From contig DATKWV010000053.1 of the NCBI GenBank assembly GCA_035529405.1, positions 1 through 36,857 on the forward strand: a stretch of DNA of 36,857 nt. The letters are read 5' to 3'. Positions 1-36,857 of the stretch are shown here, in pieces. A program made the translations under genes and the position numbers. Numbering within the stretch: position 1 is the stretch's first letter; every line of letters starts with the position of its first letter. Under the pieces are notes generated by a model that was not told the origin of the DNA, did no database searches, and saw only the letters and a program-made list of their open reading frames with translations. Source of the stretch: Sedimentisphaerales bacterium (GTDB lineage: Bacteria > Planctomycetota > Phycisphaerae > Sedimentisphaerales > Anaerobacaceae).

Positions 1-1161
1 AAAGCTGAAACTTAAAATCCCGAATATCTGCATCCAGGGATACAGCGGTGCACGAAAACGCGGCTGGTAATTATGAAGCCGGCTCTCCCTCAAAATAATT
101 ACAGACGTACACGAAAGCAGATTCGTGAGTATCAAAACTACGGAGGCAGCTTCTATAAGTATCTCAAGCCTCAGGAACAAAGAAAGACTAATAAATGCGC
201 CTGTTATTATAAGAGCATTGTGAGGAGTTCTGAATCTTACATTGATTTTGCCTAAAAAGGCCGGTAACAGCCTGTCATGACTCAACGGTATAAGTGACCT
301 GGCAGCTGTCATAATTCCGGCATTGGCGGTTGATAAAAATGCCAGGATGGCCGCGATACCTAAAGCTATCTTGCCGGCAGAGCCCATAAAAACCTCTGCA
401 CCGTCTGAGATGGGTGTAAGAGACTGCCTCAAACTACCGGCCTCAACCACGCCTGTTGTTACAAACACCATAAGCGTATAAAGCACACTCACCGCCAAAA
501 GCGAAAGGACCATACCAGCGGGTATATTCCTGGCGGGATTTTTGATTTCTTCTGCGACACTGGCAATTTTCAAGAGTCCGGCGTATGAAACAAACACAAA
601 ACCCGTGGTAAAAAAAAGAGACATTATTCCTTCGGGCATAAATGGTGAAAAACTTTCTATTTTCACAGCGGGCAGCCCCATAATAATGTACAAAACCATA
701 AGCAGCAGCAGGCCGGCCACCATAACAACCTGCGTCCTGCCTGCCTGCTTGATGCCGATTAGATTGATTAAAACAAAAACCAGACAGAAGAAAACAGCAA
801 TCAGATGTATGTCCAGGTCGACAAGCAAGACGGTGAAAACGGACATGCCGATAAGGGCAAAGGCACTCTTCATAGATAATGAGAACCAGCTAAGCAGTCC
901 TGCCACGGTGCCTACGCTTGGTCCCATACTACGAATAATGGTAAAACAATCGCCGCCGGCTTTAGGCATGGCCGTTGTCATCTCAGCCAAACTCAGCATT
1001 CCCGGAAGGCAGAGAAGCCCGGCCAGCAAATAACAGATTATTGCTGCAGGGCCGGCTTTTGAATAGGCAAGTCCGGGCAATATGAATATACCGGAACTAA
1101 TCATTGCACCGCTGGCAATGCAGAAGACAGACAGTAAGCCCAAATCCCTTTTTAATTTCAT
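1..1161 (-). CDS. APC-superfamily amino acid permease. The C-terminus runs off the window start, so there is no stop in the window and it is absent from the ORF track.
   Basis: Reverse translation from the ATG at 1161 gives MKLKRDLGLLSVFCIASGAMISSGIFILPG...TAMPKAGGDCF... and stays open to position 1. The sequence is multi-TM throughout. The + strand ORFs 73..255 and 542..1033 are antisense shadows. Confidence 0.8.
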   Translation of the reverse strand, partial: MKLKRDLGLLSVFCIASGAMISSGIFILPGLAYSKAGPAAIICYLLAGLLCLPGMLSLAEMTTAMPKAGGDCFTIIRSMGPSVGTVAGLLSWFSLSMKSAFALIGMSVFTVLLVDLDIHLIAVFFCLVFVLINLIGIKQAGRTQVVMVAGLLLLMVLYIIMGLPAVKIESFSPFMPEGIMSLFFTTGFVFVSYAGLLKIASVAEEIKNPARNIPAGMVLSLLAVSVLYTLMVFVTTGVVEAGSLRQSLTPISDGAEVFMGSAGKIALGIAAILAFLSTANAGIMTAARSLIPLSHDRLLPAFLGKINVRFRTPHNALIITGAFISLSLFLRLEILIEAASVVLILTNLLSCTSVIILRESRLHNYQPRFRAPLYPWMQIFGILSFSF

Positions 1162-1601
1162 ATCATTTTCCCACAAACTGTAGTTGCCGCTGCGGTCCCT
1201 GCCCAATACGCATCCTTGTTCAAGGTGTATTATGTGTTCTGCGACTTGAATTGACAACAGCAAACAGGGTTTTTTCAACAGGCCGTGACAGCTAACTCAC
1301 TCAAACTGACCGATGGTCAGTTTGGGAATGCAAAACGCAAAACGCAAAAATCAAAACTGCGGAATCCGCCCATTCGACTTGCTCAGGGCCGGCTCTGCGG
1401 CGGATAACCGATTTTATCAGGTTTTCTATATTGCAGAACATATTGCTAAATATACAGTTATGTTAATTTTCGACCATTAATCGGTCAGTTTGAGTAACTC
1501 AAATAACAAGCTACCCTGCGTGAAAAGGAAATGCCGCTTTATTTTGGAAAACTCACCGCCCCCACAGCAGATGTGTTTAATGTCTTGCCGGGCATATATA
1601 A

Positions 1602-2345
1602 TCACTTGTGCTGTCCTCTGCATCTTAATCTGTTCCACAGCCCGGCGGGCTTGTCTTTTGAGACCACCGCTTCATGGTCGGCGACGGGCAGGTGCTGAGG
1701 CTTTCTCCAGACACAGATATTGGAAACTATCTGCTCGTCCATTGCAATGTTACTATCTTCACACTCGATTACATAAGCGGGGTATTTCTGATGTAAGGTA
1801 ACGACAACGCCGGGTCTTATGCGCAGACTTTCTATTCTGTGAAGCTGCCGGTCGCTTTTACAATCGACATACGCCACTTTCGCCGACTGCCCGACTTCCA
1901 GTTCGTTTAGCGGTATCACGCAGCTTTGCGCGGAGCGCGAGGAGTTCATGCAGCATTGTCCCTGGGGTATGGGCATACCATGGGGACATGCTTTGGGATG
2001 CCCCAGCAGGGTGCATATACTGTCTAAAAGCTCCGGGCTGACAGTATGCTCGAACTCACAGGCACCGGACTCGAAATCGGCGCCAAGCACGTCGTAAATC
2101 AGCCTTTCGGCAAGTCTGTGTGCGCGAATCATTTGCCTTCCATAGTCCTCGCCCTTGTTTGTAAGTTTGATTTTGCTTCCATCCTCTGCTAATTCGACCA
2201 TATCTTCAGATGACAGTTCGTCAATTATAGCCGGGTCGAGGTTTCCTTCCATGGCCGTCTTCAGAGTCTCCGCTGAATCGGTCCCTTTTTCTTTCATATA
2301 ATACAACCGTTCAATATGCTCGTCTTTTTCCCGCTTGTGACTCAT
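1602..2345 (-). CDS. DtxR/IdeR/MntR-family metal-dependent transcriptional regulator with a C-terminal FeoA/SH3-like domain
   Basis: Contains HRLAERL and GHPKACPHGMPIP motifs plus a C-terminal FeoA-like segment (LNELEVGQSAKVAYV...RIESLRIRPGVVVTL). The start was moved to the ATG at 2345 (MSHKREK), which has GAAAGGA 6 nt upstream and sits just after the feoB stop. Confidence 0.8.
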   Translation of the reverse strand: MSHKREKDEHIERLYYMKEKGTDSAETLKTAMEGNLDPAIIDELSSEDMVELAEDGSKIKLTNKGEDYGRQMIRAHRLAERLIYDVLGADFESGACEFEHTVSPELLDSICTLLGHPKACPHGMPIPQGQCCMNSSRSAQSCVIPLNELEVGQSAKVAYVDCKSDRQLHRIESLRIRPGVVVTLHQKYPAYVIECEDSNIAMDEQIVSNICVWRKPQHLPVADHEAVVSKDKPAGLWNRLRCRGQHK

Positions 2346-2355
2346 AGTATTCCTT

Positions 2356-4329
2356 TCACCACCCAAACAGGATGACCAGCCCCCAGTTTAAGCAGCCTGC
2401 TATTAAGAATGAACTTGCATTTATAATAACCGCCATAGTAAGAGCGCGCCTTGTACCCAACTGCCTGATCATCGCCATAATATTCGCAAAGCAGGGAACA
2501 AACATCGTAGTAATAGTTACAGCGACTATACACTGAACGTAATTAAGCTGTCCTTTTTCTATAAGCTTTATAATCATGCCGGCGGCGGCCTCATGTCTGG
2601 CCATGCACAAAATAAGAGCATCGACCATTTGTACGGGAAGTCCCAGCCAGTCATTCATAACAGGTCTGAGCACATTCTTCGCTGTATCAAGTATCCCTGT
2701 TTTATCAATTACAAACAGAATGACCGCCGCATATATAAATACAGGTACCGCTTCCTTGATAAACCACCAGAGCCTGTAATAGGTTTTTACAATCACCGCT
2801 TTAGGGTTTGGCAGTCGTATTGGGGGCAGTTCCTGTAAAAAATCGCTCCTCTGTTCTTCGGCTAAAATTTTGTTTAAAGTAACCCCTGCAGCAATTTCCA
2901 CAAACGCCAGCACGGAAAAGGCTATCACAAATGCCCTTATGCCCATCCTGCCGAGAATGCTCATATTCAAGGCCATCTGAGCGGCACAGGGAAGAGCAAA
3001 TGCAATTAAGTATATTGCTATATACCTTTCTTTCCTTGAGCGCAGACTCTTTGTTGTCAAAGTAGCCATGGTTTTACAGCCAAAACCAAGCACCAAAGGC
3101 ATAATTGCACTTCCGCTGAGTCCAAACCTGTCAAAAATTCTTTTTGTCAAAACACACAGGTTTGGGATATAACCGATGTCCTCAAGAATATTGAACACAA
3201 TAAAAAAGACGGACAGGATTGGCAGAATCGTTAAAAAGGCATTAGCAAGGCCTAACGATAAAATACCGTAATCACCTATCAAGAATTCATTCAGCCATTG
3301 GATTTTTACAAGGTTATCTATTTTACTTTCAACCGGGAACCATACTGTTTCGTCCATCCAGCCTGCGATTACATTGGCGACATTGACAACAAGGAAATAC
3401 ATAGCAAAAATGACAATAAGCAGAATGGGGATTCCAAACACAGGATGACGGCACAACCGACCAAAACTTTTGGAGAATTGTCCGGGCGCGACCTTCTGCT
3501 TTCTGACGGCCTTGTCGGCAAGATTATCCACCCATTGAGCGCGTTTGTTATGCAGTACATGGCCGAATTTTCCCCTAAACTGCCGGGCGATTCGGTTTAC
3601 CTGGTCATTGAGTTGGGCCACTTTTTCCGGGCCGTATCTTTCTTTGAGATAGTCCGTCAGGAACGGGTCGCCAAGAAGCAGTAAAATCGCGGCTTTGTGC
3701 CCGAAGCCGAATTCCTGCGGCAGCTGCGATTCGAGGGTCAATATTCCATCATCTATGATTGGGCCATACCGCGGCGCAAACTTGCCCACTCGCGCCTTTT
3801 GCAGGACTTTTTTCAACTCGTTGGTACCCAGGCCGTTGACCGCCACCGACTCGACGACAGGAACACCGAGCAGGCGTGATAACTTGTCCGAATCAATCCA
3901 TATACCCCTTCTTGCCGTTTCGTCTATGGCATTGAGGGATATAACCATCGGTATGTCCAGCTCCAAAAGGTCTGCGGTCAGCGTCAGTGACTGTTTGAGC
4001 CGGTTGGCATCGATACACTGGATGAACAGGTCGGGCTTTTCAGAAAAAATCATATCGCGCACGACCAGTTCCTCTTCGGAGTGAATATAAAGACAGTGCA
4101 GGCCGGGCGTATCAATCATTTCGTAAGGCTGACCTTCAATCACACAATTGGCCCTGTTTATGTCCACAGTAGTCAGCGGGTAATTGGCCACAAGCGTGTA
4201 CTTGCCGGTCAGGTTGTTGAACACCTGGCTTTTGCCGGTATTGGGCAGCCCCACTATTGCGATTTTTTTCACCTGGTGTGGCGTGTCCGGCTTGTACATT
4301 AAGGTTTTTTCTGCTGCGGCTGTGCGCAT
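2356..4329 (-). CDS. feoB: Ferrous iron transporter FeoB
   Basis: N-terminal G-domain motifs GLPNTGKS and DTPG are followed by a large polytopic membrane domain; 657 aa. Confidence 0.95.
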   Translation of the reverse strand: MRTAAAEKTLMYKPDTPHQVKKIAIVGLPNTGKSQVFNNLTGKYTLVANYPLTTVDINRANCVIEGQPYEMIDTPGLHCLYIHSEEELVVRDMIFSEKPDLFIQCIDANRLKQSLTLTADLLELDIPMVISLNAIDETARRGIWIDSDKLSRLLGVPVVESVAVNGLGTNELKKVLQKARVGKFAPRYGPIIDDGILTLESQLPQEFGFGHKAAILLLLGDPFLTDYLKERYGPEKVAQLNDQVNRIARQFRGKFGHVLHNKRAQWVDNLADKAVRKQKVAPGQFSKSFGRLCRHPVFGIPILLIVIFAMYFLVVNVANVIAGWMDETVWFPVESKIDNLVKIQWLNEFLIGDYGILSLGLANAFLTILPILSVFFIVFNILEDIGYIPNLCVLTKRIFDRFGLSGSAIMPLVLGFGCKTMATLTTKSLRSRKERYIAIYLIAFALPCAAQMALNMSILGRMGIRAFVIAFSVLAFVEIAAGVTLNKILAEEQRSDFLQELPPIRLPNPKAVIVKTYYRLWWFIKEAVPVFIYAAVILFVIDKTGILDTAKNVLRPVMNDWLGLPVQMVDALILCMARHEAAAGMIIKLIEKGQLNYVQCIVAVTITTMFVPCFANIMAMIRQLGTRRALTMAVIINASSFLIAGCLNWGLVILFGW

Positions 4330-4356
4330 AAAAAAATGGGGCGGCGGTTTACCTGT

Positions 4357-4875
4357 TCAGGTAACCAGTGCAACAATTCCCGCACCGAGCAGTATCCAGA
4401 TGGGATTGACTTTATACTTAAACAGACAGACCATGCTTGCTGCTGCGATTAAAAGCGTTTTTATATCAATTATGGAGCTTCTTCCGATGCTGACCGCGGC
4501 ATCGAAGACCATACCGATAACCGCTATGCGCGCCCCTCGGAGGAAATTGGCGAGTATTTTATTTTCGCGGAATTTCCTGATGGCCTCCGTAGCCAGGCAT
4601 ATCATTATGAACGAAGGCGCAATTACGCTTAAGGTCGAAACAACCGCACCGAGGATGCCGCAGACCTTGTATCCTATGAATGTTGCCGAGATTATAACCG
4701 GCCCGGGGGTGACCTGCCCCAGCGTGATGGCATCAACGAATTCGGTTTTAGTCAGCCAGCCGTACCTTACAACCACTTCGTTTTCGACCATCGGAATAAT
4801 CACGATGCCGCCGCCGAAGCTGAACGCGCCGATTTTCAGAAATACCCACGCTAATCTGAGTAAATTGGTTATCAT
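4357..4875 (-). CDS. Chromate ion transporter (CHR) family protein, short single-domain form, second half of a pair
   Basis: Shows FSFGGGIVIIPMVENE and LGQVTPGPVI motifs. Its start overlaps the upstream stop (ATGA at 4872-4875). Confidence 0.8.
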   Translation of the reverse strand: MITNLLRLAWVFLKIGAFSFGGGIVIIPMVENEVVVRYGWLTKTEFVDAITLGQVTPGPVIISATFIGYKVCGILGAVVSTLSVIAPSFIMICLATEAIRKFRENKILANFLRGARIAVIGMVFDAAVSIGRSSIIDIKTLLIAAASMVCLFKYKVNPIWILLGAGIVALVT

Positions 4876-5660
4876 TTCAGGTTTTCTTTGGCGGCATCTT
4901 TGTGGTAAACAACGATGCCTGCGATTCCGGCAAGAGACACTATTATCACTATATCGAGCTTAAAGATTAACGACGACGCGAAGGCCCAGATTAAAACACA
5001 CAGTTCACGATAACCCTTCATTTCCGCTTTAGTCAGTCTCATGCCCACAGATATAATCAAACCGGTCACCGCAGCGCCCAGACACTTGAATACTTCCTCA
5101 ACTTTCGGCGTTATCCGGTACCTGTCATAAAGCATCGCAAGGATAATCATTAAAACAAATGAAGGCAGGATGAACACGACGGTGGAAATTATCGCGCCGG
5201 ACCATTTTTTCAGTTTATAGCCGGTGTACGTAACGATGTCCATTGTCACCGGTCCGGGCAGCACATCACCCAGCACCGCACCTTCGAGAAAATCTTCGTT
5301 GGTGAGAATCTGTCTTCGCCGCACAAGCTCATCTTCCAGCAGTGTAAACACAGCCATCGGACCGCCGAAACCGAAGCAGCCTATTTTCAGGAACATAGTC
5401 CAGTCATTAAATCTTTCGACAAGACCGGGTTTGGGCTGCTTTCGCTGCTGGGTCAGCATGTATTTTTTCTTATAAAAACCGGCCAGCAGCTTTTCAAGTT
5501 CTCTGGCTTTGCTTTCATCGCCGATTTCACGATACAATTCGTAGGCCTGCTGCCAGAGTTCGGCTACAAGTTTCAGGCTCTGTGTATCGGCACAGCGAGC
5601 AAAGACGTGCAGCCCTCGCATATACAGTTGTTCAGCCTGCTGTTTTACCTGTTCATCCAT
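4872..5660 (-). CDS. CHR family protein, first half of the pair, with a ~75-aa helical N-terminal extension
   Basis: Shows FGFGGPMAVFTLLEDE and LGDVLPGPVT motifs. The N-terminus (AEQLYMRGL...WQQAYELYREIGDESKARELEKLL) looks like a genuine helical hairpin. An alternative internal start at 5459 cannot be excluded. Confidence 0.7.
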   Translation of the reverse strand: MDEQVKQQAEQLYMRGLHVFARCADTQSLKLVAELWQQAYELYREIGDESKARELEKLLAGFYKKKYMLTQQRKQPKPGLVERFNDWTMFLKIGCFGFGGPMAVFTLLEDELVRRRQILTNEDFLEGAVLGDVLPGPVTMDIVTYTGYKLKKWSGAIISTVVFILPSFVLMIILAMLYDRYRITPKVEEVFKCLGAAVTGLIISVGMRLTKAEMKGYRELCVLIWAFASSLIFKLDIVIIVSLAGIAGIVVYHKDAAKENLK

Positions 5661-5713
5661 ATCGGACGCGATTGCTCAAAGCCCCGGCGCCATTGTCGGG
5701 GGCGATTGGTTAT

Positions 5714-6343
5714 CTAAGGTATGGTTACGCCTTCCATCTCGCCTTCGCCGATTCTGATGGTGGATTTTATTTTTTGGCCGTTTCTGATTATGTTTATTTT
5801 TACATCGGACTCGGGTCTTGCGCGGGCAACGATGGATTTAAAGTGTTTGAGGTTTTTGACTTTGTGGCCGTTGAACCGCTGGATACTGTCTCCGATTTGC
5901 AGGCCTGCCCTTTGGGCCCTGCCGCCGGCATATACCGCGTGCACAATTACGCTTGACTTGCCCTGCAGGGCCGCCGCTTCCAGAGCCAGGGGCTTGATTA
6001 AGACCTGCTTAACGGGAATACCTGCTGCCTGGGCCTTGCCCCAGTTGGCGCTGTAAAGCGGACAATCACGAATGTTGCACGTTCCCCGGCTGTCTAAGAA
6101 CCCCGGGCAGTATGGACAGCGGGTCAAAGCAACGCTCTGGATGCGGATACTTTCCGACACTGCCGGCTGTGTTGCAAAATCAACAGCATCGCCGGCAGAG
6201 AAGCTGGCTATTGCATACACAACGGAAATAACAATGACAATCGCCAGAATCCAGAGCTGGTTCTGTGTGTTTTCGAGGAAACAATCCCCGGGTAATGTCT
6301 CCTGGCGAACATCAGGGTGATTTTTGTTATGTCTGTGGTACAT
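5714..6343 (-). CDS. Membrane-anchored PDZ-domain protein with a four-Cys cluster. It sits in the MamP position but has no CXXCH.
   Basis: One TM (LWILAIVIVISVVYAIA), then CPYCPG-x9-CNIRDCP, then a PDZ domain (VIVHAVYAGGRAQRAGLQIGDSIQRFNGHKV...). The track ORF begins with TTG at 6373; the ATG at 6343 is preferred. Both overlap the upstream gene end. Confidence 0.7.
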   Translation of the reverse strand: MYHRHNKNHPDVRQETLPGDCFLENTQNQLWILAIVIVISVVYAIASFSAGDAVDFATQPAVSESIRIQSVALTRCPYCPGFLDSRGTCNIRDCPLYSANWGKAQAAGIPVKQVLIKPLALEAAALQGKSSVIVHAVYAGGRAQRAGLQIGDSIQRFNGHKVKNLKHFKSIVARARPESDVKINIIRNGQKIKSTIRIGEGEMEGVTIP

Positions 6344-7262
6344 AGGTCCGCGTTTGAACACTTTCTGCGGCAACGGTTTTTTTACGGCGGCCTGCAGCCG
6401 GCAGCAGCTGTACGGAGATTTGAGAAATATTTTTCATCTTTGTGTGCAAAACATTTTTAATTTCGCCGACTGTCTGCAGGGCGGTGCTCAAAGGCCAGTG
6501 ACGCGGCACCGACACGCTCATATCCACCAGCAGGCTTCGGCCGGCAAATCTCGCTGTGACGCGCTCGATACCGCCGACGCCATCGATATTGTCCATAAGG
6601 TCGCGTATGTGCGCCTCTTCTACCCGCAGAGACACGTCCATAAGCCCTTTTACAGCTTTCTTGATACCGTCGAAAGCCACCTTTATAATCAGAACGCAAA
6701 TGACAATCGACACAATATGGTCGAGCCTGGCCAGGCCTAAATTACTTCCCACTACCGCAACGATTACGGCCACAGAAGTACCGACATCCGCGCGGCTGAC
6801 CTGGGCGTTGGCCAGAATTGCCGCACTTGACAGTTTCTGGCCCGCACACCGGCCGTACTTGAATGCCATCTGATTGGCAATAATTGATATAACGGCAGCG
6901 AAAATGGCAATCAGTCTCGGGGGCCTTTCGGGCCCGACTATCATCATCTCGGCAAAAGCAAAAAACATATAAGCCACAGCCACAACCATAAGCAGCATGT
7001 TCACAACACCCGAAGCCAGAAACTCCACCTTGCCGTAACCGTAAGGAAATTTTTCGTCTGCGGCCCTTGAGGCCATTTTGAGACTGACCAGCACCGCGGC
7101 AGTAATGATAAAATTGGCCAGAGACTGAAAAGCATCCGTATGCAGAGACCTGCTGTTACTGAGAATCGCAAAGGAAAACTTCAGAAAAAAAAGGGCCAGA
7201 TTTATGGCCAGAATCGTCCATTCGACCCTTTTGCCGCACCGGATACAACGCTGAGAAATCAT
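6327..7262 (-). CDS. Cation diffusion facilitator (CDF) paralogue, MamB/MamM-like, with a non-canonical metal site
   Basis: Has an N-terminal CIRCGK, the EKFPYGYGKVEF motif, six TMs and a C-terminal cytoplasmic domain. The positions that carry the transport-site residues in the other two CDF copies read SLHTDAF and AQVSRAD here. Confidence 0.8.
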   Translation of the reverse strand: MISQRCIRCGKRVEWTILAINLALFFLKFSFAILSNSRSLHTDAFQSLANFIITAAVLVSLKMASRAADEKFPYGYGKVEFLASGVVNMLLMVVAVAYMFFAFAEMMIVGPERPPRLIAIFAAVISIIANQMAFKYGRCAGQKLSSAAILANAQVSRADVGTSVAVIVAVVGSNLGLARLDHIVSIVICVLIIKVAFDGIKKAVKGLMDVSLRVEEAHIRDLMDNIDGVGGIERVTARFAGRSLLVDMSVSVPRHWPLSTALQTVGEIKNVLHTKMKNISQISVQLLPAAGRRKKTVAAESVQTRTYVPQT

Positions 7263-7265
7263 ATC

Positions 7266-8144
7266 TTACTCGCAAATAACATTAACACTGCCGAGGTGTT
7301 CAACTCTGTCGGCGACGGCGTTCTGGATTCGCGTTGATATTGTGCTCACCTGGGCGATAGTCCTTTCCGGCGGCAGACAAACATACAAATCCACCCAGAC
7401 GGTTCTGCCGATTTGTCTTGTTTTTACGGCCTTTATCTGCCTGACCTCTGGTATGCCGGCCAGGGCCTGCCTTATCAAGCGCACGTCACTATCGATGATG
7501 GCGCCGTCAATAAGTCCGGTGCTGCCCTGATAAAATATTTCAATACTCAGGAAAATCAAATGCCCCGCCTCGAATACCGCCACCAGCGCATCGAGAAAAA
7601 GGTATCCCATCATACTGCCCAGCGTGGCAACAACCACCGCCAGCGAAGCGATAACATCGGCACGATGGTGCTTGCCGTGGGCAAGCAGGGCGGGACTGTT
7701 TATATGCTTGTGGGCACAGATATTGAATCGGTAGATTAGTTCGTTGGCCAAAACAGAAATAGCCGCTGCAACCAGCGTGGCCCAGTGCGGCCGGGCGTGT
7801 TCGCCCAGGAAAATAATCCGCACGCAGTCGGCAAGAATAAAAATTGTAGCGCCGAGGATAAGTATGCTGGTGAACACACAGACGATGTATTCGGCGTTGC
7901 CGTGGCCGTATGGATGTTCTTCGTCGGGCGGTCTTGACGCTATTTTCAAACCCACCAGCACTGCAACGCCGGAAAGTACGTCATGAAACGAATAAAGGGC
8001 GCTTGCAATTAATGCGCGGCTGCCGGTGAAGATACCGACAGCGCCCTTGAAAATCATCAGAAGAAAACTGTCCCACAGCCCAATCCATGAAAGCTGTGTT
8101 GCACAGCGGGCACATTTTTGTTTTTCAGACACGTCTTTGCTCAT
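7266..8144 (-). CDS. mamM: CDF transporter, MamM-like
   Basis: CARCAT, ALYSFHDV, EHPYGHGNAEY and GKHHRADVIAS closely resemble remembered Magnetospirillum MamM motifs (CTVCSR, AMYSLKDM, AKHHHGDATAS). The track start is GTG at 8165; the ATG at 8144 is preferred. Confidence 0.75.
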   Translation of the reverse strand: MSKDVSEKQKCARCATQLSWIGLWDSFLLMIFKGAVGIFTGSRALIASALYSFHDVLSGVAVLVGLKIASRPPDEEHPYGHGNAEYIVCVFTSILILGATIFILADCVRIIFLGEHARPHWATLVAAAISVLANELIYRFNICAHKHINSPALLAHGKHHRADVIASLAVVVATLGSMMGYLFLDALVAVFEAGHLIFLSIEIFYQGSTGLIDGAIIDSDVRLIRQALAGIPEVRQIKAVKTRQIGRTVWVDLYVCLPPERTIAQVSTISTRIQNAVADRVEHLGSVNVICE

Positions 8145-8284
8145 TAAAGTGTTCCAAAGAATCACGGATTAATTAAAGTATGGAAGCCTGCCTGAGTTCG
8201 GAAGGCGACAAAAACCCGTCCCCCGCTGAGATTATGATATACTAAAAAGGCTTGGGCATTATTGTGCGATAATTGTCGCGGTCT

Positions 8285-8491
8285 TTACGCTGCGGTCTGG
8301 CCCTGGGCGGCAGCGAATCCCTGCCGGAAGGCCTGCCTGGCTTCGGCAGCAATTTCGCCGGTCCTTTTTTTTAAGTTTACAGCGTGTTTTTTGGCCGCCT
8401 TGAGCATTTTGGGGCTTTTCTTCTGTACGACCTTATAAACAACATACCCGGCAACGATAACGCCGGCGCCGATGAGGATACCTTTTACCAT
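8285..8491 (-). CDS. Small membrane-anchored protein: one TM plus a basic amphipathic tail (YtxH-like appearance)
   Basis: AAGGAG lies 8 nt upstream of the ATG. The sequence has GILIGAGVIVAGYVVYKVV followed by a Lys/Ala-rich helix. The gene lies directly downstream of the mamK-like gene. Confidence 0.6.
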   Translation of the reverse strand: MVKGILIGAGVIVAGYVVYKVVQKKSPKMLKAAKKHAVNLKKRTGEIAAEARQAFRQGFAAAQGQTAA

Positions 8492-8543
8492 TTTTCAGAC
8501 TCCTTTTTTGATTGTTGCGGTAAATTCGCGTTCGATAAAACTT

Positions 8544-9686
8544 TCAACTATGGCACGGAACTTTCGGCTTAACCAGAAGCTGCCAGAAATGCCGGGGCAT
8601 TCGCTGTGCCATTTTAAGCGCTCCGTTTGCGCCGGCAAAGACCGGCTCTTCGGCACATGTTACCCTGCCGCCGCCAAGCTCGTTCATCCCCTGCTCGATG
8701 AGGGTCTTTAGACCTGTCATTTGACTTCCGCCGCCGGCCAGTATCACATTGCTGCGGATGCCCTCCTGAAATTCAGGGTCATAGGTGGCAATCAGGCGCC
8801 CTATCGAGTTGATGATACCGGGCACAATACTTCTGCAGGCTGTTCGCAGCTCGCCGGTTATGTCGAAATCCTTCGGTCTGCCCTGCACCGGAAAGCGCGC
8901 CATAACGCGGTCGGCGTTATCCGAAACGAAACCATACCGTTCTTTCAGGGCCCTGACCATGTTGATATTGAATTGGGCGCTGGGATATTTTCTGCGAATA
9001 AGCTCCGACAGTTTTTCATCGACAAAATCACCGGCCTGGTCGAGGGTAATCTGGTCCTGGGCTTCGGGCAAGGTACCGTGCAGGCGGCAGAGGTCAACCG
9101 TTCCGGCGCCGATGTCGATAATCAGCGCGCGGTCGAGGATACCCAGGCCGTAAGCAACGGAAAACGGTTCGGAAACAATCATAACCGCGTCGAGTATTCC
9201 TCTGGCGGCCTCGATAAGAACGCGTTTGCTTGAAATGCTGGCCCGTGCCGGCGCCCCGATTACGCCATAGACAGGCTGGTCGGGCCTGCAGTTTGTCCGC
9301 TGCAGCAGATGACGGACCAGCTGCTGGGCGGCAACAAGGTTTTTGTTCTGCCCGGCCCTGCCGTCATTTCTTATTACGCCGTGTTCCAGCGGCCGCACAA
9401 GCTCCAGTGACAGCCGGTGCTTCAGTGCCAGGTCGCCGAACAAGGGCTCGGCACCGAGCAGCTCCTCGGAGATATTGTCTTTGGGATAGCCGACATAAGT
9501 AGGCACTACTTCGCGCACCCCGTTGCTGGCGGCTATGGATGCCCGCGACGTACCCAGGTCGATACCCACGAAGACCGCTTCATCGCCGGCGGCAAACGCG
9601 CCGAAAGTCTCGGACAACGGATACCCTTGGCTGATTTTTTCCGATGCCGGTTTGCTAACGTGTTTTTTAACCTGTTTTTTTGCCAT
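8544..9686 (-). CDS. mamK: Actin-like filament protein MamK
   Basis: GIDLGTS, VGYPKD, IGAPARAS, VSEPFSVAYGLG, DIGAGTVDLC, LAGGGS and a C-terminal P..FWQLL are collinear with remembered MamK motifs (GIDLGTS, VVGYPKD, IGVPARAS, VSEPFMVGYGL, DIGAGTTDIC, AGGGS, PPQYWRQL). Confidence 0.85.
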   Translation of the reverse strand: MAKKQVKKHVSKPASEKISQGYPLSETFGAFAAGDEAVFVGIDLGTSRASIAASNGVREVVPTYVGYPKDNISEELLGAEPLFGDLALKHRLSLELVRPLEHGVIRNDGRAGQNKNLVAAQQLVRHLLQRTNCRPDQPVYGVIGAPARASISSKRVLIEAARGILDAVMIVSEPFSVAYGLGILDRALIIDIGAGTVDLCRLHGTLPEAQDQITLDQAGDFVDEKLSELIRRKYPSAQFNINMVRALKERYGFVSDNADRVMARFPVQGRPKDFDITGELRTACRSIVPGIINSIGRLIATYDPEFQEGIRSNVILAGGGSQMTGLKTLIEQGMNELGGGRVTCAEEPVFAGANGALKMAQRMPRHFWQLLVKPKVPCHS

Positions 9687-9782
9687 CGCTTTCGCCCCTT
9701 CCCTGGAAATTACATTTCAATTCAATGATTCCACTATTAAATATCGGTTTACGCCTCGAAAAAAGTACAAACAAATATCATT

Positions 9783-10235
9783 TTACGCGCCGGCCGATTC
9801 GTCACCGGCTGCGACAAGTTCGGGCTTTTGTATTGCGATATTATCCCTGAATACGCTTGCAAGCAGGGCTTTTTCGTCGCTGGTGAGCGACTGGGCGCCT
9901 TTAAGGCAAGCCATTGCCTGCCACATATCTGCTTCGGTAACGGGTCCTGCTGCGCTAAGTGGGGTGATTTTCTTTTCGAGGGCCTGTATGGTCTCAGCCA
10001 TAATCTGCAGGCGGTGCTCAAGCTTTGTCTGTGTAAGCTCGGCTTCCTGATGTACCAGGCGCATTAATTCCTGCGTAGTCAGCGACTGTTCAGTTTTCTT
10101 CGGCTGGCGGCGGGGGTGGAATTTCACAGTGGATTGCCTGACCGCTTTCTGCGCCGAGCCGAACAGGCTGAAACCGCCGCCAATAACCTTTCCCATCCCG
10201 CAGGCAAAATTACGACAAATATTGTTAAAACTCAT
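9783..10235 (-). CDS. Hypothetical protein, no family recognised
   Basis: GGGAG lies 5 nt upstream of the ATG. The 150-aa product has an N-terminal Gly/Cys-rich segment and then a helical region. It is co-directional inside the cluster. Confidence 0.55.
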   Translation of the reverse strand: MSFNNICRNFACGMGKVIGGGFSLFGSAQKAVRQSTVKFHPRRQPKKTEQSLTTQELMRLVHQEAELTQTKLEHRLQIMAETIQALEKKITPLSAAGPVTEADMWQAMACLKGAQSLTSDEKALLASVFRDNIAIQKPELVAAGDESAGA

Positions 10236-10255
10236 TTCAACTCCCGCTGCACCAG

Positions 10256-10615
10256 TTAAAGGTTCTCAAGTACACGCCGATATACATCGGGCATCTTCAT
10301 TGGGCCTGATTGGGCCTGCGCTTTTGCTACCAGCTGTTCTGCTATTTTGCCGAGTTCGTTCTTGAGCGCCTGTCGCTTTTCCGGGCCGGCGCTTCTTAGC
10401 CTGGCTGCCAAAGAAACAATTTTAGTCATCTGGGCCAAAGTAGCCGCATTGCACACTTTTTCAACTTCCGGTCTTACGACATCTTCAAGCTTGCGGTCTT
10501 TGGTTAATTGTCTGATAAACTCGCTTTCCGAATCGGCGGTTTCCAAGACCTTAATCGCCTCTTGTGTAAGCCAGGATATTAGTTTTTGTTTTAACGGGTT
10601 TACTGCCATAAGCAC
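10256..10615 (-). CDS. Hypothetical soluble helical protein, no family recognised
   Basis: The 119-aa ORF has plausible helical protein composition. The start is either GTG at 10615 or ATG at 10609. Confidence 0.5.
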   Translation of the reverse strand: MLMAVNPLKQKLISWLTQEAIKVLETADSESEFIRQLTKDRKLEDVVRPEVEKVCNAATLAQMTKIVSLAARLRSAGPEKRQALKNELGKIAEQLVAKAQAQSGPMKMPDVYRRVLENL

Positions 10616-10697
10616 ATACGGTTACATTTCCGAGCACACCGCCTTACCAAGACCGGCAAATGCTCAGCCGTCCGTGACCGAAAATAATCAGGTTATC

Positions 10698-10922
10698 TTA
10701 CCACTGCCGGGGGTCTTGGCCCTGGTACATTTGCCGCCCCCCCCATTCTTCAAGCACTTCCACACGCGCTTCCAAACGGCGCAGTTGAAGGTCGCGCTGC
10801 TGCTGCCTGTCCCGCATGTAAAGCAAAAGGACCGTAACGGCAATAATCGCAACGGCAATAACAAGCATTTTCTTATTCTTGGCGTCTAAAGTATTGTCCT
10901 GGCTCATAACTGCTGTCCCCAC
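10698..10922 (-). CDS. Small single-TM protein, paralogue A, with a YxRDRQQxR...VLEEWG juxtamembrane motif
   Basis: Sequence reads LVIAVAIIAVTVLLLYMRDRQQQRDLQLRRLEARVEVLEEWG. It is a paralogue of 11021..11251. The likely start is the ATG at 10907. Confidence 0.65.
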   Translation of the reverse strand: MGTAVMSQDNTLDAKNKKMLVIAVAIIAVTVLLLYMRDRQQQRDLQLRRLEARVEVLEEWGGRQMYQGQDPRQW

Positions 10923-11020
10923 TGATTGATTTCAAAAACGTTCTGCGACTATTTTTAATTACATGTGTAAATTCCAGGCGCATTACCGCCGCCCGTATCG
11001 CGTAGCCGACGCTGCCGAGG

Positions 11021-11251
11021 TCAGAGAATCTGGTCGCCCTGGGCCTGCGGGGTATTGGTCTGCTGGTTTTGCGGCGGTCCCCATTCTTCCAGGACATCGA
11101 CCTGCCTGTCAAGACGGCGTAAATCAAGTTCACGTTTCTGCTGCCTGTCACGGAAGTAGAAAAAGACTATAATCATCACTACAACCGTAACGGCAATAAT
11201 CAGAACGTTATTTTTTCTGCCTTCGGATACCTCTTCGTTTGGCTTAATCAT
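11021..11251 (-). CDS. Small single-TM protein, paralogue B, with the same motif
   Basis: GAAAGGA lies 9 nt upstream of the ATG. Sequence reads LIIAVTVVVMIIVFFYFRDRQQKRELDLRRLDRQVDVLEEWG. Confidence 0.7.
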   Translation of the reverse strand: MIKPNEEVSEGRKNNVLIIAVTVVVMIIVFFYFRDRQQKRELDLRRLDRQVDVLEEWGPPQNQQTNTPQAQGDQIL

Positions 11252-11269
11252 AACAACGGTCCTTTCATT

Positions 11270-11503
11270 TTACCTGTCAGCCGCGGCCCTGGCAGCCGAT
11301 TCATTGGTTCTGCTTGCGGTTTTCCAGGCATCGTACATCGACCAGGCCATCACGGCCACCAGCCCGATGCCGTAAGTAAATAATCCCAGCACAACTCCGA
11401 TTACCAGAATAACCAGCCCTTTTATTACCCGGCCAAGGTACATATGGCCGGTCCCCAAAAACACAAGATTAAGCAGACAGGCAAGTGTGGGGTCTTTGCG
11501 CAT
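11270..11503 (-). CDS. Small two-TM membrane protein (TM2-like, LGTGHMYLG motif)
   Basis: A perfect AGGAGG lies 6 nt upstream of the ATG at 11503. The longer track ORF starting at 11545 would overlap the upstream gene. Confidence 0.65.
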   Translation of the reverse strand: MRKDPTLACLLNLVFLGTGHMYLGRVIKGLVILVIGVVLGLFTYGIGLVAVMAWSMYDAWKTASRTNESAARAAADR

Positions 11504-11516
11504 ACTTTTCCTCCTT

Positions 11517-11807
11517 TCAATCCTTGAGTTTTTCATCCTCGTCATACGAAACTACTGCAGGGTGTTTAAGTTCGTCTATTTCTCTTTCCATGCGTCGAAT
11601 TGTCTCTTTCATCTTCGACTGTTTGACTAAACCCAGAACCGACGAAATTACCATTCCCACCAAAAGCGAAAGCAATATGATGATAATCAGCGGCACCTGC
11701 TGGGCCTGCCAGCTGAGAAACTGCAGGGATACTGGATTGGGATTCTGTATGGTCACCAGTATAAGTGCCAGCGCAACCAACAATATAATAATCAGCTGTT
11801 TCTGCAT
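11517..11807 (-). CDS. LapA/DUF1049-like small inner-membrane protein
   Basis: AAGGAGG lies 5 nt upstream of the ATG. There are two TMs flanking the NPNPVSLQFLSWQ motif, then a charged C-terminal helix. Confidence 0.65.
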   Translation of the reverse strand: MQKQLIIILLVALALILVTIQNPNPVSLQFLSWQAQQVPLIIIILLSLLVGMVISSVLGLVKQSKMKETIRRMEREIDELKHPAVVSYDEDEKLKD

Positions 11808-11822
11808 AGCGGCCTCCTTTGT

Positions 11823-14429
11823 TTACCACCGATATATAACGCTTATGTAAATACTGGATATAACCAGGAAAATCAGCATTATGGGCAGGCCCAGATGCGC
11901 AAACTCATGAAAAGTCAGCCTTGCAGGGACCTGGCTGTCATCTTCAGCCGCCGACAACGGCCGGCCCTGTTCCTTAACGAATTTATCGAACAGCGTGGCG
12001 GTGACACTGCCGGCCGTTGCGCCGACCAGCGTGCCGCTGGAGCCGGCGCAGACTCCCAGTGAAAGCGACCACCAGTAAATATTATGGGGAGCCGCGCTTT
12101 TAAGCGCCATCACCACCGGCAGAAACAAGGCCGTGGTCGGGCCGGCATTGAGAAAACAGGTCACCAGTGCCGCCGCCCACATCAGCAAAAGACACAGTAC
12201 CAGCAGATTTCCGAAAGACAGGTGCGCGATGATATCCGATATATAACCAAGAAGCCCCGCTGCCTCCGCGGCCCCCACGAGCACGAAAAGGCCGGAGAAA
12301 AACAAAACATCACGGATACTGACTTTCTCGAGAAGTCTGAACGGCTCACATTCGCTGGCCGCCAGGGCGATAACTCCGCCGGCAAGAGCGATGATAGCCG
12401 GCGAGCAGCTCAGATAATCGGAAATCAAAAAGCCCACAATAACAATGCCTAAAATAACAAGACCCCTGTTCAGTGCGCCGGGGTTTTTAATGGTTGTGGG
12501 CAATGAGTGCTTGAGATTAGTGAAAAACCGGTCTTGGTCGTCAGTGCTGTCACCGGCCAACCGGTCAAAATCCGGGTCCGGCACCCGGCAATTGTCATAC
12601 TCATCAGGCCCTGCGGCCTCTAAAGGCCGGCTGTTTACCCTGCTTTTGGAACTTTTGAACAGGGAAGGCTTTGCGATGCGCAGGTACACCAGAAGAACAA
12701 ACAATTCCAGCAGACAAATCGGAAGCATATACGAGGTAAACTGGTAGAATGGCACGCCCGCCTCGGCGCCTATAATCATGTTGGGAAAATCGCCGACCAT
12801 GGTCGAAGCGCCGCCGAGATTGGAGGCAATAACCATACTGATTAAAAAAGGCCTGGCGTCAAAATTGAGATATTTCGATAATTTCAGCACCATCGGCGCC
12901 ATCAGCATAATGGTTGTAAGATTGTTGACTACCAGCGAAAAACAATACGTCACAAGGCAGAAAAGCCACATTACCTTCCACTTGTCGCCGCCGGTGGCAA
13001 TGGTTATCCTTTTGGCAAGGTACTCGAGAGCGCCGGCCTCGTCCAGCACGCCGGTAACCAGCTGCATTCCGACAATAAAACAAAGTACATCCAGCTTGGT
13101 CAACAGTGCCGAGGCGATGCGGTCCTGGTCGTAAAATCCGACATGGTAGCCCATGACAGCTATAACTATCGCGCCCAGAACAAACAGCACCACCCGGTCA
13201 AGGATGTTTCTGTACACTAAATAATAAATAAGGGCAAAGATAAGCAGAACCAGTACCACCTCAGCCAGAGAACCGCTGCCGGGTAAAAAGTAAACGGCCT
13301 TGGCCGCGTGCACCGTAAGCTGTTTTTCACGTCCCTCTCGCAGCACGGTCAGCTTGATTTTTTTCGACTGACAAAGCTGCGGTGCGATTTTGTCAAAGAA
13401 GGCCCTGTCGGTTATTCTGTTGCCGTCGATGCTGACAATTACATCACCGCGTCTAAGCCCGGCATGTTCTGCGGGTGAATTGTTTTGTATATAGTTGACT
13501 ATTTCGCCGCGTCTTTGAGGTACTGTGCGCTGGGCAGCCACCACCGGATTGGCTGCCAGAAGCTCGGCGCCCAGCCACGTACATACAGGCTCGACAGGTC
13601 CCTGGCTCCATTGGGGGATGGGTAATGCTGAAAGGAAATTCTCCGCCTGGGCGGCACTGATTGCGTAGCTGAACGAAGCCGGCGCACCGGCCGGACGAAC
13701 AAAAGGCAGTGCCAGGGCGATTACATAGCCGTTTAAATCAACCAGCGGCCCGCCGGCGTTTTCAGCATCAAGGGATATATCCGTCTGGACCAAATCCCGA
13801 TACCTGGTTTTTTTGCCTGTGCGTGCGAGGTGTTCCTGCCCCGGGGCGTTCTCAACGACCAGCGTTTGACGTCTTTTGGTAATAGTGCCGGTTTTTGTCG
13901 TCAGCTCCCAGCCCGAAGGCGTTCTTTTGCCGCCTATGGCAACGATGCTGTCGCCTCTTTTAATGTGGGACAAATCCGCAAGTTGCGCAGGTTCGAATTC
14001 TTCAGTCCCTGCGGTATTACCGGCGCTTGCCTTAAGCAGCGTCAGGCTCGTCAGTTTGTCGCTGGTTATCACGCTGGCGTCGTACTTGTTATTTTTGTAG
14101 TCGATAACGTACAAAGACTGGATATCCGGTGTTAATGGTGCCGAGGTTAAGAGGAAACCGCCCCTATCGACAATCACCCCGCAGCCGATGACGCTTATGT
14201 GGGTGTCAATGCCCTGCTTCTTGACGGCCCACAGGCTCACCACGCTGGGACCGGCCTGTGCCAGGGCCGGTTCCGGATTACATACAAGTTGAGCCTCAGG
14301 CGGTTGAATCGACCGGGACCTGAACTGTTCCCACAACACCCACAGAACAATCAAAACGGCAAACAGCGACAGAACCGTTATCCACGATTTAATATATTTT
14401 GTCGCCATTGATTCCTTCAGGTTTCTCAT
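11823..14429 (-). CDS. mamO: MamO-like degenerate trypsin domain + PDZ + ArsB/NhaD/CitMHS-type (MamN-like) permease, fused in one 868-aa protein
   Basis: The HtrA-like fold is recognisable, but the catalytic positions read LLTSAPL (no His), SLTLLK (no Asp) and ENAGGPL (Ser to Ala). The PDZ has SPAEHAGLRRGDVIVSIDG. The C-terminal ~480 aa is polytopic, with SLVVNNLTTIMLMAP and ASNLGGASTMVGDFPN. Confidence 0.75.
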   Translation of the reverse strand: MRNLKESMATKYIKSWITVLSLFAVLIVLWVLWEQFRSRSIQPPEAQLVCNPEPALAQAGPSVVSLWAVKKQGIDTHISVIGCGVIVDRGGFLLTSAPLTPDIQSLYVIDYKNNKYDASVITSDKLTSLTLLKASAGNTAGTEEFEPAQLADLSHIKRGDSIVAIGGKRTPSGWELTTKTGTITKRRQTLVVENAPGQEHLARTGKKTRYRDLVQTDISLDAENAGGPLVDLNGYVIALALPFVRPAGAPASFSYAISAAQAENFLSALPIPQWSQGPVEPVCTWLGAELLAANPVVAAQRTVPQRRGEIVNYIQNNSPAEHAGLRRGDVIVSIDGNRITDRAFFDKIAPQLCQSKKIKLTVLREGREKQLTVHAAKAVYFLPGSGSLAEVVLVLLIFALIYYLVYRNILDRVVLFVLGAIVIAVMGYHVGFYDQDRIASALLTKLDVLCFIVGMQLVTGVLDEAGALEYLAKRITIATGGDKWKVMWLFCLVTYCFSLVVNNLTTIMLMAPMVLKLSKYLNFDARPFLISMVIASNLGGASTMVGDFPNMIIGAEAGVPFYQFTSYMLPICLLELFVLLVYLRIAKPSLFKSSKSRVNSRPLEAAGPDEYDNCRVPDPDFDRLAGDSTDDQDRFFTNLKHSLPTTIKNPGALNRGLVILGIVIVGFLISDYLSCSPAIIALAGGVIALAASECEPFRLLEKVSIRDVLFFSGLFVLVGAAEAAGLLGYISDIIAHLSFGNLLVLCLLLMWAAALVTCFLNAGPTTALFLPVVMALKSAAPHNIYWWSLSLGVCAGSSGTLVGATAGSVTATLFDKFVKEQGRPLSAAEDDSQVPARLTFHEFAHLGLPIMLIFLVISSIYISVIYRW

Positions 14430-14444
14430 CGACCCCTGCTGAGC

Positions 14445-15344
14445 TTACTTTTCCCGGGTTTCGGTATGAGATTTACAGGCGATTGTTATGTCTTCAAGGT
14501 GCTTTATCTGGTTGGTGAGTACGGTTCTTACCTCGCGGGCAATACTGTTGCTTTTCTCAACGGTGATTCTCGGGTTTACAAGAATCTGCAGGTCAGCCAG
14601 ATACTGCCGGCCCATGCCCCGCGTTTTCAGATAGCCGATACCCTTAACACCAGGTACAGCGGTTACCAGCTTTCTGATTCGGCTGACTTCTTTGGAATGC
14701 AGAGGTGCATCCATTAGTCCGTGCAGGTTCTTGCTGAGCAATTCGAATCCGACTTTACCCACGAGAAGACCGACCAGCAAGGCTGCCAGCGGGTCTAATG
14801 ACCGAAAGCCGAACTGTGCGCCGAGCACGCCGAAAAACACCGGTATGGAAGATAAACAGTCCGCGCGATTGTCCCAGGCCTCGGCTTCTATGGCTGCGCT
14901 GTTGACGCGCCTGCCGGCGCAAATGGCATATCGAAACATCATCTCATTGACCACGATGGATATTGCCGCGGCGGCTAATGCAATGAAGTGCGGCGTGGGG
15001 TGATGAACTCCGTTAAGCAGATGACCGCCTGATGAAACAACTATCCAGGCCGCCCCTGCCAGCAGGACTATCCCTATAAAAGCTCCAGAGATGAATTCGG
15101 TCTTGCCGTGACCGTAGGGGTGTGTTTTATCGGGGGGCTTTTTTCCCAGACGTATGGCAATAAGCGTTACTACCGAGTCCAGAACGTCGGCACCCGAATG
15201 TAAGGCATCGGCAAGCACAGCCAGACTGCCGCTGACAACGCCTATTACGGCCTTGAAGGCACACAAGAACACGTTGCCCCAAAGGCACACCCATATTGCC
15301 CTGTTAGCGCATTTTCTGCATTTTTCGTCGATTACTACTGCCAT
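14445..15344 (-). CDS. mamB: CDF transporter, MamB-like
   Basis: CRKCAN, ADALHSGADV, THPYGHGKTEF, VNEMMFRYAICAG, AWDNRADCLSS and HGLMDAP closely follow remembered MamB motifs (CRDCR, ADSLHSGADV, VNELMYRYQICVG, AWDNRSDAISS, HGLMDSS). Confidence 0.85.
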   Translation of the reverse strand: MAVVIDEKCRKCANRAIWVCLWGNVFLCAFKAVIGVVSGSLAVLADALHSGADVLDSVVTLIAIRLGKKPPDKTHPYGHGKTEFISGAFIGIVLLAGAAWIVVSSGGHLLNGVHHPTPHFIALAAAAISIVVNEMMFRYAICAGRRVNSAAIEAEAWDNRADCLSSIPVFFGVLGAQFGFRSLDPLAALLVGLLVGKVGFELLSKNLHGLMDAPLHSKEVSRIRKLVTAVPGVKGIGYLKTRGMGRQYLADLQILVNPRITVEKSNSIAREVRTVLTNQIKHLEDITIACKSHTETREK

Positions 15345-15392
15345 GCCCCGAGGTCCTGTTTAGCCGGCTGGACAGTGACATAGAAGGGCCGC

Positions 15393-15599
15393 CTATTGCC
15401 GCACTATGTCCAGCAGAACTACCCTGGCTACATCAATATTCGCGACCACGGTCTTGAAAGCCCGAATATCGTTCACTTTCTGATTATTGACCTTCTTAAC
15501 CACATCTGCCGGCGCAATGCCGGCCTCCATTGCTCCATTTTTACCTGATAGTATGACAGGTAGCGCACCGGCCGCGGTAACGATGAGGGGCCGTTGCAT
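15393..15599 (-). CDS. Orphan partial PDZ-like ORF in the +1 frame relative to the end of the mamE-like gene. It may be a separate overlapping gene or a frameshifted MamE C-terminus.
   Basis: LPVILSGKNGAMEAGIAPADVVKKVNNQKVNDIRAFKTVVANIDVARVVLLDIVRQ aligns residue-for-residue in pattern with the PDZ of 5714..6343. It overlaps the upstream CDS by 59 nt. Confidence 0.4.
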   Translation of the reverse strand: MQRPLIVTAAGALPVILSGKNGAMEAGIAPADVVKKVNNQKVNDIRAFKTVVANIDVARVVLLDIVRQ

Positions 15600-17595
15600 T
15601 TTTTGTTATGACCGGCGCAGCAGCAAGTACGCCGCCGGCATTTGTGGGCACTACAGTATGACAGGTAATACACGGACCACGGTAACGATGAGGGGCCTTT
15701 GCGTCTTTTGTTATGGGCGGCGGATCAGGAAGTATGTCGCCGGCGTCTGTGGGAAGCTGGCCTCCGGTCGTCATGAAAATGTGGCAGTTAGTGCATGCAC
15801 GTCCCCGATTGCGATGTGGGCGCAGTGCACCCGGCTGGATCGGCTGGGCCGCCTCCATTTGAGCAAAGCCCAGCATATTGGCGTTCCGTGCCGTCATAAT
15901 AAATGTCATCTTCGTGCCCCGACGGCTGACTTGCACCTGTGCCTGCTTTCCTTCCTGCACCCGTTCACGCTGCGTAGCCTCGAAAAATGCTCTCAGGTCA
16001 GGTGTAGGAATACCCCCGATGGACTGGACCATATCCCCGGCCAGGATGCCGGACTCGGCGGATTCGAGCGTAACCTCGTCAACCAGCACGCCGGTTTCCC
16101 CCTTCGGAATCCGATATTCGGTGGCCAGTTCCGCAGTCAGCGGAATTACCTCCAAACCCAGCCAGTGCCCTTCGATAAAGTCCTTTCCTGCGGCGTTCTG
16201 CTCGCGGGGTGAGGGCAATGTTTCAGTCGGTGCCGTCGCCAGCGCAACGGTCTGAAGGGCCAGCGTGTTTCCTTGAGGCGCCTTGGGAAGCAGGCTGCGG
16301 ACGTTAGGCGGTTCCGGCCGAAGCGTACAAACCAAAGTTTTCTTACTGTTATTTCTGAAAAAAGTAAGCTCTGCCGTTTCACCGGCCTGCCTTCCATCCA
16401 GAAAAGACCAGAGCATTTTGTCGTTTCTGATGCGCTTGCGGTCAACTCGAAAGATTACGTCTCCTCTCATAAGGCCCGCCGCTGCCGCAGGAGAATTGAG
16501 AAAAACGCGGTTGACCAGCACACCATAATTAATGGGCAAATCGAACTCTCTGGCGACCACATCGTCCACGCCCCTGACGGCGATACCCAGCCAGCAGGGT
16601 CGTGAAGCAACAGTCCTTGCCATCATGCGCAGATTAGCCAAGGCCGGGACATTGAAGGCGTTGGTATTGCCCGCAGCACGTTGTATATTCCCCCCAGCCG
16701 CCGGTGACGGCACTATCTCTATAAAATCACCGAAAGCTGCTTTTGCCTGATTAACCGGCACTGCAAAACCGATACCGCTGAAAGATGTTGTCGGTGAATA
16801 AATAGCCGTATTGATACCGATAACCTGTCCCTGGGGATTGACCAGCGCGCCGCCGCTGGAACCGGGATTAATGGAAGCGTCGGTTTGAATCAGGCCTTTT
16901 ATGAGTTTGTCACCGGCTGTAAGTGTGCGGTCCGTATTGCTGATAATTCCTGCTGATGCGCTCTGCGACAAACCGAAAGGATTGCCTATTGCCACAACCT
17001 GCTGGCCAATAAATACCTTTTTGGAATCGCCCAGCGGCGCGGGTGTAAAAGTTTCTTTGGAAGCAGTGTTTACCTTTATAATCGCCAAATCCAGGTCCGG
17101 CCTGCTGTCGATAAGCTCAGCCGAATAGGATTTAATCAGCTGGTCATAACTGAAGGTAACAACGATATTCTCAGCCCCATTGACAACATGATAGTTGGTA
17201 AGGATATAGCCGAGATGATGTACAATGATACCGCTGGCGGTTTGTTCCATGGCCCCGGAGGTGTTAATACCCACCACAGCCGGCGAAACAATTCCGATGG
17301 CACGATTAAAGGACATTACCTGCGGCGTGGCACCGGTCACCGAATCCGGATTTTGTTTGCCGTACCAGGGCGGAACAAAGCTTGCTGTTCTGACATCAGC
17401 GTTTGCTGCCGATGGAACCGAGTTTCTTCGCAATGCGCTCCCAAAAGACATCGGTCCCCTGTTTCTTTGAGCCTGCCGTATGTCATCGGCATAGTAAAAT
17501 GCAAGCACGATTGTAGCGGCAATCAATACTCCTACCGCCGCAAGCCACGGCCCCAGCGTCTTTCGTGCACAAGTGTCGTTACCGTTATCAGCCAT
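15541..17595 (-). CDS. mamE: MamE-like HtrA serine protease: TM, active trypsin domain, two PDZ domains, three C-terminal magnetochrome (CXXCH) units
   Basis: The catalytic triad context is intact (LTNYHVV, DLAIIK, GSSGGAL). There are two PDZ-like segments. The C-terminus carries PHRNRGRACTNCH, PHRYRGPCITCH and PHRYRGRCATCH. Confidence 0.85.
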   Translation of the reverse strand: MADNGNDTCARKTLGPWLAAVGVLIAATIVLAFYYADDIRQAQRNRGPMSFGSALRRNSVPSAANADVRTASFVPPWYGKQNPDSVTGATPQVMSFNRAIGIVSPAVVGINTSGAMEQTASGIIVHHLGYILTNYHVVNGAENIVVTFSYDQLIKSYSAELIDSRPDLDLAIIKVNTASKETFTPAPLGDSKKVFIGQQVVAIGNPFGLSQSASAGIISNTDRTLTAGDKLIKGLIQTDASINPGSSGGALVNPQGQVIGINTAIYSPTTSFSGIGFAVPVNQAKAAFGDFIEIVPSPAAGGNIQRAAGNTNAFNVPALANLRMMARTVASRPCWLGIAVRGVDDVVAREFDLPINYGVLVNRVFLNSPAAAAGLMRGDVIFRVDRKRIRNDKMLWSFLDGRQAGETAELTFFRNNSKKTLVCTLRPEPPNVRSLLPKAPQGNTLALQTVALATAPTETLPSPREQNAAGKDFIEGHWLGLEVIPLTAELATEYRIPKGETGVLVDEVTLESAESGILAGDMVQSIGGIPTPDLRAFFEATQRERVQEGKQAQVQVSRRGTKMTFIMTARNANMLGFAQMEAAQPIQPGALRPHRNRGRACTNCHIFMTTGGQLPTDAGDILPDPPPITKDAKAPHRYRGPCITCHTVVPTNAGGVLAAAPVITKNATAPHRYRGRCATCHTIR
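15544..15753 (-). repeat. Tandem 105-nt (35-aa) duplication encoding magnetochrome units 2 and 3
   Basis: agtatgacaggta..ggtaacgatgaggggcc..ttttgttatg occurs at about 15551 and again at about 15656. Confidence 0.85.
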
Positions 17596-17611
17596 CCTTT
17601 ACACCTGCAAC

Positions 17612-20116
17612 CTAAGCTTTTATCCTCAGATTAAAGCGTTGTCCCTGGCGATAAACATTCAAAGATATATCTCTTTGCGGGTCTGTTTTATTCATGACCT
17701 TTATGAAATCGACGATTGTTTCGACCGGCTGGTTGCCGATTGCATTGATTACATCTCCTGCCAACAGCCCGGCAGCAGCAGCCTGGCCGGCACTTTCGGT
17801 AATAACAACCCCTTTTTCTCCTTCCGGAATATTGTAAGTCAATGCCAATACGGGCGATAATGCCTCCACCCCCATTCCCAGCACCTCAACTTCATCGGCT
17901 CCCACCTCTCCGCCGGCCAGCACACCCGACAATCCCGGCGGCTGGACATTCTGAGGATTGAACGGCTCGAAAGGCTGTGTGCCCAGTGCCAGTGCCTGTG
18001 CCTGAATTGCTGCCATACCCTGTGCTGCGGGGCCTTCGGTTTCCGGAAGGAAAAGGTCCCAGCCGGCCCCTTGTAAGCCAAACGGCCTGGCAATCAGCAC
18101 CGGTGAAATGCTTATGGTCTTGCCGTCTCGATAAATGGTCAGCTTCATTTGCTGGCCTGGTTTTTTCTTCACGAGCACCCCTTCAAGCATCGCACCATCC
18201 CTGATTGCGCGACCGTCGGCACGGATTATCACATCGCCTCTCTGCAGCCCGGCTATCCTGCACGGCGAATTACCGAAAACTTCCATCACAAGCGCCCCTC
18301 GCGCCATAGGCAGGCCCACAAAAGTTTTAATTTGCCTGTCAACCGCCCTGACCCGTATGCCAAGCCACGGTCCATCCTGCTGACCGGCCGCCTGACGGAA
18401 TTGTCCTGCCGGCGGACACCACGGATAAAGCCCCAGGCCCCGTCGCATTGCCTGACTTTCAGGACCAGCGGCTTGTTGCATCCAGCTTTGCGGCGGACAC
18501 CAGGGATTTAATCCAAGGCCCGGCTGCGCAGGGAGGTTCCCCGTATTAACGCCGCCCTGCAGCCCGCCTACCGGCGGACACCAGGGGTATAAACCTTTGC
18601 CTTTCTGTACGGAACCGCCCAACTGGTTACGGGCCCAATTCGGAGCACCGCGCAAAACTTCGGTCACATTGCTCGGGGCGGTTTCTATAAACTCGGGAAA
18701 CGCTGCTTTGGCAGGGTCAATCGGGCTGGCAAAACCGATACCGCTGAATGCCTGTGTCGGCGAATAAATTGCCGTGTTCAGCCCTATGACCTCACCATTG
18801 ACGTTCACAAGCGGCCCGCCGCTTGAGCCGGGATTGATGGGCGCATCGGTCTGGATAAAGTTCGTGAAGGTCTTGTTACCGACAGCGAGCGTGCGCTGGG
18901 TGTTGCTGATAATCCCGAACGTTACACTTTGCTGCAGGCCGTAGGGACTGCCGACGGCCAATACCTCATCCCCGACAGATACGGCACTGCTGTTGCCGAT
19001 TAGTGCAGGGCTGAACTGCTCGTTGCCTTTGGAAAGTATCTTCAGTATGGCGAAATCAAGCTCGGGGGCCTCGTCAATCAATTGGGCCGGATAAGTCTTC
19101 GTTACCTGCCCAACGCTGAGCGTAACGGTGATATCCCTGGCGCCGTGTACGACGTGATGATTAGTCAGAACATAGCCGTTGCGATTTACAATCACTCCGG
19201 AACCGCCCCTGCCAAGTGCCTGAAACTGCTTGTCATTCTGCGGCGGCAAACCGGGCGCATTGGCGATTGTCTGCCAGCCGGGAAGACACGCCCCGGGCAC
19301 ATTGGCCATTGTCTGCCAGCCGCCCGGCGGACAAACCCAGGGTGCGCCTTGCCTCATCATCTGCGTGCCGCAGCTCGGGCAGCCGAGAGTATAGGCTGGA
19401 ACGCCGGCTCGATGAGGCATACTGGTGCCGCAATTGGGACATAGCAGAAATCCGCCGGAGCCCATTCCCCAGCCGCCGTTCCGTTGGCCCCAGACATACT
19501 GTGCAGAACCTGCCGCTTCCGGCGACTGGTCTGCGGGCTGGTTTTGGCCGGCCATCGGCTGGCCGGCACCGGGTACAGGATAAGGTCCCGGCGCACCTTC
19601 GCGCATCATTTGCGTTCCGCAGTTCGGGCAATTGACGGTGTAGGCGGGGACAGCTCTTTGATGAGGTACCCTTGTGCCGCAATTTGGGCAGGCCAGGTAG
19701 CCGCCGGGGCCCATTCCCCAGCCGCCCATCCTGCCTGCACCGGCTGCAGGCTGCGCCTGCACAGCAGGGCCGCCCTGACTTATAAAACTGCTGCCTACGT
19801 TGACACTTACCACCGAAGGCGCAATTTTGGCAACGATGTTTTTGTACGACATCTGTTGCGAAAAGGCGACCGGCTGGCCCTGAAAGGCAGCCTGTAATTG
19901 CTGCTGGGCGCCAAAGCCCCACTCTTCGAGAACGCCGGCCTGGAGTTCGGCCTGGGCCTGACGAAGATTTCGCTGGCTCTGGCGGTCCCAGTAAACAACC
20001 GCAACTATAACCAGGATGATTAACGTTATTAATACTGTCAGCAGGTTCCTGTTGCTGCCTGGGCCGCTTTGTGAGTTATCCACTGTCGACTCATCGCCTT
20101 TGGTTTTCTCTTCCAT
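17612..20116 (-). CDS. Second HtrA-family serine protease (MamE paralogue without magnetochrome). It carries a duplicated zinc-ribbon insert, Cys-Pro repeats and two PDZ domains.
   Basis: LTNHHVV, DFAILK and GSSGGPL are intact. The track start is GTG at 20122; the ATG at 20116 has AAGGTGG about 7 nt upstream. Confidence 0.85.
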   Translation of the reverse strand: MEEKTKGDESTVDNSQSGPGSNRNLLTVLITLIILVIVAVVYWDRQSQRNLRQAQAELQAGVLEEWGFGAQQQLQAAFQGQPVAFSQQMSYKNIVAKIAPSVVSVNVGSSFISQGGPAVQAQPAAGAGRMGGWGMGPGGYLACPNCGTRVPHQRAVPAYTVNCPNCGTQMMREGAPGPYPVPGAGQPMAGQNQPADQSPEAAGSAQYVWGQRNGGWGMGSGGFLLCPNCGTSMPHRAGVPAYTLGCPSCGTQMMRQGAPWVCPPGGWQTMANVPGACLPGWQTIANAPGLPPQNDKQFQALGRGGSGVIVNRNGYVLTNHHVVHGARDITVTLSVGQVTKTYPAQLIDEAPELDFAILKILSKGNEQFSPALIGNSSAVSVGDEVLAVGSPYGLQQSVTFGIISNTQRTLAVGNKTFTNFIQTDAPINPGSSGGPLVNVNGEVIGLNTAIYSPTQAFSGIGFASPIDPAKAAFPEFIETAPSNVTEVLRGAPNWARNQLGGSVQKGKGLYPWCPPVGGLQGGVNTGNLPAQPGLGLNPWCPPQSWMQQAAGPESQAMRRGLGLYPWCPPAGQFRQAAGQQDGPWLGIRVRAVDRQIKTFVGLPMARGALVMEVFGNSPCRIAGLQRGDVIIRADGRAIRDGAMLEGVLVKKKPGQQMKLTIYRDGKTISISPVLIARPFGLQGAGWDLFLPETEGPAAQGMAAIQAQALALGTQPFEPFNPQNVQPPGLSGVLAGGEVGADEVEVLGMGVEALSPVLALTYNIPEGEKGVVITESAGQAAAAGLLAGDVINAIGNQPVETIVDFIKVMNKTDPQRDISLNVYRQGQRFNLRIKA
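18407..18601 (-). repeat. Three G-L-(Y/N)-P-W-C-P-P repeats between the trypsin domain and PDZ1
   Basis: The copies read KGKGLYPWCPP, GLGLNPWCPP and RGLGLYPWCPP. A fourth, related PWVCPP lies at 19325-19342. Confidence 0.85.
19337..19726 (-). repeat. Two copies of a ~45-aa unit, GGWGMGxGG(Y/F)LxCPNCGT-x17-CPxCGTQMMRxGAP, inside the protease gene
   Basis: Both copies were read directly from the translation. They lie between the first trypsin strand (APSVVSVNVG) and GSGVIVNRNGYVLTNHH. Confidence 0.85.
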
Positions 20117-20283
20117 ATCCACACCACCTTTCGACTTGGGGTCGATTTGTCAATTGCCGGTTTCGAACACCTTCAGGAAATTGCAAATCCTGACGGACCG
20201 CCGCGCCCGAACCGGCACATAGTCCACCGCCGGCCGGCCCTTTCAAAATCAGCTTTGCAATTATCCCGGGCAATCATTTTCAG

Positions 20284-20469
20284 CTACTGGGCTGCGTTTT
20301 GTCTGTATTTTCTTCTTATCGCAACGGCTATAGCCAGGGCCCCTCCGATGATAAGCCCCAGAATAACCAGTCCCTGGATGACTTCAACGGCAAACCACCA
20401 CCAGTAGGCCAGGGCCCAGACACCGACTGCCAGGGACACCGCACCGATAATTCCCAATCTCATTATCAT
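20284..20469 (-). CDS. mamI: MamI-like small two-TM protein, copy 1
   Basis: MRLGIIGAVSLAVGVWALAYWWWFAVEVIQGLVILGLIIGGALAIAVAI matches the remembered MamI pattern (G..A.ALG..G...WWW.V.EF.RG..P.AL..G..ALA.G). The likely start is the ATG at 20463. Confidence 0.6.
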   Translation of the reverse strand: MIMRLGIIGAVSLAVGVWALAYWWWFAVEVIQGLVILGLIIGGALAIAVAIRRKYRQNAAQ

Positions 20470-20764
20470 TCACCTTCTACTTTCCTGCAGCGATTAGCGG
20501 GTATTTTGAATGTACCGGGCAACGCACCCGCAATAAAACACCCGATAAATAAAAATACCCCCCGTTCCAGCCCGTGCTGTTATAAACTCGAAATTTCACA
20601 TCTGCCGTCATCTTATCGTTTTCTCCCCTGCTGCAGATGTTGTGTTTAAGCTAACGGTTGAATTCTTTACCGCAGCCGCAGCAGGCAACCGTTTCGGATG
20701 CGCCGGCCACGTTGGCGTCGCAGGGCGGCCGGACTGCAAGAAATATTATACGAGGAACTGTAAA

Positions 20765-20956
20765 TCATTTTTCTTTTGCGGATGCTTTCTCTTTGCCCAT
20801 TCTTCTTAAAGCAACGGCTATAGCCAGAGCCCCGCCGAGCACAAGAATCAGGGCAATCAGCCCCTCAATTATCTCGATAATAAACCACCGGCAATACACC
20901 ATCGCCAGAATTCCAAGCCCCATCGCGATTGCTCCAATTATTCCCAATCTCATCAT
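20765..20956 (-). CDS. mamI: MamI-like small two-TM protein, copy 2
   Basis: It is a paralogue of 20284..20469 (MMRLGIIGAIAMGLGILAMVYCRWFIIEIIEGLIALILVLGGALAIAVALRR). Its start overlaps the mamQ-like stop (ATGA). Confidence 0.55.
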   Translation of the reverse strand: MMRLGIIGAIAMGLGILAMVYCRWFIIEIIEGLIALILVLGGALAIAVALRRMGKEKASAKEK

Positions 20957-21741
20957 TTTGCTCCTTCAGTTTTGTCGGCATTGCCGGCGCCGACCTGCGG
21001 CTGCTGGTTGACACTGGCGCCCTGCCGGCTTATGTTCAGGTCGATGACAGGAACTTCCACATTCTCTGTCAGGCCTATGTACTCGATAGCATTATGGCGA
21101 TAAATAAATGCGAACACGTTTCCGGGAAATATTGTTATGTATTGATTATATATTTCACCGGCCTTGTTATACTTTTCCTTGGCGTTGGCGATTCGGTTCT
21201 CGGTGTTGGCCGCTTCCTTTATCAAATCCTGCACGGATTGTGTAGCCTTAAGGTCGGGATACTGCTCGGCCAATGCCACCAACTTCGACAATGTATGTTC
21301 CAGTACGTTGCCCGTGCTGACACCGGCGGTCTGGGAACTTCGGAGCATCTTCAGGGTTTCTCTTGCGTCTGAGACGTATTTGAACACCTCCTGCTCGTAT
21401 GCAGCGTATTTGCTTACAAGCGAGACCACGTTGGGAATCAGGTTCTGCCTTCTCTGCAGTTCGAAGTCCACGTCGGCTCGCCGGGCCCATGCAACGGTTC
21501 GCCATGAATTAAGGCGGTTGTACTGGAAAACCGCTTCGGCAATAACTACCAGCACCGCCAGAGCAATGACGATTCTTACGCACCACATCGCTGTGCGCCG
21601 ACTGCCGAGGGCTTTTTTGATATTCCTGATTTTGTCCTGTTTTGGACCGGCTGTTTTGCTCGCCGTACCCGTACAGCCGGCAGCGGCAGGCTTGAGTTCC
21701 TCTGCGTACAGCCTTTTTACAACGTTGCCAATCCGACTCAT
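20953..21741 (-). CDS. mamQ: LemA-family membrane protein, MamQ-like
   Basis: One TM is followed by a LemA core (RRQNLIPNVVSLVSKYAAYEQEVF...LAEQYPDLKATQSVQDL...ENRIANAKEKYNKAGEIYNQYITIFPGNVFA). GGGAAGG lies 6 nt upstream of the ATG. Confidence 0.8.
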   Translation of the reverse strand: MSRIGNVVKRLYAEELKPAAAGCTGTASKTAGPKQDKIRNIKKALGSRRTAMWCVRIVIALAVLVVIAEAVFQYNRLNSWRTVAWARRADVDFELQRRQNLIPNVVSLVSKYAAYEQEVFKYVSDARETLKMLRSSQTAGVSTGNVLEHTLSKLVALAEQYPDLKATQSVQDLIKEAANTENRIANAKEKYNKAGEIYNQYITIFPGNVFAFIYRHNAIEYIGLTENVEVPVIDLNISRQGASVNQQPQVGAGNADKTEGAK

Positions 21742-21811
21742 TTACGACCTTCCCTTTTCGTAAGAGTTTCGGACTGCTTTGTCGGCAATCCGCAAACTGC
21801 GGCCATATTAC

Positions 21812-22423
21812 TTAAACGGCCGCTTCTTCGGCCTCGACGGCCTTTTTGAACGCCTCTACAGCTTTTTCGTGCTCGCCCTGCCCGTCGTAAATCAGGCCCA
21901 GACGGTAGTGGTATTTGTCCACAGCGGGTGCTAATTTTATGGCCTTGCTGATTGACTCGATAGCCGGCTTGTGGTCGCCTTTCTTATCCAGAACCACACC
22001 GAGCGTGTAATGAAAATCAGCGCGTTCAGGCTCAAGCTTCACCGCCTTCCTGTACGAGTCAACAGCACTGGCCAGTGCACCGGTCCTGTCATATAGCGCA
22101 CCGAGCCTGTAGTGAGTACTCGAGCGGTCCGGGTCGAGTTTCAGTACCTTCTGGAAGCAGGCGATTGCTTCTTCGTCCAGTCGTTTACCCATGTAGGCCG
22201 CGCCCAACTGGTACTGGATTTCAGCGTCGTCGCCGTTAAGAGCCAGGGCCTTCTGACACAATGAGACGGCCTGGTCGTAATCACCTCTGTTGATACAGCC
22301 TTTGGCCCTGTCGCGATAGACCTGCACCAGCTCTGTGGAATCGAGTCGAAAAGCCCTCTCGAGCTTGTCGAGGTATAAACCCAGAACATGGCCAAAACCA
22401 CGGAATGAGAACTTTTCCAACAT
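21812..22423 (-). CDS. mamA: TPR-repeat protein, MamA-like; first gene of the cluster
   Basis: The 203-aa product has about 5 consecutive TPR units (e.g. AIACFQKVLKLDPDRSSTHYRLGALY, AVDSYRKAVKLEPERADFHYTLGVVL, AIESISKAIKLAPAVDKYHYRLGLIY). GGGAGG lies 8 nt upstream of the ATG. Confidence 0.75.
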   Translation of the reverse strand: MLEKFSFRGFGHVLGLYLDKLERAFRLDSTELVQVYRDRAKGCINRGDYDQAVSLCQKALALNGDDAEIQYQLGAAYMGKRLDEEAIACFQKVLKLDPDRSSTHYRLGALYDRTGALASAVDSYRKAVKLEPERADFHYTLGVVLDKKGDHKPAIESISKAIKLAPAVDKYHYRLGLIYDGQGEHEKAVEAFKKAVEAEEAAV

Positions 22424-22700
22424 TTCAAAACCTCCCTTGTCTATTTAGTCGGTTATTATTTCCGTCGCACAACTGCAATGGCCTGCAGCTGTCACGAAAA
22501 ATCGCAATGTCAAAGCCCGGGCATACTCCGTCCCTGTGGGTTACGGCAAATCATCACGGCTGCGCAACAATCGTTTAATTCCTTTGCAAGACAGCGGGCA
22601 TCGTAGAAGTCAGTCCCAATCCACAATACTAAAATAAGCTTGCATCGCGCCCGCATCTTGTAAACTTCTCTTCATTTATATCTATAGAGTTGTTTATAAC

Positions 22701-22740
22701 AAAAAACCCAGCCAGCTATCCATTCGGATAACCAGCTGGG
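22701..22740 (-). terminator. Strand-specific intrinsic terminator upstream of the mamA-like gene
   Basis: The minus-strand RNA reads CCCAGCUGGUUAUCC-GAAU-GGAUAGCUGGCUGGG-UUUUUUG. That is a 15-bp stem including three G-U pairs (which become C-A mismatches on the plus strand), a tetraloop and a U6 tail. Confidence 0.8.
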
Positions 22741-23783
22741 TCAGCATCTCACAACCACCTCTGCCCGGCTGCGAAAATCCTGCAAACCACCGCAACAGGT
22801 GCTGGTATATTTACATCCTTGCAGACGTATGATGCTATCATACATCCGTGGATAGCACAGCATTCTTCTCAAGCCACTTTCTAATGCTTTTCAATCACCT
22901 CGGGGCGAACTTCTCAGCGGCCGCAAATGCTTTTTTAAGCACGCCAAAAAACCTCCTGTTTGGCCCCTTTTACGCCTTGTCAATCGCACGGTCGAATTCA
23001 GCCTGATTGTTTGCTGCTGCACATAACTGATTCTCGACCTCGCTTATCAACTCGACCGTGTTCATCGACTTGGTGTTCTTGGGCCGAACATATAACCTAT
23101 AAGTGACAGCGTATCAAGAAAAAATATTGTTTCTGCGCAATTTTTTTTTGGCATACTTGTTCACAGACCCGCATACAACCGCACAGGTCTGGTTTCAGCC
23201 GGCCGTTGCTTCGGTTAAGACGCGCAAGCCTATAACAGACAGGGCCGCAAGAGCGATTCGCCGGGCAGGTCCGCCGGCAATTCCCAAGTCGCCGCCCTGC
23301 CGTAGTGTTATGTCATTGAAAGACTTAGCACAAACAGACATCGCCGCTGCCTAGCGCCCGTTAAACCGGGCAATGTTAAATTGTGCCGGTTGTGACAGCA
23401 TGATTGCAGGATAGAGATGGCCGGCAATAATGCAGGCAGAGCAGATAAATCTACAAGAATACTCTTGAATCACAAACAAACCAGTTTCCGATTGTCCGCA
23501 ATCCTCGTATTGGCAGACCCGCGAGGTCCTGAAATTCTCGTCATTGCCAACCGCGCAGGTAGCTTTTTGAAAGTTCAGCCGGCGGCTGCACCACGCCGGC
23601 CCGGCCCCCAACAGCTTGCCGGCTGCGACATACATCACGCACGCCCCGGGCGGTTTCTGTCGCTGCGGGGGCGAAAAACTATAGTCCCCTGCTGTCGATA
23701 AACAACACAGAAAGCGTGAAAAACTTCGAGATGTTCGTTCCGGTTCCAATCCGATGTTTAATGACAATCTTTTGCAGCACGGC

Positions 23784-23811
23784 TTGACACCGGTGCGGCA
23801 TTGTGTATAAT
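23784..23811 (+). promoter_or_regulatory. Sigma70-type promoter for the porin-acs operon
   Basis: TTGACA (23784-23789), a 16-nt spacer, then TATAAT (23806-23811). It lies about 85 nt upstream of the GTG start, which is preceded by GAAGGAG. Confidence 0.6.
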
Positions 23812-23896
23812 TTCTCCTTTTCCGCCTGATTGCTTCGGATATGCGGAGGATTCCAGGCAGTTCGAATGACTTGTTTTACAAAGAAGGAGTTTCAAA

Positions 23897-25279
23897 GTGA
23901 GATGCCTAAGGATTGTGCCGGTAGTGGTTATCATCTTTAGTATAAGCAGCCTGTGTATAGCCGAAAAAACCAACACCCAGCTGGAAAAGGGAAACCAGCA
24001 GCTGCGAGAAAGAGTTGAGCGACTGGAAAAACAGCTCGAAGACCTGGAAAAAATTGTTATGCAGCAGCCCCGGGCCGCGGAACAGCCGCAGCAGCCTCAG
24101 GCAGTCGAAAAACAAATCCAGCCGGCTGCGGCGGTCGAGCTGACCGACGCTGACTGGGAAAGAATCGCTGCCATGGTTGCCAAAGGCTCGGCGAAGAAAA
24201 AACCGGTCCTGTCGGACCTCGACATCGAGCTTTACGGCTACATCAAGGCAGACGCTTCTTACGATACCTCCAGGGTGTGGCCGGGCAATTTTGTTATTTA
24301 TGCCGACAGGGGCAAAACCGGCGACAGCGAATTCAACCTCACCGCAAAGCAGACACGATTAGGCCTGAGAATCGGCGGCCCCGAAGACATCGACACAAAA
24401 ACAAGCGGCTTAGTCGAAATAGATTTCTACGGCGGCAACGCCACCGAAAACCAGGCAAAAATACAGATGCGCCATGCATATTTGAAAATCGACTGGCCGG
24501 ACAAACGTTTCAGCCTCCTCGCGGGCCAGACCGCCGATGTCATATCCCCACTTTACCCCGATACCCTGAACTACACCGTTTTGTGGGATGCAGGTAATAT
24601 CGGCTACAGACGACCACAACTGCGCTTTACCAAAAACTACTGGCTCAATGCCGATACCGACCTGCAGCTTGATGCAGCGGTCGCTCGTACCATAGGCGAC
24701 GACGATTTGAACACAAGCGCAGGCGAAGATGCCGGTTTCCCGACCTTTCAAAGCCGCGCAGGTGTAACCTTCCCGTGGTTCGGGTATAAACCTACCGTCG
24801 TCGGTATTTCCGGGCACTGGGGCGAGGAAGAATACGATTCACAGGATGTCGAAAGCTGGTCTGTCAACCTCGACGTGACCCAGCCGATTAACGAATGGCT
24901 TACAATCAAAGCCGAACTGTTTGACGGTGAGAACCTGGACACCTATTTTGGCGGCATTGGCCAGGGCGTCAACAATAACAGAAACAACCGGCGAATCGGC
25001 AGCAGGGGCGGCTGGATAGCCGCCAATCTCGGGCCGTGGGGCAAGTGGTCGTTCAATCTGGGTGTCGGTATGGACGATGTTGACGCCTCGGATACCGACG
25101 GCCTTCCAGAAGACGAGACCGGGAGAATATTTAATCGTTCGGTATTTGGTAACATGATTTACTCGGTCAACAAGAATACTCAAATCGGCCTGGAGGTTTC
25201 GCACTGGCGGACCGAATACAACGGTTCGGGCGACGCTGATGACCTGAGGGCACAAACGTCCTTTATTTATAAATTTTAG
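23897..25279 (+). CDS. Outer-membrane porin with an N-terminal coiled coil (DcaP-like architecture)
   Basis: It has a signal peptide (VVVIIFSISSLCIAEK), a coiled coil (QLRERVERLEKQLEDLEKIV), then alternating beta-strand sequence ending in a C-terminal aromatic (SFIYKF). Confidence 0.6.
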   Translation: MRCLRIVPVVVIIFSISSLCIAEKTNTQLEKGNQQLRERVERLEKQLEDLEKIVMQQPRAAEQPQQPQAVEKQIQPAAAVELTDADWERIAAMVAKGSAKKKPVLSDLDIELYGYIKADASYDTSRVWPGNFVIYADRGKTGDSEFNLTAKQTRLGLRIGGPEDIDTKTSGLVEIDFYGGNATENQAKIQMRHAYLKIDWPDKRFSLLAGQTADVISPLYPDTLNYTVLWDAGNIGYRRPQLRFTKNYWLNADTDLQLDAAVARTIGDDDLNTSAGEDAGFPTFQSRAGVTFPWFGYKPTVVGISGHWGEEEYDSQDVESWSVNLDVTQPINEWLTIKAELFDGENLDTYFGGIGQGVNNNRNNRRIGSRGGWIAANLGPWGKWSFNLGVGMDDVDASDTDGLPEDETGRIFNRSVFGNMIYSVNKNTQIGLEVSHWRTEYNGSGDADDLRAQTSFIYKF

Positions 25280-25402
25280 GCCGATGCTGTTTCGGTTCGG
25301 GTTTTTGCTAACCAATAAGGGTATTTTGCTTTATTTTTAAGCCAAAGCGGTTAAGATACCGGGATATAACAGTTTTGTTACACGCAAGATAAGGAGATTA
25401 TT

Positions 25403-27391
25403 ATGGCACAGGAATCCAAAGGCAAAACTATTGCCTCTCTTATGACCGAGGAACGCAGGTTCCCGCCCCCGGCGTCAATCAGGGCAAATGCTTACATCAA
25501 CGACCCGAAGAAATACGAGAAGATGTGGCGGCAGTCCATTAACCACCCGGACGGCTTCTGGCTGGAACAGGCAAAGACACTTACCTGGTTCAAGGCACCC
25601 GCCAAAAGTCTCGAATACACCTGGGACACAAAGGCCCGGACAATCGAACATACATGGTTTGCCGACGGCGAACTTAATGTTACATATAACTGCCTCGACA
25701 GACATCTGGACACCCCTGTTGCAAAAAAGACCGCATTGATTTGGCAGGGTGAAGAGGAAGATAAGGTTAGAAAATATACATACGAACAGCTCCACAAAGA
25801 GGTCTGCAAATTCGCAAACGTCCTGAAATCCAAGGGCATCAAAAAAGGCGACCGCGTTGCCGTTTACATGCCGATGGTACCCGAACTTGCAATAGCCATG
25901 CTGGCCTGTGCGCGTATAGGGGCTATCCACTCGGTTGTCTTCGGCGGTTTCAGTGCCGAGGCCCTGGTGGACAGGATTAACGATTCCGACTGCAAAATGC
26001 TTATAACCGCGAATGTGTCGCTTCGCGGCGGAAAACACATTCCGCTCAAGGGCATAGCCGACGACGCACTGAAAAACACGCCTTCAATCGAATGCGTTAT
26101 AGTAGCCAAGGTCAACAACGAACCCTGCAATATGCAGCAGGACAGGGACAGCTGGTATCATGATGAAATGGCCAATGCCGAAGAACAGTGCCAGTGCGAG
26201 CGAATGAACGCAGATGACCCGCTGTTTATTCTCTATACGTCCGGTTCGACAGGAAAACCCAAAGGCGTTGTTCATATCACCGGCGGGTATCTTCTGCACA
26301 CGGCGATTACGCACAAACTGATATTCAACATTCATGACGATGATATTTACTGGTGCACAGCCGACATAGGCTGGGTAACGGGCCACAGCTATATAGTTTA
26401 TGGGCCGCTTGCCAACGGCTCAACTTCGCTGATGTTCGAGGGTATTCCGACATACCCTGACGCGGGACGTTTCTGGCAGATTTGTGACAAGTTCGGGGTA
26501 ACCGTATTTTACACGGCGCCTACTGCCATACGTGCGCTGATGCGCCAGGGCGACGAATGGCCCGCCAAATACAAGCTCGATACCATGAGAGTCCTGGGCA
26601 CGGTCGGTGAGCCGATAAATCCGGAGGCCTGGATATGGTATTATGAAAAGATTGGGCGCGGCAGATGTCCTATAGTGGACACGTGGTGGCAGACCGAAAC
26701 CGGCGGCTTTATGATATCGCCGCTGCCGGGCGCCCATACCTTAAAACCGGGCAGTGCCTGCAGGGCCGTTTTCGGTGTGGACCCGGTGGTTTTAAAAGAC
26801 GACGGAACCCAGTGCGCCGCCAACGAAGGCGGAAAGCTGTGTATTCGCAAGCCCTGGCCGGGCATGATGAGAACCATGTGGGGCGACCACGACCGCTTCA
26901 TCGATACCTATTTTACGATGTACGATAACATTTACTTTGCCGGCGACGGCTGCCGTGTGGACCCGGACGGCGATTACTGGCTGATGGGCAGAATCGACGA
27001 TGTCGTCAATGTCTCCGGGCATCGTATCGGCACAGCCGAGGTGGAAAGCGCACTTGTAAGCCACGCAAAGGTCGCCGAGGCTGCTGTTACGCCGATACCG
27101 CACGAGATTAAAGGCCAGGCCCTTTATGCCTTCGTTACCCTAAAGAACGGTGTGAAAGAAAGCGACGAACTGAAAAAAGAGCTTGTAATGCATGTAAGAA
27201 AGGAAATAGGCGCCATCGCCGCCCCTGAGGCTATTCAGTTCGCCCCGGCCCTGCCCAAGACACGCTCCGGCAAGATTATGCGCAGAATCCTTCGAAAAAT
27301 CGCAGAAAAAGACACCAGCAACCTCGGTGATATCAGCACTCTTGCAGACCCGAGTGTCGTGGAAAATCTAATCAGTAACCGAGGCCAGTAA
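25403..27391 (+). CDS. acs: Acetyl-CoA synthetase (AMP-forming)
   Basis: The 662-aa product has [20 protein letters not shown], and a C-terminal [11 protein letters not shown] containing the conserved acetylatable Lys. AAGGAG lies upstream of the ATG. Confidence 0.95.
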
Positions 27392-27447
27392 AGCCGTCTG
27401 CGGCACATAAGTTTGTGCTGCGACATTATCGAATGAAAGGAGTGATT

Positions 27448-28026
27448 ATGGAAGAAATGAAGGTAACGGACACTACCGCCAATCCTGCACCGCTGGGTTT
27501 GATGGGTTTCGGCATGACAACGGTCCTGCTGAACCTGCACAACGCCGGTTATTTCGGCCTGGGGACGATGATTCTGGCAATGGGCGTATTTTACGGGGGC
27601 ATAGCGCAGGTTATCGCCGGCATAATGGAATGGAAGAAAAATAACACATTCGGCACCACCGCGTTTACCTCATACGGCCTTTTCTGGCTGTCGCTTGTGG
27701 GTTTGATAGTGGCAAAGAAGCTCGGCCTGGCCGAGGGGCCGTCAAGCAGCGCAATGGCGGCTTATCTTTTTATGTGGGGCCTGTTTACCGCCGTAATGTT
27801 CATCGGCACACTGAGGTTCAACCGTGCGCTGCAGTTCGTATTTGCGTCGTTGGCGCTATTGTTTTTCCTTCTGGCGCTGGGAGATATTACAGGCAGTTCA
27901 GCCATAAAGGTCATAGCCGGTTATGAGGGAATCATCTGCGGCTTTTCAGCTATTTACACGGCCCTGGCCCAGGTATTAAACGAAGTTTACGGCAGAACGG
28001 TATTGCCGTTGGGCCCCGTAAAATAA
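27448..28026 (+). CDS. GPR1/FUN34/YaaH-family acetate/succinate channel (SatP-like)
   Basis: [14 protein letters not shown] motif and six TMs. The start was moved to the ATG at 27448 (AAAGGAG 5 nt upstream). Confidence 0.85.
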
Positions 28027-28077
28027 GCCCGGATATTTTAGGCGGCCTGTGTTTACGCAGGCGCGCAGTAACACAAT

Positions 28078-28114
28078 AAAAACGGCCTGAATACAGTTCA
28101 GGCCGTTTTAATTT
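28078..28114 (+). terminator. Intrinsic terminator after the acetate operon
   Basis: AACGGCCTGAA-tacag-TTCAGGCCGTT is an 11-bp perfect stem, followed by TTTTAATTT and preceded by an A run. Confidence 0.8.
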
Positions 28115-28627
28115 GTGTACAGCGGTAAGAACAAATCCGATTCAAAGCAATAAGCTTTCCGGCGGACAAGGGTAAAATTTAGGGTGCAAAAAATATCAAT
28201 CAATCAAAATTCGGGCCTTTTTGAGGCGTCAAACCTGATTTTTGGCCTGAAAACGGCGATTTGGCATCAATCAAAACCGTCCACCCCCAAAAAACGGGCA
28301 AAAAAGCAGCGAAAAATGATGACAAAATGACAAAAAAGCGCGATTTTTGTACCAAAACGACAAAAAAATGCGCGATTTTGTACGATTTTTTTCGCGCTAT
28401 TTCCGGAAATGATTGACCAAAACCGTGACTCGGGGCCCGCCGGTGGCAGGGGGAAAATGGTTAATTGGTAAATGGTGATTTACGGACAGGGCAAAGCAGA
28501 TGGAATATCGTGTCCCGGGGCACGGCGCTGGCTGGTGAATCGTATCTGGTTAGCTGAAGCCGACATTGCCCAGCCGGTCAATGATTTTACCTGTGCTTGC
28601 CGGGTTCGGAATCAAAACTTGGGAGTT

Positions 28628-29755
28628 TTACAGGCCGTGAATCGCAAACACGTTTGCCTTGACCTTTTCGATTGTGGCGTCGATGTGAGGCATTACCGCA
28701 TTATGCTGTTGTTCAGTGACGGCAAGTCTTCTGTCTCTAAGCCCTCCCTGCCAATCGGTGGTCCCCAGCATTACCCCGCCAAGACCAAGTTTGCTGCTGT
28801 CGGTCTCGGCGCCGGCCAAAAGACTCCACACCAAAGCCCAGGCCCTTACCGTGTTGTCTATATTATATCCGCCGCCGCCGGTTGCCAGAATGGGTTTGTT
28901 AAAGCTCAAAAGCTGCTCGATAATTTCCGCATAGGTATTATTTGTAAGGCACAGGTTGGCCAGCGGGTCGCCCGCCAGCGCATCTGCTCCCATCTGCAGA
29001 ACTATAACGTCCGGATTGTAGGCGTTCAGCAACGGCAAGGCTATGGCGTTGAACGTCTTCATATAGGCCTGGTCGTAAGTGCCGATGACAAGAGGCACGT
29101 TCACACAATACCCCAAGCCCTGGCCGGTGCCGATTTCATCTTCGAACCCGGTTCCGGGAAAAAGTGTCCTGCCGCTCTGATGAAATGATATTGTCATCAC
29201 ATCATTGCGGCTGTAAAAAGCATTCTGCACGCCGTCACAGTGATGGACGTCCACATCGAGGTATAAGACGCGTTTGCCGGCTTCGGCAAGTACAATACAC
29301 CCGATAGCCACATCGTTCATAAAGCAAAATCCCGACGCTTGTTCGGGGCCGGCGTGGTGAAGCCCGCCGGAGGGGTTGAACGCAACATCAGCCTGGCCTG
29401 AAAGAATGAGGCCGGCGGCGGTAATGGTGGCCCCGCAGGCCATTGCCGAATAGTCATACATATCGGCGAAGACGGGACAATCCGGTGTACCAATACCCAT
29501 ATAAAGTGCTTCTCTGTCGAACCTGCCGGCAGCGGCGTTTTTCAGCACGTGCAGATAACGTGCCGAATGGAACTTTTTAAGCTGTATTCTTTCTGCCGGT
29601 TCCGGTGCTGCAACAGCGCAGTTGTCCGCCGACAGAAGCCCCAGCGAATCAAGCACCTTGCGGGTCTTTCCGGCCCTGCTGACATCAAACGGACAGTGGG
29701 CCGGATACGCAAAATGCTCCATTTGTTCCGAATGAATAAATACCGCTTTTCTCAT
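28628..29755 (-). CDS. Histone deacetylase-family (AcuC-like) Zn-dependent deacetylase
   Basis: Contains GGLHHAGPEQASGFCFMNDVAI and DVDVHHCDGVQNAF. The start was trimmed to the ATG at 29755 (MRKAVFIHSE); the upstream 64 codons look non-coding. Confidence 0.85.
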   Translation of the reverse strand: MRKAVFIHSEQMEHFAYPAHCPFDVSRAGKTRKVLDSLGLLSADNCAVAAPEPAERIQLKKFHSARYLHVLKNAAAGRFDREALYMGIGTPDCPVFADMYDYSAMACGATITAAGLILSGQADVAFNPSGGLHHAGPEQASGFCFMNDVAIGCIVLAEAGKRVLYLDVDVHHCDGVQNAFYSRNDVMTISFHQSGRTLFPGTGFEDEIGTGQGLGYCVNVPLVIGTYDQAYMKTFNAIALPLLNAYNPDVIVLQMGADALAGDPLANLCLTNNTYAEIIEQLLSFNKPILATGGGGYNIDNTVRAWALVWSLLAGAETDSSKLGLGGVMLGTTDWQGGLRDRRLAVTEQQHNAVMPHIDATIEKVKANVFAIHGL

Positions 29756-29952
29756 GTTTAGTGACTTTTTTAGTGACCTCGTACAATTACCAAGCTGCCC
29801 GGGATTCGGAATGGGTATGATTATAGCTGTTGTGCTTTTCTGATGCAATCGTTTAGCGTGTAAATAGCTACCTTGAACGGCCGGCTCACCCGCCATCAGA
29901 AGACAACTTCTGCCTGGAAACCCACAGCTTGCCCCGCCTGCGGTCAAATCGC

Positions 29953-30183
29953 TTACCGGTCTTTGTCGCCGGCGTATTCGGACAGCAGGGAGTCGTTGAT
30001 TGGAATACTGTTTGCTTTCATAAACGAGACAAGTTCGTTTACGGGAATTCTGCGGTCGCCGCTGCCCGGCAGCCGGTAGCCGTTAAGTATACCCCTGTCG
30101 AACCATTTCTGCACGGTCCTGTGAGCAACGTTACAGATTTTGGCAACTTCACCTGAGGTCAGAATTTTTTTGCCTTTAGCCAT
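29953..30183 (-). CDS. Small helix-turn-helix DNA-binding protein (excisionase/MerR-superfamily HTH)
   Basis: LTSGEVAKICNVAHRTVQKWFDRGILNGYRLPGSGDRRIP. The start was trimmed to the ATG at 30183 (MAKGKKIL). Confidence 0.7.
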   Translation of the reverse strand: MAKGKKILTSGEVAKICNVAHRTVQKWFDRGILNGYRLPGSGDRRIPVNELVSFMKANSIPINDSLLSEYAGDKDR

Positions 30184-30405
30184 AGCGTTAGTGTCCCAGA
30201 AAAGAAAAAGGGCTTTGTCCGGCATACCCCCAGAACTGACCCCGGCTGCAGCGGACAAACCTCAAAAAACAGTCCGTCCCTGCTGCTGAATAGTATTATC
30301 GGCAAAAACTTACAAAAAGTTTGATGCTTTTTTGCAAATATTTGGCGTCACCATCGTCAAGAAACACCTTTCGTGACCGGCAAAAAGCGGTTTAGCTCTA
30401 TCCTT

Positions 30406-32265
30406 TCACACCAAATCGTAGGCTATATTGTAAACATGGCCGTCGAATTCGGTGTTTATCCGGCAGCCGCAGTTCAGAAAGATAGTCAGCATAGGCTTGT
30501 TTTCCGGCAGGACTTTGGCGTAGAATCTTTTCACACCCCTCTTCCTGGCAATCTGGGTAATGTAGTGCAATAAGAAAGTGCCCATCCCTTTTTTCTGCCA
30601 CTCGTCCTTGACCACAAAGGCAACCTCAGCAGCATAAGACTTCGGGTCCAGGAAATACTGACCCATGGCTACTATCTGCTCGCCGGAAACGTCCGGTACG
30701 GTACCGACTATGCAAAGGTTGCTGTGGTAATCTATATTTGCCAATTGCTGCACGTCTCTGTGCGGAAATGTCATTGTCCGTGTCATATAACGGGTTCGCA
30801 CGCTGGCTTCGCTGAGTGAATAGAGCATTTTTGAAATGGCAGGTTCGTCGGTAGGTTTTACGGGTCTAAAGAATATTTCCGTGCCGTCGCGTAAAACGTC
30901 CGAATGTTCTAATTCCTCGGGGTAGGCACTTTCCTCAGCGCCAAGCTCTATCTGGTCCTGATAAACATAATTATGTGTCTTGGCAGCCTGAATTAACTCC
31001 TTTCTGAATTTTGGGTGTGCTATATTTATGAGGTCTATGGCCCTTTCTCTTATACTTTTGGCGTGCAAATCTGCAACGCCGAACTCGGTGACCACGTAGT
31101 GTACGTCGCCGCGTGTTGTAACAACGCCTGCACCTTCGGTCAGATGCGGCACAATCCTGCTGACCTGTCCGTCTTTGGCCGTAGAGGGCATTGCTATTAT
31201 GGGTTTTCCCTGTCTGCTTCGGGCACAGCCCCGAATGAAATCCACCTGTCCGCCTATACCGCTATAGAACTTATATCCCAGGGAGTCGGCGCAGACCTGC
31301 CCGGTCAAATCAATCTCCAGACCCACGTTGATTCCGACCATTTTCTCGTGCTGACTTATTATGGAGGGGTCGTTTACATACTCGGTTGGATAAAATTCAA
31401 AGAACGGATTATTGTCAATGTAATCGTAAAGCCGGCGAGAGCCCATACAGAAACTTGCCACAACCTTGCCGCGGTTCAGGGTTTTTTTGGCGCAGGTTAT
31501 GGCACCGCATTCAATCAGGTCGATAATCCAGTCTCCGAACATTTCCGTATGAACACCGAGGTCTTTTTTGTCTTTAAGGAATTCTGCAAGTGCCTGTGGG
31601 ATACGTCCTATCCCGCACTCGATGGTACTGCCGTCCTCGACCAGGCGGGCGATGTTCTGGCCTATTTCACGAAGTGTCTCATCCGGCTGCCCATCGGGCG
31701 TTTCAATAATCTCCTGGTCATAATCGACCAGGACATCGATATTGTTAACGTGTATGAAACTGTCACCGAACGTGCGAGGCATACGGCTGTTGGCCTGTGC
31801 TATTACGTACCTTGCATTGGCTGCTGCCGATTTAACTATATCCACAGACACGCCGAGGCTGCACATGCCGCTGACATCCGGCGGCGATACACTAATCAGC
31901 GTCACATCAACAGGAATTCTTCCGGTGTTAAACTGACCAGGTATTTCAGACAGAAGTATAGGTGTATAGTCGCCTACTCCCCGACTAATCGCCCCGCGGA
32001 CGTTGTCTGCAACAAAAAAACTGTTCATCTTGAACCTGTCACGATACTTTTCACAGACGTAGGGTGCTTCGCCCATGGTCAGCAAATGAAGGATTCGAAC
32101 ATCATACAAACGGTCACAATCGGCTACGAGGCTCTCGACCAGGTACTGCGGCTGGCCGCATCCGGTGCCAATAAACACAGTGTTACCCGATTTAATCAGT
32201 TGCATCGCCGCCGGGGCGGTTTTTATTTTGCCCTTGTACTTTTGTCTCCAGTCAAATGCCTGCAT
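30406..32265 (-). CDS. Acetyl-CoA hydrolase/transferase-family domain fused to a C-terminal GNAT acetyltransferase
   Basis: The N-terminal ~430 aa is CoA-transferase-like (GTGCGQPQ, GIGGQVDF). The C-terminus is a GNAT with motif A WQKKGMGTFLL. Confidence 0.75.
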   Translation of the reverse strand: MQAFDWRQKYKGKIKTAPAAMQLIKSGNTVFIGTGCGQPQYLVESLVADCDRLYDVRILHLLTMGEAPYVCEKYRDRFKMNSFFVADNVRGAISRGVGDYTPILLSEIPGQFNTGRIPVDVTLISVSPPDVSGMCSLGVSVDIVKSAAANARYVIAQANSRMPRTFGDSFIHVNNIDVLVDYDQEIIETPDGQPDETLREIGQNIARLVEDGSTIECGIGRIPQALAEFLKDKKDLGVHTEMFGDWIIDLIECGAITCAKKTLNRGKVVASFCMGSRRLYDYIDNNPFFEFYPTEYVNDPSIISQHEKMVGINVGLEIDLTGQVCADSLGYKFYSGIGGQVDFIRGCARSRQGKPIIAMPSTAKDGQVSRIVPHLTEGAGVVTTRGDVHYVVTEFGVADLHAKSIRERAIDLINIAHPKFRKELIQAAKTHNYVYQDQIELGAEESAYPEELEHSDVLRDGTEIFFRPVKPTDEPAISKMLYSLSEASVRTRYMTRTMTFPHRDVQQLANIDYHSNLCIVGTVPDVSGEQIVAMGQYFLDPKSYAAEVAFVVKDEWQKKGMGTFLLHYITQIARKRGVKRFYAKVLPENKPMLTIFLNCGCRINTEFDGHVYNIAYDLV

Positions 32266-32279
32266 AAATAAATTCCTGT

Positions 32280-34388
32280 CTAAGCTTTTTCCACCCTCAT
32301 ACGTGCGTCAACGGCTATTGGTGTTGTGCCTGGGGGCCCGACCACATACGGATTAATATCAAGTTCCTGAATTTCCGGAAATTCTGTCACCAGCTGGCTA
32401 AGCCTCTGTAATGCCTCGGCGATACTATCCATATCTACCGCCTCCTGGCCCCGGAAACCGGTCAGTATGCGGTAAGTCTTTGTGCTCATAAGCATTTGCA
32501 TCGCCTCATCTGCTGTAAGTGGTGCAAGGTAAAAAGACACGTCCTTAAGTGCTTCGACCATCGTTCCGCCAAGACCGAACATCATCAGCGGCCCGAAATG
32601 TCTGTCCCGCTTCATACCCAGAATCACCTCTTTTCCTGTTTTACACATTTGCTGAACTAAAACACCGAGAATCTCAGCATCCGGCGCCTTTTGTGGTACC
32701 CTGTACATCATCAGGTCAAAGGCGTCCATCACCTCCTGGTCGCTGTTCAAATCCATTTTTACACCGCCGACGTCTGTTTTATGTACTATCTGCGGCGACC
32801 AAATCTTTAATACGACCGGGTAGCCCAGACGGTTGGCGACGGCAACCGCCTTTTCAGCACTGTCAGCTACAGCATCCTCGGGAGTAGCAAAGCCGTAGGC
32901 GGCAAGTATTTGCTTTGATTGCTCCTCGTTGATTTCCTTTATCCCCTGCCGCAAATGCTTTTCAATTATGTTTTCGACTTTTGCACGGTTGACTGCAAAC
33001 TGTTTAACCACGCGTTTGGGCCGGTTGCGCCATCTTATGTAATCGGTCATTGCCTTGATTGTGCATACGGCCTTTTCAGGAGAATCGTAATGAGGTATTT
33101 TAGCCTGCTGCAATATCTGTTTTGCTTTCTTGACCTTTTCGGCCCCCAGAAAGCACGTAAAAATCGGCTTTTGCCGGCTTGCTTTTGCCTGTGCCTGTCT
33201 GACGATTGCCTCAGCGGTGCTGTCAGCCTCAGTCATGGCCTGAGGGGTAAGAAGCACAAGAACAACATCGACATTTGGGTCTTCAAGCACTGCCTCAATC
33301 GCCAATTCGTATCTGTCAGCCAGTGCATCGCCTAAAACATCGATTGGGTTTGAGATGTTCGCTGCAGGCGGCAGCGCCTCAGCAAGTTTGTCGCCGGTTT
33401 CCCGGCTGAAAGTCGCGAATTCCAGGCCCTGACGCTCTATATCATCCGCAGCCATAATCCCGGGCCCGCCGGCGTTGGTAATAACTGCCACTGTCGAACC
33501 TGCTGAAAGCGGCTGATACGCAAAGGCCTGGGCGTAATCGAATTGCTGTTGTAACGAGTTACAGCGAATAATCCCCGCCCGCTCGAAGACACACTCGTAT
33601 GCGGTTTCTGCCCCTGCCAGACTGCCGGTATGAGAAGTGGCTGCTTTTGCACCTGCGGCGGTGCCCCCCGATTTTATCATAAGTATCGGCTTGTTACGAC
33701 TGATGCGTTCTGCCTGCGTAACGAAAGCATTACCGTCTGTTATATTTTCCAGATAGCCGGCAATGACTTTCGTGTTGGCATCCTGTCCAAGCACTTCCAG
33801 AACATCCAGTTCGTTGATATCAGCTTTATTGCCTATACTCACCAGCTTGCTGAACCCGATTCTGTTGGCCATGGCGTAATCCAGAATAGCCGTCATTATT
33901 GCTCCTGACTGAGATATGTAGCCGATGCCGCCGTCAATCGGCATCTGTCCGCCGAAACTGGCGTTGAGTTTATTGGCCGGCACTACCACACCGAGGCAAT
34001 TGGGCCCGATTACCTTTATTTTGGCCTGTCTTGCGATTTGAATGACCTGCTTTTCGAGTCTGCTTCCCTCCTGCCCAACCTCCTTGAATCCGGCGGTTAT
34101 AATAATTACCGACTGTACCCCTATACCGGCACATTGCTGCATTACCGACGGTACCGCTGCCGCCGGCACAGCTATAATCACAAGCTCCGGTACCTGACCT
34201 GTCGATGCAAGGTCAGGAAAGCATTTCAGGCCTTCGATTTCATCGGCCTTGTTATTGACCGGAAATACCTGCCCCTCGTATCCGGCACCAATGATACTTG
34301 CAAGTATCTCGTGGCCGACCTTGCCCTTCTCGCGCGAGGCGCCGACAACAGCGATGCTTTTGGGATTAAAGAATTTCTCAAAATTCAT
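32280..34388 (-). CDS. ADP-forming acetyl-CoA synthetase / acyl-CoA synthetase (NDP-forming), fused alpha-beta type
   Basis: It has a CoA-binding N-terminus (KSIAVVGASREKGKVGHE), a succinyl-CoA-ligase-like middle (SQSGAI, TSHTGSLAG) and an ATP-grasp C-terminus. The start was trimmed to the ATG at 34388 (MNFEKFF). Confidence 0.8.
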   Translation of the reverse strand: MNFEKFFNPKSIAVVGASREKGKVGHEILASIIGAGYEGQVFPVNNKADEIEGLKCFPDLASTGQVPELVIIAVPAAAVPSVMQQCAGIGVQSVIIITAGFKEVGQEGSRLEKQVIQIARQAKIKVIGPNCLGVVVPANKLNASFGGQMPIDGGIGYISQSGAIMTAILDYAMANRIGFSKLVSIGNKADINELDVLEVLGQDANTKVIAGYLENITDGNAFVTQAERISRNKPILMIKSGGTAAGAKAATSHTGSLAGAETAYECVFERAGIIRCNSLQQQFDYAQAFAYQPLSAGSTVAVITNAGGPGIMAADDIERQGLEFATFSRETGDKLAEALPPAANISNPIDVLGDALADRYELAIEAVLEDPNVDVVLVLLTPQAMTEADSTAEAIVRQAQAKASRQKPIFTCFLGAEKVKKAKQILQQAKIPHYDSPEKAVCTIKAMTDYIRWRNRPKRVVKQFAVNRAKVENIIEKHLRQGIKEINEEQSKQILAAYGFATPEDAVADSAEKAVAVANRLGYPVVLKIWSPQIVHKTDVGGVKMDLNSDQEVMDAFDLMMYRVPQKAPDAEILGVLVQQMCKTGKEVILGMKRDRHFGPLMMFGLGGTMVEALKDVSFYLAPLTADEAMQMLMSTKTYRILTGFRGQEAVDMDSIAEALQRLSQLVTEFPEIQELDINPYVVGPPGTTPIAVDARMRVEKA

Positions 34389-34546
34389 AATCAGGTTGCC
34401 GTTTCTGCAAAACGGCCCAAAAAACAATCCATTTTCCTGCCGAACACCTTTATTATAAGCGTCTTCAAAGCCTGTTTCAACCAATTTACGAAATGAATAT
34501 AACCGCTATCACCGAAAAGTCTGGCGCTGTTGTCGTCTGAAATAGT

Positions 34547-34576
34547 TTGAAACATGTCACCTAAGCTCTTTATAAT
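34547..34576 (+). promoter_or_regulatory. Candidate sigma70 promoter for comEC, giving a very short leader
   Basis: TTGAAA (34547-34552), an 18-nt spacer, then TATAAT (34571-34576). The ATG is at 34592. Confidence 0.4.
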
Positions 34577-34591
34577 TGGCGTTCATTGACT

Positions 34592-36857
34592 ATGGACGTC
34601 ATACAGCGAAAACTGGAATTGCTCGATGCCGAACTTGCATGGCGGCGGAACTTCCATCAACGGCTTGTCGGCACGTGTCCGTTAGTATTGCTTGCCGCCG
34701 GAATCATCGCCGGAATCCTGCTGCAGAGTTGGGTATCATTGTCAATGTGGCTTTGGCTGCTGCTGCTGGTACTTTTTACAAGCACCGCTGTCGTGTTGAT
34801 TGTCAGCGCAGGCAAAAACCACAGGCATTATATGGCTGCCTATGTGGTTCTATGCTGTTTTACCTGTCTGGGGGCCATTCGGCTGATAAACTACAATTTT
34901 GCCGCCCAAAACGACATACGCAACCTCATAGCAGACCAGCCCACTTTGGCGACAATCGCGGGGGTAATCATCACAGAGCCTTATATTAACAAACAAAAGC
35001 AGCAGCCGTTTACAAACTTCAGGTTCACAGACCCGGCTACCAGCTTTTACCTGAAGGTTAGAAAGGTAAAGGCCGTGACCGGCTGGGTAAATGCAGCCGG
35101 GACTGTTTTAATGAGGGTGGATGAGCCTGTACTGGATTTGAAGGCCGGTAATTACATTCAGGCTTACTGCTGGCTGGCCAGGCCCGGGCAGCCTACCAAT
35201 CCCGGACAATTCAATACAGCTCTATATCTGCAGCGAAAAAACATCTTTGTCATCGCAACTGTTAAATCACGCCAAAGTATGGATTTGCTCCAGACCGGCC
35301 AGAAAAAGACCTTTATAAGACTAAAAAGCTGGTTAAGACAAAAGGCTGCAGAGGCATTGCTGCCGGGACCAGAACCCGAAAACCAGGGTCAGGCCTTACT
35401 GGAGGCCCTTTTACTTGGCCGCAGGGCAAATATAGACAGCAGAACTTATGCGGCATTTGAAAAAACCGGCCTTTTGCACTTTATCAGCTTGTCGGGAATG
35501 CATCTGGGGATTCTGACAGGCATTATCTGGTGGCTGTGCAAACTGGCCGGCCTGATGAAACGCAGCCGTGCTGTTATTTGCATAATTGCCATTGCCGTGT
35601 TTGTGCTTGTCGTACCGCCGAGGGAACCGACACTAAGGGCGGCGATTATAGTCTGGGTTTTCTGTATATCAATTTTATTCGCGCGAAGGTCAAATCCCGT
35701 TAATACATTATCGCTGGCAGCGATAATTCTTTTGCTGATAAGACCGACCTGCCTTTTCGATGCCGGCTGGCAATTATCGTTTGCATCGGTGCTTGGGCTT
35801 TTACTTTTTTGCCGGCGAATCCACCTTTTCCTGTACGAAAAAATAACGTCCCTGCCGCGGGGTAAGAAACCTCCGCTGACAAGACCGTTTTATAGTATAG
35901 CTTCCAGACCGGGCCCGTATCTGTTACGGCTGTTTTCCACAAGCTTTACTGCCTGGCTGGGCGGCGCAGGAATTCTATTATATCACTTCAATACAATCAC
36001 ACTGCTGACATGCGTCTGGACGGCCATTGTTTTTCCGCTGCTGGTTTTGATTTTGACAATTGGGTTCTTAAAGATAGTCCTGGCATTTTTGCTGCCGACA
36101 GCGGCGATGTTTCTGGGAATTGCAGCAGAAACTTTATGCGGCTCTCTAATCTGGATTGTGGAACTGATGGCAAAAGTGGACATATCGTACATAGTCATAG
36201 GTCACGTGCCGGTCGGATTCGTTGTTGGGTATTATTTGCTTATTTTGACTGCGGCATTTGTTTTCCTGCGGAACATATTATTGAAAAAGGTAATTGTTAC
36301 AGTCGTTGCCGTTGGAATGGTTTTGTTTGCCGGCACGCTGAAATGGCAAAGGACATACCCCGATAAGCTATTGCTTACGGCCCTTGACGTCGGACACGGC
36401 CAGGCGGTTTTGGCCCAGAGTCCCGGCGGGAAAAATATATTGTTTGACGCCGGCAGCCTCTACCAGAACAATGCAGGCCGAAAAATTATCACCGCTTTTA
36501 TGCGATACAGCGGCATCAACAGAATACACGCTATAGCCATCAGCCACTCTCATCCCGACCATATCAACGCAATACCCGAAATCCTTGCAAGTTCCAGAGT
36601 AGATGCCGTATATGCCAACAGGGCATTCATTGAAGAAACACACAACAAGCCCAAGGGTACCGCAGGAACATTAAGAAAGATTCTGGCTGAAAGCGGCCGG
36701 GAAATCAAATCCCTACCCAACCAACTGACCGCCGGTAAAGACCTTGAGATAAAAATCCTCTGGCCCACCGAACCGGCATTTGACGAACCAGCCCTGGACC
36801 TGAATGACAAATCCACCGTTTACCTGGTTAAATTTCACACAATTAATATTCTGCTGT
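34592..36857 (+). CDS. comEC: DNA internalisation-related competence protein ComEC/Rec2 (3' end runs off the window)
   Basis: The frame is open from the ATG at 34592 to the window end. It has an N-terminal DUF4131-like region, a polytopic competence domain, then a metallo-beta-lactamase domain (LLTALDVGHGQAVL, ISHSHPDH). Confidence 0.85.
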   Translation, partial: MDVIQRKLELLDAELAWRRNFHQRLVGTCPLVLLAAGIIAGILLQSWVSLSMWLWLLLLVLFTSTAVVLIVSAGKNHRHYMAAYVVLCCFTCLGAIRLINYNFAAQNDIRNLIADQPTLATIAGVIITEPYINKQKQQPFTNFRFTDPATSFYLKVRKVKAVTGWVNAAGTVLMRVDEPVLDLKAGNYIQAYCWLARPGQPTNPGQFNTALYLQRKNIFVIATVKSRQSMDLLQTGQKKTFIRLKSWLRQKAAEALLPGPEPENQGQALLEALLLGRRANIDSRTYAAFEKTGLLHFISLSGMHLGILTGIIWWLCKLAGLMKRSRAVICIIAIAVFVLVVPPREPTLRAAIIVWVFCISILFARRSNPVNTLSLAAIILLLIRPTCLFDAGWQLSFASVLGLLLFCRRIHLFLYEKITSLPRGKKPPLTRPFYSIASRPGPYLLRLFSTSFTAWLGGAGILLYHFNTITLLTCVWTAIVFPLLVLILTIGFLKIVLAFLLPTAAMFLGIAAETLCGSLIWIVELMAKVDISYIVIGHVPVGFVVGYYLLILTAAFVFLRNILLKKVIVTVVAVGMVLFAGTLKWQRTYPDKLLLTALDVGHGQAVLAQSPGGKNILFDAGSLYQNNAGRKIITAFMRYSGINRIHAIAISHSHPDHINAIPEILASSRVDAVYANRAFIEETHNKPKGTAGTLRKILAESGREIKSLPNQLTAGKDLEIKILWPTEPAFDEPALDLNDKSTVYLVKFHTINILL

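Follow-up and report, generated by a model that had tools for sequence, protein, structure and literature searches.

Positions 1602 to 22423 of the window, the 36,857-nt stretch of DNA analyzed here, likely represent a magnetosome gene cluster (MGC) of an uncultured member of the Planctomycetota, class Phycisphaerae. The gene set of this 21 kb cluster is complete and intact, comprising 24 ORFs (25 if a 45-aa PDZ fragment is included) that are all unbroken in the window and all lie on the minus strand, as do all features described below. The original prediction of about 25 co-directional genes on one strand was therefore accurate, as was every coordinate it gave. Family matches recovered the MamA, MamQ, MamI (two copies), MamE (two copies), MamB, MamO/N, MamK and MamM proteins that had been named there, and the conserved core set is, as judged from these sequences, encoded by the cluster. 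For MamB, MamM, MamN, MamA, MamQ and MamI, the family of that name is the top NCBIfam match of its protein. The scores lie below the equivalog cut-offs except for MamK, with the magnetochrome also passing its model, and the NCBIfam Mam models look to have been trained mostly on Proteobacteria. Profile searches of the block did not find a TauE-type MamO C-terminus, MamT, Mad2, Mad10, Mad31, Man4 or Man5. The description of the cluster as divergent holds in comparison with Magnetospirillum; within the published Planctomycetota/Omnitrophota lineage, however, it is typical. Metagenomes had already revealed clusters of this kind in the Planctomycetota.

The block is compact, with 20 of 23 junctions shorter than 100 nt and five overlaps, in keeping with the gaps described in the initial reading. 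In order, the junctions measure 70, -4, 295, 161, 16, 10, 48, 15, 15, -29, 18, 98, 82, 20, 96, 52, 119, 3, -47, 53, -4, 27 and -11 nt. The ATGA overlaps at 20953-20956 (mamQ/mamI) and 4872-4875 (two chrA halves) and the 3-nt gap at 7263-7265 are exact. Transcription probably begins at mamA and yields a single long minus-strand unit or a small number of them. Gene order is kept at 45-83% amino acid identity in L009, L098 and L099, which are one Phycisphaerae MAG and two metagenome contigs.

Membrane proteins, proteases and magnetochromes

The first gene, mamA (21812..22423), encodes a 203-aa protein with five TPR repeats, for which the MamA family (NF040959, 153 bits, cut-off 200) scores above all other TPR families. 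It is followed by mamQ (20953..21741; 262 aa), a LemA family member (Pfam LemA, 120 bits) with MamQ NF040966 as its sole NCBIfam match (110 bits, cut-off 250). Two mamI copies were identified. The first (20765..20956; 63 aa, two TM helices), whose start overlaps the mamQ stop, has MamI NF040963 as its sole NCBIfam match (28.5 bits), and its precomputed Pfam match to PF26391 MamI is flagged weak. The second (20284..20469; 61 aa) reaches 34 bits with NF040963, has an unmarked precomputed PF26391 match, and resembles MamI ORFs of Nitrospirota clusters (phmmer 1e-6 to 7e-9). While mamL had been considered unrecognizable, the 96-aa protein encoded at 11517..11807 (2 TM; Pfam LapA_dom, 58 bits) belongs to the Man2/MamL family, matching a Man2-family profile at E 1.7e-24 (81 bits) that takes in HCH-1 ‘Man2’ and BW-1 ‘MamL’. 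Adjacent small ORFs encode a 91-aa DUF6677/TM2-like membrane protein (11270..11545; DUF6677, 25 bits), present at the equivalent position in L009, L098 and L099, and two single-TM paralogs of 76 aa (11021..11251) and 74 aa (10698..10922; 69 aa as called), which also occur as two copies in L009. The 76-aa ORF has a DNA repeat in common with 10831-10854, and its product carries, besides the TM, a ‘VLEEWG’ motif in common with the MamE-1 N-terminus.

Both MamE proteins retain an intact His/Asp/Ser catalytic triad and are, on this sequence criterion, active-type HtrA proteases. MamE-1 (17612..20122; 836 aa) combines a TM anchor, two duplicated double CPxCG zinc-ribbons, the HtrA protease, three 27-aa ‘GLxPWCPP’ repeats and two PDZ domains (Trypsin_2, 117 bits; PDZ_2, 94 bits; MamE NF040960, 257 bits); it contains internal DNA repeats (19341-19482/19590-19731 and 18410-18602) and no magnetochrome. 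MamE-2 (15541..17595; 684 aa) is a mamE-2/mamP fusion with a TM, an HtrA protease, a PDZ, a MamP-like PDZ and three magnetochromes, and scores 241 bits with MamE and 226 bits with MamP NF040965 over residues 457-648. Its MamP module makes up the C-terminal 245 residues (approximately 15544-16278), and residues 440-650 match the MamP structure PDB 4JJ0 (128 bits, E 4e-36). The CXXCH units at 15544-15819, which correspond exactly to residues P593-R684, had been proposed to be magnetochromes; this span holds three PHRxRGxCxxCH units, whose CXXCH motifs are at residues 601, 642 and 677, and PF18509 (MCR) matches three stretches at 69.4 bits, more than twice its gathering score of 30.4. Three magnetochrome units, predicted to bind heme, are thus present. 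According to PMC3971196, the magnetochrome is confined to magnetotactic bacteria.

A separate PDZ protein of 219 aa (5714..6373; TM, four-Cys knuckle at Cys86/89/99/104, PDZ_2 44 bits), 56% identical in L009, had been placed in the MamP position. It does occupy the mamP position of Nitrospirota clusters, but inspection of its sequence revealed no CXXCH motif and no magnetochrome, and it was rejected as MamP since the module matching 4JJ0 is fused to the C-terminus of MamE-2. The 45-aa ORF (15393..15530) corresponds to the C-terminal half of a PDZ domain (weak PDZ_2/PDZ_6 matches) and is either a remnant or a micro-ORF; gene calling picked it up in every assembly, and it is 53% identical in L009.

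Some of the domain fusions in this MGC are unusual. The protein described as MamO/N-like (11823..14429; 868 aa) does contain MamO-like and MamN parts, and can be refined to a TM, a trypsin-fold pseudoprotease, a PDZ and a MamN-type (CitMHS/SLC13) permease. Residues 392-866 match the MamN model NF040989 at 327 bits, Trypsin_2 and PDZ_2 are matched as well, and BW-1 ‘MamN’ shares 36% identity over residues 255-862. Substitutions affect all three catalytic residues (His, Asp and Ser), likewise in three orthologs, and with its triad lost the MamO-like protease is predicted to be catalytically dead. This fusion is rare, with about 12 clusters of at least 780 aa among 1.84 billion representatives.

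Iron transport and filament-associated genes

Three CDF transporters, rather than the two first counted, are encoded in the block. MamB (14445..15344; 299 aa, Cation_efflux and ZT_dimer), which is 79% identical to its L009 ortholog, and MamM (7266..8165; 299 aa, 292 as called) could have been generic FieF proteins; their best matches are instead CDF_MamB NF033616 (294 bits, cut-off 350) and CDF_MamM NF033615 (265 bits), against 118 and 121 bits for FieF, respectively. The third (6327..7262; 311 aa), of MamB/M type and 68% identical in L009, scores equally with MamM and MamB (193 bits) against 81 bits for FieF. A chromate-transporter (CHR) is split into a pair of 262 aa and 172 aa (4357..5660; Chromate_transp, 145 and 175 bits), which in L009 also follows the PDZ gene (71% and 83% identity).

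The attached iron supply and regulator that had been proposed are indeed encoded in the block. MGCs usually include feoB (PMC7602337), and the feoB of this cluster (2356..4329) encodes a 657-aa ferrous iron transporter of the MGC-linked type (FeoB_N, Gate, FeoB_C), 48-62% identical to the products of mamK-adjacent feoB genes in Desulfobacterota, Hydrogenedentota, Omnitrophota and Planctomycetota loci. The DtxR-family metalloregulator (1602..2366; 254 aa, 247 as called) carries a C-terminal FeoA/SH3 domain (Fe_dep_repr_C, 79 bits; FeoA, 40 bits) and matches DtxR/IdeR entries of the PDB. The same regulator and feoB pair is found beside mamK in seven other loci at 33-61% identity.

The actin-like filament protein encoded by mamK (8544..9686; 380 aa) is clearly better matched by MamK than by MreB, both for the family model (NF040964, 425 bits with a cut-off of 400, against 72 bits) and for the PDB, where the MamK structures 5LJW/5JYG/5LJV reach 271 bits against 50 bits for MreB. 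In a neighbor-joining tree, it falls in the Planctomycetota MGC clade. No man genes had been recognized in the original prediction; besides the Man2/MamL family member, we found a Man3-like and a probable Man1-like gene. The man3-like gene (8285..8491; 68 aa, one TM) matches the Man3 family, with HCH-1 as reference, by profile at E 5e-5 and by hhalign at 95.4% probability (E 1.7e-8). Directly 5' of mamK, a 150-aa protein (9783..10235) is probably Man1-like based on its alignment to the Man1 family (hhalign probability 75%, E 2.4e-5); its family profile extends to Man1-family ORFs of Desulfobacterota and HCH-1, homologs lie immediately 5' of mamK in 12 Planctomycetota/Omnitrophota loci, and a low-confidence AlphaFold model consists of a long helix and a small helical domain. 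The neighboring 119-aa soluble helical protein (10256..10615) is lineage-specific, with no Pfam or NCBIfam match; in L007 and L010-L014, its homologs adjoin Man1-like genes ahead of mamK. A second type of Planctomycetota locus combines mamK, Man1-like genes, a PDZ-fused pyrophosphatase, feoB and a degenerate CDF.

Conservation, genomic context and alternative readings

Contigs from six independent samples carry the block at 99.7-100% identity, and because it recurs in these samples and in order in three other organisms, it is not a chance pattern. The relatives carrying it are all uncultured, and the most similar cluster is that of the Phycisphaerae MAG CSMAG_2751. The dN/dS values of 0.06-0.19 (0.061 for mamM against L009; 0.135 for mamA against L094) indicate purifying selection. 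Upstream of mamA lies a conserved, structured, non-coding element (22424..22975; fold z-score -3.67), a candidate regulatory RNA or leader which we infer to be part of the MGC. It has no conserved ORF and no Rfam match, and is approximately 94% identical at the nucleotide level to L094, a different organism whose MamA is 87-89% identical, with poor conservation farther upstream. It includes an intrinsic terminator (22742-22705; 17-bp stem followed by a U-run).

This strong terminator ahead of mamA would fit a silent or conditionally cryptic cluster, inherited intact and either not expressed or insufficient for mineral formation in its host. There is precedent in the phototroph Rhodovastum atsumiense (bioRxiv 10.1101/2022.04.19.488322); moreover, a magnetosome-bearing Planctomycetota cell is so far undocumented, the phylum being counted as magnetotactic from gene content only (PMC9160268), and the variant of one sample has a premature stop in mamE-1 at position 18825. 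We nevertheless consider silence unlikely. The low dN/dS, together with an order kept across species 65-89% identical, indicates that function has been under selection over the long term; none of the 24 genes is disrupted in the window or in four other assemblies, and the stop affects a single gene with an active paralog adjacent.

Mam-type parts could also have been re-used for a magnetosome-like, non-magnetic iron compartment, for example in storage or detoxification. The second locus type of related Planctomycetota is without the canonical core over 10 kb, MamK-like genes often stand alone in Planctomycetota that have no MGC, and the MamO/N and ChrA architecture is unusual. However, the full core set is found here, including magnetochromes and a MamK above its curated cut-off, and no alternative function is known for this gene combination, which makes such a compartment quite improbable.

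Flanking genes and closest relatives place the cluster in the Planctomycetota, class Phycisphaerae. Proteins named Planctomycetota, Phycisphaerae, Phycisphaerales or Sedimentisphaerales share 82-85% identity with the acs flank, and comEC, at 34592, extends past the window end. As anticipated, hallmarks of an island are absent: neither a tRNA nor an Rfam family was found, and the flanks are free of integrase and transposase domains. A native location of the MGC is supported by a GC3 that does not differ between cluster and flanks, and by the same porin gene lying divergently upstream of mamA in L094. An in silico join of another phylum's MGC to Planctomycetota housekeeping genes is highly improbable. 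In its favor, the contigs of ERZ27256834 that carry the MGC (ending at 23801) and acs (starting at 23661) overlap by exactly 141 nt; this equals the k-mer size implied by ‘k141’ in the contig names and suggests a branch in the assembly graph. JGI and Logan contigs, moreover, start at 22747. Against it, in addition to the equal GC3 and shared porin, L094 has a homologous spacer of about 1 kb upstream of mamA, several assemblies run without a break into the left flank, and the nearest MamK and whole-cluster relatives are Planctomycetota.

Proposed function of the cluster

For a functional planctomycetal MGC, roles can be proposed by analogy to homologs studied experimentally in Magnetospirillum and Desulfovibrio magneticus. 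Shaping of a membrane compartment would fall to both MamI copies, the MamL/Man2-like protein, MamQ and MamB, with MamA and the MamE proteases sorting and processing its proteins. FeoB, controlled by the DtxR-type iron sensor, would import Fe(II) into the cell; its transfer into the vesicle would be carried out by MamB, MamM and the third CDF, and the ratio of Fe(II) to Fe(III) would be set by the MamE/MamP magnetochromes. Nucleation of the mineral, either magnetite or greigite, and the handling of protons or anions would be tasks of the dead protease-PDZ-MamN permease, and the ChrA pair may assist with anions. MamK filaments, with the adjacent Man1-like and Man3-like proteins, would align the particles into a chain. 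MGCs have been reported from Planctomycetes before (PMC5955933, PMC7449369, PMC7602337); to those published for this phylum since 2017-2020, the present cluster adds a member with unusual fusions.

The gene block and its core families

A real, well-preserved magnetosome gene cluster (MGC) of an uncultured Phycisphaerae planctomycete lies on the minus strand between 1602 and 22423. By the ORF table it is an uninterrupted run of 24 genes, or 25 if a 45-aa PDZ fragment, reported by gene callers too, is counted, in line with the roughly 25 co-directional genes of the original prediction. Twenty of the 23 junctions are shorter than 100 nt, five are overlaps, and the biggest gaps measure 295, 161 and 119 nt. 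The ATGA overlaps at 20953-20956 and 4872-4875, together with the 3-nt gap at 7263-7265, had been placed at exactly the right coordinates. The 295-nt and 161-nt gaps on either side of mamI-2 yielded no extra small genes. The core set claimed for the block, comprising MamA, MamQ, two MamI, two MamE, MamB, MamO/N, MamK and MamM, was assigned by Pfam and NCBIfam scans. In transcription order, six small proteins are encoded between the 868-aa MamO/N fusion and MamK, and the distal half after MamK comprises a 68-aa protein, MamM, a third CDF of the MamB/M type, a TM-Cys4-PDZ protein, a chromate transporter encoded as a split gene pair (ChrA), FeoB, and a DtxR-family regulator that carries a FeoA/SH3 domain.

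Scores were compared with NCBIfam equivalog or Pfam gathering cut-offs. MamK reaches 425 bits on NF040964 (cut-off 400 bits) against 72 bits for MreB, and its best PDB matches are 5LJW, 5JYG and 5LJV at 271 bits, which we take to be MamK of Magnetospirillum, with MreB at 50 bits; this bears out its predicted identity as MamK as opposed to MreB or ParM. Grouping of the CDF proteins with generic FieF/CzcD would have counted against the original prediction; MamB (294 bits) and MamM (265 bits) are their top families, outscoring FieF at 118-121 bits, with both below the 350-bit equivalog cut-off. The remaining core members score under their cut-offs as well: MamA, a TPR protein, has MamA as its top NCBIfam family (153 bits; cut-off 200), MamQ, of the LemA family, has MamQ as its sole NCBIfam match (110 bits; cut-off 250), the two MamE proteins reach 257 and 241 bits on the MamE model (cut-off 800), and the two MamI copies reach 28 and 34 bits of an 80-bit NCBIfam cut-off, with precomputed matches to Pfam PF26391. 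The positions of these putative mamI, mamA and mamQ genes are kept in relatives.

What is read directly here are family memberships, catalytic residues, haem motifs, gene order and purifying selection. The roles of the proteins derive from experiments on homologues in Magnetospirillum and Desulfovibrio magneticus (reviewed in PMC7017999 and PMC9840458), and by analogy with those homologues the same mechanistic roles would be expected in this organism.

Fused proteases, magnetochromes and the surroundings of mamK

In an alignment of the three trypsin domains, both MamE proteins, MamE-1 (836 aa) and MamE-2 (684 aa), have His, Asp and Ser intact. The CXXCH units at 15544-15819, proposed to be magnetochromes, occupy residues 593-684 of MamE-2 as three PHRxRGxCxxCH units and pass PF18509 with 69.4 bits against a gathering score of 30.4. 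Residues 440-650 of the same protein align with the sequence of the MamP crystal structure 4JJ0 (128 bits, E 4e-36), so MamE-2 is a MamE-MamP fusion. The original prediction had put a separate PDZ protein in the MamP position; that 219-aa protein is without a haem motif, and the MamP module lies on MamE-2 instead. On two metagenome contigs from relatives (L098 and L099), which carry the half of the cluster from mamA to the gene of a 76-aa single-TM protein (11021-11251) in the same order at 45-67% identity, the first MamE bears zinc ribbons, PWCPP repeats and two magnetochromes and the second bears none, so domains have been shuffled between the two paralogues.

Several further features of these proteins were observed. 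Two of the three magnetochrome units (15550-15753) form a 99-nt DNA repeat (82% identity, spacing 105 nt), suggesting that the unit was duplicated fairly recently; three units are present both here and in L009, the syntenic cluster of the Phycisphaerae MAG CSMAG_2751, and two in the relatives' loci L097-L099. MamE-1 has three 27-aa "GLxPWCPP" repeats (18410-18602) separating its protease from its PDZ domains, and a double CPxCG zinc ribbon in two copies (19233-19731) N-terminal of the protease, both kept in relatives. To our knowledge, neither the repeats nor the double zinc ribbons have a known role in MamE. A variant of the cluster from sample ERZ27256828 (L003) has a stop codon at Ser433 of mamE-1 (window position 18825), one residue before the catalytic serine, which splits the gene into two called ORFs; this could be a natural knock-out, tolerated thanks to the paralogue, or else stem from faulty assembly. 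The two proteins encoded at 10698-11251 (76 aa and 74 aa) are paralogues of each other and share a TM helix and the motif "RQQ..L.LRRL...V.VLEEWG" with the N-terminus of MamE-1 (residues 28-70, about 19913-20041), as if the motif had been copied from the MamE membrane anchor. A wider link of the 76-aa protein to MamE was discarded, as the iterated search had drifted into MamE, and only the shared N-terminal motif is retained.

The third trypsin domain belongs to the 868-aa MamO/N protein, whose architecture is trypsin-PDZ-CitMHS. Its transporter part is of the MamN type, not TauE, with the MamN model scoring 327 bits on the C-terminal 475 residues. None of the catalytic residues His, Asp and Ser is kept, either here or in the orthologues of L009, L098 and L099, with LTSAPL standing for LTNHHV and ENAGG for GSSGG. 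Judged by these substitutions, the protein is predicted to be a repurposed dead protease, as in MamO. In work of Hershey and colleagues from 2016, the protease of Magnetospirillum MamO was reportedly catalytically dead. The "MamN" of BW-1 (628 aa) is a TM-PDZ-permease with 36% identity to MamO/N residues 255-862. The complete architecture is rare: among 1.84 billion representative proteins, the search returned one full-length cluster at 50% identity (859 aa, 66% identical) and about 12 other clusters of at least 780 aa with N-terminal extensions.

The original prediction had found mamL and the man genes unrecognisable in this block. Reference ORFs were named from exact look-ups of BW-1 "MamL" and of HCH-1 "Man1", "Man2" and "Man3"; BW-1 MamL is a LapA-family ORF beside a MamB/M CDF, and around mamK of HCH-1 Man1 lies upstream, Man2 is of the LapA family and Man3 stands just before mamP. 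The profile of the Man2/MamL family matches the 96-aa LapA protein of the window (E 1.7e-24, 81 bits). BLASTP gave no alignment of this protein with BW-1 MamL, so that its Man2/MamL link comes from the family profile. In hhalign, the 68-aa protein after mamK aligns with the Man3 family along 39 columns, a TM helix among them (probability 95%, E 1.7e-8). Directly upstream of mamK is a 150-aa protein whose homologues hold the same position in 12 Planctomycetota/Omnitrophota loci; a profile of its family finds Man1-family ORFs in Desulfobacterota and HCH-1, and hhalign gives a probability of 75% (E 2.4e-5) against the Man1 family. The HCH-1 Man1 profile gave no direct match to the 150-aa protein, the two being linked only by the reverse profile search and hhalign, and the protein is probably, though not provably, Man1-like. 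Its AlphaFold2 model (mean pLDDT 56.6) was too uncertain for a fold search. Searches of every window ORF of at least 30 aa with profiles of Mad2, Mad10, Mad31, Man4 and Man5, built from Nitrospirota and Desulfobacterota loci, gave no match with an E-value of 1 or lower. Surveys place man genes only in Nitrospirota, Desulfobacterota and Nitrospinota (PMC7602337, PMC9376291), and man-like genes in a planctomycete cluster are thus a modest extension.

Host, relatives and the edges of the cluster

Many proteins share 82-85% identity with the acetyl-CoA synthetase of the right flank, and all of the named ones belong to Planctomycetota, Phycisphaerae, Phycisphaerales or Sedimentisphaerales. The closest relatives of MamK are 70-84% identical and include MAGs labelled Planctomycetes. 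In one-genome-per-species data its best matches are MAGs labelled Pirellulales, CSMAG_2751, MAG_11118_pl_115 and MAG_18080_pl_157, followed by Omnitrophota, and a neighbor-joining tree of MamK gives the same order, Planctomycetota then Omnitrophota. The species of the window is absent from these species representatives, among which the best MamK match is 79%. Purifying selection is read from dN/dS ratios of 0.135 and 0.187 against L094, the locus of a further relative, and of 0.06-0.13 against L009, where dS is near saturation.

The claim that the cluster is not a freshly inserted island held up: the window contains no tRNA, its flanks contain no integrase or transposase domains, no long repeats flank the block, and GC3 does not differ between the cluster (0.48-0.65) and its surroundings (0.54-0.63). 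The same neighbour is found in a related species, as L094 carries an ORF of porin size in divergent orientation upstream of mamA, with roughly 1 kb of spacer that can be aligned, which indicates that the adjacency of cluster and flank is native. In ERZ27256834, the contig with the cluster ends at window position 23801 and the contig with acs starts at 23661, an overlap of exactly 141 nt; this is the k-mer size suggested by the "k141" contig names, and the assembly graph therefore branches there. JGI and Logan contigs begin at 22747, directly at the terminator hairpin described below. That independent assemblies of the same strain break at 23661-23801 and 22747 suggests that the graph branches, or that strains vary, at the cluster edge.

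Upstream of mamA, on the same strand, lies about 550 nt of non-coding DNA (22424-22975) that is approximately 94% identical in nucleotides to L094, where MamA itself is only 87-89% identical in amino acids and the DNA further upstream is poorly conserved. The element folds with z = -3.67, contains a terminator at 22742-22705 made of a perfect 17-bp hairpin and a U-run, and has no conserved ORF. Rfam returned nothing in the whole window at gathering thresholds, and relaxed searches of 22400-23900 gave only chance-level matches. The element could be a candidate sRNA or an attenuator-type leader of the mam operon. Two ORFs in this region were considered as genes and rejected: a 138-aa ORF at 23351-23767, which has no domain, looks unlike a protein, is not conserved in L094 and is treated as non-coding, and a 15-aa ORF behind an AGGAGG motif, which is frameshifted in L094. 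In the sister subclade L095-L099, a 195-aa helix-turn-helix protein with a Cys-rich C-terminal domain overlaps the start of mamA (9396-9983 in L099) and looks like a dedicated regulator; the window lineage is without this protein and has the conserved non-coding element instead.

The right flank (23784-36857) is an acetate/acyl-CoA neighbourhood, with acs, a SatP/YaaH channel, a deacetylase, an acetyl-CoA hydrolase-GNAT fusion and an ADP-forming acyl-CoA synthetase, as well as a porin behind a perfect TTGACA-16-TATAAT promoter, for which an exact look-up gave no record. A disruption of comEC was considered and rejected, as translation shows an intact gene that continues past the end of the window; the stop codon seen in another assembly is altered here.

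Other mamK loci were also observed. A lone MamK-like actin, 46-53% identical to that of the window and with no other mam gene within 10 kb, is present in dozens of MAGs from Planctomycetota (Tepidisphaerales, Phycisphaerales and others) and Nitrospirota (loci L022-L085); the sampled copies fall outside the MGC clade of the window's MamK. Such loci are common, and a MamK-like gene by itself is no sign of a magnetosome cluster. A second kind of mamK locus occurs in Planctomycetota, in L011-L014, which include MAG_11118_pl_115 and MAG_18080_pl_157. Over about 10 kb on each side, mamK is accompanied there by two or three Man1-like genes, a 119-aa gene, a 964-977-aa membrane pyrophosphatase fused to two PDZ domains (762 bits), PDZ-only proteins, a distant feoB, a degenerate CDF and a NosR/NapH-like ferredoxin membrane protein. 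In L009, only fragments of feoB and of the DtxR gene remain just upstream of man1-mamK (7793-8497), and Desulfobacterota and Hydrogenedentota have intact copies at that place; in the window lineage, feoB and the DtxR gene seem to have been relocated to the distal end.

Comparison with known systems and meaning for the phylum

The nearest cluster, L009 (JAUXAB010000017.1), shares 47-83% amino acid identity and the three magnetochromes, but stems from a different species or genus, has an extra divergent CDF after mamK, and belongs to a MAG with a second mamK locus (L008). No paper was found that describes the CSMAG_2751 cluster or the source samples. Published Planctomycetota MGCs (PMC5955933, PMC7449369, PMC7602337) come from the same phylum and class with a GC content of about 49-51%; MAG_11118_pl_115 and MAG_18080_pl_157 have MamK proteins 72-74% identical to that of the window and likewise carry Man1-like and 119-aa genes upstream of mamK, but in the 10 kb around mamK covered by the comparison they differ by the PDZ-fused pyrophosphatase, PDZ-only proteins, the NosR/NapH-like protein, a 30%-identical feoB and the degenerate CDF.

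Nitrospirota MGCs, such as that of HCH-1 (Ca. Magnetominusculus xianensis) with the order ...mamM mamP man3 mad10 man2 mamK man1 (PMC9376291), share the man1-like/mamK/man3-like/mamM module, a LapA protein of the Man2/MamL type, a mamA-mamI-mamE-mamQ neighbourhood and a MamP with magnetochromes, although protein identity is only 27-51%; the window, in contrast, is without Mad2, Mad10, Mad31, Man4 and Man5, has MamP fused to MamE and MamO to MamN, and has three CDFs and a ChrA pair. Desulfamplus magnetovallimortis BW-1 (L054), a cultured strain that makes magnetite and greigite (summarised in PMC7017999), has MamL beside a MamB/M-type CDF, a PDZ-MamN permease and a Man1-family gene upstream of mamK; its MamN lacks the pseudoprotease domain, it has mad genes, and identities are 37-49%. 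With mamAB of Magnetospirillum (mamHIEJKLMNOPAQRBSTUV) the window shares MamA, B, E, I, K, L-like, M, N, O-like, P and Q and the magnetochrome redox domains, but in another order and without mamH, J, R, S, T, U, mms6 and mamGFDC. In Magnetospirillum the MamO protease is fused to TauE and MamP is free-standing, whereas here MamO is fused to PDZ and MamN, and MamP to MamE.

Planctomycetes have been counted as magnetotactic since 2017-2018, purely from gene clusters (PMC5955933, PMC9160268). Uzun et al. 2020 (PMC7449369) contributed three MAGs of Phycisphaerae SG8-4 and a single-cell genome of UBA1845, which were placed with putative greigite clusters; magnetite-type Planctomycetota clusters, grouping with Omnitrophota, were first reported by Lin et al. 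2020 (PMC7602337). The literature thus disagrees on the Planctomycetota/Omnitrophota clade, and the mineral here may be either magnetite or greigite. Since Planctomycetota clusters are already published, the current picture is not changed, and the cluster stands out by some unusual fusions and possibly by a regulatory RNA upstream; a specialist would find the cluster useful more than surprising.

Taken jointly, the features would describe a complete, self-sufficient programme that makes a Phycisphaerae planctomycete magnetotactic, in which a leader RNA gates the operon and man1-3 are ancient partners of MamK, a reading that we consider unlikely in its entirety. As parts of it, the leader or attenuator, better conserved than the coding genes and closing with a perfect terminator, may be a structured RNA of a previously unknown kind upstream of mamA (22424-22975), and man1, man2 and man3, held to be Nitrospirota-specific, may be ancient MamK partners common to Planctomycetota, Omnitrophota and Desulfobacterota. 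If true, this would be the first documented magnetotactic case for the phylum, in which no member has yet been shown to make magnetosomes, its magnetotactic status coming from gene clusters (PMC9160268). Every carrier of this cluster is a metagenome contig or MAG; a complete cluster under purifying selection in several samples gives FISH-TEM searches a concrete target. Its main value would be to guide the search for a first magnetosome-bearing planctomycete and to supply a compact set for transplantation; it is among the more compact full sets, with some 21 kb, all on one strand, that include the iron uptake and regulator genes. The MamO/N fusion, the MamE-MamP fusion with three magnetochromes, the third CDF and the man-like genes are natural experiments on the rewiring of redox, nucleation and chain-building modules, and such rewired features bear on the debate over vertical versus horizontal inheritance of magnetosome genes.

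Follow-up and report, generated by a model that had tools for sequence, protein, structure and literature searches.

Why do two tiny neighbouring genes carry what looks like the membrane anchor of a large protease encoded in the same gene cluster, and what might the small proteins do with it? The question arises in a window of 36,857 nt (the whole stretch of DNA analysed), where the minus strand carries nearly all long open reading frames between ~1600 and 22400, which together make up a magnetosome gene cluster (MGC). In transcription order, the cluster starts with a TPR MamA-like protein, LemA/MamQ, two MamI genes, and an 836-aa MamE-like HtrA protease; continues with a 684-aa MamE carrying three magnetochrome domains, a CDF transporter, an 868-aa protease-like/PDZ/MamN-like fusion, a LapA-domain protein, a TM2/DUF6677-like protein, the small open reading frames B and A, and two proteins without a known family; and closes with MamK, two more CDF transporters, a PDZ-only protein, a split ChrA, FeoB, and FeoA/DtxR. 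As judged by Pfam and NCBIfam matches and a residue check, the cluster is predicted to encode six PDZ domains and two HtrA domains with intact catalytic residues. The segment at 10698-11251 (minus strand) encodes A and B as tandem paralogues, in each of which a single transmembrane (TM) helix leads into a charged helix of 25 residues, closed by the LEEWG motif, and then a disordered tail. The features referred to below are as follows.

11021-11251, minus: small protein B, 76 aa; open reading frame, database entry P0001, ends GDQIL-COOH
11153-11206, minus: B TM helix, V16-F33; class consensus and per-column conservation
11078-11152, minus: B juxtamembrane helix, R34-G58 (RDRQQKRELDLRRLDRQVDVLEEWG); alignment and AF2
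11024-11035, minus: B C-terminal motif D-Q-I-L-COOH, candidate PDZ ligand; motif from the family's C-termini, ligand role putative
10698-10907, minus: small protein A, 69 aa; open reading frame matching database entry P0002, ends PRQW-COOH
10815-10868, minus: A TM helix, M14-M31; alignment
10740-10814, minus: A juxtamembrane helix, R32-G56 (RDRQQQRDLQLRRLEARVEVLEEWG); alignment
17612-20122, minus: MamE-like HtrA protease, 836 aa; Pfam and NCBIfam matches, catalytic H/D/S present
19991-20044, minus: protease TM helix of the shared module, L27-Y44; alignment
19916-19990, minus: protease juxtamembrane helix, W45-G69 (WDRQSQRNLRQAQAELQAGVLEEWG); alignment, BLASTP, and shuffle test
18107-18367, minus: protease PDZ1, candidate receptor for the B tail; Pfam PDZ_2, residues 586-672
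17636-17890, minus: protease PDZ2, candidate receptor; Pfam PDZ_1/PDZ_6 and an NCBIfam MamP-like stretch, residues 742-829
20765-20956 and 20284-20469, minus: the two MamI genes, both genuine MamI

Three copies of one anchor module

The sequence-only reading had described two adjacent paralogues of ~70 aa in which a TM helix is followed by a shared motif, and both open reading frames and both strings (A, YMRDRQQQRDLQLRRLEARVEVLEEWG; B, YFRDRQQKRELDLRRLDRQVDVLEEWG) proved exact. B is bitopic and runs from an N-tail through the TM helix and the charged helix to EEWG and then into a Q/N/P-rich tail; its TM helix is rich in beta-branched residues and unusually conserved, with an IIAVTIVVL core. 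Both genes have a Shine-Dalgarno-like motif ~8 nt ahead of the ATG (AAAGGA lies upstream of that of B), operon-like spacing, and the strand of the rest of the cluster. For A, a GTG at 10922 would give 74 aa, and the ATG at 10907 is the more likely start because of its GGGGA Shine-Dalgarno-like motif ~8 nt upstream and the match to P0002. A search for transcript evidence returned DNA metagenome runs only and no RNA run.

The 836-aa protease consists, in order, of the N-terminal module, a large Cys-rich insert, the Ser-protease domain, three PWCPP repeats, and two PDZ domains, and it has a single hydrophobic segment. The shared module spans 19916-20044. It had been proposed that the protease starts with the same module at 19916-19993, and so it does: this interval maps to Y44-G69 (YWDRQSQRNLRQAQAELQAGVLEEWG), and V43, the first residue of the protease string originally quoted, to 19994-19996. 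The protease domain opens with the strand SYKNIVAKIAPSVVSV, ~23 residues past G69. The NCBIfam MamE model aligns with this protein only from residue 278, so the anchor region lies outside the described MamE family. The protease is without magnetochrome. Early in its protease domain are two CPxCG-x16-CPxCG knuckle pairs (19370-19690, minus), which are zinc-ribbon or rubredoxin-like, with Pfam DZR and NCBIfam rubrerythrin-like matches below threshold, and three GL(Y/N)PWCPP repeats lie between the protease domain and PDZ1 (18410-18586, minus); these would be Cys4 sites on the lumenal side. An orthologue in another cluster (L009, below) has both kinds of element, with one knuckle pair and two PWCPP repeats, and adds two magnetochromes.

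The shared helix is rich in R, Q, E, and L, as would be expected if the similarity were chance between low-complexity charged coiled-coil sequences, and we addressed this objection directly. In composition-adjusted pairwise BLASTP, A and B matched each other with E=2e-19 (44% identity over 59 residues), and B (E=8e-12) and A (E=2e-9) each aligned without gaps to protease residues 16-69. For a shuffle test, we built an HMM of the 25-residue post-TM helix only, from the small proteins only, and compared scores with those of 5000 composition-preserving shuffles. The window's protease helix scored 11.3 bits, a value attained by 5/5000 shuffles; three orthologous protease helices scored 19-23 bits, attained by 0/5000. 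The copies are also collinear throughout, with N-[KR]-N, a TM of ~18-21 residues, D-R-Q-x-Q-R, ~13 residues, and (L/V)(L/W)EEWG-P. Chance is almost certainly the wrong explanation, effectively refuted by the shuffles, the BLAST E-values of 1e-9 to 1e-19, and the collinearity of TM, helix, and cap, and an exhaustive search recovers essentially only this family of A, B, and protease anchors. We conclude that the three copies are, as had been suggested, one TM-plus-juxtamembrane-helix module; their similarity exceeds composition, and they are true paralogues.

Distribution, classes, and relatives of the module

A profile search of 5.8 billion proteins returned 78 small homologues of 49-123 aa, none with a Pfam domain; those few that bear a name derive from Planctomycetota MAGs. 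In an exhaustive HMMER scan, only 63 of 1.84 billion cluster representatives matched at E<=1e-3, and about ten of these are the N-termini of MamE-like proteases; one match, P0135, was judged a spurious repeat match. We fetched thirteen loci, twelve longer ones (L001-L012) and a 2.1-kb contig (L013). The longer loci are syntenic MGCs or MGC fragments, 12/12 of them with syntenic MGC genes, and those of the twelve with a taxon label are labelled Planctomycetota, Phycisphaerae, or Pirellulales. A profile search with the protease N-terminus found only truncated E-class fragments from Planctomycetota and no relatives in other phyla. P0073, from the 'Desulfobulbaceae' MAG contig L013, was not accepted as a member outside Planctomycetota because the 2.1-kb contig has no informative neighbours. 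The A/B family is confined to Planctomycetota magnetosome gene clusters. The worry that related clusters might lack the motif falls away, since the module recurs in the related syntenic MGCs that were fetched.

By alignment, the module falls into three classes, named E, B, and A.

Class E (protease N-terminus): consensus NRN-LITILIALIILVVVAVIY-WDRQxQRNFxQAQAEIQxxLLEEWG-PQAQQQ, with the first strand of the protease domain ~20 residues later; present at the start of the protease in each of the nine loci covering its N-terminus (L001-L003, L005-L007, L009, L011, and the window)
Class B: consensus NxN-IIIAVTIVVLAVIFMFF-RDRQQKRxLQLxRLDTQMDVWEEWG-PPQQN..., then a Q/N/P/G-rich linker; present in the window, L001-L007, L009, and, in divergent form, L012; absent from L011, with only a tail remnant in L008
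Class A: consensus ...LIIAVTVVVL..IFMYF-RDRQQQRxxELRRLEKRVELLEEWG-LPRQN..., with variable C-termini, often W-COOH or QWPPEGGLKFLRGQR; present in the window, L001-L005, L008, and L010; absent from L006, L009, L011, and L012

In the window, L001-L007, and L009, B occupies the same syntenic position, following the TM2-like gene. Common to all three classes are the N-[KR]-N, the beta-branched TM, and exactly two patches, DRQxQR next to the membrane and (L/V)(L/W)EEWG-P closing the helix; the sequence between the patches differs by class. Some A or B copies have lost the W of LEEWG and read LLKERG (L001), LEELG (L004, L010), or TWEDLR (L005). The A and B helices have a clean a/d hydrophobic stripe (L-L-V/M-L/W); that of E runs in another register, which speaks against a simple symmetric coiled coil. 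The family consensus for the end of B, drawn from the C-termini of about 90 B-class sequences, is [GDE]-[KR]-[IV]-[LF]-COOH; counted by eye, about 28/63 representatives at 50% identity are B-class and end in [IV][LF]-COOH. Behind a linker of about 15-36 residues, the motif ([KR][IV][LF]) is conserved more strongly than the rest of the otherwise variable tail, and it is kept in the most divergent members (VIVL, AVVF, GRIL).

Several loci depart from the common arrangement. L011 (10359-10640) and L012 (53-633) represent a divergent lineage in which the module is retained in the protease (YMDRQRQRELQLREFSIQADVMREWDG); between its TM2-like and CDF genes L011 lacks any small gene, and L012 has a single B-like gene ending in VIVL. 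At L008 667-1095, one open reading frame joins the first ~140 residues of the protease-like domain of the MamN fusion to a B tail (...GGPQQNRQLNNTTGKSGEKIL), which is a large deletion or misassembly; class A alone is intact there. In P0141 (ENA contig, 1397 bp), the N-terminus of an E-class protein continues into an A-class gene read out of frame (CTFETGSNNMLLNC..., in comparison with the L001 frame), suggesting recombination or misassembly between paralogous modules. We also compared the protease and small-protein modules of L011/L012 with those of the window for co-variation within lineages, and no case for co-evolution emerged; the divergent protease P0132 simply resembles the consensus of the small proteins more closely (QRELQLR), and such short sequences cannot support that argument.

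The surrounding genes show features of their own. The 868-aa protein (11823-14429, minus) has an HtrA-like domain with all catalytic residues replaced (H->A, D->S, S->A), one PDZ, and a MamN-like CitMHS permease (NCBIfam MamN, 1.7e-97), so that it reads as a MamN-type transporter joined to a MamO-like pseudo-protease; L001 and L002 keep its C-terminus, YRW-COOH. Downstream of this fusion, the LapA-domain (96 aa) and TM2/DUF6677-like (91 aa) genes, which overlap by 29 nt (11270-11807, minus) and always lie ahead of B, form with B and A a conserved block of small membrane proteins. Between A and MamK (9783-10615, minus) are a 119-aa and a 150-aa protein, without a Pfam or NCBIfam match and conserved in several planctomycete MGC loci (L003-L006, L008, L010). 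The 219-aa PDZ-only protein (5714-6373, minus) has no magnetochrome match in Pfam and lies beside the CDF pair and ChrA in L002, L005, L006, L008, L010, and L012.

The sequence-only reading knew of no named family for the module, and our Pfam, NCBIfam, and PDB searches, all negative, agree. Neither A nor B matched a Pfam or NCBIfam family at E<=0.01. When 44 family members were searched at E<=10, nothing rose above a curated threshold and no Mam model was among the matches listed; the Mam/Mms models (NCBIfam NF0409xx, Pfam MamI PF26391) gave no A/B match above the curated cut-off. The best sub-threshold matches were PspB (TIGR02976), FtsL (PF04999/TIGR02209), YajC, and LapA_dom (PF06305), at E 0.0026-0.02, with Peptidase_S49_N as a further weak one; we rejected identity with any of these, as the scores are far below curated cut-offs and the resemblance is only that of a TM followed by a charged helix. 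A PDB profile search returned only spurious TM or coiled-coil matches. A full-text literature search found no relevant paper on the LEEWG motif among those listed, and the literature searched on Planctomycetes MGCs treats core Mam proteins only. We conclude that A and B, together with the anchor module, are a real, conserved, and so far unnamed family.

Two kinds of small protein invite comparison. Like FtsB/FtsL/DivIC and PspB, which work as oligomerising adaptor subunits, A and B belong to a type of about 70-100 aa in which one TM continues into a short amphipathic helix; unlike them, they lie in another genomic context, and there is no significant sequence match, the best E-values being 0.01-0.02 and well short of the curated cut-offs. 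Like MamI, Mms6/Mms5/MamG/MamD, Mad, and Man proteins, they are short, lineage-restricted membrane proteins encoded in MGCs, but they match no NCBIfam Mam or Pfam MamI model, and they lack the LG-repeat and the acidic C-terminal mineral-binding segment that mark Mms6.

Orientation and possible roles of A and B

AF2, run on the family alignment, modelled B residues 5-56 as one continuous helix comprising the TM and the charged helix to EEW, with a tail disordered from residue 59 (pLDDT <50 from residue 63). Orientation could be approached through the protease copy. Haem attachment in c-type cytochrome maturation requires export, and the L009 protease orthologue (800 aa) has, besides the module and just one hydrophobic segment, two CXXCH magnetochrome domains at its C-terminus, so its post-TM part must be exported. 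The post-TM part of class E, helix included, is therefore lumenal or periplasmic (N-in/C-out), and by homology A and B would take the same orientation.

The reading that we lean towards, tentatively, is that A and B are accessory subunits built on the anchor of the MamE-like protease, with the B tail as a tethered PDZ ligand. The anchor-coding segment would have been duplicated before the clusters diverged, giving the A, B, and E copies. A and B would each consist of a short cytoplasmic N-tail, the conserved TM, a helix of ~25 residues capped by EEWG-P, and a disordered Q/N/P-rich tail, and would pack against the protease anchor through the TM and the DRQxQR and (L/V)(L/W)EEWG patches. Such packing would place their flexible tails in the magnetosome lumen beside the protease PDZ domains, where the [KR]-[IV]-[LF]-COOH of B could act as a tethered ligand that sets protease activity, by analogy with the free hydrophobic C-termini that switch on DegS or hold substrates on DegP. 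Docking or co-assembly of the module is plausible; physical association with the protease, PDZ binding, and any regulatory effect are putative. Any PDZ link more likely runs through the [KR][IV][LF] C-terminus of class B than through LEEWG, which is internal and caps a helix and so would make a poor PDZ ligand.

The comparison system is peptide activation of HtrA proteases through their PDZ domains (OMP YxF on DegS, product C-termini on DegP PDZ1, and peptides on MamE). MamE of Magnetospirillum and DegS of E. coli are likewise tethered by a single N-terminal TM ahead of an exported trypsin-like domain and PDZ, and the module is exactly that HtrA-type anchor in the 836-aa protease; we know of no free-standing paralogues of an HtrA anchor. 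Like the HtrA ligands, B carries a free hydrophobic C-terminus on a flexible segment, which, if B is oriented like the protease copy, would share the compartment of the PDZ domains, and it has the form of a C-terminal PDZ ligand, with a hydrophobic position 0 (and -1) and a predicted disordered tail. Unlike the YxF-COOH of the DegS type, B ends in K/R-I/V-L/F and A often in W, with variation, so that neither carries YxF. Unlike the stress signals of DegS and DegP, B would be a dedicated, membrane-tethered, genetically encoded subunit. The six PDZ domains and two intact HtrA domains of the cluster suit the accessory-subunit reading, as does Magnetospirillum MamE, which acts as a switch turned on by PDZ-bound peptides (bioRxiv 10.1101/047555). 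Its PDZ domains, however, preferred internal peptides and showed no preference for C-terminal ones, which counts against the B tail as ligand (bioRxiv 10.1101/047555). The L011 protease has the module with no small gene at the syntenic site, which counts against an obligate accessory role; together with the lack of A in L006, L009, L011, and L012, this means that the partnership is not obligate or that the genes lie elsewhere. The different register of the E stripe, the loss of the LEEWG tryptophan in some A or B copies, and the Lys/Arg count behind the small proteins' TM (below) also weigh against the accessory-subunit reading. The fuller proposal, that an HtrA-type protease spun off copies of its own anchor that dock back onto it and present a built-in C-terminal PDZ ligand, is rather doubtful.

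Shared ancestry could also be the whole of the relationship. A and B would then be independent membrane components, forming homo- or hetero-oligomers like FtsB/FtsL or PspB and acting in membrane organisation or crystal growth, with no link to the protease or its PDZ domains. The clean a/d stripe that A and B have and the protease copy lacks would suit such oligomers, as would the weak sub-threshold resemblance to generic PspB, FtsL, YajC, and LapA_dom; the retention of the module by the L011 protease with no small gene fits as well, and lineage-specific small magnetosome proteins (Mms, Mad, Man) are common in other phyla. Ancestry by itself leaves unexplained why DRQxQR and LEEWG-P are kept in the anchor and in A and B while the middle drifts, and why the hydrophobic B C-terminus is invariant in a PDZ-rich cluster. 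We consider this account somewhat unlikely.

Alternatively, A and B could be substrates or decoys of the protease, with the B C-terminus as a degron for an HtrA PDZ and the tail or the region after LEEWG being cut; their turnover would time biomineralisation, or they would compete with a self-cleavage site next to the membrane in the protease. Magnetospirillum MamE is stimulated by substrate and cuts MamP beside its membrane anchor and MamO in a P/Q/T-rich linker, after GQPQTQTV and before AAGS (bioRxiv 10.1101/047555). The A and B tails are similarly P/Q/T/N-rich, and the module with a Q-rich linker also precedes the protease domain. The tails are, however, poorly conserved except for the last 3-4 residues, and a decoy would not need a conserved TM helix, so we regard this role as improbable.

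The small proteins might instead sit the other way round (N-out/C-in), with the Arg-rich helix and tail engaging cytoplasmic MamA TPR, MamK, or HEAT-repeat proteins. A and B have 3-7 Lys/Arg in the 15 residues after the TM, more than in the N-flank in most members, a pattern that under the positive-inside rule, taken by itself, points to a cytoplasmic helix; genes for TPR and HEAT proteins lie nearby, and the architecture resembles that of PspB and LapA, whose post-TM helices are cytoplasmic. Among controls with 3-5 Lys/Arg after the TM, namely class E and the exported, haem-bearing 684-aa MamE (3 Arg), the latter violates the rule too, so charge is unreliable and not decisive here. The homologous protease module must be N-in/C-out, and the conserved N-[KR]-N just before the TM looks like the n-region of a signal anchor, making the reversed orientation quite improbable.

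Finally, the module could be a signal that sorts proteins to the magnetosome membrane, being common to three otherwise different proteins of one organelle cluster. The second MamE has only a faint anchor match (E 0.1-0.3), and the protease-MamN fusion, both MamI, LemA/MamQ, all three CDF, the LapA-like, and the TM2-like proteins are without it; a general sorting signal is thus very unlikely.

Implications for MamE control and for Planctomycetota clusters

The in vivo trigger of MamE is an open question (bioRxiv 10.1101/047555), and the uncultured, deep-branching lineage studied here appears to encode small proteins with the same anchor as the protease itself. With its conserved free hydrophobic C-terminus, B may be a dedicated MamE regulator, a concrete candidate testable in vitro, and this newly seen motif is the most testable handle on the system. 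If the proposal is true, a MamE-like protease that controls magnetosome biomineralisation would have an allosteric subunit that is genetically encoded and tethered to the membrane. Should the connection with the protease be only historical, A and B nonetheless form a new conserved accessory family with which to annotate such clusters. The three classes, at about 75 residues, provide a compact sequence marker for magnetosome clusters of the Planctomycetota type in metagenomes.

Follow-up and report, generated by a model that had tools for sequence, protein, structure and literature searches.

Magnetosome gene clusters encode active HtrA-type proteases as well as ion permeases, and the locus studied here raises the question of why a protease-like domain, a PDZ domain and a permease should be encoded together by a single open reading frame. 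We analyzed this gene in a 36,857-nucleotide stretch of DNA from a Sedimentisphaerales bacterium (GCA_035529405.1 DATKWV010000053.1:1-36857; hereafter the window), for which the first-pass annotation had suggested a fusion of a MamO-like pseudoprotease and a PDZ domain with a MamN-like permease. Is this gene genuine, from which magnetosome proteins are its parts derived, and what might they do together?

A pseudoprotease, a PDZ domain and a permease in one gene

According to Pfam and NCBIfam, the 868-aa product has, from its N- to its C-terminus, a signal-anchor helix, domains of the trypsin-like and PDZ types, and a permease of the CitMHS type (Table 1). Pfam matched Trypsin_2 at residues 82-239 (E 3.6e-11), PDZ_2 at residues 302-373 (E 7.6e-14; PDZ_6 and PDZ were also matched) and CitMHS at residues 417-792 (E 1.1e-56). 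The signal anchor is preceded by a K/R-rich tail (family means for the N-tail are 1.9 for K+R and 0.1 for D+E), and it is predicted to export the following ~350 residues to the magnetosome lumen or the periplasm, leaving the K/R-rich tail in the cytoplasm. A trypsin-fold domain followed by a PDZ domain, with export predicted from the N-terminal anchor, is the layout of HtrA proteases (peptidase S1C). In a full-length AF2 model the lumenal domains are good and the permease is weak.

Table 1. Features of the fusion gene and of the genes upstream of it, in coordinates of the window
Feature	Position	Strand	Basis or remark
Whole gene, 868-aa fusion ORF	11823..14429	(-)	ATG start, stop codon included; ORF list, Pfam, NCBIfam
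N-terminal signal-anchor helix, residues 16-33, WITVLSLFAVLIVLWVLW	14331..14384	(-)	Hydropathy, AF2 helix 2-37, family charge counts
Dead HtrA/trypsin-fold domain, residues 55-275	13605..14267	(-)	Pfam Trypsin_2, PDB phmmer, Foldseek, pLDDT
Pro98, catalytic His position	14136..14138	(-)	Alignments; family column T/P/I/S/A and others
Thr127-Ser128; Ser128 at catalytic Asp position, Thr127 at position of MamO metal ligand H148	14046..14051	(-)	Alignments
Glu223-Asn224-Ala225, replacing Gly-Asn-Ser of the oxyanion-hole/nucleophile loop; Ala225 at Ser position	13755..13763	(-)	Alignments
PDZ domain, residues 283-378	13296..13583	(-)	Pfam PDZ_2/PDZ_6/PDZ; pLDDT about 85
MamN-type permease (CitMHS / ion-transporter superfamily), residues 388-868	11826..13268	(-)	Pfam, NCBIfam MamN
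Asn502-Asn503-Leu504, invariant	12918..12926	(-)	HMMER alignment (5ul7/4f35) with first Ser-Asn-Thr hairpin-tip motif of VcINDY
Asn761-Ala762-Gly763, invariant	12141..12149	(-)	Second VcINDY Ser-Asn-Thr hairpin tip; weak, score -0.1, non-significant alone
C-terminal Tyr-Arg-Trp-COOH	11826..11834	(-)	Tail specific to MamN forms with dead protease and PDZ
mamB (CDF transporter), directly upstream, 15 bases from the start codon of the fusion	14445..15344	(-)	NCBIfam MamB, 294 bits
Two intact HtrA paralogues (HDS triads)	15541..20122	(-)	Pfam, NCBIfam
MamE, three magnetochrome motifs	15541-17595	(-)	Pfam, NCBIfam
Second HtrA, with zinc ribbons	17612-20122	(-)	Pfam, NCBIfam

In Proteobacteria mamN as a rule stands alone and the proteases have genes of their own, which would be in line with a frameshift or an assembly artefact having merged two such genes here. 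However, gene calling gives the identical 868-aa protein as one gene on each of five independent contigs, which derive from at least four independent samples (four of the five contigs were examined: ENA ERZ27256828, Logan SRR8554643, JGI 3300031565 and 3300031566). In addition, about 75 full-length homologues show the same domain order and a conserved short linker between the PDZ domain and the following helix (W375, Y380, G386), and the fusion is found in eight or more species-level genomes. On the basis of the independent contigs and the homologues we rejected an assembly artefact, the probability of which is negligible. The gene join is thus genuine, with the pseudoprotease, the PDZ domain and a permease of the MamN lineage in one ORF, and the domain assignment by Pfam and NCBIfam agrees with the first-pass annotation. 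Of the three observations named beforehand as speaking against that annotation, none was made: there is no intact catalytic triad, no TauE/DUF81 domain at the C-terminus and no artificial join.

The dead protease domain and its relationship to MamE and MamO

A phmmer search of the PDB matched the protease domain to DegP, HhoA and DegS (E 5e-27 to 1e-11), and Foldseek with the AF2 model, in which this domain has a pLDDT of about 80-90, gave DegP, DegQ, AlgW and DegS as top matches with a probability of 1.0; the best 50 Foldseek matches listed contained HtrA proteins only and no MamO structures. Structures of the MamO protease domain are present in the PDB (Hershey et al. 2016, PMC4794232). As originally proposed, all three catalytic positions are replaced (His by Pro98, Asp by Ser128 and Ser by Ala225). 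The strings LLTSAPL, SLTLLK and ENAGGPL, on which this proposal was based, are present and align with LTN(Y/H)HVV, D(L/F)AI(I/L)K and GSSGG(A/P)L of the two neighbouring HtrAs, and also with ILTNAHV, DLAVVK and GNSGGPL of Synechocystis HhoA. Where the GNSGG loop has its initial Gly, the fusion has Glu223, and both E223 and N224 are at least 90% conserved in the family.

Loss of the triad is a property of the family rather than a chance event in one sequence, because His and Asp occur at their positions in none and Ser in only three of the 85 homologues having the domain; the column of the Asp is dominated by Q, R and K, and S and G also occur. H, D and S are all kept in 22 of 23 other HtrA-domain sequences, a comparison set consisting of the generic Do proteases among the homologue search matches and the two HtrAs of the window. 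At the sequence level the dead module is under continued conservation, with a mean pairwise identity in the family of 63% compared to 41% for the cytoplasmic loop. A search of 1.84 billion proteins (50% clustering) detected no close free-standing relatives of the module; it recovered one full-length representative, short sequences of 134-302 aa, which are probably fragments, and then generic HtrAs with ~33% identity.

The MamO-like nature ascribed to the protease part did not withstand closer comparison; the likeness is one of analogy only, and the domain is of the MamE type instead. With NCBIfam, the N-terminal part scores 112 bits against MamE (NF040960) and 33.7 bits against MamO (NF040961), both models having cutoffs of 800 bits, and BLASTP of the protease part gave E values of 3e-23 to the neighbouring MamE and 1e-3 to MamO. 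Bootstrap trees of the protease domain grouped the fused form with MamO in 0 out of 100 cases; these neighbour-joining trees contain long branches and show modest support (68% for a clade of Planctomycetota and Riflebacteria, and 19% if 'Clostridia' forms are added). Although MamE is the best protease-type magnetosome model, the fusion itself does not qualify as a MamE, having neither a triad nor a magnetochrome match. The suspected MamO-style di-His site is absent: H148 and H263 of MamO align with Thr127 and Phe264, and the two columns contain T/G/R and F/I/L, respectively, in eight family members. In proteins encoded next to mamN, position 148 is H in 8 of 9, and position 263 is H in 7 and D in Magnetovibrio, while L050, from Nitrospinota, has N at the first and V at the second of them. 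Taking profile scores, di-His columns, BLASTP and bootstrap trees together, we rejected orthology with MamO.

What the fusion and MamO have in common is a degenerate trypsin-fold domain N-terminal to a polytopic transporter of the magnetosome membrane, and a non-Gly residue that opens the oxyanion loop; their degenerate active sites are a shared property and not evidence of common descent. In contrast to MamO, the fusion has neither the TauE/DUF81 domain nor the di-His site, and it contains a PDZ domain, which is absent from MamO as published (protease plus TauE). At the fetched loci MamO has kept the His and nearly always the Asp, with T, N or S at the third position, whereas the fusion has lost all three. 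With HtrA, DegP and DegS (S1C) the fusion shares the fold and order of protease and PDZ domain, as reflected by the structure matches; it differs from them in the missing triad and in the covalent connection of the module to a transporter. Degenerate MamE paralogues have been described for Delta- and Gammaproteobacteria (MamEO or 'MamE2'; PMC4794232; PMC9840458). Like the fusion, these lost the triad after duplication and adjoin active paralogues; in contrast to the permease-fused domain they are free-standing, and in the neighbour-joining tree they fall with the active HtrAs of their own lineage, at a distance from the fused forms. The fetched Desulfamplus loci encode a 320-aa 'QDD' protein, which appears to be of the MamEO type.

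Two alternative views of the dead domain have to be considered in the light of these data. It might still be an active peptidase that uses non-canonical residues, given that the trypsin fold is intact (AF2 model, Foldseek) and that three family members have a Ser at the nucleophile position. Yet no member has the His or the Asp, these columns vary freely (T/P/I/S/A and Q/R/K/S/G, respectively), a Glu replaces the Gly that opens the GNSGG loop, and the columns of the cleft contain no alternative conserved set of His, Ser, Cys or Asp, which makes remaining peptidase activity highly improbable. Alternatively, the domain might be a metal-binding scaffold of the MamO type, binding iron or another transition metal directly within the lumen and nucleating the mineral, with the permease merely serving as an anchor. 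There is a precedent in the same organelle, as MamO is a degenerate protease used for metal binding and a non-catalytic activator of MamE (PMC4794232), and the lumenal part of the fusion contains near-invariant Cys83 and Cys353 in addition to the acidic residues D88, D110, D124, D217, E175, E223 and E289. Cys ligands would be plausible in a cluster of the type predicted by others to make greigite, an iron sulfide (PMC7449369). However, the ligands H148 and H263, conserved in proteobacterial MamO, are Thr and Phe here, there is no conserved His anywhere in the module, the Cys residues are absent from the divergent forms labelled 'Clostridia', and no relation to MamO exists beyond the common fold. 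A role as metal scaffold is therefore unlikely.

The MamN-type permease and the distribution of the fusion

Assignment of the permease to the MamN family, and to the ArsB/NhaD/CitMHS type in general, was borne out. The NCBIfam MamN model (NF040989) matches residues 392-866 with its positions 4-436 of 437 (E 1.7e-97) at a score of 326.9 bits, which does not reach the equivalog cutoff of 500 bits of this model built on proteobacterial sequences. MamN is the top family, other transporter families (ArsB, NhaD, DASS) score 40 bits or less, and a TauE match was found neither with Pfam nor with NCBIfam, the C-terminus being a CitMHS/MamN domain. Over the whole length the permease is 34% identical to MamN of Magnetovibrio MV-1 (BLASTP, E 7e-83), and end-to-end identity with four proteobacterial MamN proteins is 31-35%; within the family the mean pairwise identity of the permease is 76-82%. 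The C-terminal 480 residues thus cover the whole MamN model, and the Pfam CitMHS match, the location in a magnetosome gene cluster and the motifs NLGGASTMVGDFPN and NAGP are common to both proteins. MamN, however, is a bare permease of ~437 aa, to which the fusion adds a 387-residue extension with signal anchor, dead protease and PDZ domain.

The permease is composed of two repeats split by a poorly conserved, K/R-rich loop at residues 592-648, a layout shared with the superfamily of VcINDY/DASS, ArsB, NhaD, CitMHS and OCA2/P protein. VcINDY is the only solved relative found by sequence (E 1e-8), and its hairpin-tip and broken-helix motifs can be aligned with the permease. The relationship is distant, with NNL and NAG in place of the SNT motifs and with the first helix of VcINDY apparently missing. 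As the permease part of the AF2 model is of low confidence (pLDDT 40-75, and <50 at residues 377-446), its topology was deduced from charge counts and from a sequence alignment that is weak. Positive-inside charge counts and the VcINDY alignment favour an elevator topology as in VcINDY without the first helix, and both ends of the permease would consequently face the lumen.

In the window the fusion gene is surrounded by genes for MamA, Q, E, B, K and M. The order MamA-MamQ-HtrA-MamE-MamB-fusion-...-MamK-MamM-CDF-PDZ-ChrA-FeoB-DtxR recurs at five further loci (L003-L007), and mamB is the neighbour also at L001-L007, L025 and L081-L084. The cluster is syntenic in genomes of Planctomycetota/Phycisphaerae, with the fusion fixed after mamB, whereas mamN is located between mamM and mamO. 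Proteobacterial mamO genes directly follow mamN, and in Magnetospirillum parts analogous to the fusion are split over the adjacent genes mamN (bare permease) and mamO (pseudoprotease plus TauE). Apparent fusions of protease and MamN at eight loci (L041, L044, L046, L050, L054, L058, L076, L080), one of Nitrospinota and the others of Alpha- and Gammaproteobacteria, were rejected since they consist of mamN followed by a separate mamO; the matches from query residues ~36-81 to 862-867 were the union of those of two genes.

About 90 related database proteins share the fusion, and the full-length homologues show 50-68% identity and the same architecture; they have no database label beyond 'SLC13 family permease' or 'PDZ domain-containing protein'. 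The nearest relatives are found in MAGs of Phycisphaerae/Planctomycetota and in one MAG labelled Desulfobacterales, all members of the family coming from uncultured organisms, and other mam genes are present at 74 of 80 loci having a MamN-type permease. The three-part architecture was not known to have been described, and indeed we found no description of a protease-MamN fusion in full texts and several supplements, much of the literature and all figure labels not being searchable; it is not a one-off, however, but belongs to a conserved gene of magnetosome clusters of the Planctomycetota type that are present in public MAGs. One preprint mentions an Elusimicrobia 'MamN' with magnetochrome domains. 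Other MamE-type modules found on MamN outside of Proteobacteria are a PDZ domain alone, magnetochrome plus PDZ, or a dead protease alone. MamE-like lumenal modules, be it a dead protease, a PDZ domain or magnetochrome, are usual on MamN permeases outside of Proteobacteria. The PDZ domain is missing from two Riflebacteria forms, and both modules are missing from two Elusimicrobiota relatives, which indicates that the module is dispensable in some lineages. Strict monophyly of the fused permeases was rejected (0 of 100 bootstraps): the fused forms are interspersed with two permeases of Elusimicrobiota in which no module was detectable. A single origin of the fusion followed by later loss is likely.

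Possible roles of the fusion

The PDZ domain has retained a WLGA loop at its start, equivalent to WLGI of both neighbouring HtrAs, and carries the conserved segment SPAEHAGL(R/K)RGDVI; W285, G324 and D329 are invariant in the family, and L286, G287, S318 and P319 nearly so. A terminus IY(R/H)W or LYRW is found in all nine forms with protease and PDZ domain (eight loci and the window). Stand-alone and PDZ-only MamN lack a tail of the YRW type, and none of about 65 other MamN forms has the exact motif. Among 78 family termini, 62 read [IL]YRW and 75 end with W. Speculatively, the tail is a PDZ ligand: the PDZ domain might bind the protein's own lumenal ...IYRW-COOH, either in cis or from the other subunit of a dimer, and thereby gate the permease, or the tail might be the activating ligand of PDZ domains in the neighbouring MamE-type proteases. 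DegS, which is activated by outer-membrane-protein tails ending in Y-x-F, provides a model for the tail as ligand. The strict association of the tail with the dead-protease and PDZ architecture is consistent with this idea, as are the conservation of the terminal Trp even in forms that are only 39% identical, the WLG loop kept in the PDZ domain and a predicted topology with the C-terminus on the PDZ side. On the other hand, this placement of the C-terminus is itself a prediction, and the last helix extends to residue 867 in the model, which leaves little free tail for the PDZ groove; moreover, Tyr-Arg-Trp at the membrane boundary may be an aromatic-belt or snorkelling motif inherited in one clade. 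Gating or activation by the tail is thus rather improbable.

We consider it fairly probable that the fusion is an ion permease of the magnetosome membrane, belonging to the MamN lineage, whose lumenal dead protease, derived from MamE/HtrA, and PDZ domain serve as a non-catalytic scaffold or sensor tied to the MamE network. The N-in signal anchor would export the protease-PDZ module, and the permease would move a small ion (proton or anion) and so set the chemistry of the lumen; that ion transport by MamN affects lumen chemistry is an existing proposal. The module would act by binding and not by cutting: it might dock to the pair of active HtrA/MamE proteases encoded just upstream, both of which are candidate partners, or sense what they produce, or it might bind a C-terminal peptide. 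Transport by MamN would thereby become coupled to the proteolytic checkpoint of organelle maturation. HtrAs are trimers and transporters of this superfamily are typically dimeric, which counts against a hetero-oligomer with MamE.

[quoted passage not shown] MamN, MamO and MamE are all required for the start of crystals in the model species, and no physical contact between MamE and MamO has been found (PMC4794232; PMC8833152; 10.1101/2024.01.08.574735). The fusion could also be read as a 'Rosetta stone', in the sense that, in every magnetotactic bacterium, transport by MamN is mechanically coupled on the lumenal face to the MamE/MamO (HtrA) machinery; as a whole, this extension is tentative and somewhat doubtful. 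Docked into oligomers of the MamE type, or recognizing a C-terminal signal (its own conserved YRW tail being one possibility), the module would then gate the permease. It would be a fourth case of a pseudoprotease arising independently in magnetosome clusters, and the covalent form of MamE module (dead protease, PDZ or magnetochrome) and MamN would be the common state outside of Proteobacteria, with the bare MamN and the adjacent MamO of Magnetospirillum being the split version.

The fusion hints that the protease checkpoint in magnetosome formation is physically linked to ion transport, and it leads to the prediction that transporter and HtrA scaffold form one lumenal unit. [quoted passage not shown]

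An inactive HtrA domain joined to a MamN-type permease

The protein is firmly identified as a permease of the MamN lineage whose covalently linked HtrA and PDZ module is exported and catalytically dead. Pfam places Trypsin_2, PDZ and CitMHS domains in one ORF, as the first-pass annotation had proposed. The identical 868-aa protein is encoded by a single gene on five independent contigs, which excludes an assembly artefact or a sequencing error joining two genes, a possibility raised initially; the four contigs whose neighbourhood was inspected (one each from ENA and Logan, two from JGI samples) all show the same flanking genes. A search of 5.8 billion proteins recovered ~90 clusters with Trypsin_2, PDZ and CitMHS domains (50-68% identity) under generic names ('SLC13 family permease', 'PDZ domain-containing protein', 'NhaD/arsenite permease-like / S1-C serine protease').

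In a sequence search of PDB chains, the protease domain aligned, at E values as low as 5e-27, with HhoA, DegP and DegS, placing LLTSAPL opposite ILTNAHV, SLTLLK opposite DLAVVK and ENAGGPL opposite GNSGGPL. A MAFFT alignment with the two intact HtrAs of the window agrees and gives His to Pro98, Asp to Ser128 and Ser to Ala225, bearing out the earlier claim that all three catalytic positions are replaced. Among 85 domain-bearing homologues the catalytic His and Asp are each found in 0/85 and the Ser in 3/85, the most frequent triads being T-Q-A, T-R-A and T-K-A, and the GNSGG loop begins with Glu instead of Gly in at least 90% of the family; H-D-S occurs in 22 of 23 other HtrA-domain sequences of the comparison set. 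Judged from these alignments, the domain is catalytically dead. Mean pairwise identity in the family is 63% for the dead domain and PDZ versus 41% for the cytoplasmic loop (permease, 76-82%), and the module is therefore constrained for something besides catalysis.

The top NCBIfam match of the permease is MamN (326.9 bits, under the curated equivalog cutoff of 500 bits; E 1.7e-97), with residues 392-866 matching model positions 4-436 of 437, whereas the ArsB, NhaD and DASS models score only 30-40 bits. BLASTP identity is 34% over the whole length to MamN of Magnetovibrio blakemorei MV-1 (E 7e-83) and 31-35% to those of Magnetococcales, Magnetospirillum and Terasakiella. By sequence the permease is a MamN, the family named in the first-pass annotation. 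Its sole solved relative found by sequence is VcINDY (E 1e-8), whose first Ser-Asn-Thr hairpin motif lies opposite the invariant Asn502-Asn503-Leu504, its broken helix opposite ASNLGGASTMVGDFPN, and its second such motif, in a weaker alignment, opposite the invariant Asn761-Ala762-Gly763. From an alignment of 78 sequences, AlphaFold2 gave a model with a mean pLDDT of 66.9 (protease and PDZ ~80-90, permease 40-75). The listed Foldseek matches in the PDB are all PDZ-bearing HtrA proteases (DegP, DegQ, AlgW, DegS, HhoA; probability 1.0).

Table. Features of the fused protein and of the surrounding magnetosome gene cluster
Feature	Position	Strand	Remarks
Fused ORF	11823-14429	-	ATG start, 868 aa
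N-terminal hydrophobic helix	residues 16-33		preceded by K/R-rich tail
Trypsin_2 domain	residues 82-239		Pfam
PDZ domains	residues 302-373		Pfam
CitMHS permease	residues 417-792		Pfam
C-terminal tail (I/L)Y(R/H)W-COOH	11826-11834	-	
MamA	21812-22423	-	first in cluster order
MamQ	20953-21741	-	after MamA
Two small MamI-like proteins	20284-20469, 20765-20956	-	between HtrA and MamQ
Intact HtrA with zinc ribbons	17612-20122	-	
Intact MamE	15541-17595	-	three magnetochrome motifs
MamB	14445-15344	-	then fused ORF, then small membrane proteins
MamK	8544-9686	-	
MamM	7266-8165	-	then third CDF transporter
Cluster end		-	after third CDF: PDZ protein, split ChrA pair, FeoB, DtxR/FeoA

Origin of the module and its distribution among MamN proteins

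The protease part had been taken as MamO-like at first, with a di-His metal site to be looked for, and neither idea held. The MamE model gives the N-terminal part 112 bits and the MamO model 34, and BLASTP gave E 3e-23 for the neighbouring MamE, 6e-21 for Magnetospirillum MamE and 1e-3 for MamO. Nearly all recovered proteobacterial MamO sequences, taken from loci with mamO directly after mamN, keep both metal ligands reported for MamO, H148 and H263 (AMB-1 numbering); Magnetovibrio has Asp at 263, as the original MamO paper already pointed out (PMC4794232). In contrast, the fused family lacks both, with Thr/Gly/Arg and Phe/Ile/Leu in the respective columns. Neighbour-joining trees of protease domains set the fused dead domains apart on long branches as a separate group (bootstrap 68% for Planctomycetota and Riflebacteria, 19% once 'Clostridia'-labelled forms are included), which falls within the MamO clade in 0/100 replicates. 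Scores, missing ligands and trees together rule out MamO, and the inactivation is likely, as far as distance trees with long branches indicate, to be separate from the three inactivations that Hershey et al. reported. A direct MamO-like metal-binding role of the dead domain is possible, but the known ligands of MamO are missing from it.

When 1.84 billion representatives (50% clustering) were searched exhaustively with HMMER, the N-terminal 385 residues matched one full-length representative, a Riflebacteria-type protein and short sequences of 134-302 aa, probably fragments. Beyond these, only ordinary HtrAs at ~33% identity were found, and the dead module thus has no close free-standing relatives in this set.

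A scan of one genome per species, with matches dissected by domain HMMs and Pfam, found MamN-type permeases with differing N-terminal lumenal modules in magnetosome clusters of many phyla; other mam genes were present at 74 of 80 loci. The three-part combination occurs in Planctomycetota/Phycisphaerae, one Desulfobacterales-labelled MAG and two 'Clostridia'-labelled MAGs, answering the survey suggested initially. The dead protease is the only module in Riflebacteria, two or three magnetochrome motifs accompany PDZ in a Fibrobacteria MAG and an Elusimicrobiota SAG, PDZ alone is present in Desulfamplus, other Desulfobacterales and Omnitrophota, and MamN is bare (~437-445 aa) in Proteobacteria, Magnetococcales and Nitrospinota. 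All three module types are MamE building blocks. In the permease tree, proteobacterial bare MamNs form one side and every module-bearing form, with a few bare forms of other phyla, the other; the dead-protease forms make up one cluster, inside which two Elusimicrobiota sequences that lack a module also nest.

The magnetochrome (CXXCH) fusions (L013, 8972-11761, Elusimicrobiota, 929 aa; L020, 289-3243, Fibrobacteria, 984 aa) in effect attach a MamP/MamE-C-terminal module to MamN. The 'Clostridia bacterium' contigs L009 (WJOT01000131.1) and L010 (CAYFRM010000092.1) carry a full magnetosome cluster (two MamA, Q, E-like, B, M, a ChrA pair and fused MamN); Firmicutes are absent among magnetotactic phyla listed, for example, in 10.1101/2022.03.28.486042, and the contigs may have been misbinned or given the wrong taxonomy. 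In the permease tree, the fused gene of 'Desulfobacterales bacterium CR_Bin_073' (JABXJX01; L001 and L008) nests within Phycisphaerae, and the MamB fragment of this MAG shares 88% identity with the window's MamB, suggesting that the contigs were mis-binned or the genes recently transferred. Two Desulfamplus MAGs have PDZ-only MamN fusions after mamB and a free-standing 320-aa HtrA-domain protein (L017, ~4504-5466; L037, ~5331-6293) with Q-D-D at the triad positions and an intact HtrA adjoining, apparently the published MamEO type.

Predicted topology, gene cluster and proposed role

The anchor would be N-in with protease and PDZ outside, which fits family-wide charge counts, and the permease would comprise five crossings, a hairpin and five crossings, with both ends lumenal and the K/R-rich start of its central loop cytoplasmic. 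This would be the layout of VcINDY, except that its first helix would be missing here. The topology is a prediction, residues 377-446 being poorly modelled. The tail (I/L)Y(R/H)W-COOH ends 9/9 dead-protease and PDZ forms, even those only 39% identical to the target, and is absent from the bare, PDZ-only and magnetochrome forms compared; in the family, [IL]YRW ends 62/78 sequences and Trp is last in 75/78. DegS is activated by outer-membrane-protein tails ending in Y-x-F, and by analogy this tail could be a ligand for the PDZ domain, provided that the C-terminus faces the lumen; a motif of the membrane boundary is just as plausible.

The magnetosome gene cluster occupies the minus strand from ~22.4 kb down to 1.6 kb. 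Its order, including an orthologue of the fused gene as the next gene after mamB, is repeated at loci L003-L007 of Planctomycetota and Phycisphaerae. The fused gene is firmly a conserved core gene of this cluster type. The zinc-ribbon HtrA, with orthologues at the same loci, has two N-terminal double zinc-ribbon units (CPNCG...CPNCG; CPNCG...CPSCG) and, between protease and first PDZ domain, three 'LYPWCPP'/'LNPWCPP' repeats, which to our knowledge match no described motif. The small tandem paralogues (61 and 63 aa) look MamI-like in sequence, with two hydrophobic helices each (MxMRLGIIGA...GGALAIAVA.RR). Of three CDF paralogues (6327-8165 and 14445-15344), one is MamB-like and one MamM-like, and the third, with equal scores on the two models, is kept in L003, L005, L007 and L009. 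The split chromate-transporter (ChrA) pair (4357-5660) is 64-80% identical across Planctomycetota and 'Clostridia'-labelled clusters, better conserved than most Mam proteins; because no TauE gene was found among the scanned ORFs of the cluster, this anion transporter may fill a slot comparable to that of TauE.

Pseudoproteases in magnetosome clusters (PMC4794232) and MamN were known already, and an Elusimicrobiota preprint mentions magnetochrome domains in a 'MamN' (10.1101/2022.07.08.499144), so that module-bearing MamNs had been glimpsed before. In the running text of the openly available papers searched, we found no description of a dead-protease/PDZ/MamN protein, in line with the novelty originally suggested, or of the modular MamN pattern.

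The dead HtrA and PDZ module would bind rather than cut, and might tie the permease either to a peptide signal or to the two active HtrA/MamE proteases whose genes lie upstream. This mechanism is supported because MamN, as negative regulator, and MamE, MamO and MamM, as positive ones, share one AMB-1 checkpoint of membrane growth and protein sorting (PMC8833152; 10.1101/2024.01.08.574735), and because MamO activates MamE without catalysis and requires its transporter domain for this (PMC4794232). The fused protein offers a physical connection of MamN with the HtrA machinery that can be put to the test.

Follow-up and report, generated by a model that had tools for sequence, protein, structure and literature searches.

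A cysteine-centred PWCPP motif in the protease-PDZ linker of a MamE-like protein from magnetosome gene clusters of Planctomycetota and relatives

The PWCPP sites of a MamE-like protease encoded in the window (the whole stretch of DNA that was analysed, 36,857 nucleotides) are copies of a short linear motif centred on a cysteine, which occurs specifically in this lineage and in magnetosome gene clusters. The motif is an undescribed and strongly conserved feature of such clusters in Planctomycetota and their relatives. Most likely, its thiolate would ligate an iron species reversibly or act as a redox site for it, a reading to which we assign a probability of roughly one in three (about 0.35).

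The repeat units and their host protein

The protease gene, termed MamE2, is part of a magnetosome gene cluster. FeoB, three CDF genes, a MamK-like actin, a MamO-like fusion, a magnetochrome-bearing MamE paralogue (MamE-MCR), two MamI-like ORFs, LemA/MamQ and TPR/MamA are encoded on the same strand, and the gene order MamA-MamQ-MamI-MamI-MamE2-MamE(MCR)-CDF-MamO is conserved, with synteny in seven other genomes. Genes of acetate and acetyl-CoA metabolism occupy the region from 23.9 to 34.5 kb of the window. Public gene calls start MamE2 at the ATG at position 20116, two codons into the reading frame given below, which results in a protein of 834 amino acids; the window protein is a 100% match to P0001. 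Neither a CXXCH motif nor a Pfam MCR match at E≤0.01 was detected in the 836 residues of MamE2, which is therefore a MamE-like paralogue and not a canonical MamE. The features of the region are the following.

17612-20122, minus strand: MamE2, a MamE-like HtrA (S1C) protease paralogue without magnetochromes; 836 codons from GTG
19976-20059, minus strand: single N-terminal membrane anchor, about aa 22-49; one TM-like segment in a hydropathy scan, AF2 helix from aa 24
19592-19702, minus strand: first zinc-ribbon-like module, CPNCG...CPNCG, aa 141-177; weak Pfam DZR and Zn_ribbon_3 matches, AF2 pLDDT ~70-89
19337-19453, minus strand: second zinc-ribbon-like module, CPNCG...CPSCG, aa 224-262; AF2 pLDDT ~71-82
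19292-19342, minus strand: degenerate unit PWVCPPGGWQTMANVPG, aa 261-277, including PWVCPP; unit HMM 2.2 bits over HMM positions 15-31
18683-19204, minus strand: trypsin-like catalytic domain, aa 307-480, with TNHHVV, DFAILK and GSSGGP
18530-18610, minus strand: unit 1, aa 505-531, core GLYPWCPP at 18572-18595; unit HMM 37.0 bits
18449-18529, minus strand: unit 2, aa 532-558, core GLNPWCPP; unit HMM 34.2 bits
18368-18448, minus strand: unit 3, aa 559-585, core GLYPWCPP, abutting the start of PDZ1; unit HMM 40.3 bits
18107-18367, minus strand: PDZ1, aa 586-672, beginning with PWLGIRV; Pfam PDZ_2
17615-17890, minus strand: PDZ2, aa about 745-836; Pfam PDZ_6 and PDZ_1, AF2 pLDDT >85
15541-17595, minus strand: neighbouring paralogue MamE-MCR with three C-terminal magnetochromes and no unit; Pfam MCR 1.8e-19

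Pfam Trypsin_2 matched aa 307-448 of MamE2 (1e-33) and PDZ_2 matched two stretches (8.8e-27); both PDZ domains were confidently modelled by AF2. Across 73 relatives, D356 and S433/S434 of the catalytic triad are invariant and H322/H323 is at least 90% conserved. The two zinc-ribbon-like Cys4 modules are insertions N-terminal of the trypsin core, and their cysteines (C145, C148, C165 and C168 in the first; C228, C231, C248 and C251 in the second) are conserved in at least 90% of relatives. A further, family-typical cysteine lies in the NSPC sequence of PDZ1 (C621, 18260-18262) and is present in 84 of 104 scorable relatives.

Translation confirmed the three PWCPP sites which a preliminary description of this DNA had placed between the protease and PDZ1 of the second protease. 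Copy 1 is found at aa 513-517 (18572-18586, context KGLYPWCPPVGG), copy 2 at aa 540-544 (18491-18505, context LGLNPWCPPQSW) and copy 3 at aa 567-571 (18410-18424, context LGLYPWCPPAGQ). The linker is rich in Gly and Gln, as had been stated, and extends between the Trypsin_2 (aa 307-448) and PDZ (aa 586-672) matches. The spacing of the sites is indeed regular, but amounts to exactly 27 aa rather than the range of about 25-30 aa given earlier. A fourth site, PWVCPP, does occur at the reported position 19325-19342 (aa 261-266), but is at best a degenerate unit, because it scored 2.2 bits with the unit HMM and directly follows a zinc-ribbon-like module. Neither PW.?CP nor WCPP was present in the other reading frames of the 36.9 kb window.

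With the protein's own composition, 1.5e-4 PWCPP copies per protein are expected by chance, versus three observed. Only three of 20,000 shuffles of the protein produced one copy and none produced two or more. At the DNA level, the core CCN TGG TGT CCG CCG alone is common to the three units. A DNA tandem repeat or a DNA/RNA element was rejected, as Tandem Repeats Finder reported no array, the flanking sequences are divergent and codon choice is variable.

Conservation, distribution and loss of the unit

Conservation in orthologues had been set as a test of the motif, and 80 of the 120 closest relatives were found to have kept it, with 1-4 PWCP-containing units encoded by genes in syntenic magnetosome clusters. 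The consensus reads (I)-Q-R-G-x-G-[L/A/Q]-[Y/N]-P-W-C-P-P-G-G with a modal unit of 24 aa, and the conserved stretch, GxG[LA][YN]PWCPPGG, comprises about 12 residues. An example of a unit sequence is QRGQGLYPWCPPGGRMQQ. In an unbiased HMM census of 186 units, proline followed the C position in 178/178 cases, tryptophan was present in 160/171 and cysteine in 152/177, and the flanking glycines were conserved to about 95%. The core is conserved from Riflebacteria to Planctomycetota, while the spacers diverge. Since the codons vary synonymously, selection acts on the protein level. Distant relatives (P0121, P0117 and P0074-78) retained CPP(GG) even without W or Y.

When 1.84e9 representative proteins were searched with the profile, only 8 matches at E≤1e-3 were obtained: six to MamE-like proteases or parts of them, one to a MamP-like protein and one that is likely spurious. 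A GTDB-wide DNA pattern scan covering 185,579 species genomes revealed seven true loci in addition to six evident chance matches. All seven are located inside proteases of syntenic magnetosome clusters and belong to Planctomycetota, Phycisphaerae and Riflebacteria. The second magnetosome family carrying the motif is formed by MamP-like PDZ proteins with one to three units at their C-terminal end, after the PDZ domain. The motif search suggested in the preliminary description showed PWCPP units to be almost wholly restricted to MamE-like proteases and MamP-like proteins of magnetosome clusters. With the unit HMM, neither a match nor a remnant unit was detected in the linker of MamE-MCR of the window, and a profile search of the PDB for the unit gave 0 matches at E≤10. 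The repeat had been reported as unrecognised from described Mam proteins, which agrees with the searchable literature, where we found no description of it.

Retention of the cysteine differed between proteins with several units and those with one. In multi-unit proteins, 102 of 107 units keep the cysteine (5 non-C units), compared with 39 C and 24 non-C units in single-unit proteins (Fisher 4e-8, uncorrected for phylogeny). All four flanking core residues were kept in 131 of 141 C units, but only in 15 of 29 non-C units, and a decay series of units is visible, down to internal deletions. Judged from these sequences, the function of the unit appears to centre on its cysteine. P-W-x-P-P is intact in 15 Cys-less units, and the magnetochrome-paralogue clade P0066, P0068 and P0116 has kept YPWSP[P/T]GG, which hints at a role independent of the cysteine. 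Loss of the motif is recurrent and occurred at least 15 times at tree tips. Compensation by another protein after loss of the MamE2 cysteine was also considered and rejected, with no WCPP found in flanks of ~4-10 kb on each side in four clusters. Because the losses are recurrent and took place without compensation in the four flanking loci checked, the motif is not indispensable.

The unit-bearing segments of both families are predicted to be disordered, with AF2 pLDDT values of ~31-35 over aa 502-581 of MamE2 and ~25 over the unit-bearing tail of the MamP-like protein. Docking of the units onto a folded domain was rejected, as the AF2 monomer models leave them disordered in both families. P0091 contains one TM segment (aa 7-34), units at 414 and 440 and CXXCH motifs at 752 and 793, with no TM between. 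The units share their side of the membrane with the c-type haem domains and should accordingly face the lumen or periplasm. Haem therefore reaches that side, which does not imply a free haem pool there.

Candidate roles of the motif

As a thiolate ligand or redox site, the motif would be displayed on an intrinsically disordered lumenal or periplasmic tether between the protease and PDZ1 of a MamE paralogue. The functional group would be the thiol, held in a rigid Pro/Trp frame with flexible glycines on either side, and would serve as reversible ligand or redox site for haem, non-haem Fe or Fe-S. Via this thiol, protease activity or assembly might be coupled to the state of iron, or to the redox state, within the magnetosome lumen. 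Such a role would be analogous, not homologous, to that of the magnetochrome pair in alphaproteobacterial MamE and MamP. At the core of haem regulatory motifs is a Cys-Pro dipeptide that lies in a flexible loop (PMC3861479), and all three units contain Cys-Pro. In a rough split of this reading, haem bound as in a haem regulatory motif is a doubtful ligand, and non-haem Fe or Fe-S is doubtful to the same degree; what the thiol binds and how this would affect regulation are what we infer. With only one cysteine, a unit is poorly suited to hold a non-haem metal, which counts against the Fe reading.

It is more doubtful still that the WCPP units and the Cys4 ribbons jointly form a haem-free thiolate module for iron or Fe-S binding, redox reactions or nucleation, which would have taken over the job of the magnetochromes in MamE2 and the MamP-like proteins. 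If true, this module would represent a second way, arrived at independently, of handling iron redox chemistry in a bacterial organelle. In the literature, most magnetosome clusters of the Planctomycetota type are assigned to a putative greigite (Fe3S4) class.

A haem regulatory motif would need far fewer residues than are conserved here, and the length of the conserved stretch suggests recognition by a protein. A tentative alternative to the thiolate reading, possible though unlikely, is that the units are protein-recognition motifs, acting as internal PDZ ligands or as sites where the cluster's MamE-type proteases cleave or dock. They might tune switch-like autoprocessing and mark the MamP-like protein as substrate, with the cysteine adding redox control or affinity. 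In Magnetospirillum, the processing of MamE, MamO and MamP depends on MamE, direct cleavage by MamE was shown in the MamO linker and for MamE itself, and the MamE PDZ domains favour internal peptides centred on an aromatic residue or glycine, with the ligand activating autoprocessing (preprint 10.1101/047555). The units have the form of short linear motifs, with a core of ~12 residues, disorder, variable copy number and occurrence in two proteins of one system. Moreover, the last unit always precedes the carboxylate-binding loop of PDZ1 by ~18 residues, and the P-W-x-P-P frame outlasts the cysteine in some units. If the frame alone were the ligand, however, the stricter cysteine retention in multi-unit proteins and the decay of the flanks after cysteine loss would be unexpected. 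The unit HMM detected no unit in the cluster's MamO-like protease, and AF2 docked the units on neither PDZ nor protease in both families (pLDDT ~25-35), although a monomer model is weak evidence. Even if the motif is merely a PDZ or cleavage site, it would be the first motif identified, outside Magnetospirillum, as a natural ligand or substrate of a MamE-type protease.

Rather unlikely, and counted apart from the iron-ligand reading, is a thiol/disulfide switch or crosslink, in which reversible disulfides would report the lumenal redox potential and the partners could be other units, HtrA protomers, the NSPC cysteine of PDZ1 or the MamP-like tail. Conservation centred on the cysteine, the periplasmic or lumenal location and the central place of redox control in magnetosome mineral formation (PMC3971196) are consistent with a switch of this kind. 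A disulfide requires neither the invariant proline after the cysteine nor the tryptophan, however, and copy numbers of 1, 2, 3 and 4 leave no constant cysteine parity. The PDZ1 cysteine (84/104) shows a weak association with the motif (58/26/9/11, odds ratio ~2.7, likewise uncorrected for phylogeny), but nine motif-bearing proteins lack it, including P0038 with four units. As an obligate disulfide partner it was rejected on this weak association and these nine proteins.

We regard it as improbable that the unit is a site of post-translational modification, where an enzyme would equip the cysteine with a single-thioether cofactor, oxidise it to formylglycine or lipidate it. Strict and extended conservation around one cysteine in disordered segments of two families would suit such a site, and C-x-P corresponds to the first half of the sulfatase CxPxR motif. 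The CxPxR rule fails because the residue at +4 from the cysteine is mostly Gly (142/177 units) and is Arg in 14. Furthermore, the unit offers no His for haem ligation, and neither in the window nor in the related loci examined did we find a candidate modifying enzyme.

Very improbable, finally, is a degenerate remnant of a magnetochrome or zinc knuckle, or a neutral low-complexity linker repeat without a function of its own: the magnetochrome slot, the similar unit length (24-27 aa), the likeness of CPPGG to a CPxCG knuckle minus its second cysteine and the frequent losses would fit, but conservation of the core extends over Riflebacteria and Planctomycetota despite diverging spacers and synonymous codon variation, a second protein family carries the motif as well, and the unit profile aligned with 27 magnetochromes of the clade at a probability of 0.15% (hhalign). 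Smith-Waterman shuffle tests with the consensus gave p values of 0.33-0.93 against magnetochromes and 0.11-0.29 against knuckles. Homology to the magnetochrome, for which AAQPIQPG-ALRPH and AAAQIQRGQGLYPW had been matched by eye, was thus left unsupported (hhalign 0.15%, shuffle p=0.33), and so was derivation from a zinc or rubredoxin knuckle (CPPGG versus CPxCG, p=0.11-0.29).

Significance and comparison with known systems

Mechanistic work on magnetosomes comes almost entirely from two Alphaproteobacteria. The motif occupies the magnetochrome slots of MamE and MamP, but does so in uncultured Planctomycetota, Riflebacteria and related lineages. It provides a sharp sequence marker of magnetosome clusters and a concrete, cheap experimental entry into the coupling of iron and redox state to protease-controlled biomineralisation in deep-branching, possibly greigite-forming magnetotactic bacteria (MTB). 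Published work describes magnetochromes as the sole magnetosome-associated redox proteins (PMC3971196).

MamE2 shares with MamE of Magnetospirillum and other MTB the N-terminal anchor, a trypsin-like domain with intact triad, two C-terminal PDZ domains, an accessory element between the protease and PDZ1, and the cluster neighbours mamI, mamQ, mamA and mamB/M-type CDF genes. Alphaproteobacterial MamE contains a magnetochrome pair between trypsin and PDZ (PMC3971196), whereas the linker of MamE2 carries three PWCPP units instead of CXXCH magnetochromes. MamE2 differs further in its two zinc-ribbon-like Cys4 modules, and the magnetochromes are found at the C-terminus of the sister paralogue in the same cluster; in this clade, the CXXCH motifs of the paralogue with magnetochromes are C-terminal.

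Like the magnetochromes (Pfam PF18509) of MamE, MamP, MamT and MamX, the units are Cys-containing, MTB-specific, lumenal elements of ~20-30 aa in tandem, and they occupy the same slots, from trypsin to PDZ in MamE and C-terminal to the PDZ in MamP. Magnetochromes, however, need CXXCH and a distal His located in a PH motif, and their c-type haem is covalently bound, whereas the PWCPP unit has one cysteine and no histidine. The unit has no Pfam MCR match, is predicted to be disordered and co-occurs with true magnetochromes in some paralogues; P0084, P0089, P0091 and P0104 contain both PWCPP units and C-terminal magnetochromes. Of the earlier proposal that the units replace the magnetochrome, the shared slot therefore stands for MamE-like and MamP-like proteins, but 'replace' describes a positional analogy only, because some sister paralogues carry both elements.

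Haem regulatory motifs, as in Irr, HAP1, ALAS, HO-2 and Bach1, have in common with the unit the CP core, nearby aromatic residues, a flexible or disordered segment and often multiple copies. They are loose, consisting of CP and a weak context, and are cytoplasmic, nuclear or mitochondrial, in contrast to the conserved block of ~12 residues on the periplasmic or lumenal side described here. The residue after CP is usually hydrophobic in haem regulatory motifs and is proline in the PWCPP unit.

The rubredoxin or zinc-ribbon knuckle W-x-C-P-x-C-G and the WCPPC active site of thioredoxin folds of the tryparedoxin/nucleoredoxin type resemble W-C-P-P-G locally, a similarity without statistical significance (p 0.11-0.29). 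The unit, in which Gly takes the place of the second cysteine, is also too short and too disordered to form either fold. The pairing of knuckles, with two cysteines each in a Cys4 site, is absent from it, as each unit has a single cysteine. True CPxCG knuckles are present elsewhere in MamE2, at aa 145-168 and 228-251.

The PWCPP protease and its cluster

The PWCPP protease (MamE2) belongs to a known group, the MamE-like HtrA proteases, and is encoded in a magnetosome gene cluster with every gene on the - strand.

Features of the cluster and of the PWCPP protease (window positions, strand)
5714-6373, -, MamP-like PDZ protein
11823-14429, -, MamO-like Trypsin_2, PDZ and CitMHS (anion permease) fusion, 868 aa
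15541-17595, -, MamE with three C-terminal magnetochromes (Pfam MCR, 1.8e-19)
17612-20122, -, PWCPP protease gene, 2.5 kb, 836 codons from GTG
18410-18424, -, PWCPP copy 3 (aa 567)
18491-18505, -, PWCPP copy 2 (aa 540)
18572-18586, -, PWCPP copy 1 (aa 513)
19325-19342, -, PWVCPP (aa 261-266)
Further cluster members, -: FeoA/FeoB; three CDF (MamB/M-type) transporters; MamK-like actin; two MamI-like ORFs; LemA/MamQ; TPR/MamA

The protease start is ambiguous, as the ORF opens with GTG at 20122 and public gene calls take the ATG at 20116, two codons downstream; the public product has 834 aa (P0001, 100% identical). Besides two PDZ regions, Pfam recognised a trypsin-like S1C domain in the protein, at aa 307-448 (1e-33); neither a Pfam magnetochrome nor a CXXCH motif was found in it. 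The three PWCPP copies reported in the preliminary description are real: 1.5e-4 are expected by chance from the protein's own composition, and two or more copies occurred in none of 20,000 shuffles. Their spacing, given there as about 25-30 aa, is exactly 27 residues, and PWVCPP lies where it had been placed. In the DNA the three units share no more than the 15-nt core, and Tandem Repeats Finder reported no array because the flanks have diverged. The motif was absent from all other reading frames of the window, and the other cluster proteins gave no matches to the unit HMM. Directly after PWVCPPGGWQTMAN, GACLPGWQTIANAPG (aa 278-290, window 19253-19291) contains a second look-alike, ACLPGWQTIAN, perhaps another decayed unit ahead of the protease core; a few relatives (P0048, P0061, P0062) have complete units in this N-terminal part.

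Beyond about 23.9 kb lie genes of acetate and acetyl-CoA metabolism (23897-34484), coding for an AMP-forming acetyl-CoA synthetase, a GPR1/FUN34/YaaH family membrane protein, a deacetylase, an acetyl-CoA hydrolase-GNAT fusion and an ADP-forming acyl-CoA synthetase, so that the right-hand limit of the cluster falls between about 22.4 and 23.9 kb. The MamO-like fusion is kept in related clusters, with products of 844-892 aa. Nearest relatives of the protease with a named source are mostly Planctomycetota or Phycisphaerales, with one Candidatus Riflebacteria; a more distant, motif-less relative is from Verrucomicrobiota. Magnetosome clusters are known in Phycisphaerae of the orders SG8-4 and UBA1845, and most Planctomycetota clusters are putatively of the greigite type, while magnetite-type clusters also occur (PMC7449369, PMC7602337).

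Conservation of the unit and its cysteine

The motif is conserved in orthologues. PWCP was present in 80 of the best 120 of 6,305 relatives, many of them metagenome fragments, in one to four copies with a modal spacing of 24 residues. A census by profile HMM instead of a regular expression collected 186 units with the consensus IQRGQG-LYPWCPP-GG-RMQQMANT. Proline follows the Cys position in 178/178 units and stands at -2 in 166/173; tryptophan is kept in 160/171 and cysteine in 152/177 (substitutes: Ser 10, Arg 7, Tyr 5, His 1, Asp 1, Pro 1). Both upstream and both downstream glycines of the core are strongly kept. Since the codons for P, C, P and P differ synonymously among 15 independent units, the constraint acts on the protein.

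The motif was also sought with a degenerate DNA pattern for GxGxx[Y/N]PWCPPG in the genomes of 185,579 species, one per species. Thirteen loci were found, six being out-of-frame chance matches. The seven true loci (Riflebacteria, Planctomycetota SAG AM-311-N14 with two paralogues, Phycisphaerales bin71, MohnsGC08_bin89 and two Phycisphaerae MAGs) all lie within trypsin-like proteases of magnetosome clusters, in the order MamA-MamQ-MamI-MamI-MamE2-MamE(MCR)-CDF-MamO. An exhaustive HMMER search of 1.84 billion representative proteins with a 34-residue unit profile returned only eight at E<=1e-3, and a PDB profile search with the unit gave no match. Full-text literature searches for the motif with magnetosome proteins, and for a zinc ribbon with MamE, returned nothing relevant; neither the motif nor its recurrence in MamP-like proteins appears to have been described. 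Trp-less variants occur in the same linkers (P0074-P0078, P0087, P0121; related loci such as L011), for instance VPCPPPG after the first unit or, where P0121 is rich in glycine, GAACPPGG and AMCPPGG. These suggest CPP(G) as the putative minimal core.

In a quickly built neighbour-joining tree based on the protease domain, losses of the cysteine or the whole core were scattered over the tips (at least 15 independent events). The motif itself is deep, occurring both in Riflebacteria and in distant proteases, P0121 and P0117 among them. Single-unit proteins carried 39 Cys and 24 non-Cys units and multi-unit proteins 102 and 5 (Fisher 4e-8 in a test that ignores phylogeny). At least one of four flanking core residues was lost in 14/29 Cys-less units versus 10/141 units with Cys. 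Decay runs from YPWCPP to YPW[S/R/Y/H]PP, then YPG[S/R]PP or YSWSPS, internal deletions (LYP----GR, VY---PPGG) and finally nothing; the CPP(GG) part is kept in distant relatives even without W or Y. On this pattern we read the thiol as the probable functional centre and the Cys-less copies as likely relics. The reading has its caveats: P-W-x-P-P is intact in fifteen Cys-less units, and one paralogue clade keeps YPWSP[P/T]GG. In four clusters whose MamE2 lacks the cysteine, no WCPP was found elsewhere in 4-10 kb of flank per side. Together with the recurrent losses, this indicates that the motif is useful but dispensable, or that those clusters are decaying.

Two further cysteines were observed in PDZ1. 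C621 in NSPCRIAGLQRGD (window 18260-18262, -) takes the place of the Ala normally found in the PDZ 'SPA' motif in 84/104 scorable relatives and is weakly associated with the linker motif (odds ratio about 2.7, in a test that ignores phylogeny); the other lies in the first PDZ1 strand (RVCSVD) of many relatives.

Placement and possible function of the units

An AlphaFold2 monomer model (73-sequence alignment) was confident for the TM helix, two zinc-ribbon-like modules (pLDDT about 70-89), the protease and both PDZ domains. The linker (aa 502-581) scored about 31-35, in a monomer model blind to cofactor- or partner-induced order. The modules are tandem zinc-ribbon/rubredoxin-knuckle-like Cys4 elements (aa 141-177 and 224-262, window 19337-19702, -) reading CPNCG...CPNCG and CPNCG...CPSCG, inserted between the first protease-fold strands (aa about 93-110) and the core (aa 307 onward). 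Across 73 relatives, conservation reaches at least 90% for each of the eight cysteines. The modules would provide an HtrA protease with Cys4 sites in the lumen; a literature search found nothing on such modules in a MamE-type protease. Resemblance of CPPGG to a CPxCG knuckle failed a shuffle test (p=0.11-0.29).

The paralogue P0091 has one N-terminal TM, then units, then CXXCH magnetochromes, and no further TM. Attachment of c-type haem is periplasmic, and we therefore infer from cytochrome c biogenesis that the units lie on the lumenal/periplasmic side.

The data support a picture in which an exposed cysteine sits in a rigid Pro-Trp-Cys-Pro-Pro frame between flexible glycines, while the copies are multivalent, vary in number and lie on a tether adjoining PDZ1 of an HtrA protease that is oligomeric and works in an iron-rich organelle. 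Our best guess, broadening the heme, metal or redox role first suggested, is that the thiol could bind haem or iron reversibly as a thiolate (probability about 0.35). The Cys-Pro core, nearby aromatics, disorder and the analogy to the magnetochrome slot fit this reading, whereas the long conserved block, proline instead of a hydrophobic residue after CP, a single cysteine per unit and the unusual compartment speak against it. A PDZ, cleavage or docking motif is a less probable but attractive explanation, since both MamE and MamP undergo MamE-dependent processing and the PDZ domains of MamE bind internal peptides, centred on an aromatic residue or a glycine, by which autoprocessing is switched on (10.1101/047555). 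A thiol/disulfide switch is slightly less probable again. We consider a modification site improbable, as the CxPxR rule fails and no candidate enzyme was found nearby, and a non-functional remnant very improbable.

Comparison with magnetochromes and a MamP-like family

Canonical MamE carries a magnetochrome pair between trypsin and PDZ, and MamP carries it C-terminal to the PDZ (PMC3971196). The proposal that the repeats replace the magnetochrome holds for position, the units occupying the same slot as in canonical MamE and MamP, although magnetochrome-bearing MamE of this clade has CXXCH at the C-terminus and not in the linker. As a statement of descent it lacks support: several such paralogues (P0084, P0089, P0091, P0104) bear linker units and magnetochromes together, and profile-profile comparison of the unit with 27 clade magnetochromes detected no similarity (probability 0.15%). 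A resemblance seen by eye likewise failed a shuffle test (p=0.33). The relation is a positional analogy, descent not being demonstrated.

One of the eight HMMER proteins, P0125, is not a protease. Its PDZ domain is preceded by a TM and a zinc ribbon and followed by a second zinc ribbon and three C-terminal units (QYPWCPP, QNPWCPP, QNQWCPT). AlphaFold2 likewise left the C-terminal units of the MamP-like protein at pLDDT of about 25. A search with P0125 gave ten relatives, nine of which (P0126-P0134) end in one or two [F/L]QxGxG..xWCPP copies, usually followed by a single terminal Arg. On contigs with magnetosome clusters, their genes neighbour CDF genes and a PDZ/magnetochrome/CitMHS fusion, the longer contigs also carrying stand-alone trypsin genes and a MamI gene. 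Two related loci, L015 (1-12043) and L016, show a different cluster layout in which the MamP-like WCPP protein is accompanied by three separate trypsin-only genes (272, 282 and 286 aa) and CDF genes; L016 alone has a MamI call, while L015 carries a TauE gene and a fusion of magnetochrome and CitMHS.

In the window's own MamP-like ORF (5714-6373) a TM and a Cys-rich ribbon (CPYC...C...C) precede the PDZ, directly behind which the ORF ends, with neither magnetochrome nor WCPP tail; in its relatives P0125-P0134 the PDZ is followed by another zinc ribbon and one to three C-terminal WCPP units. With units C-terminal in the MamP-like proteins and between trypsin and PDZ in MamE2, the magnetochrome slot is thus filled in two independent architectures: in MamP the PDZ is followed by magnetochromes, in the P0125 family by WCPP units in their place.
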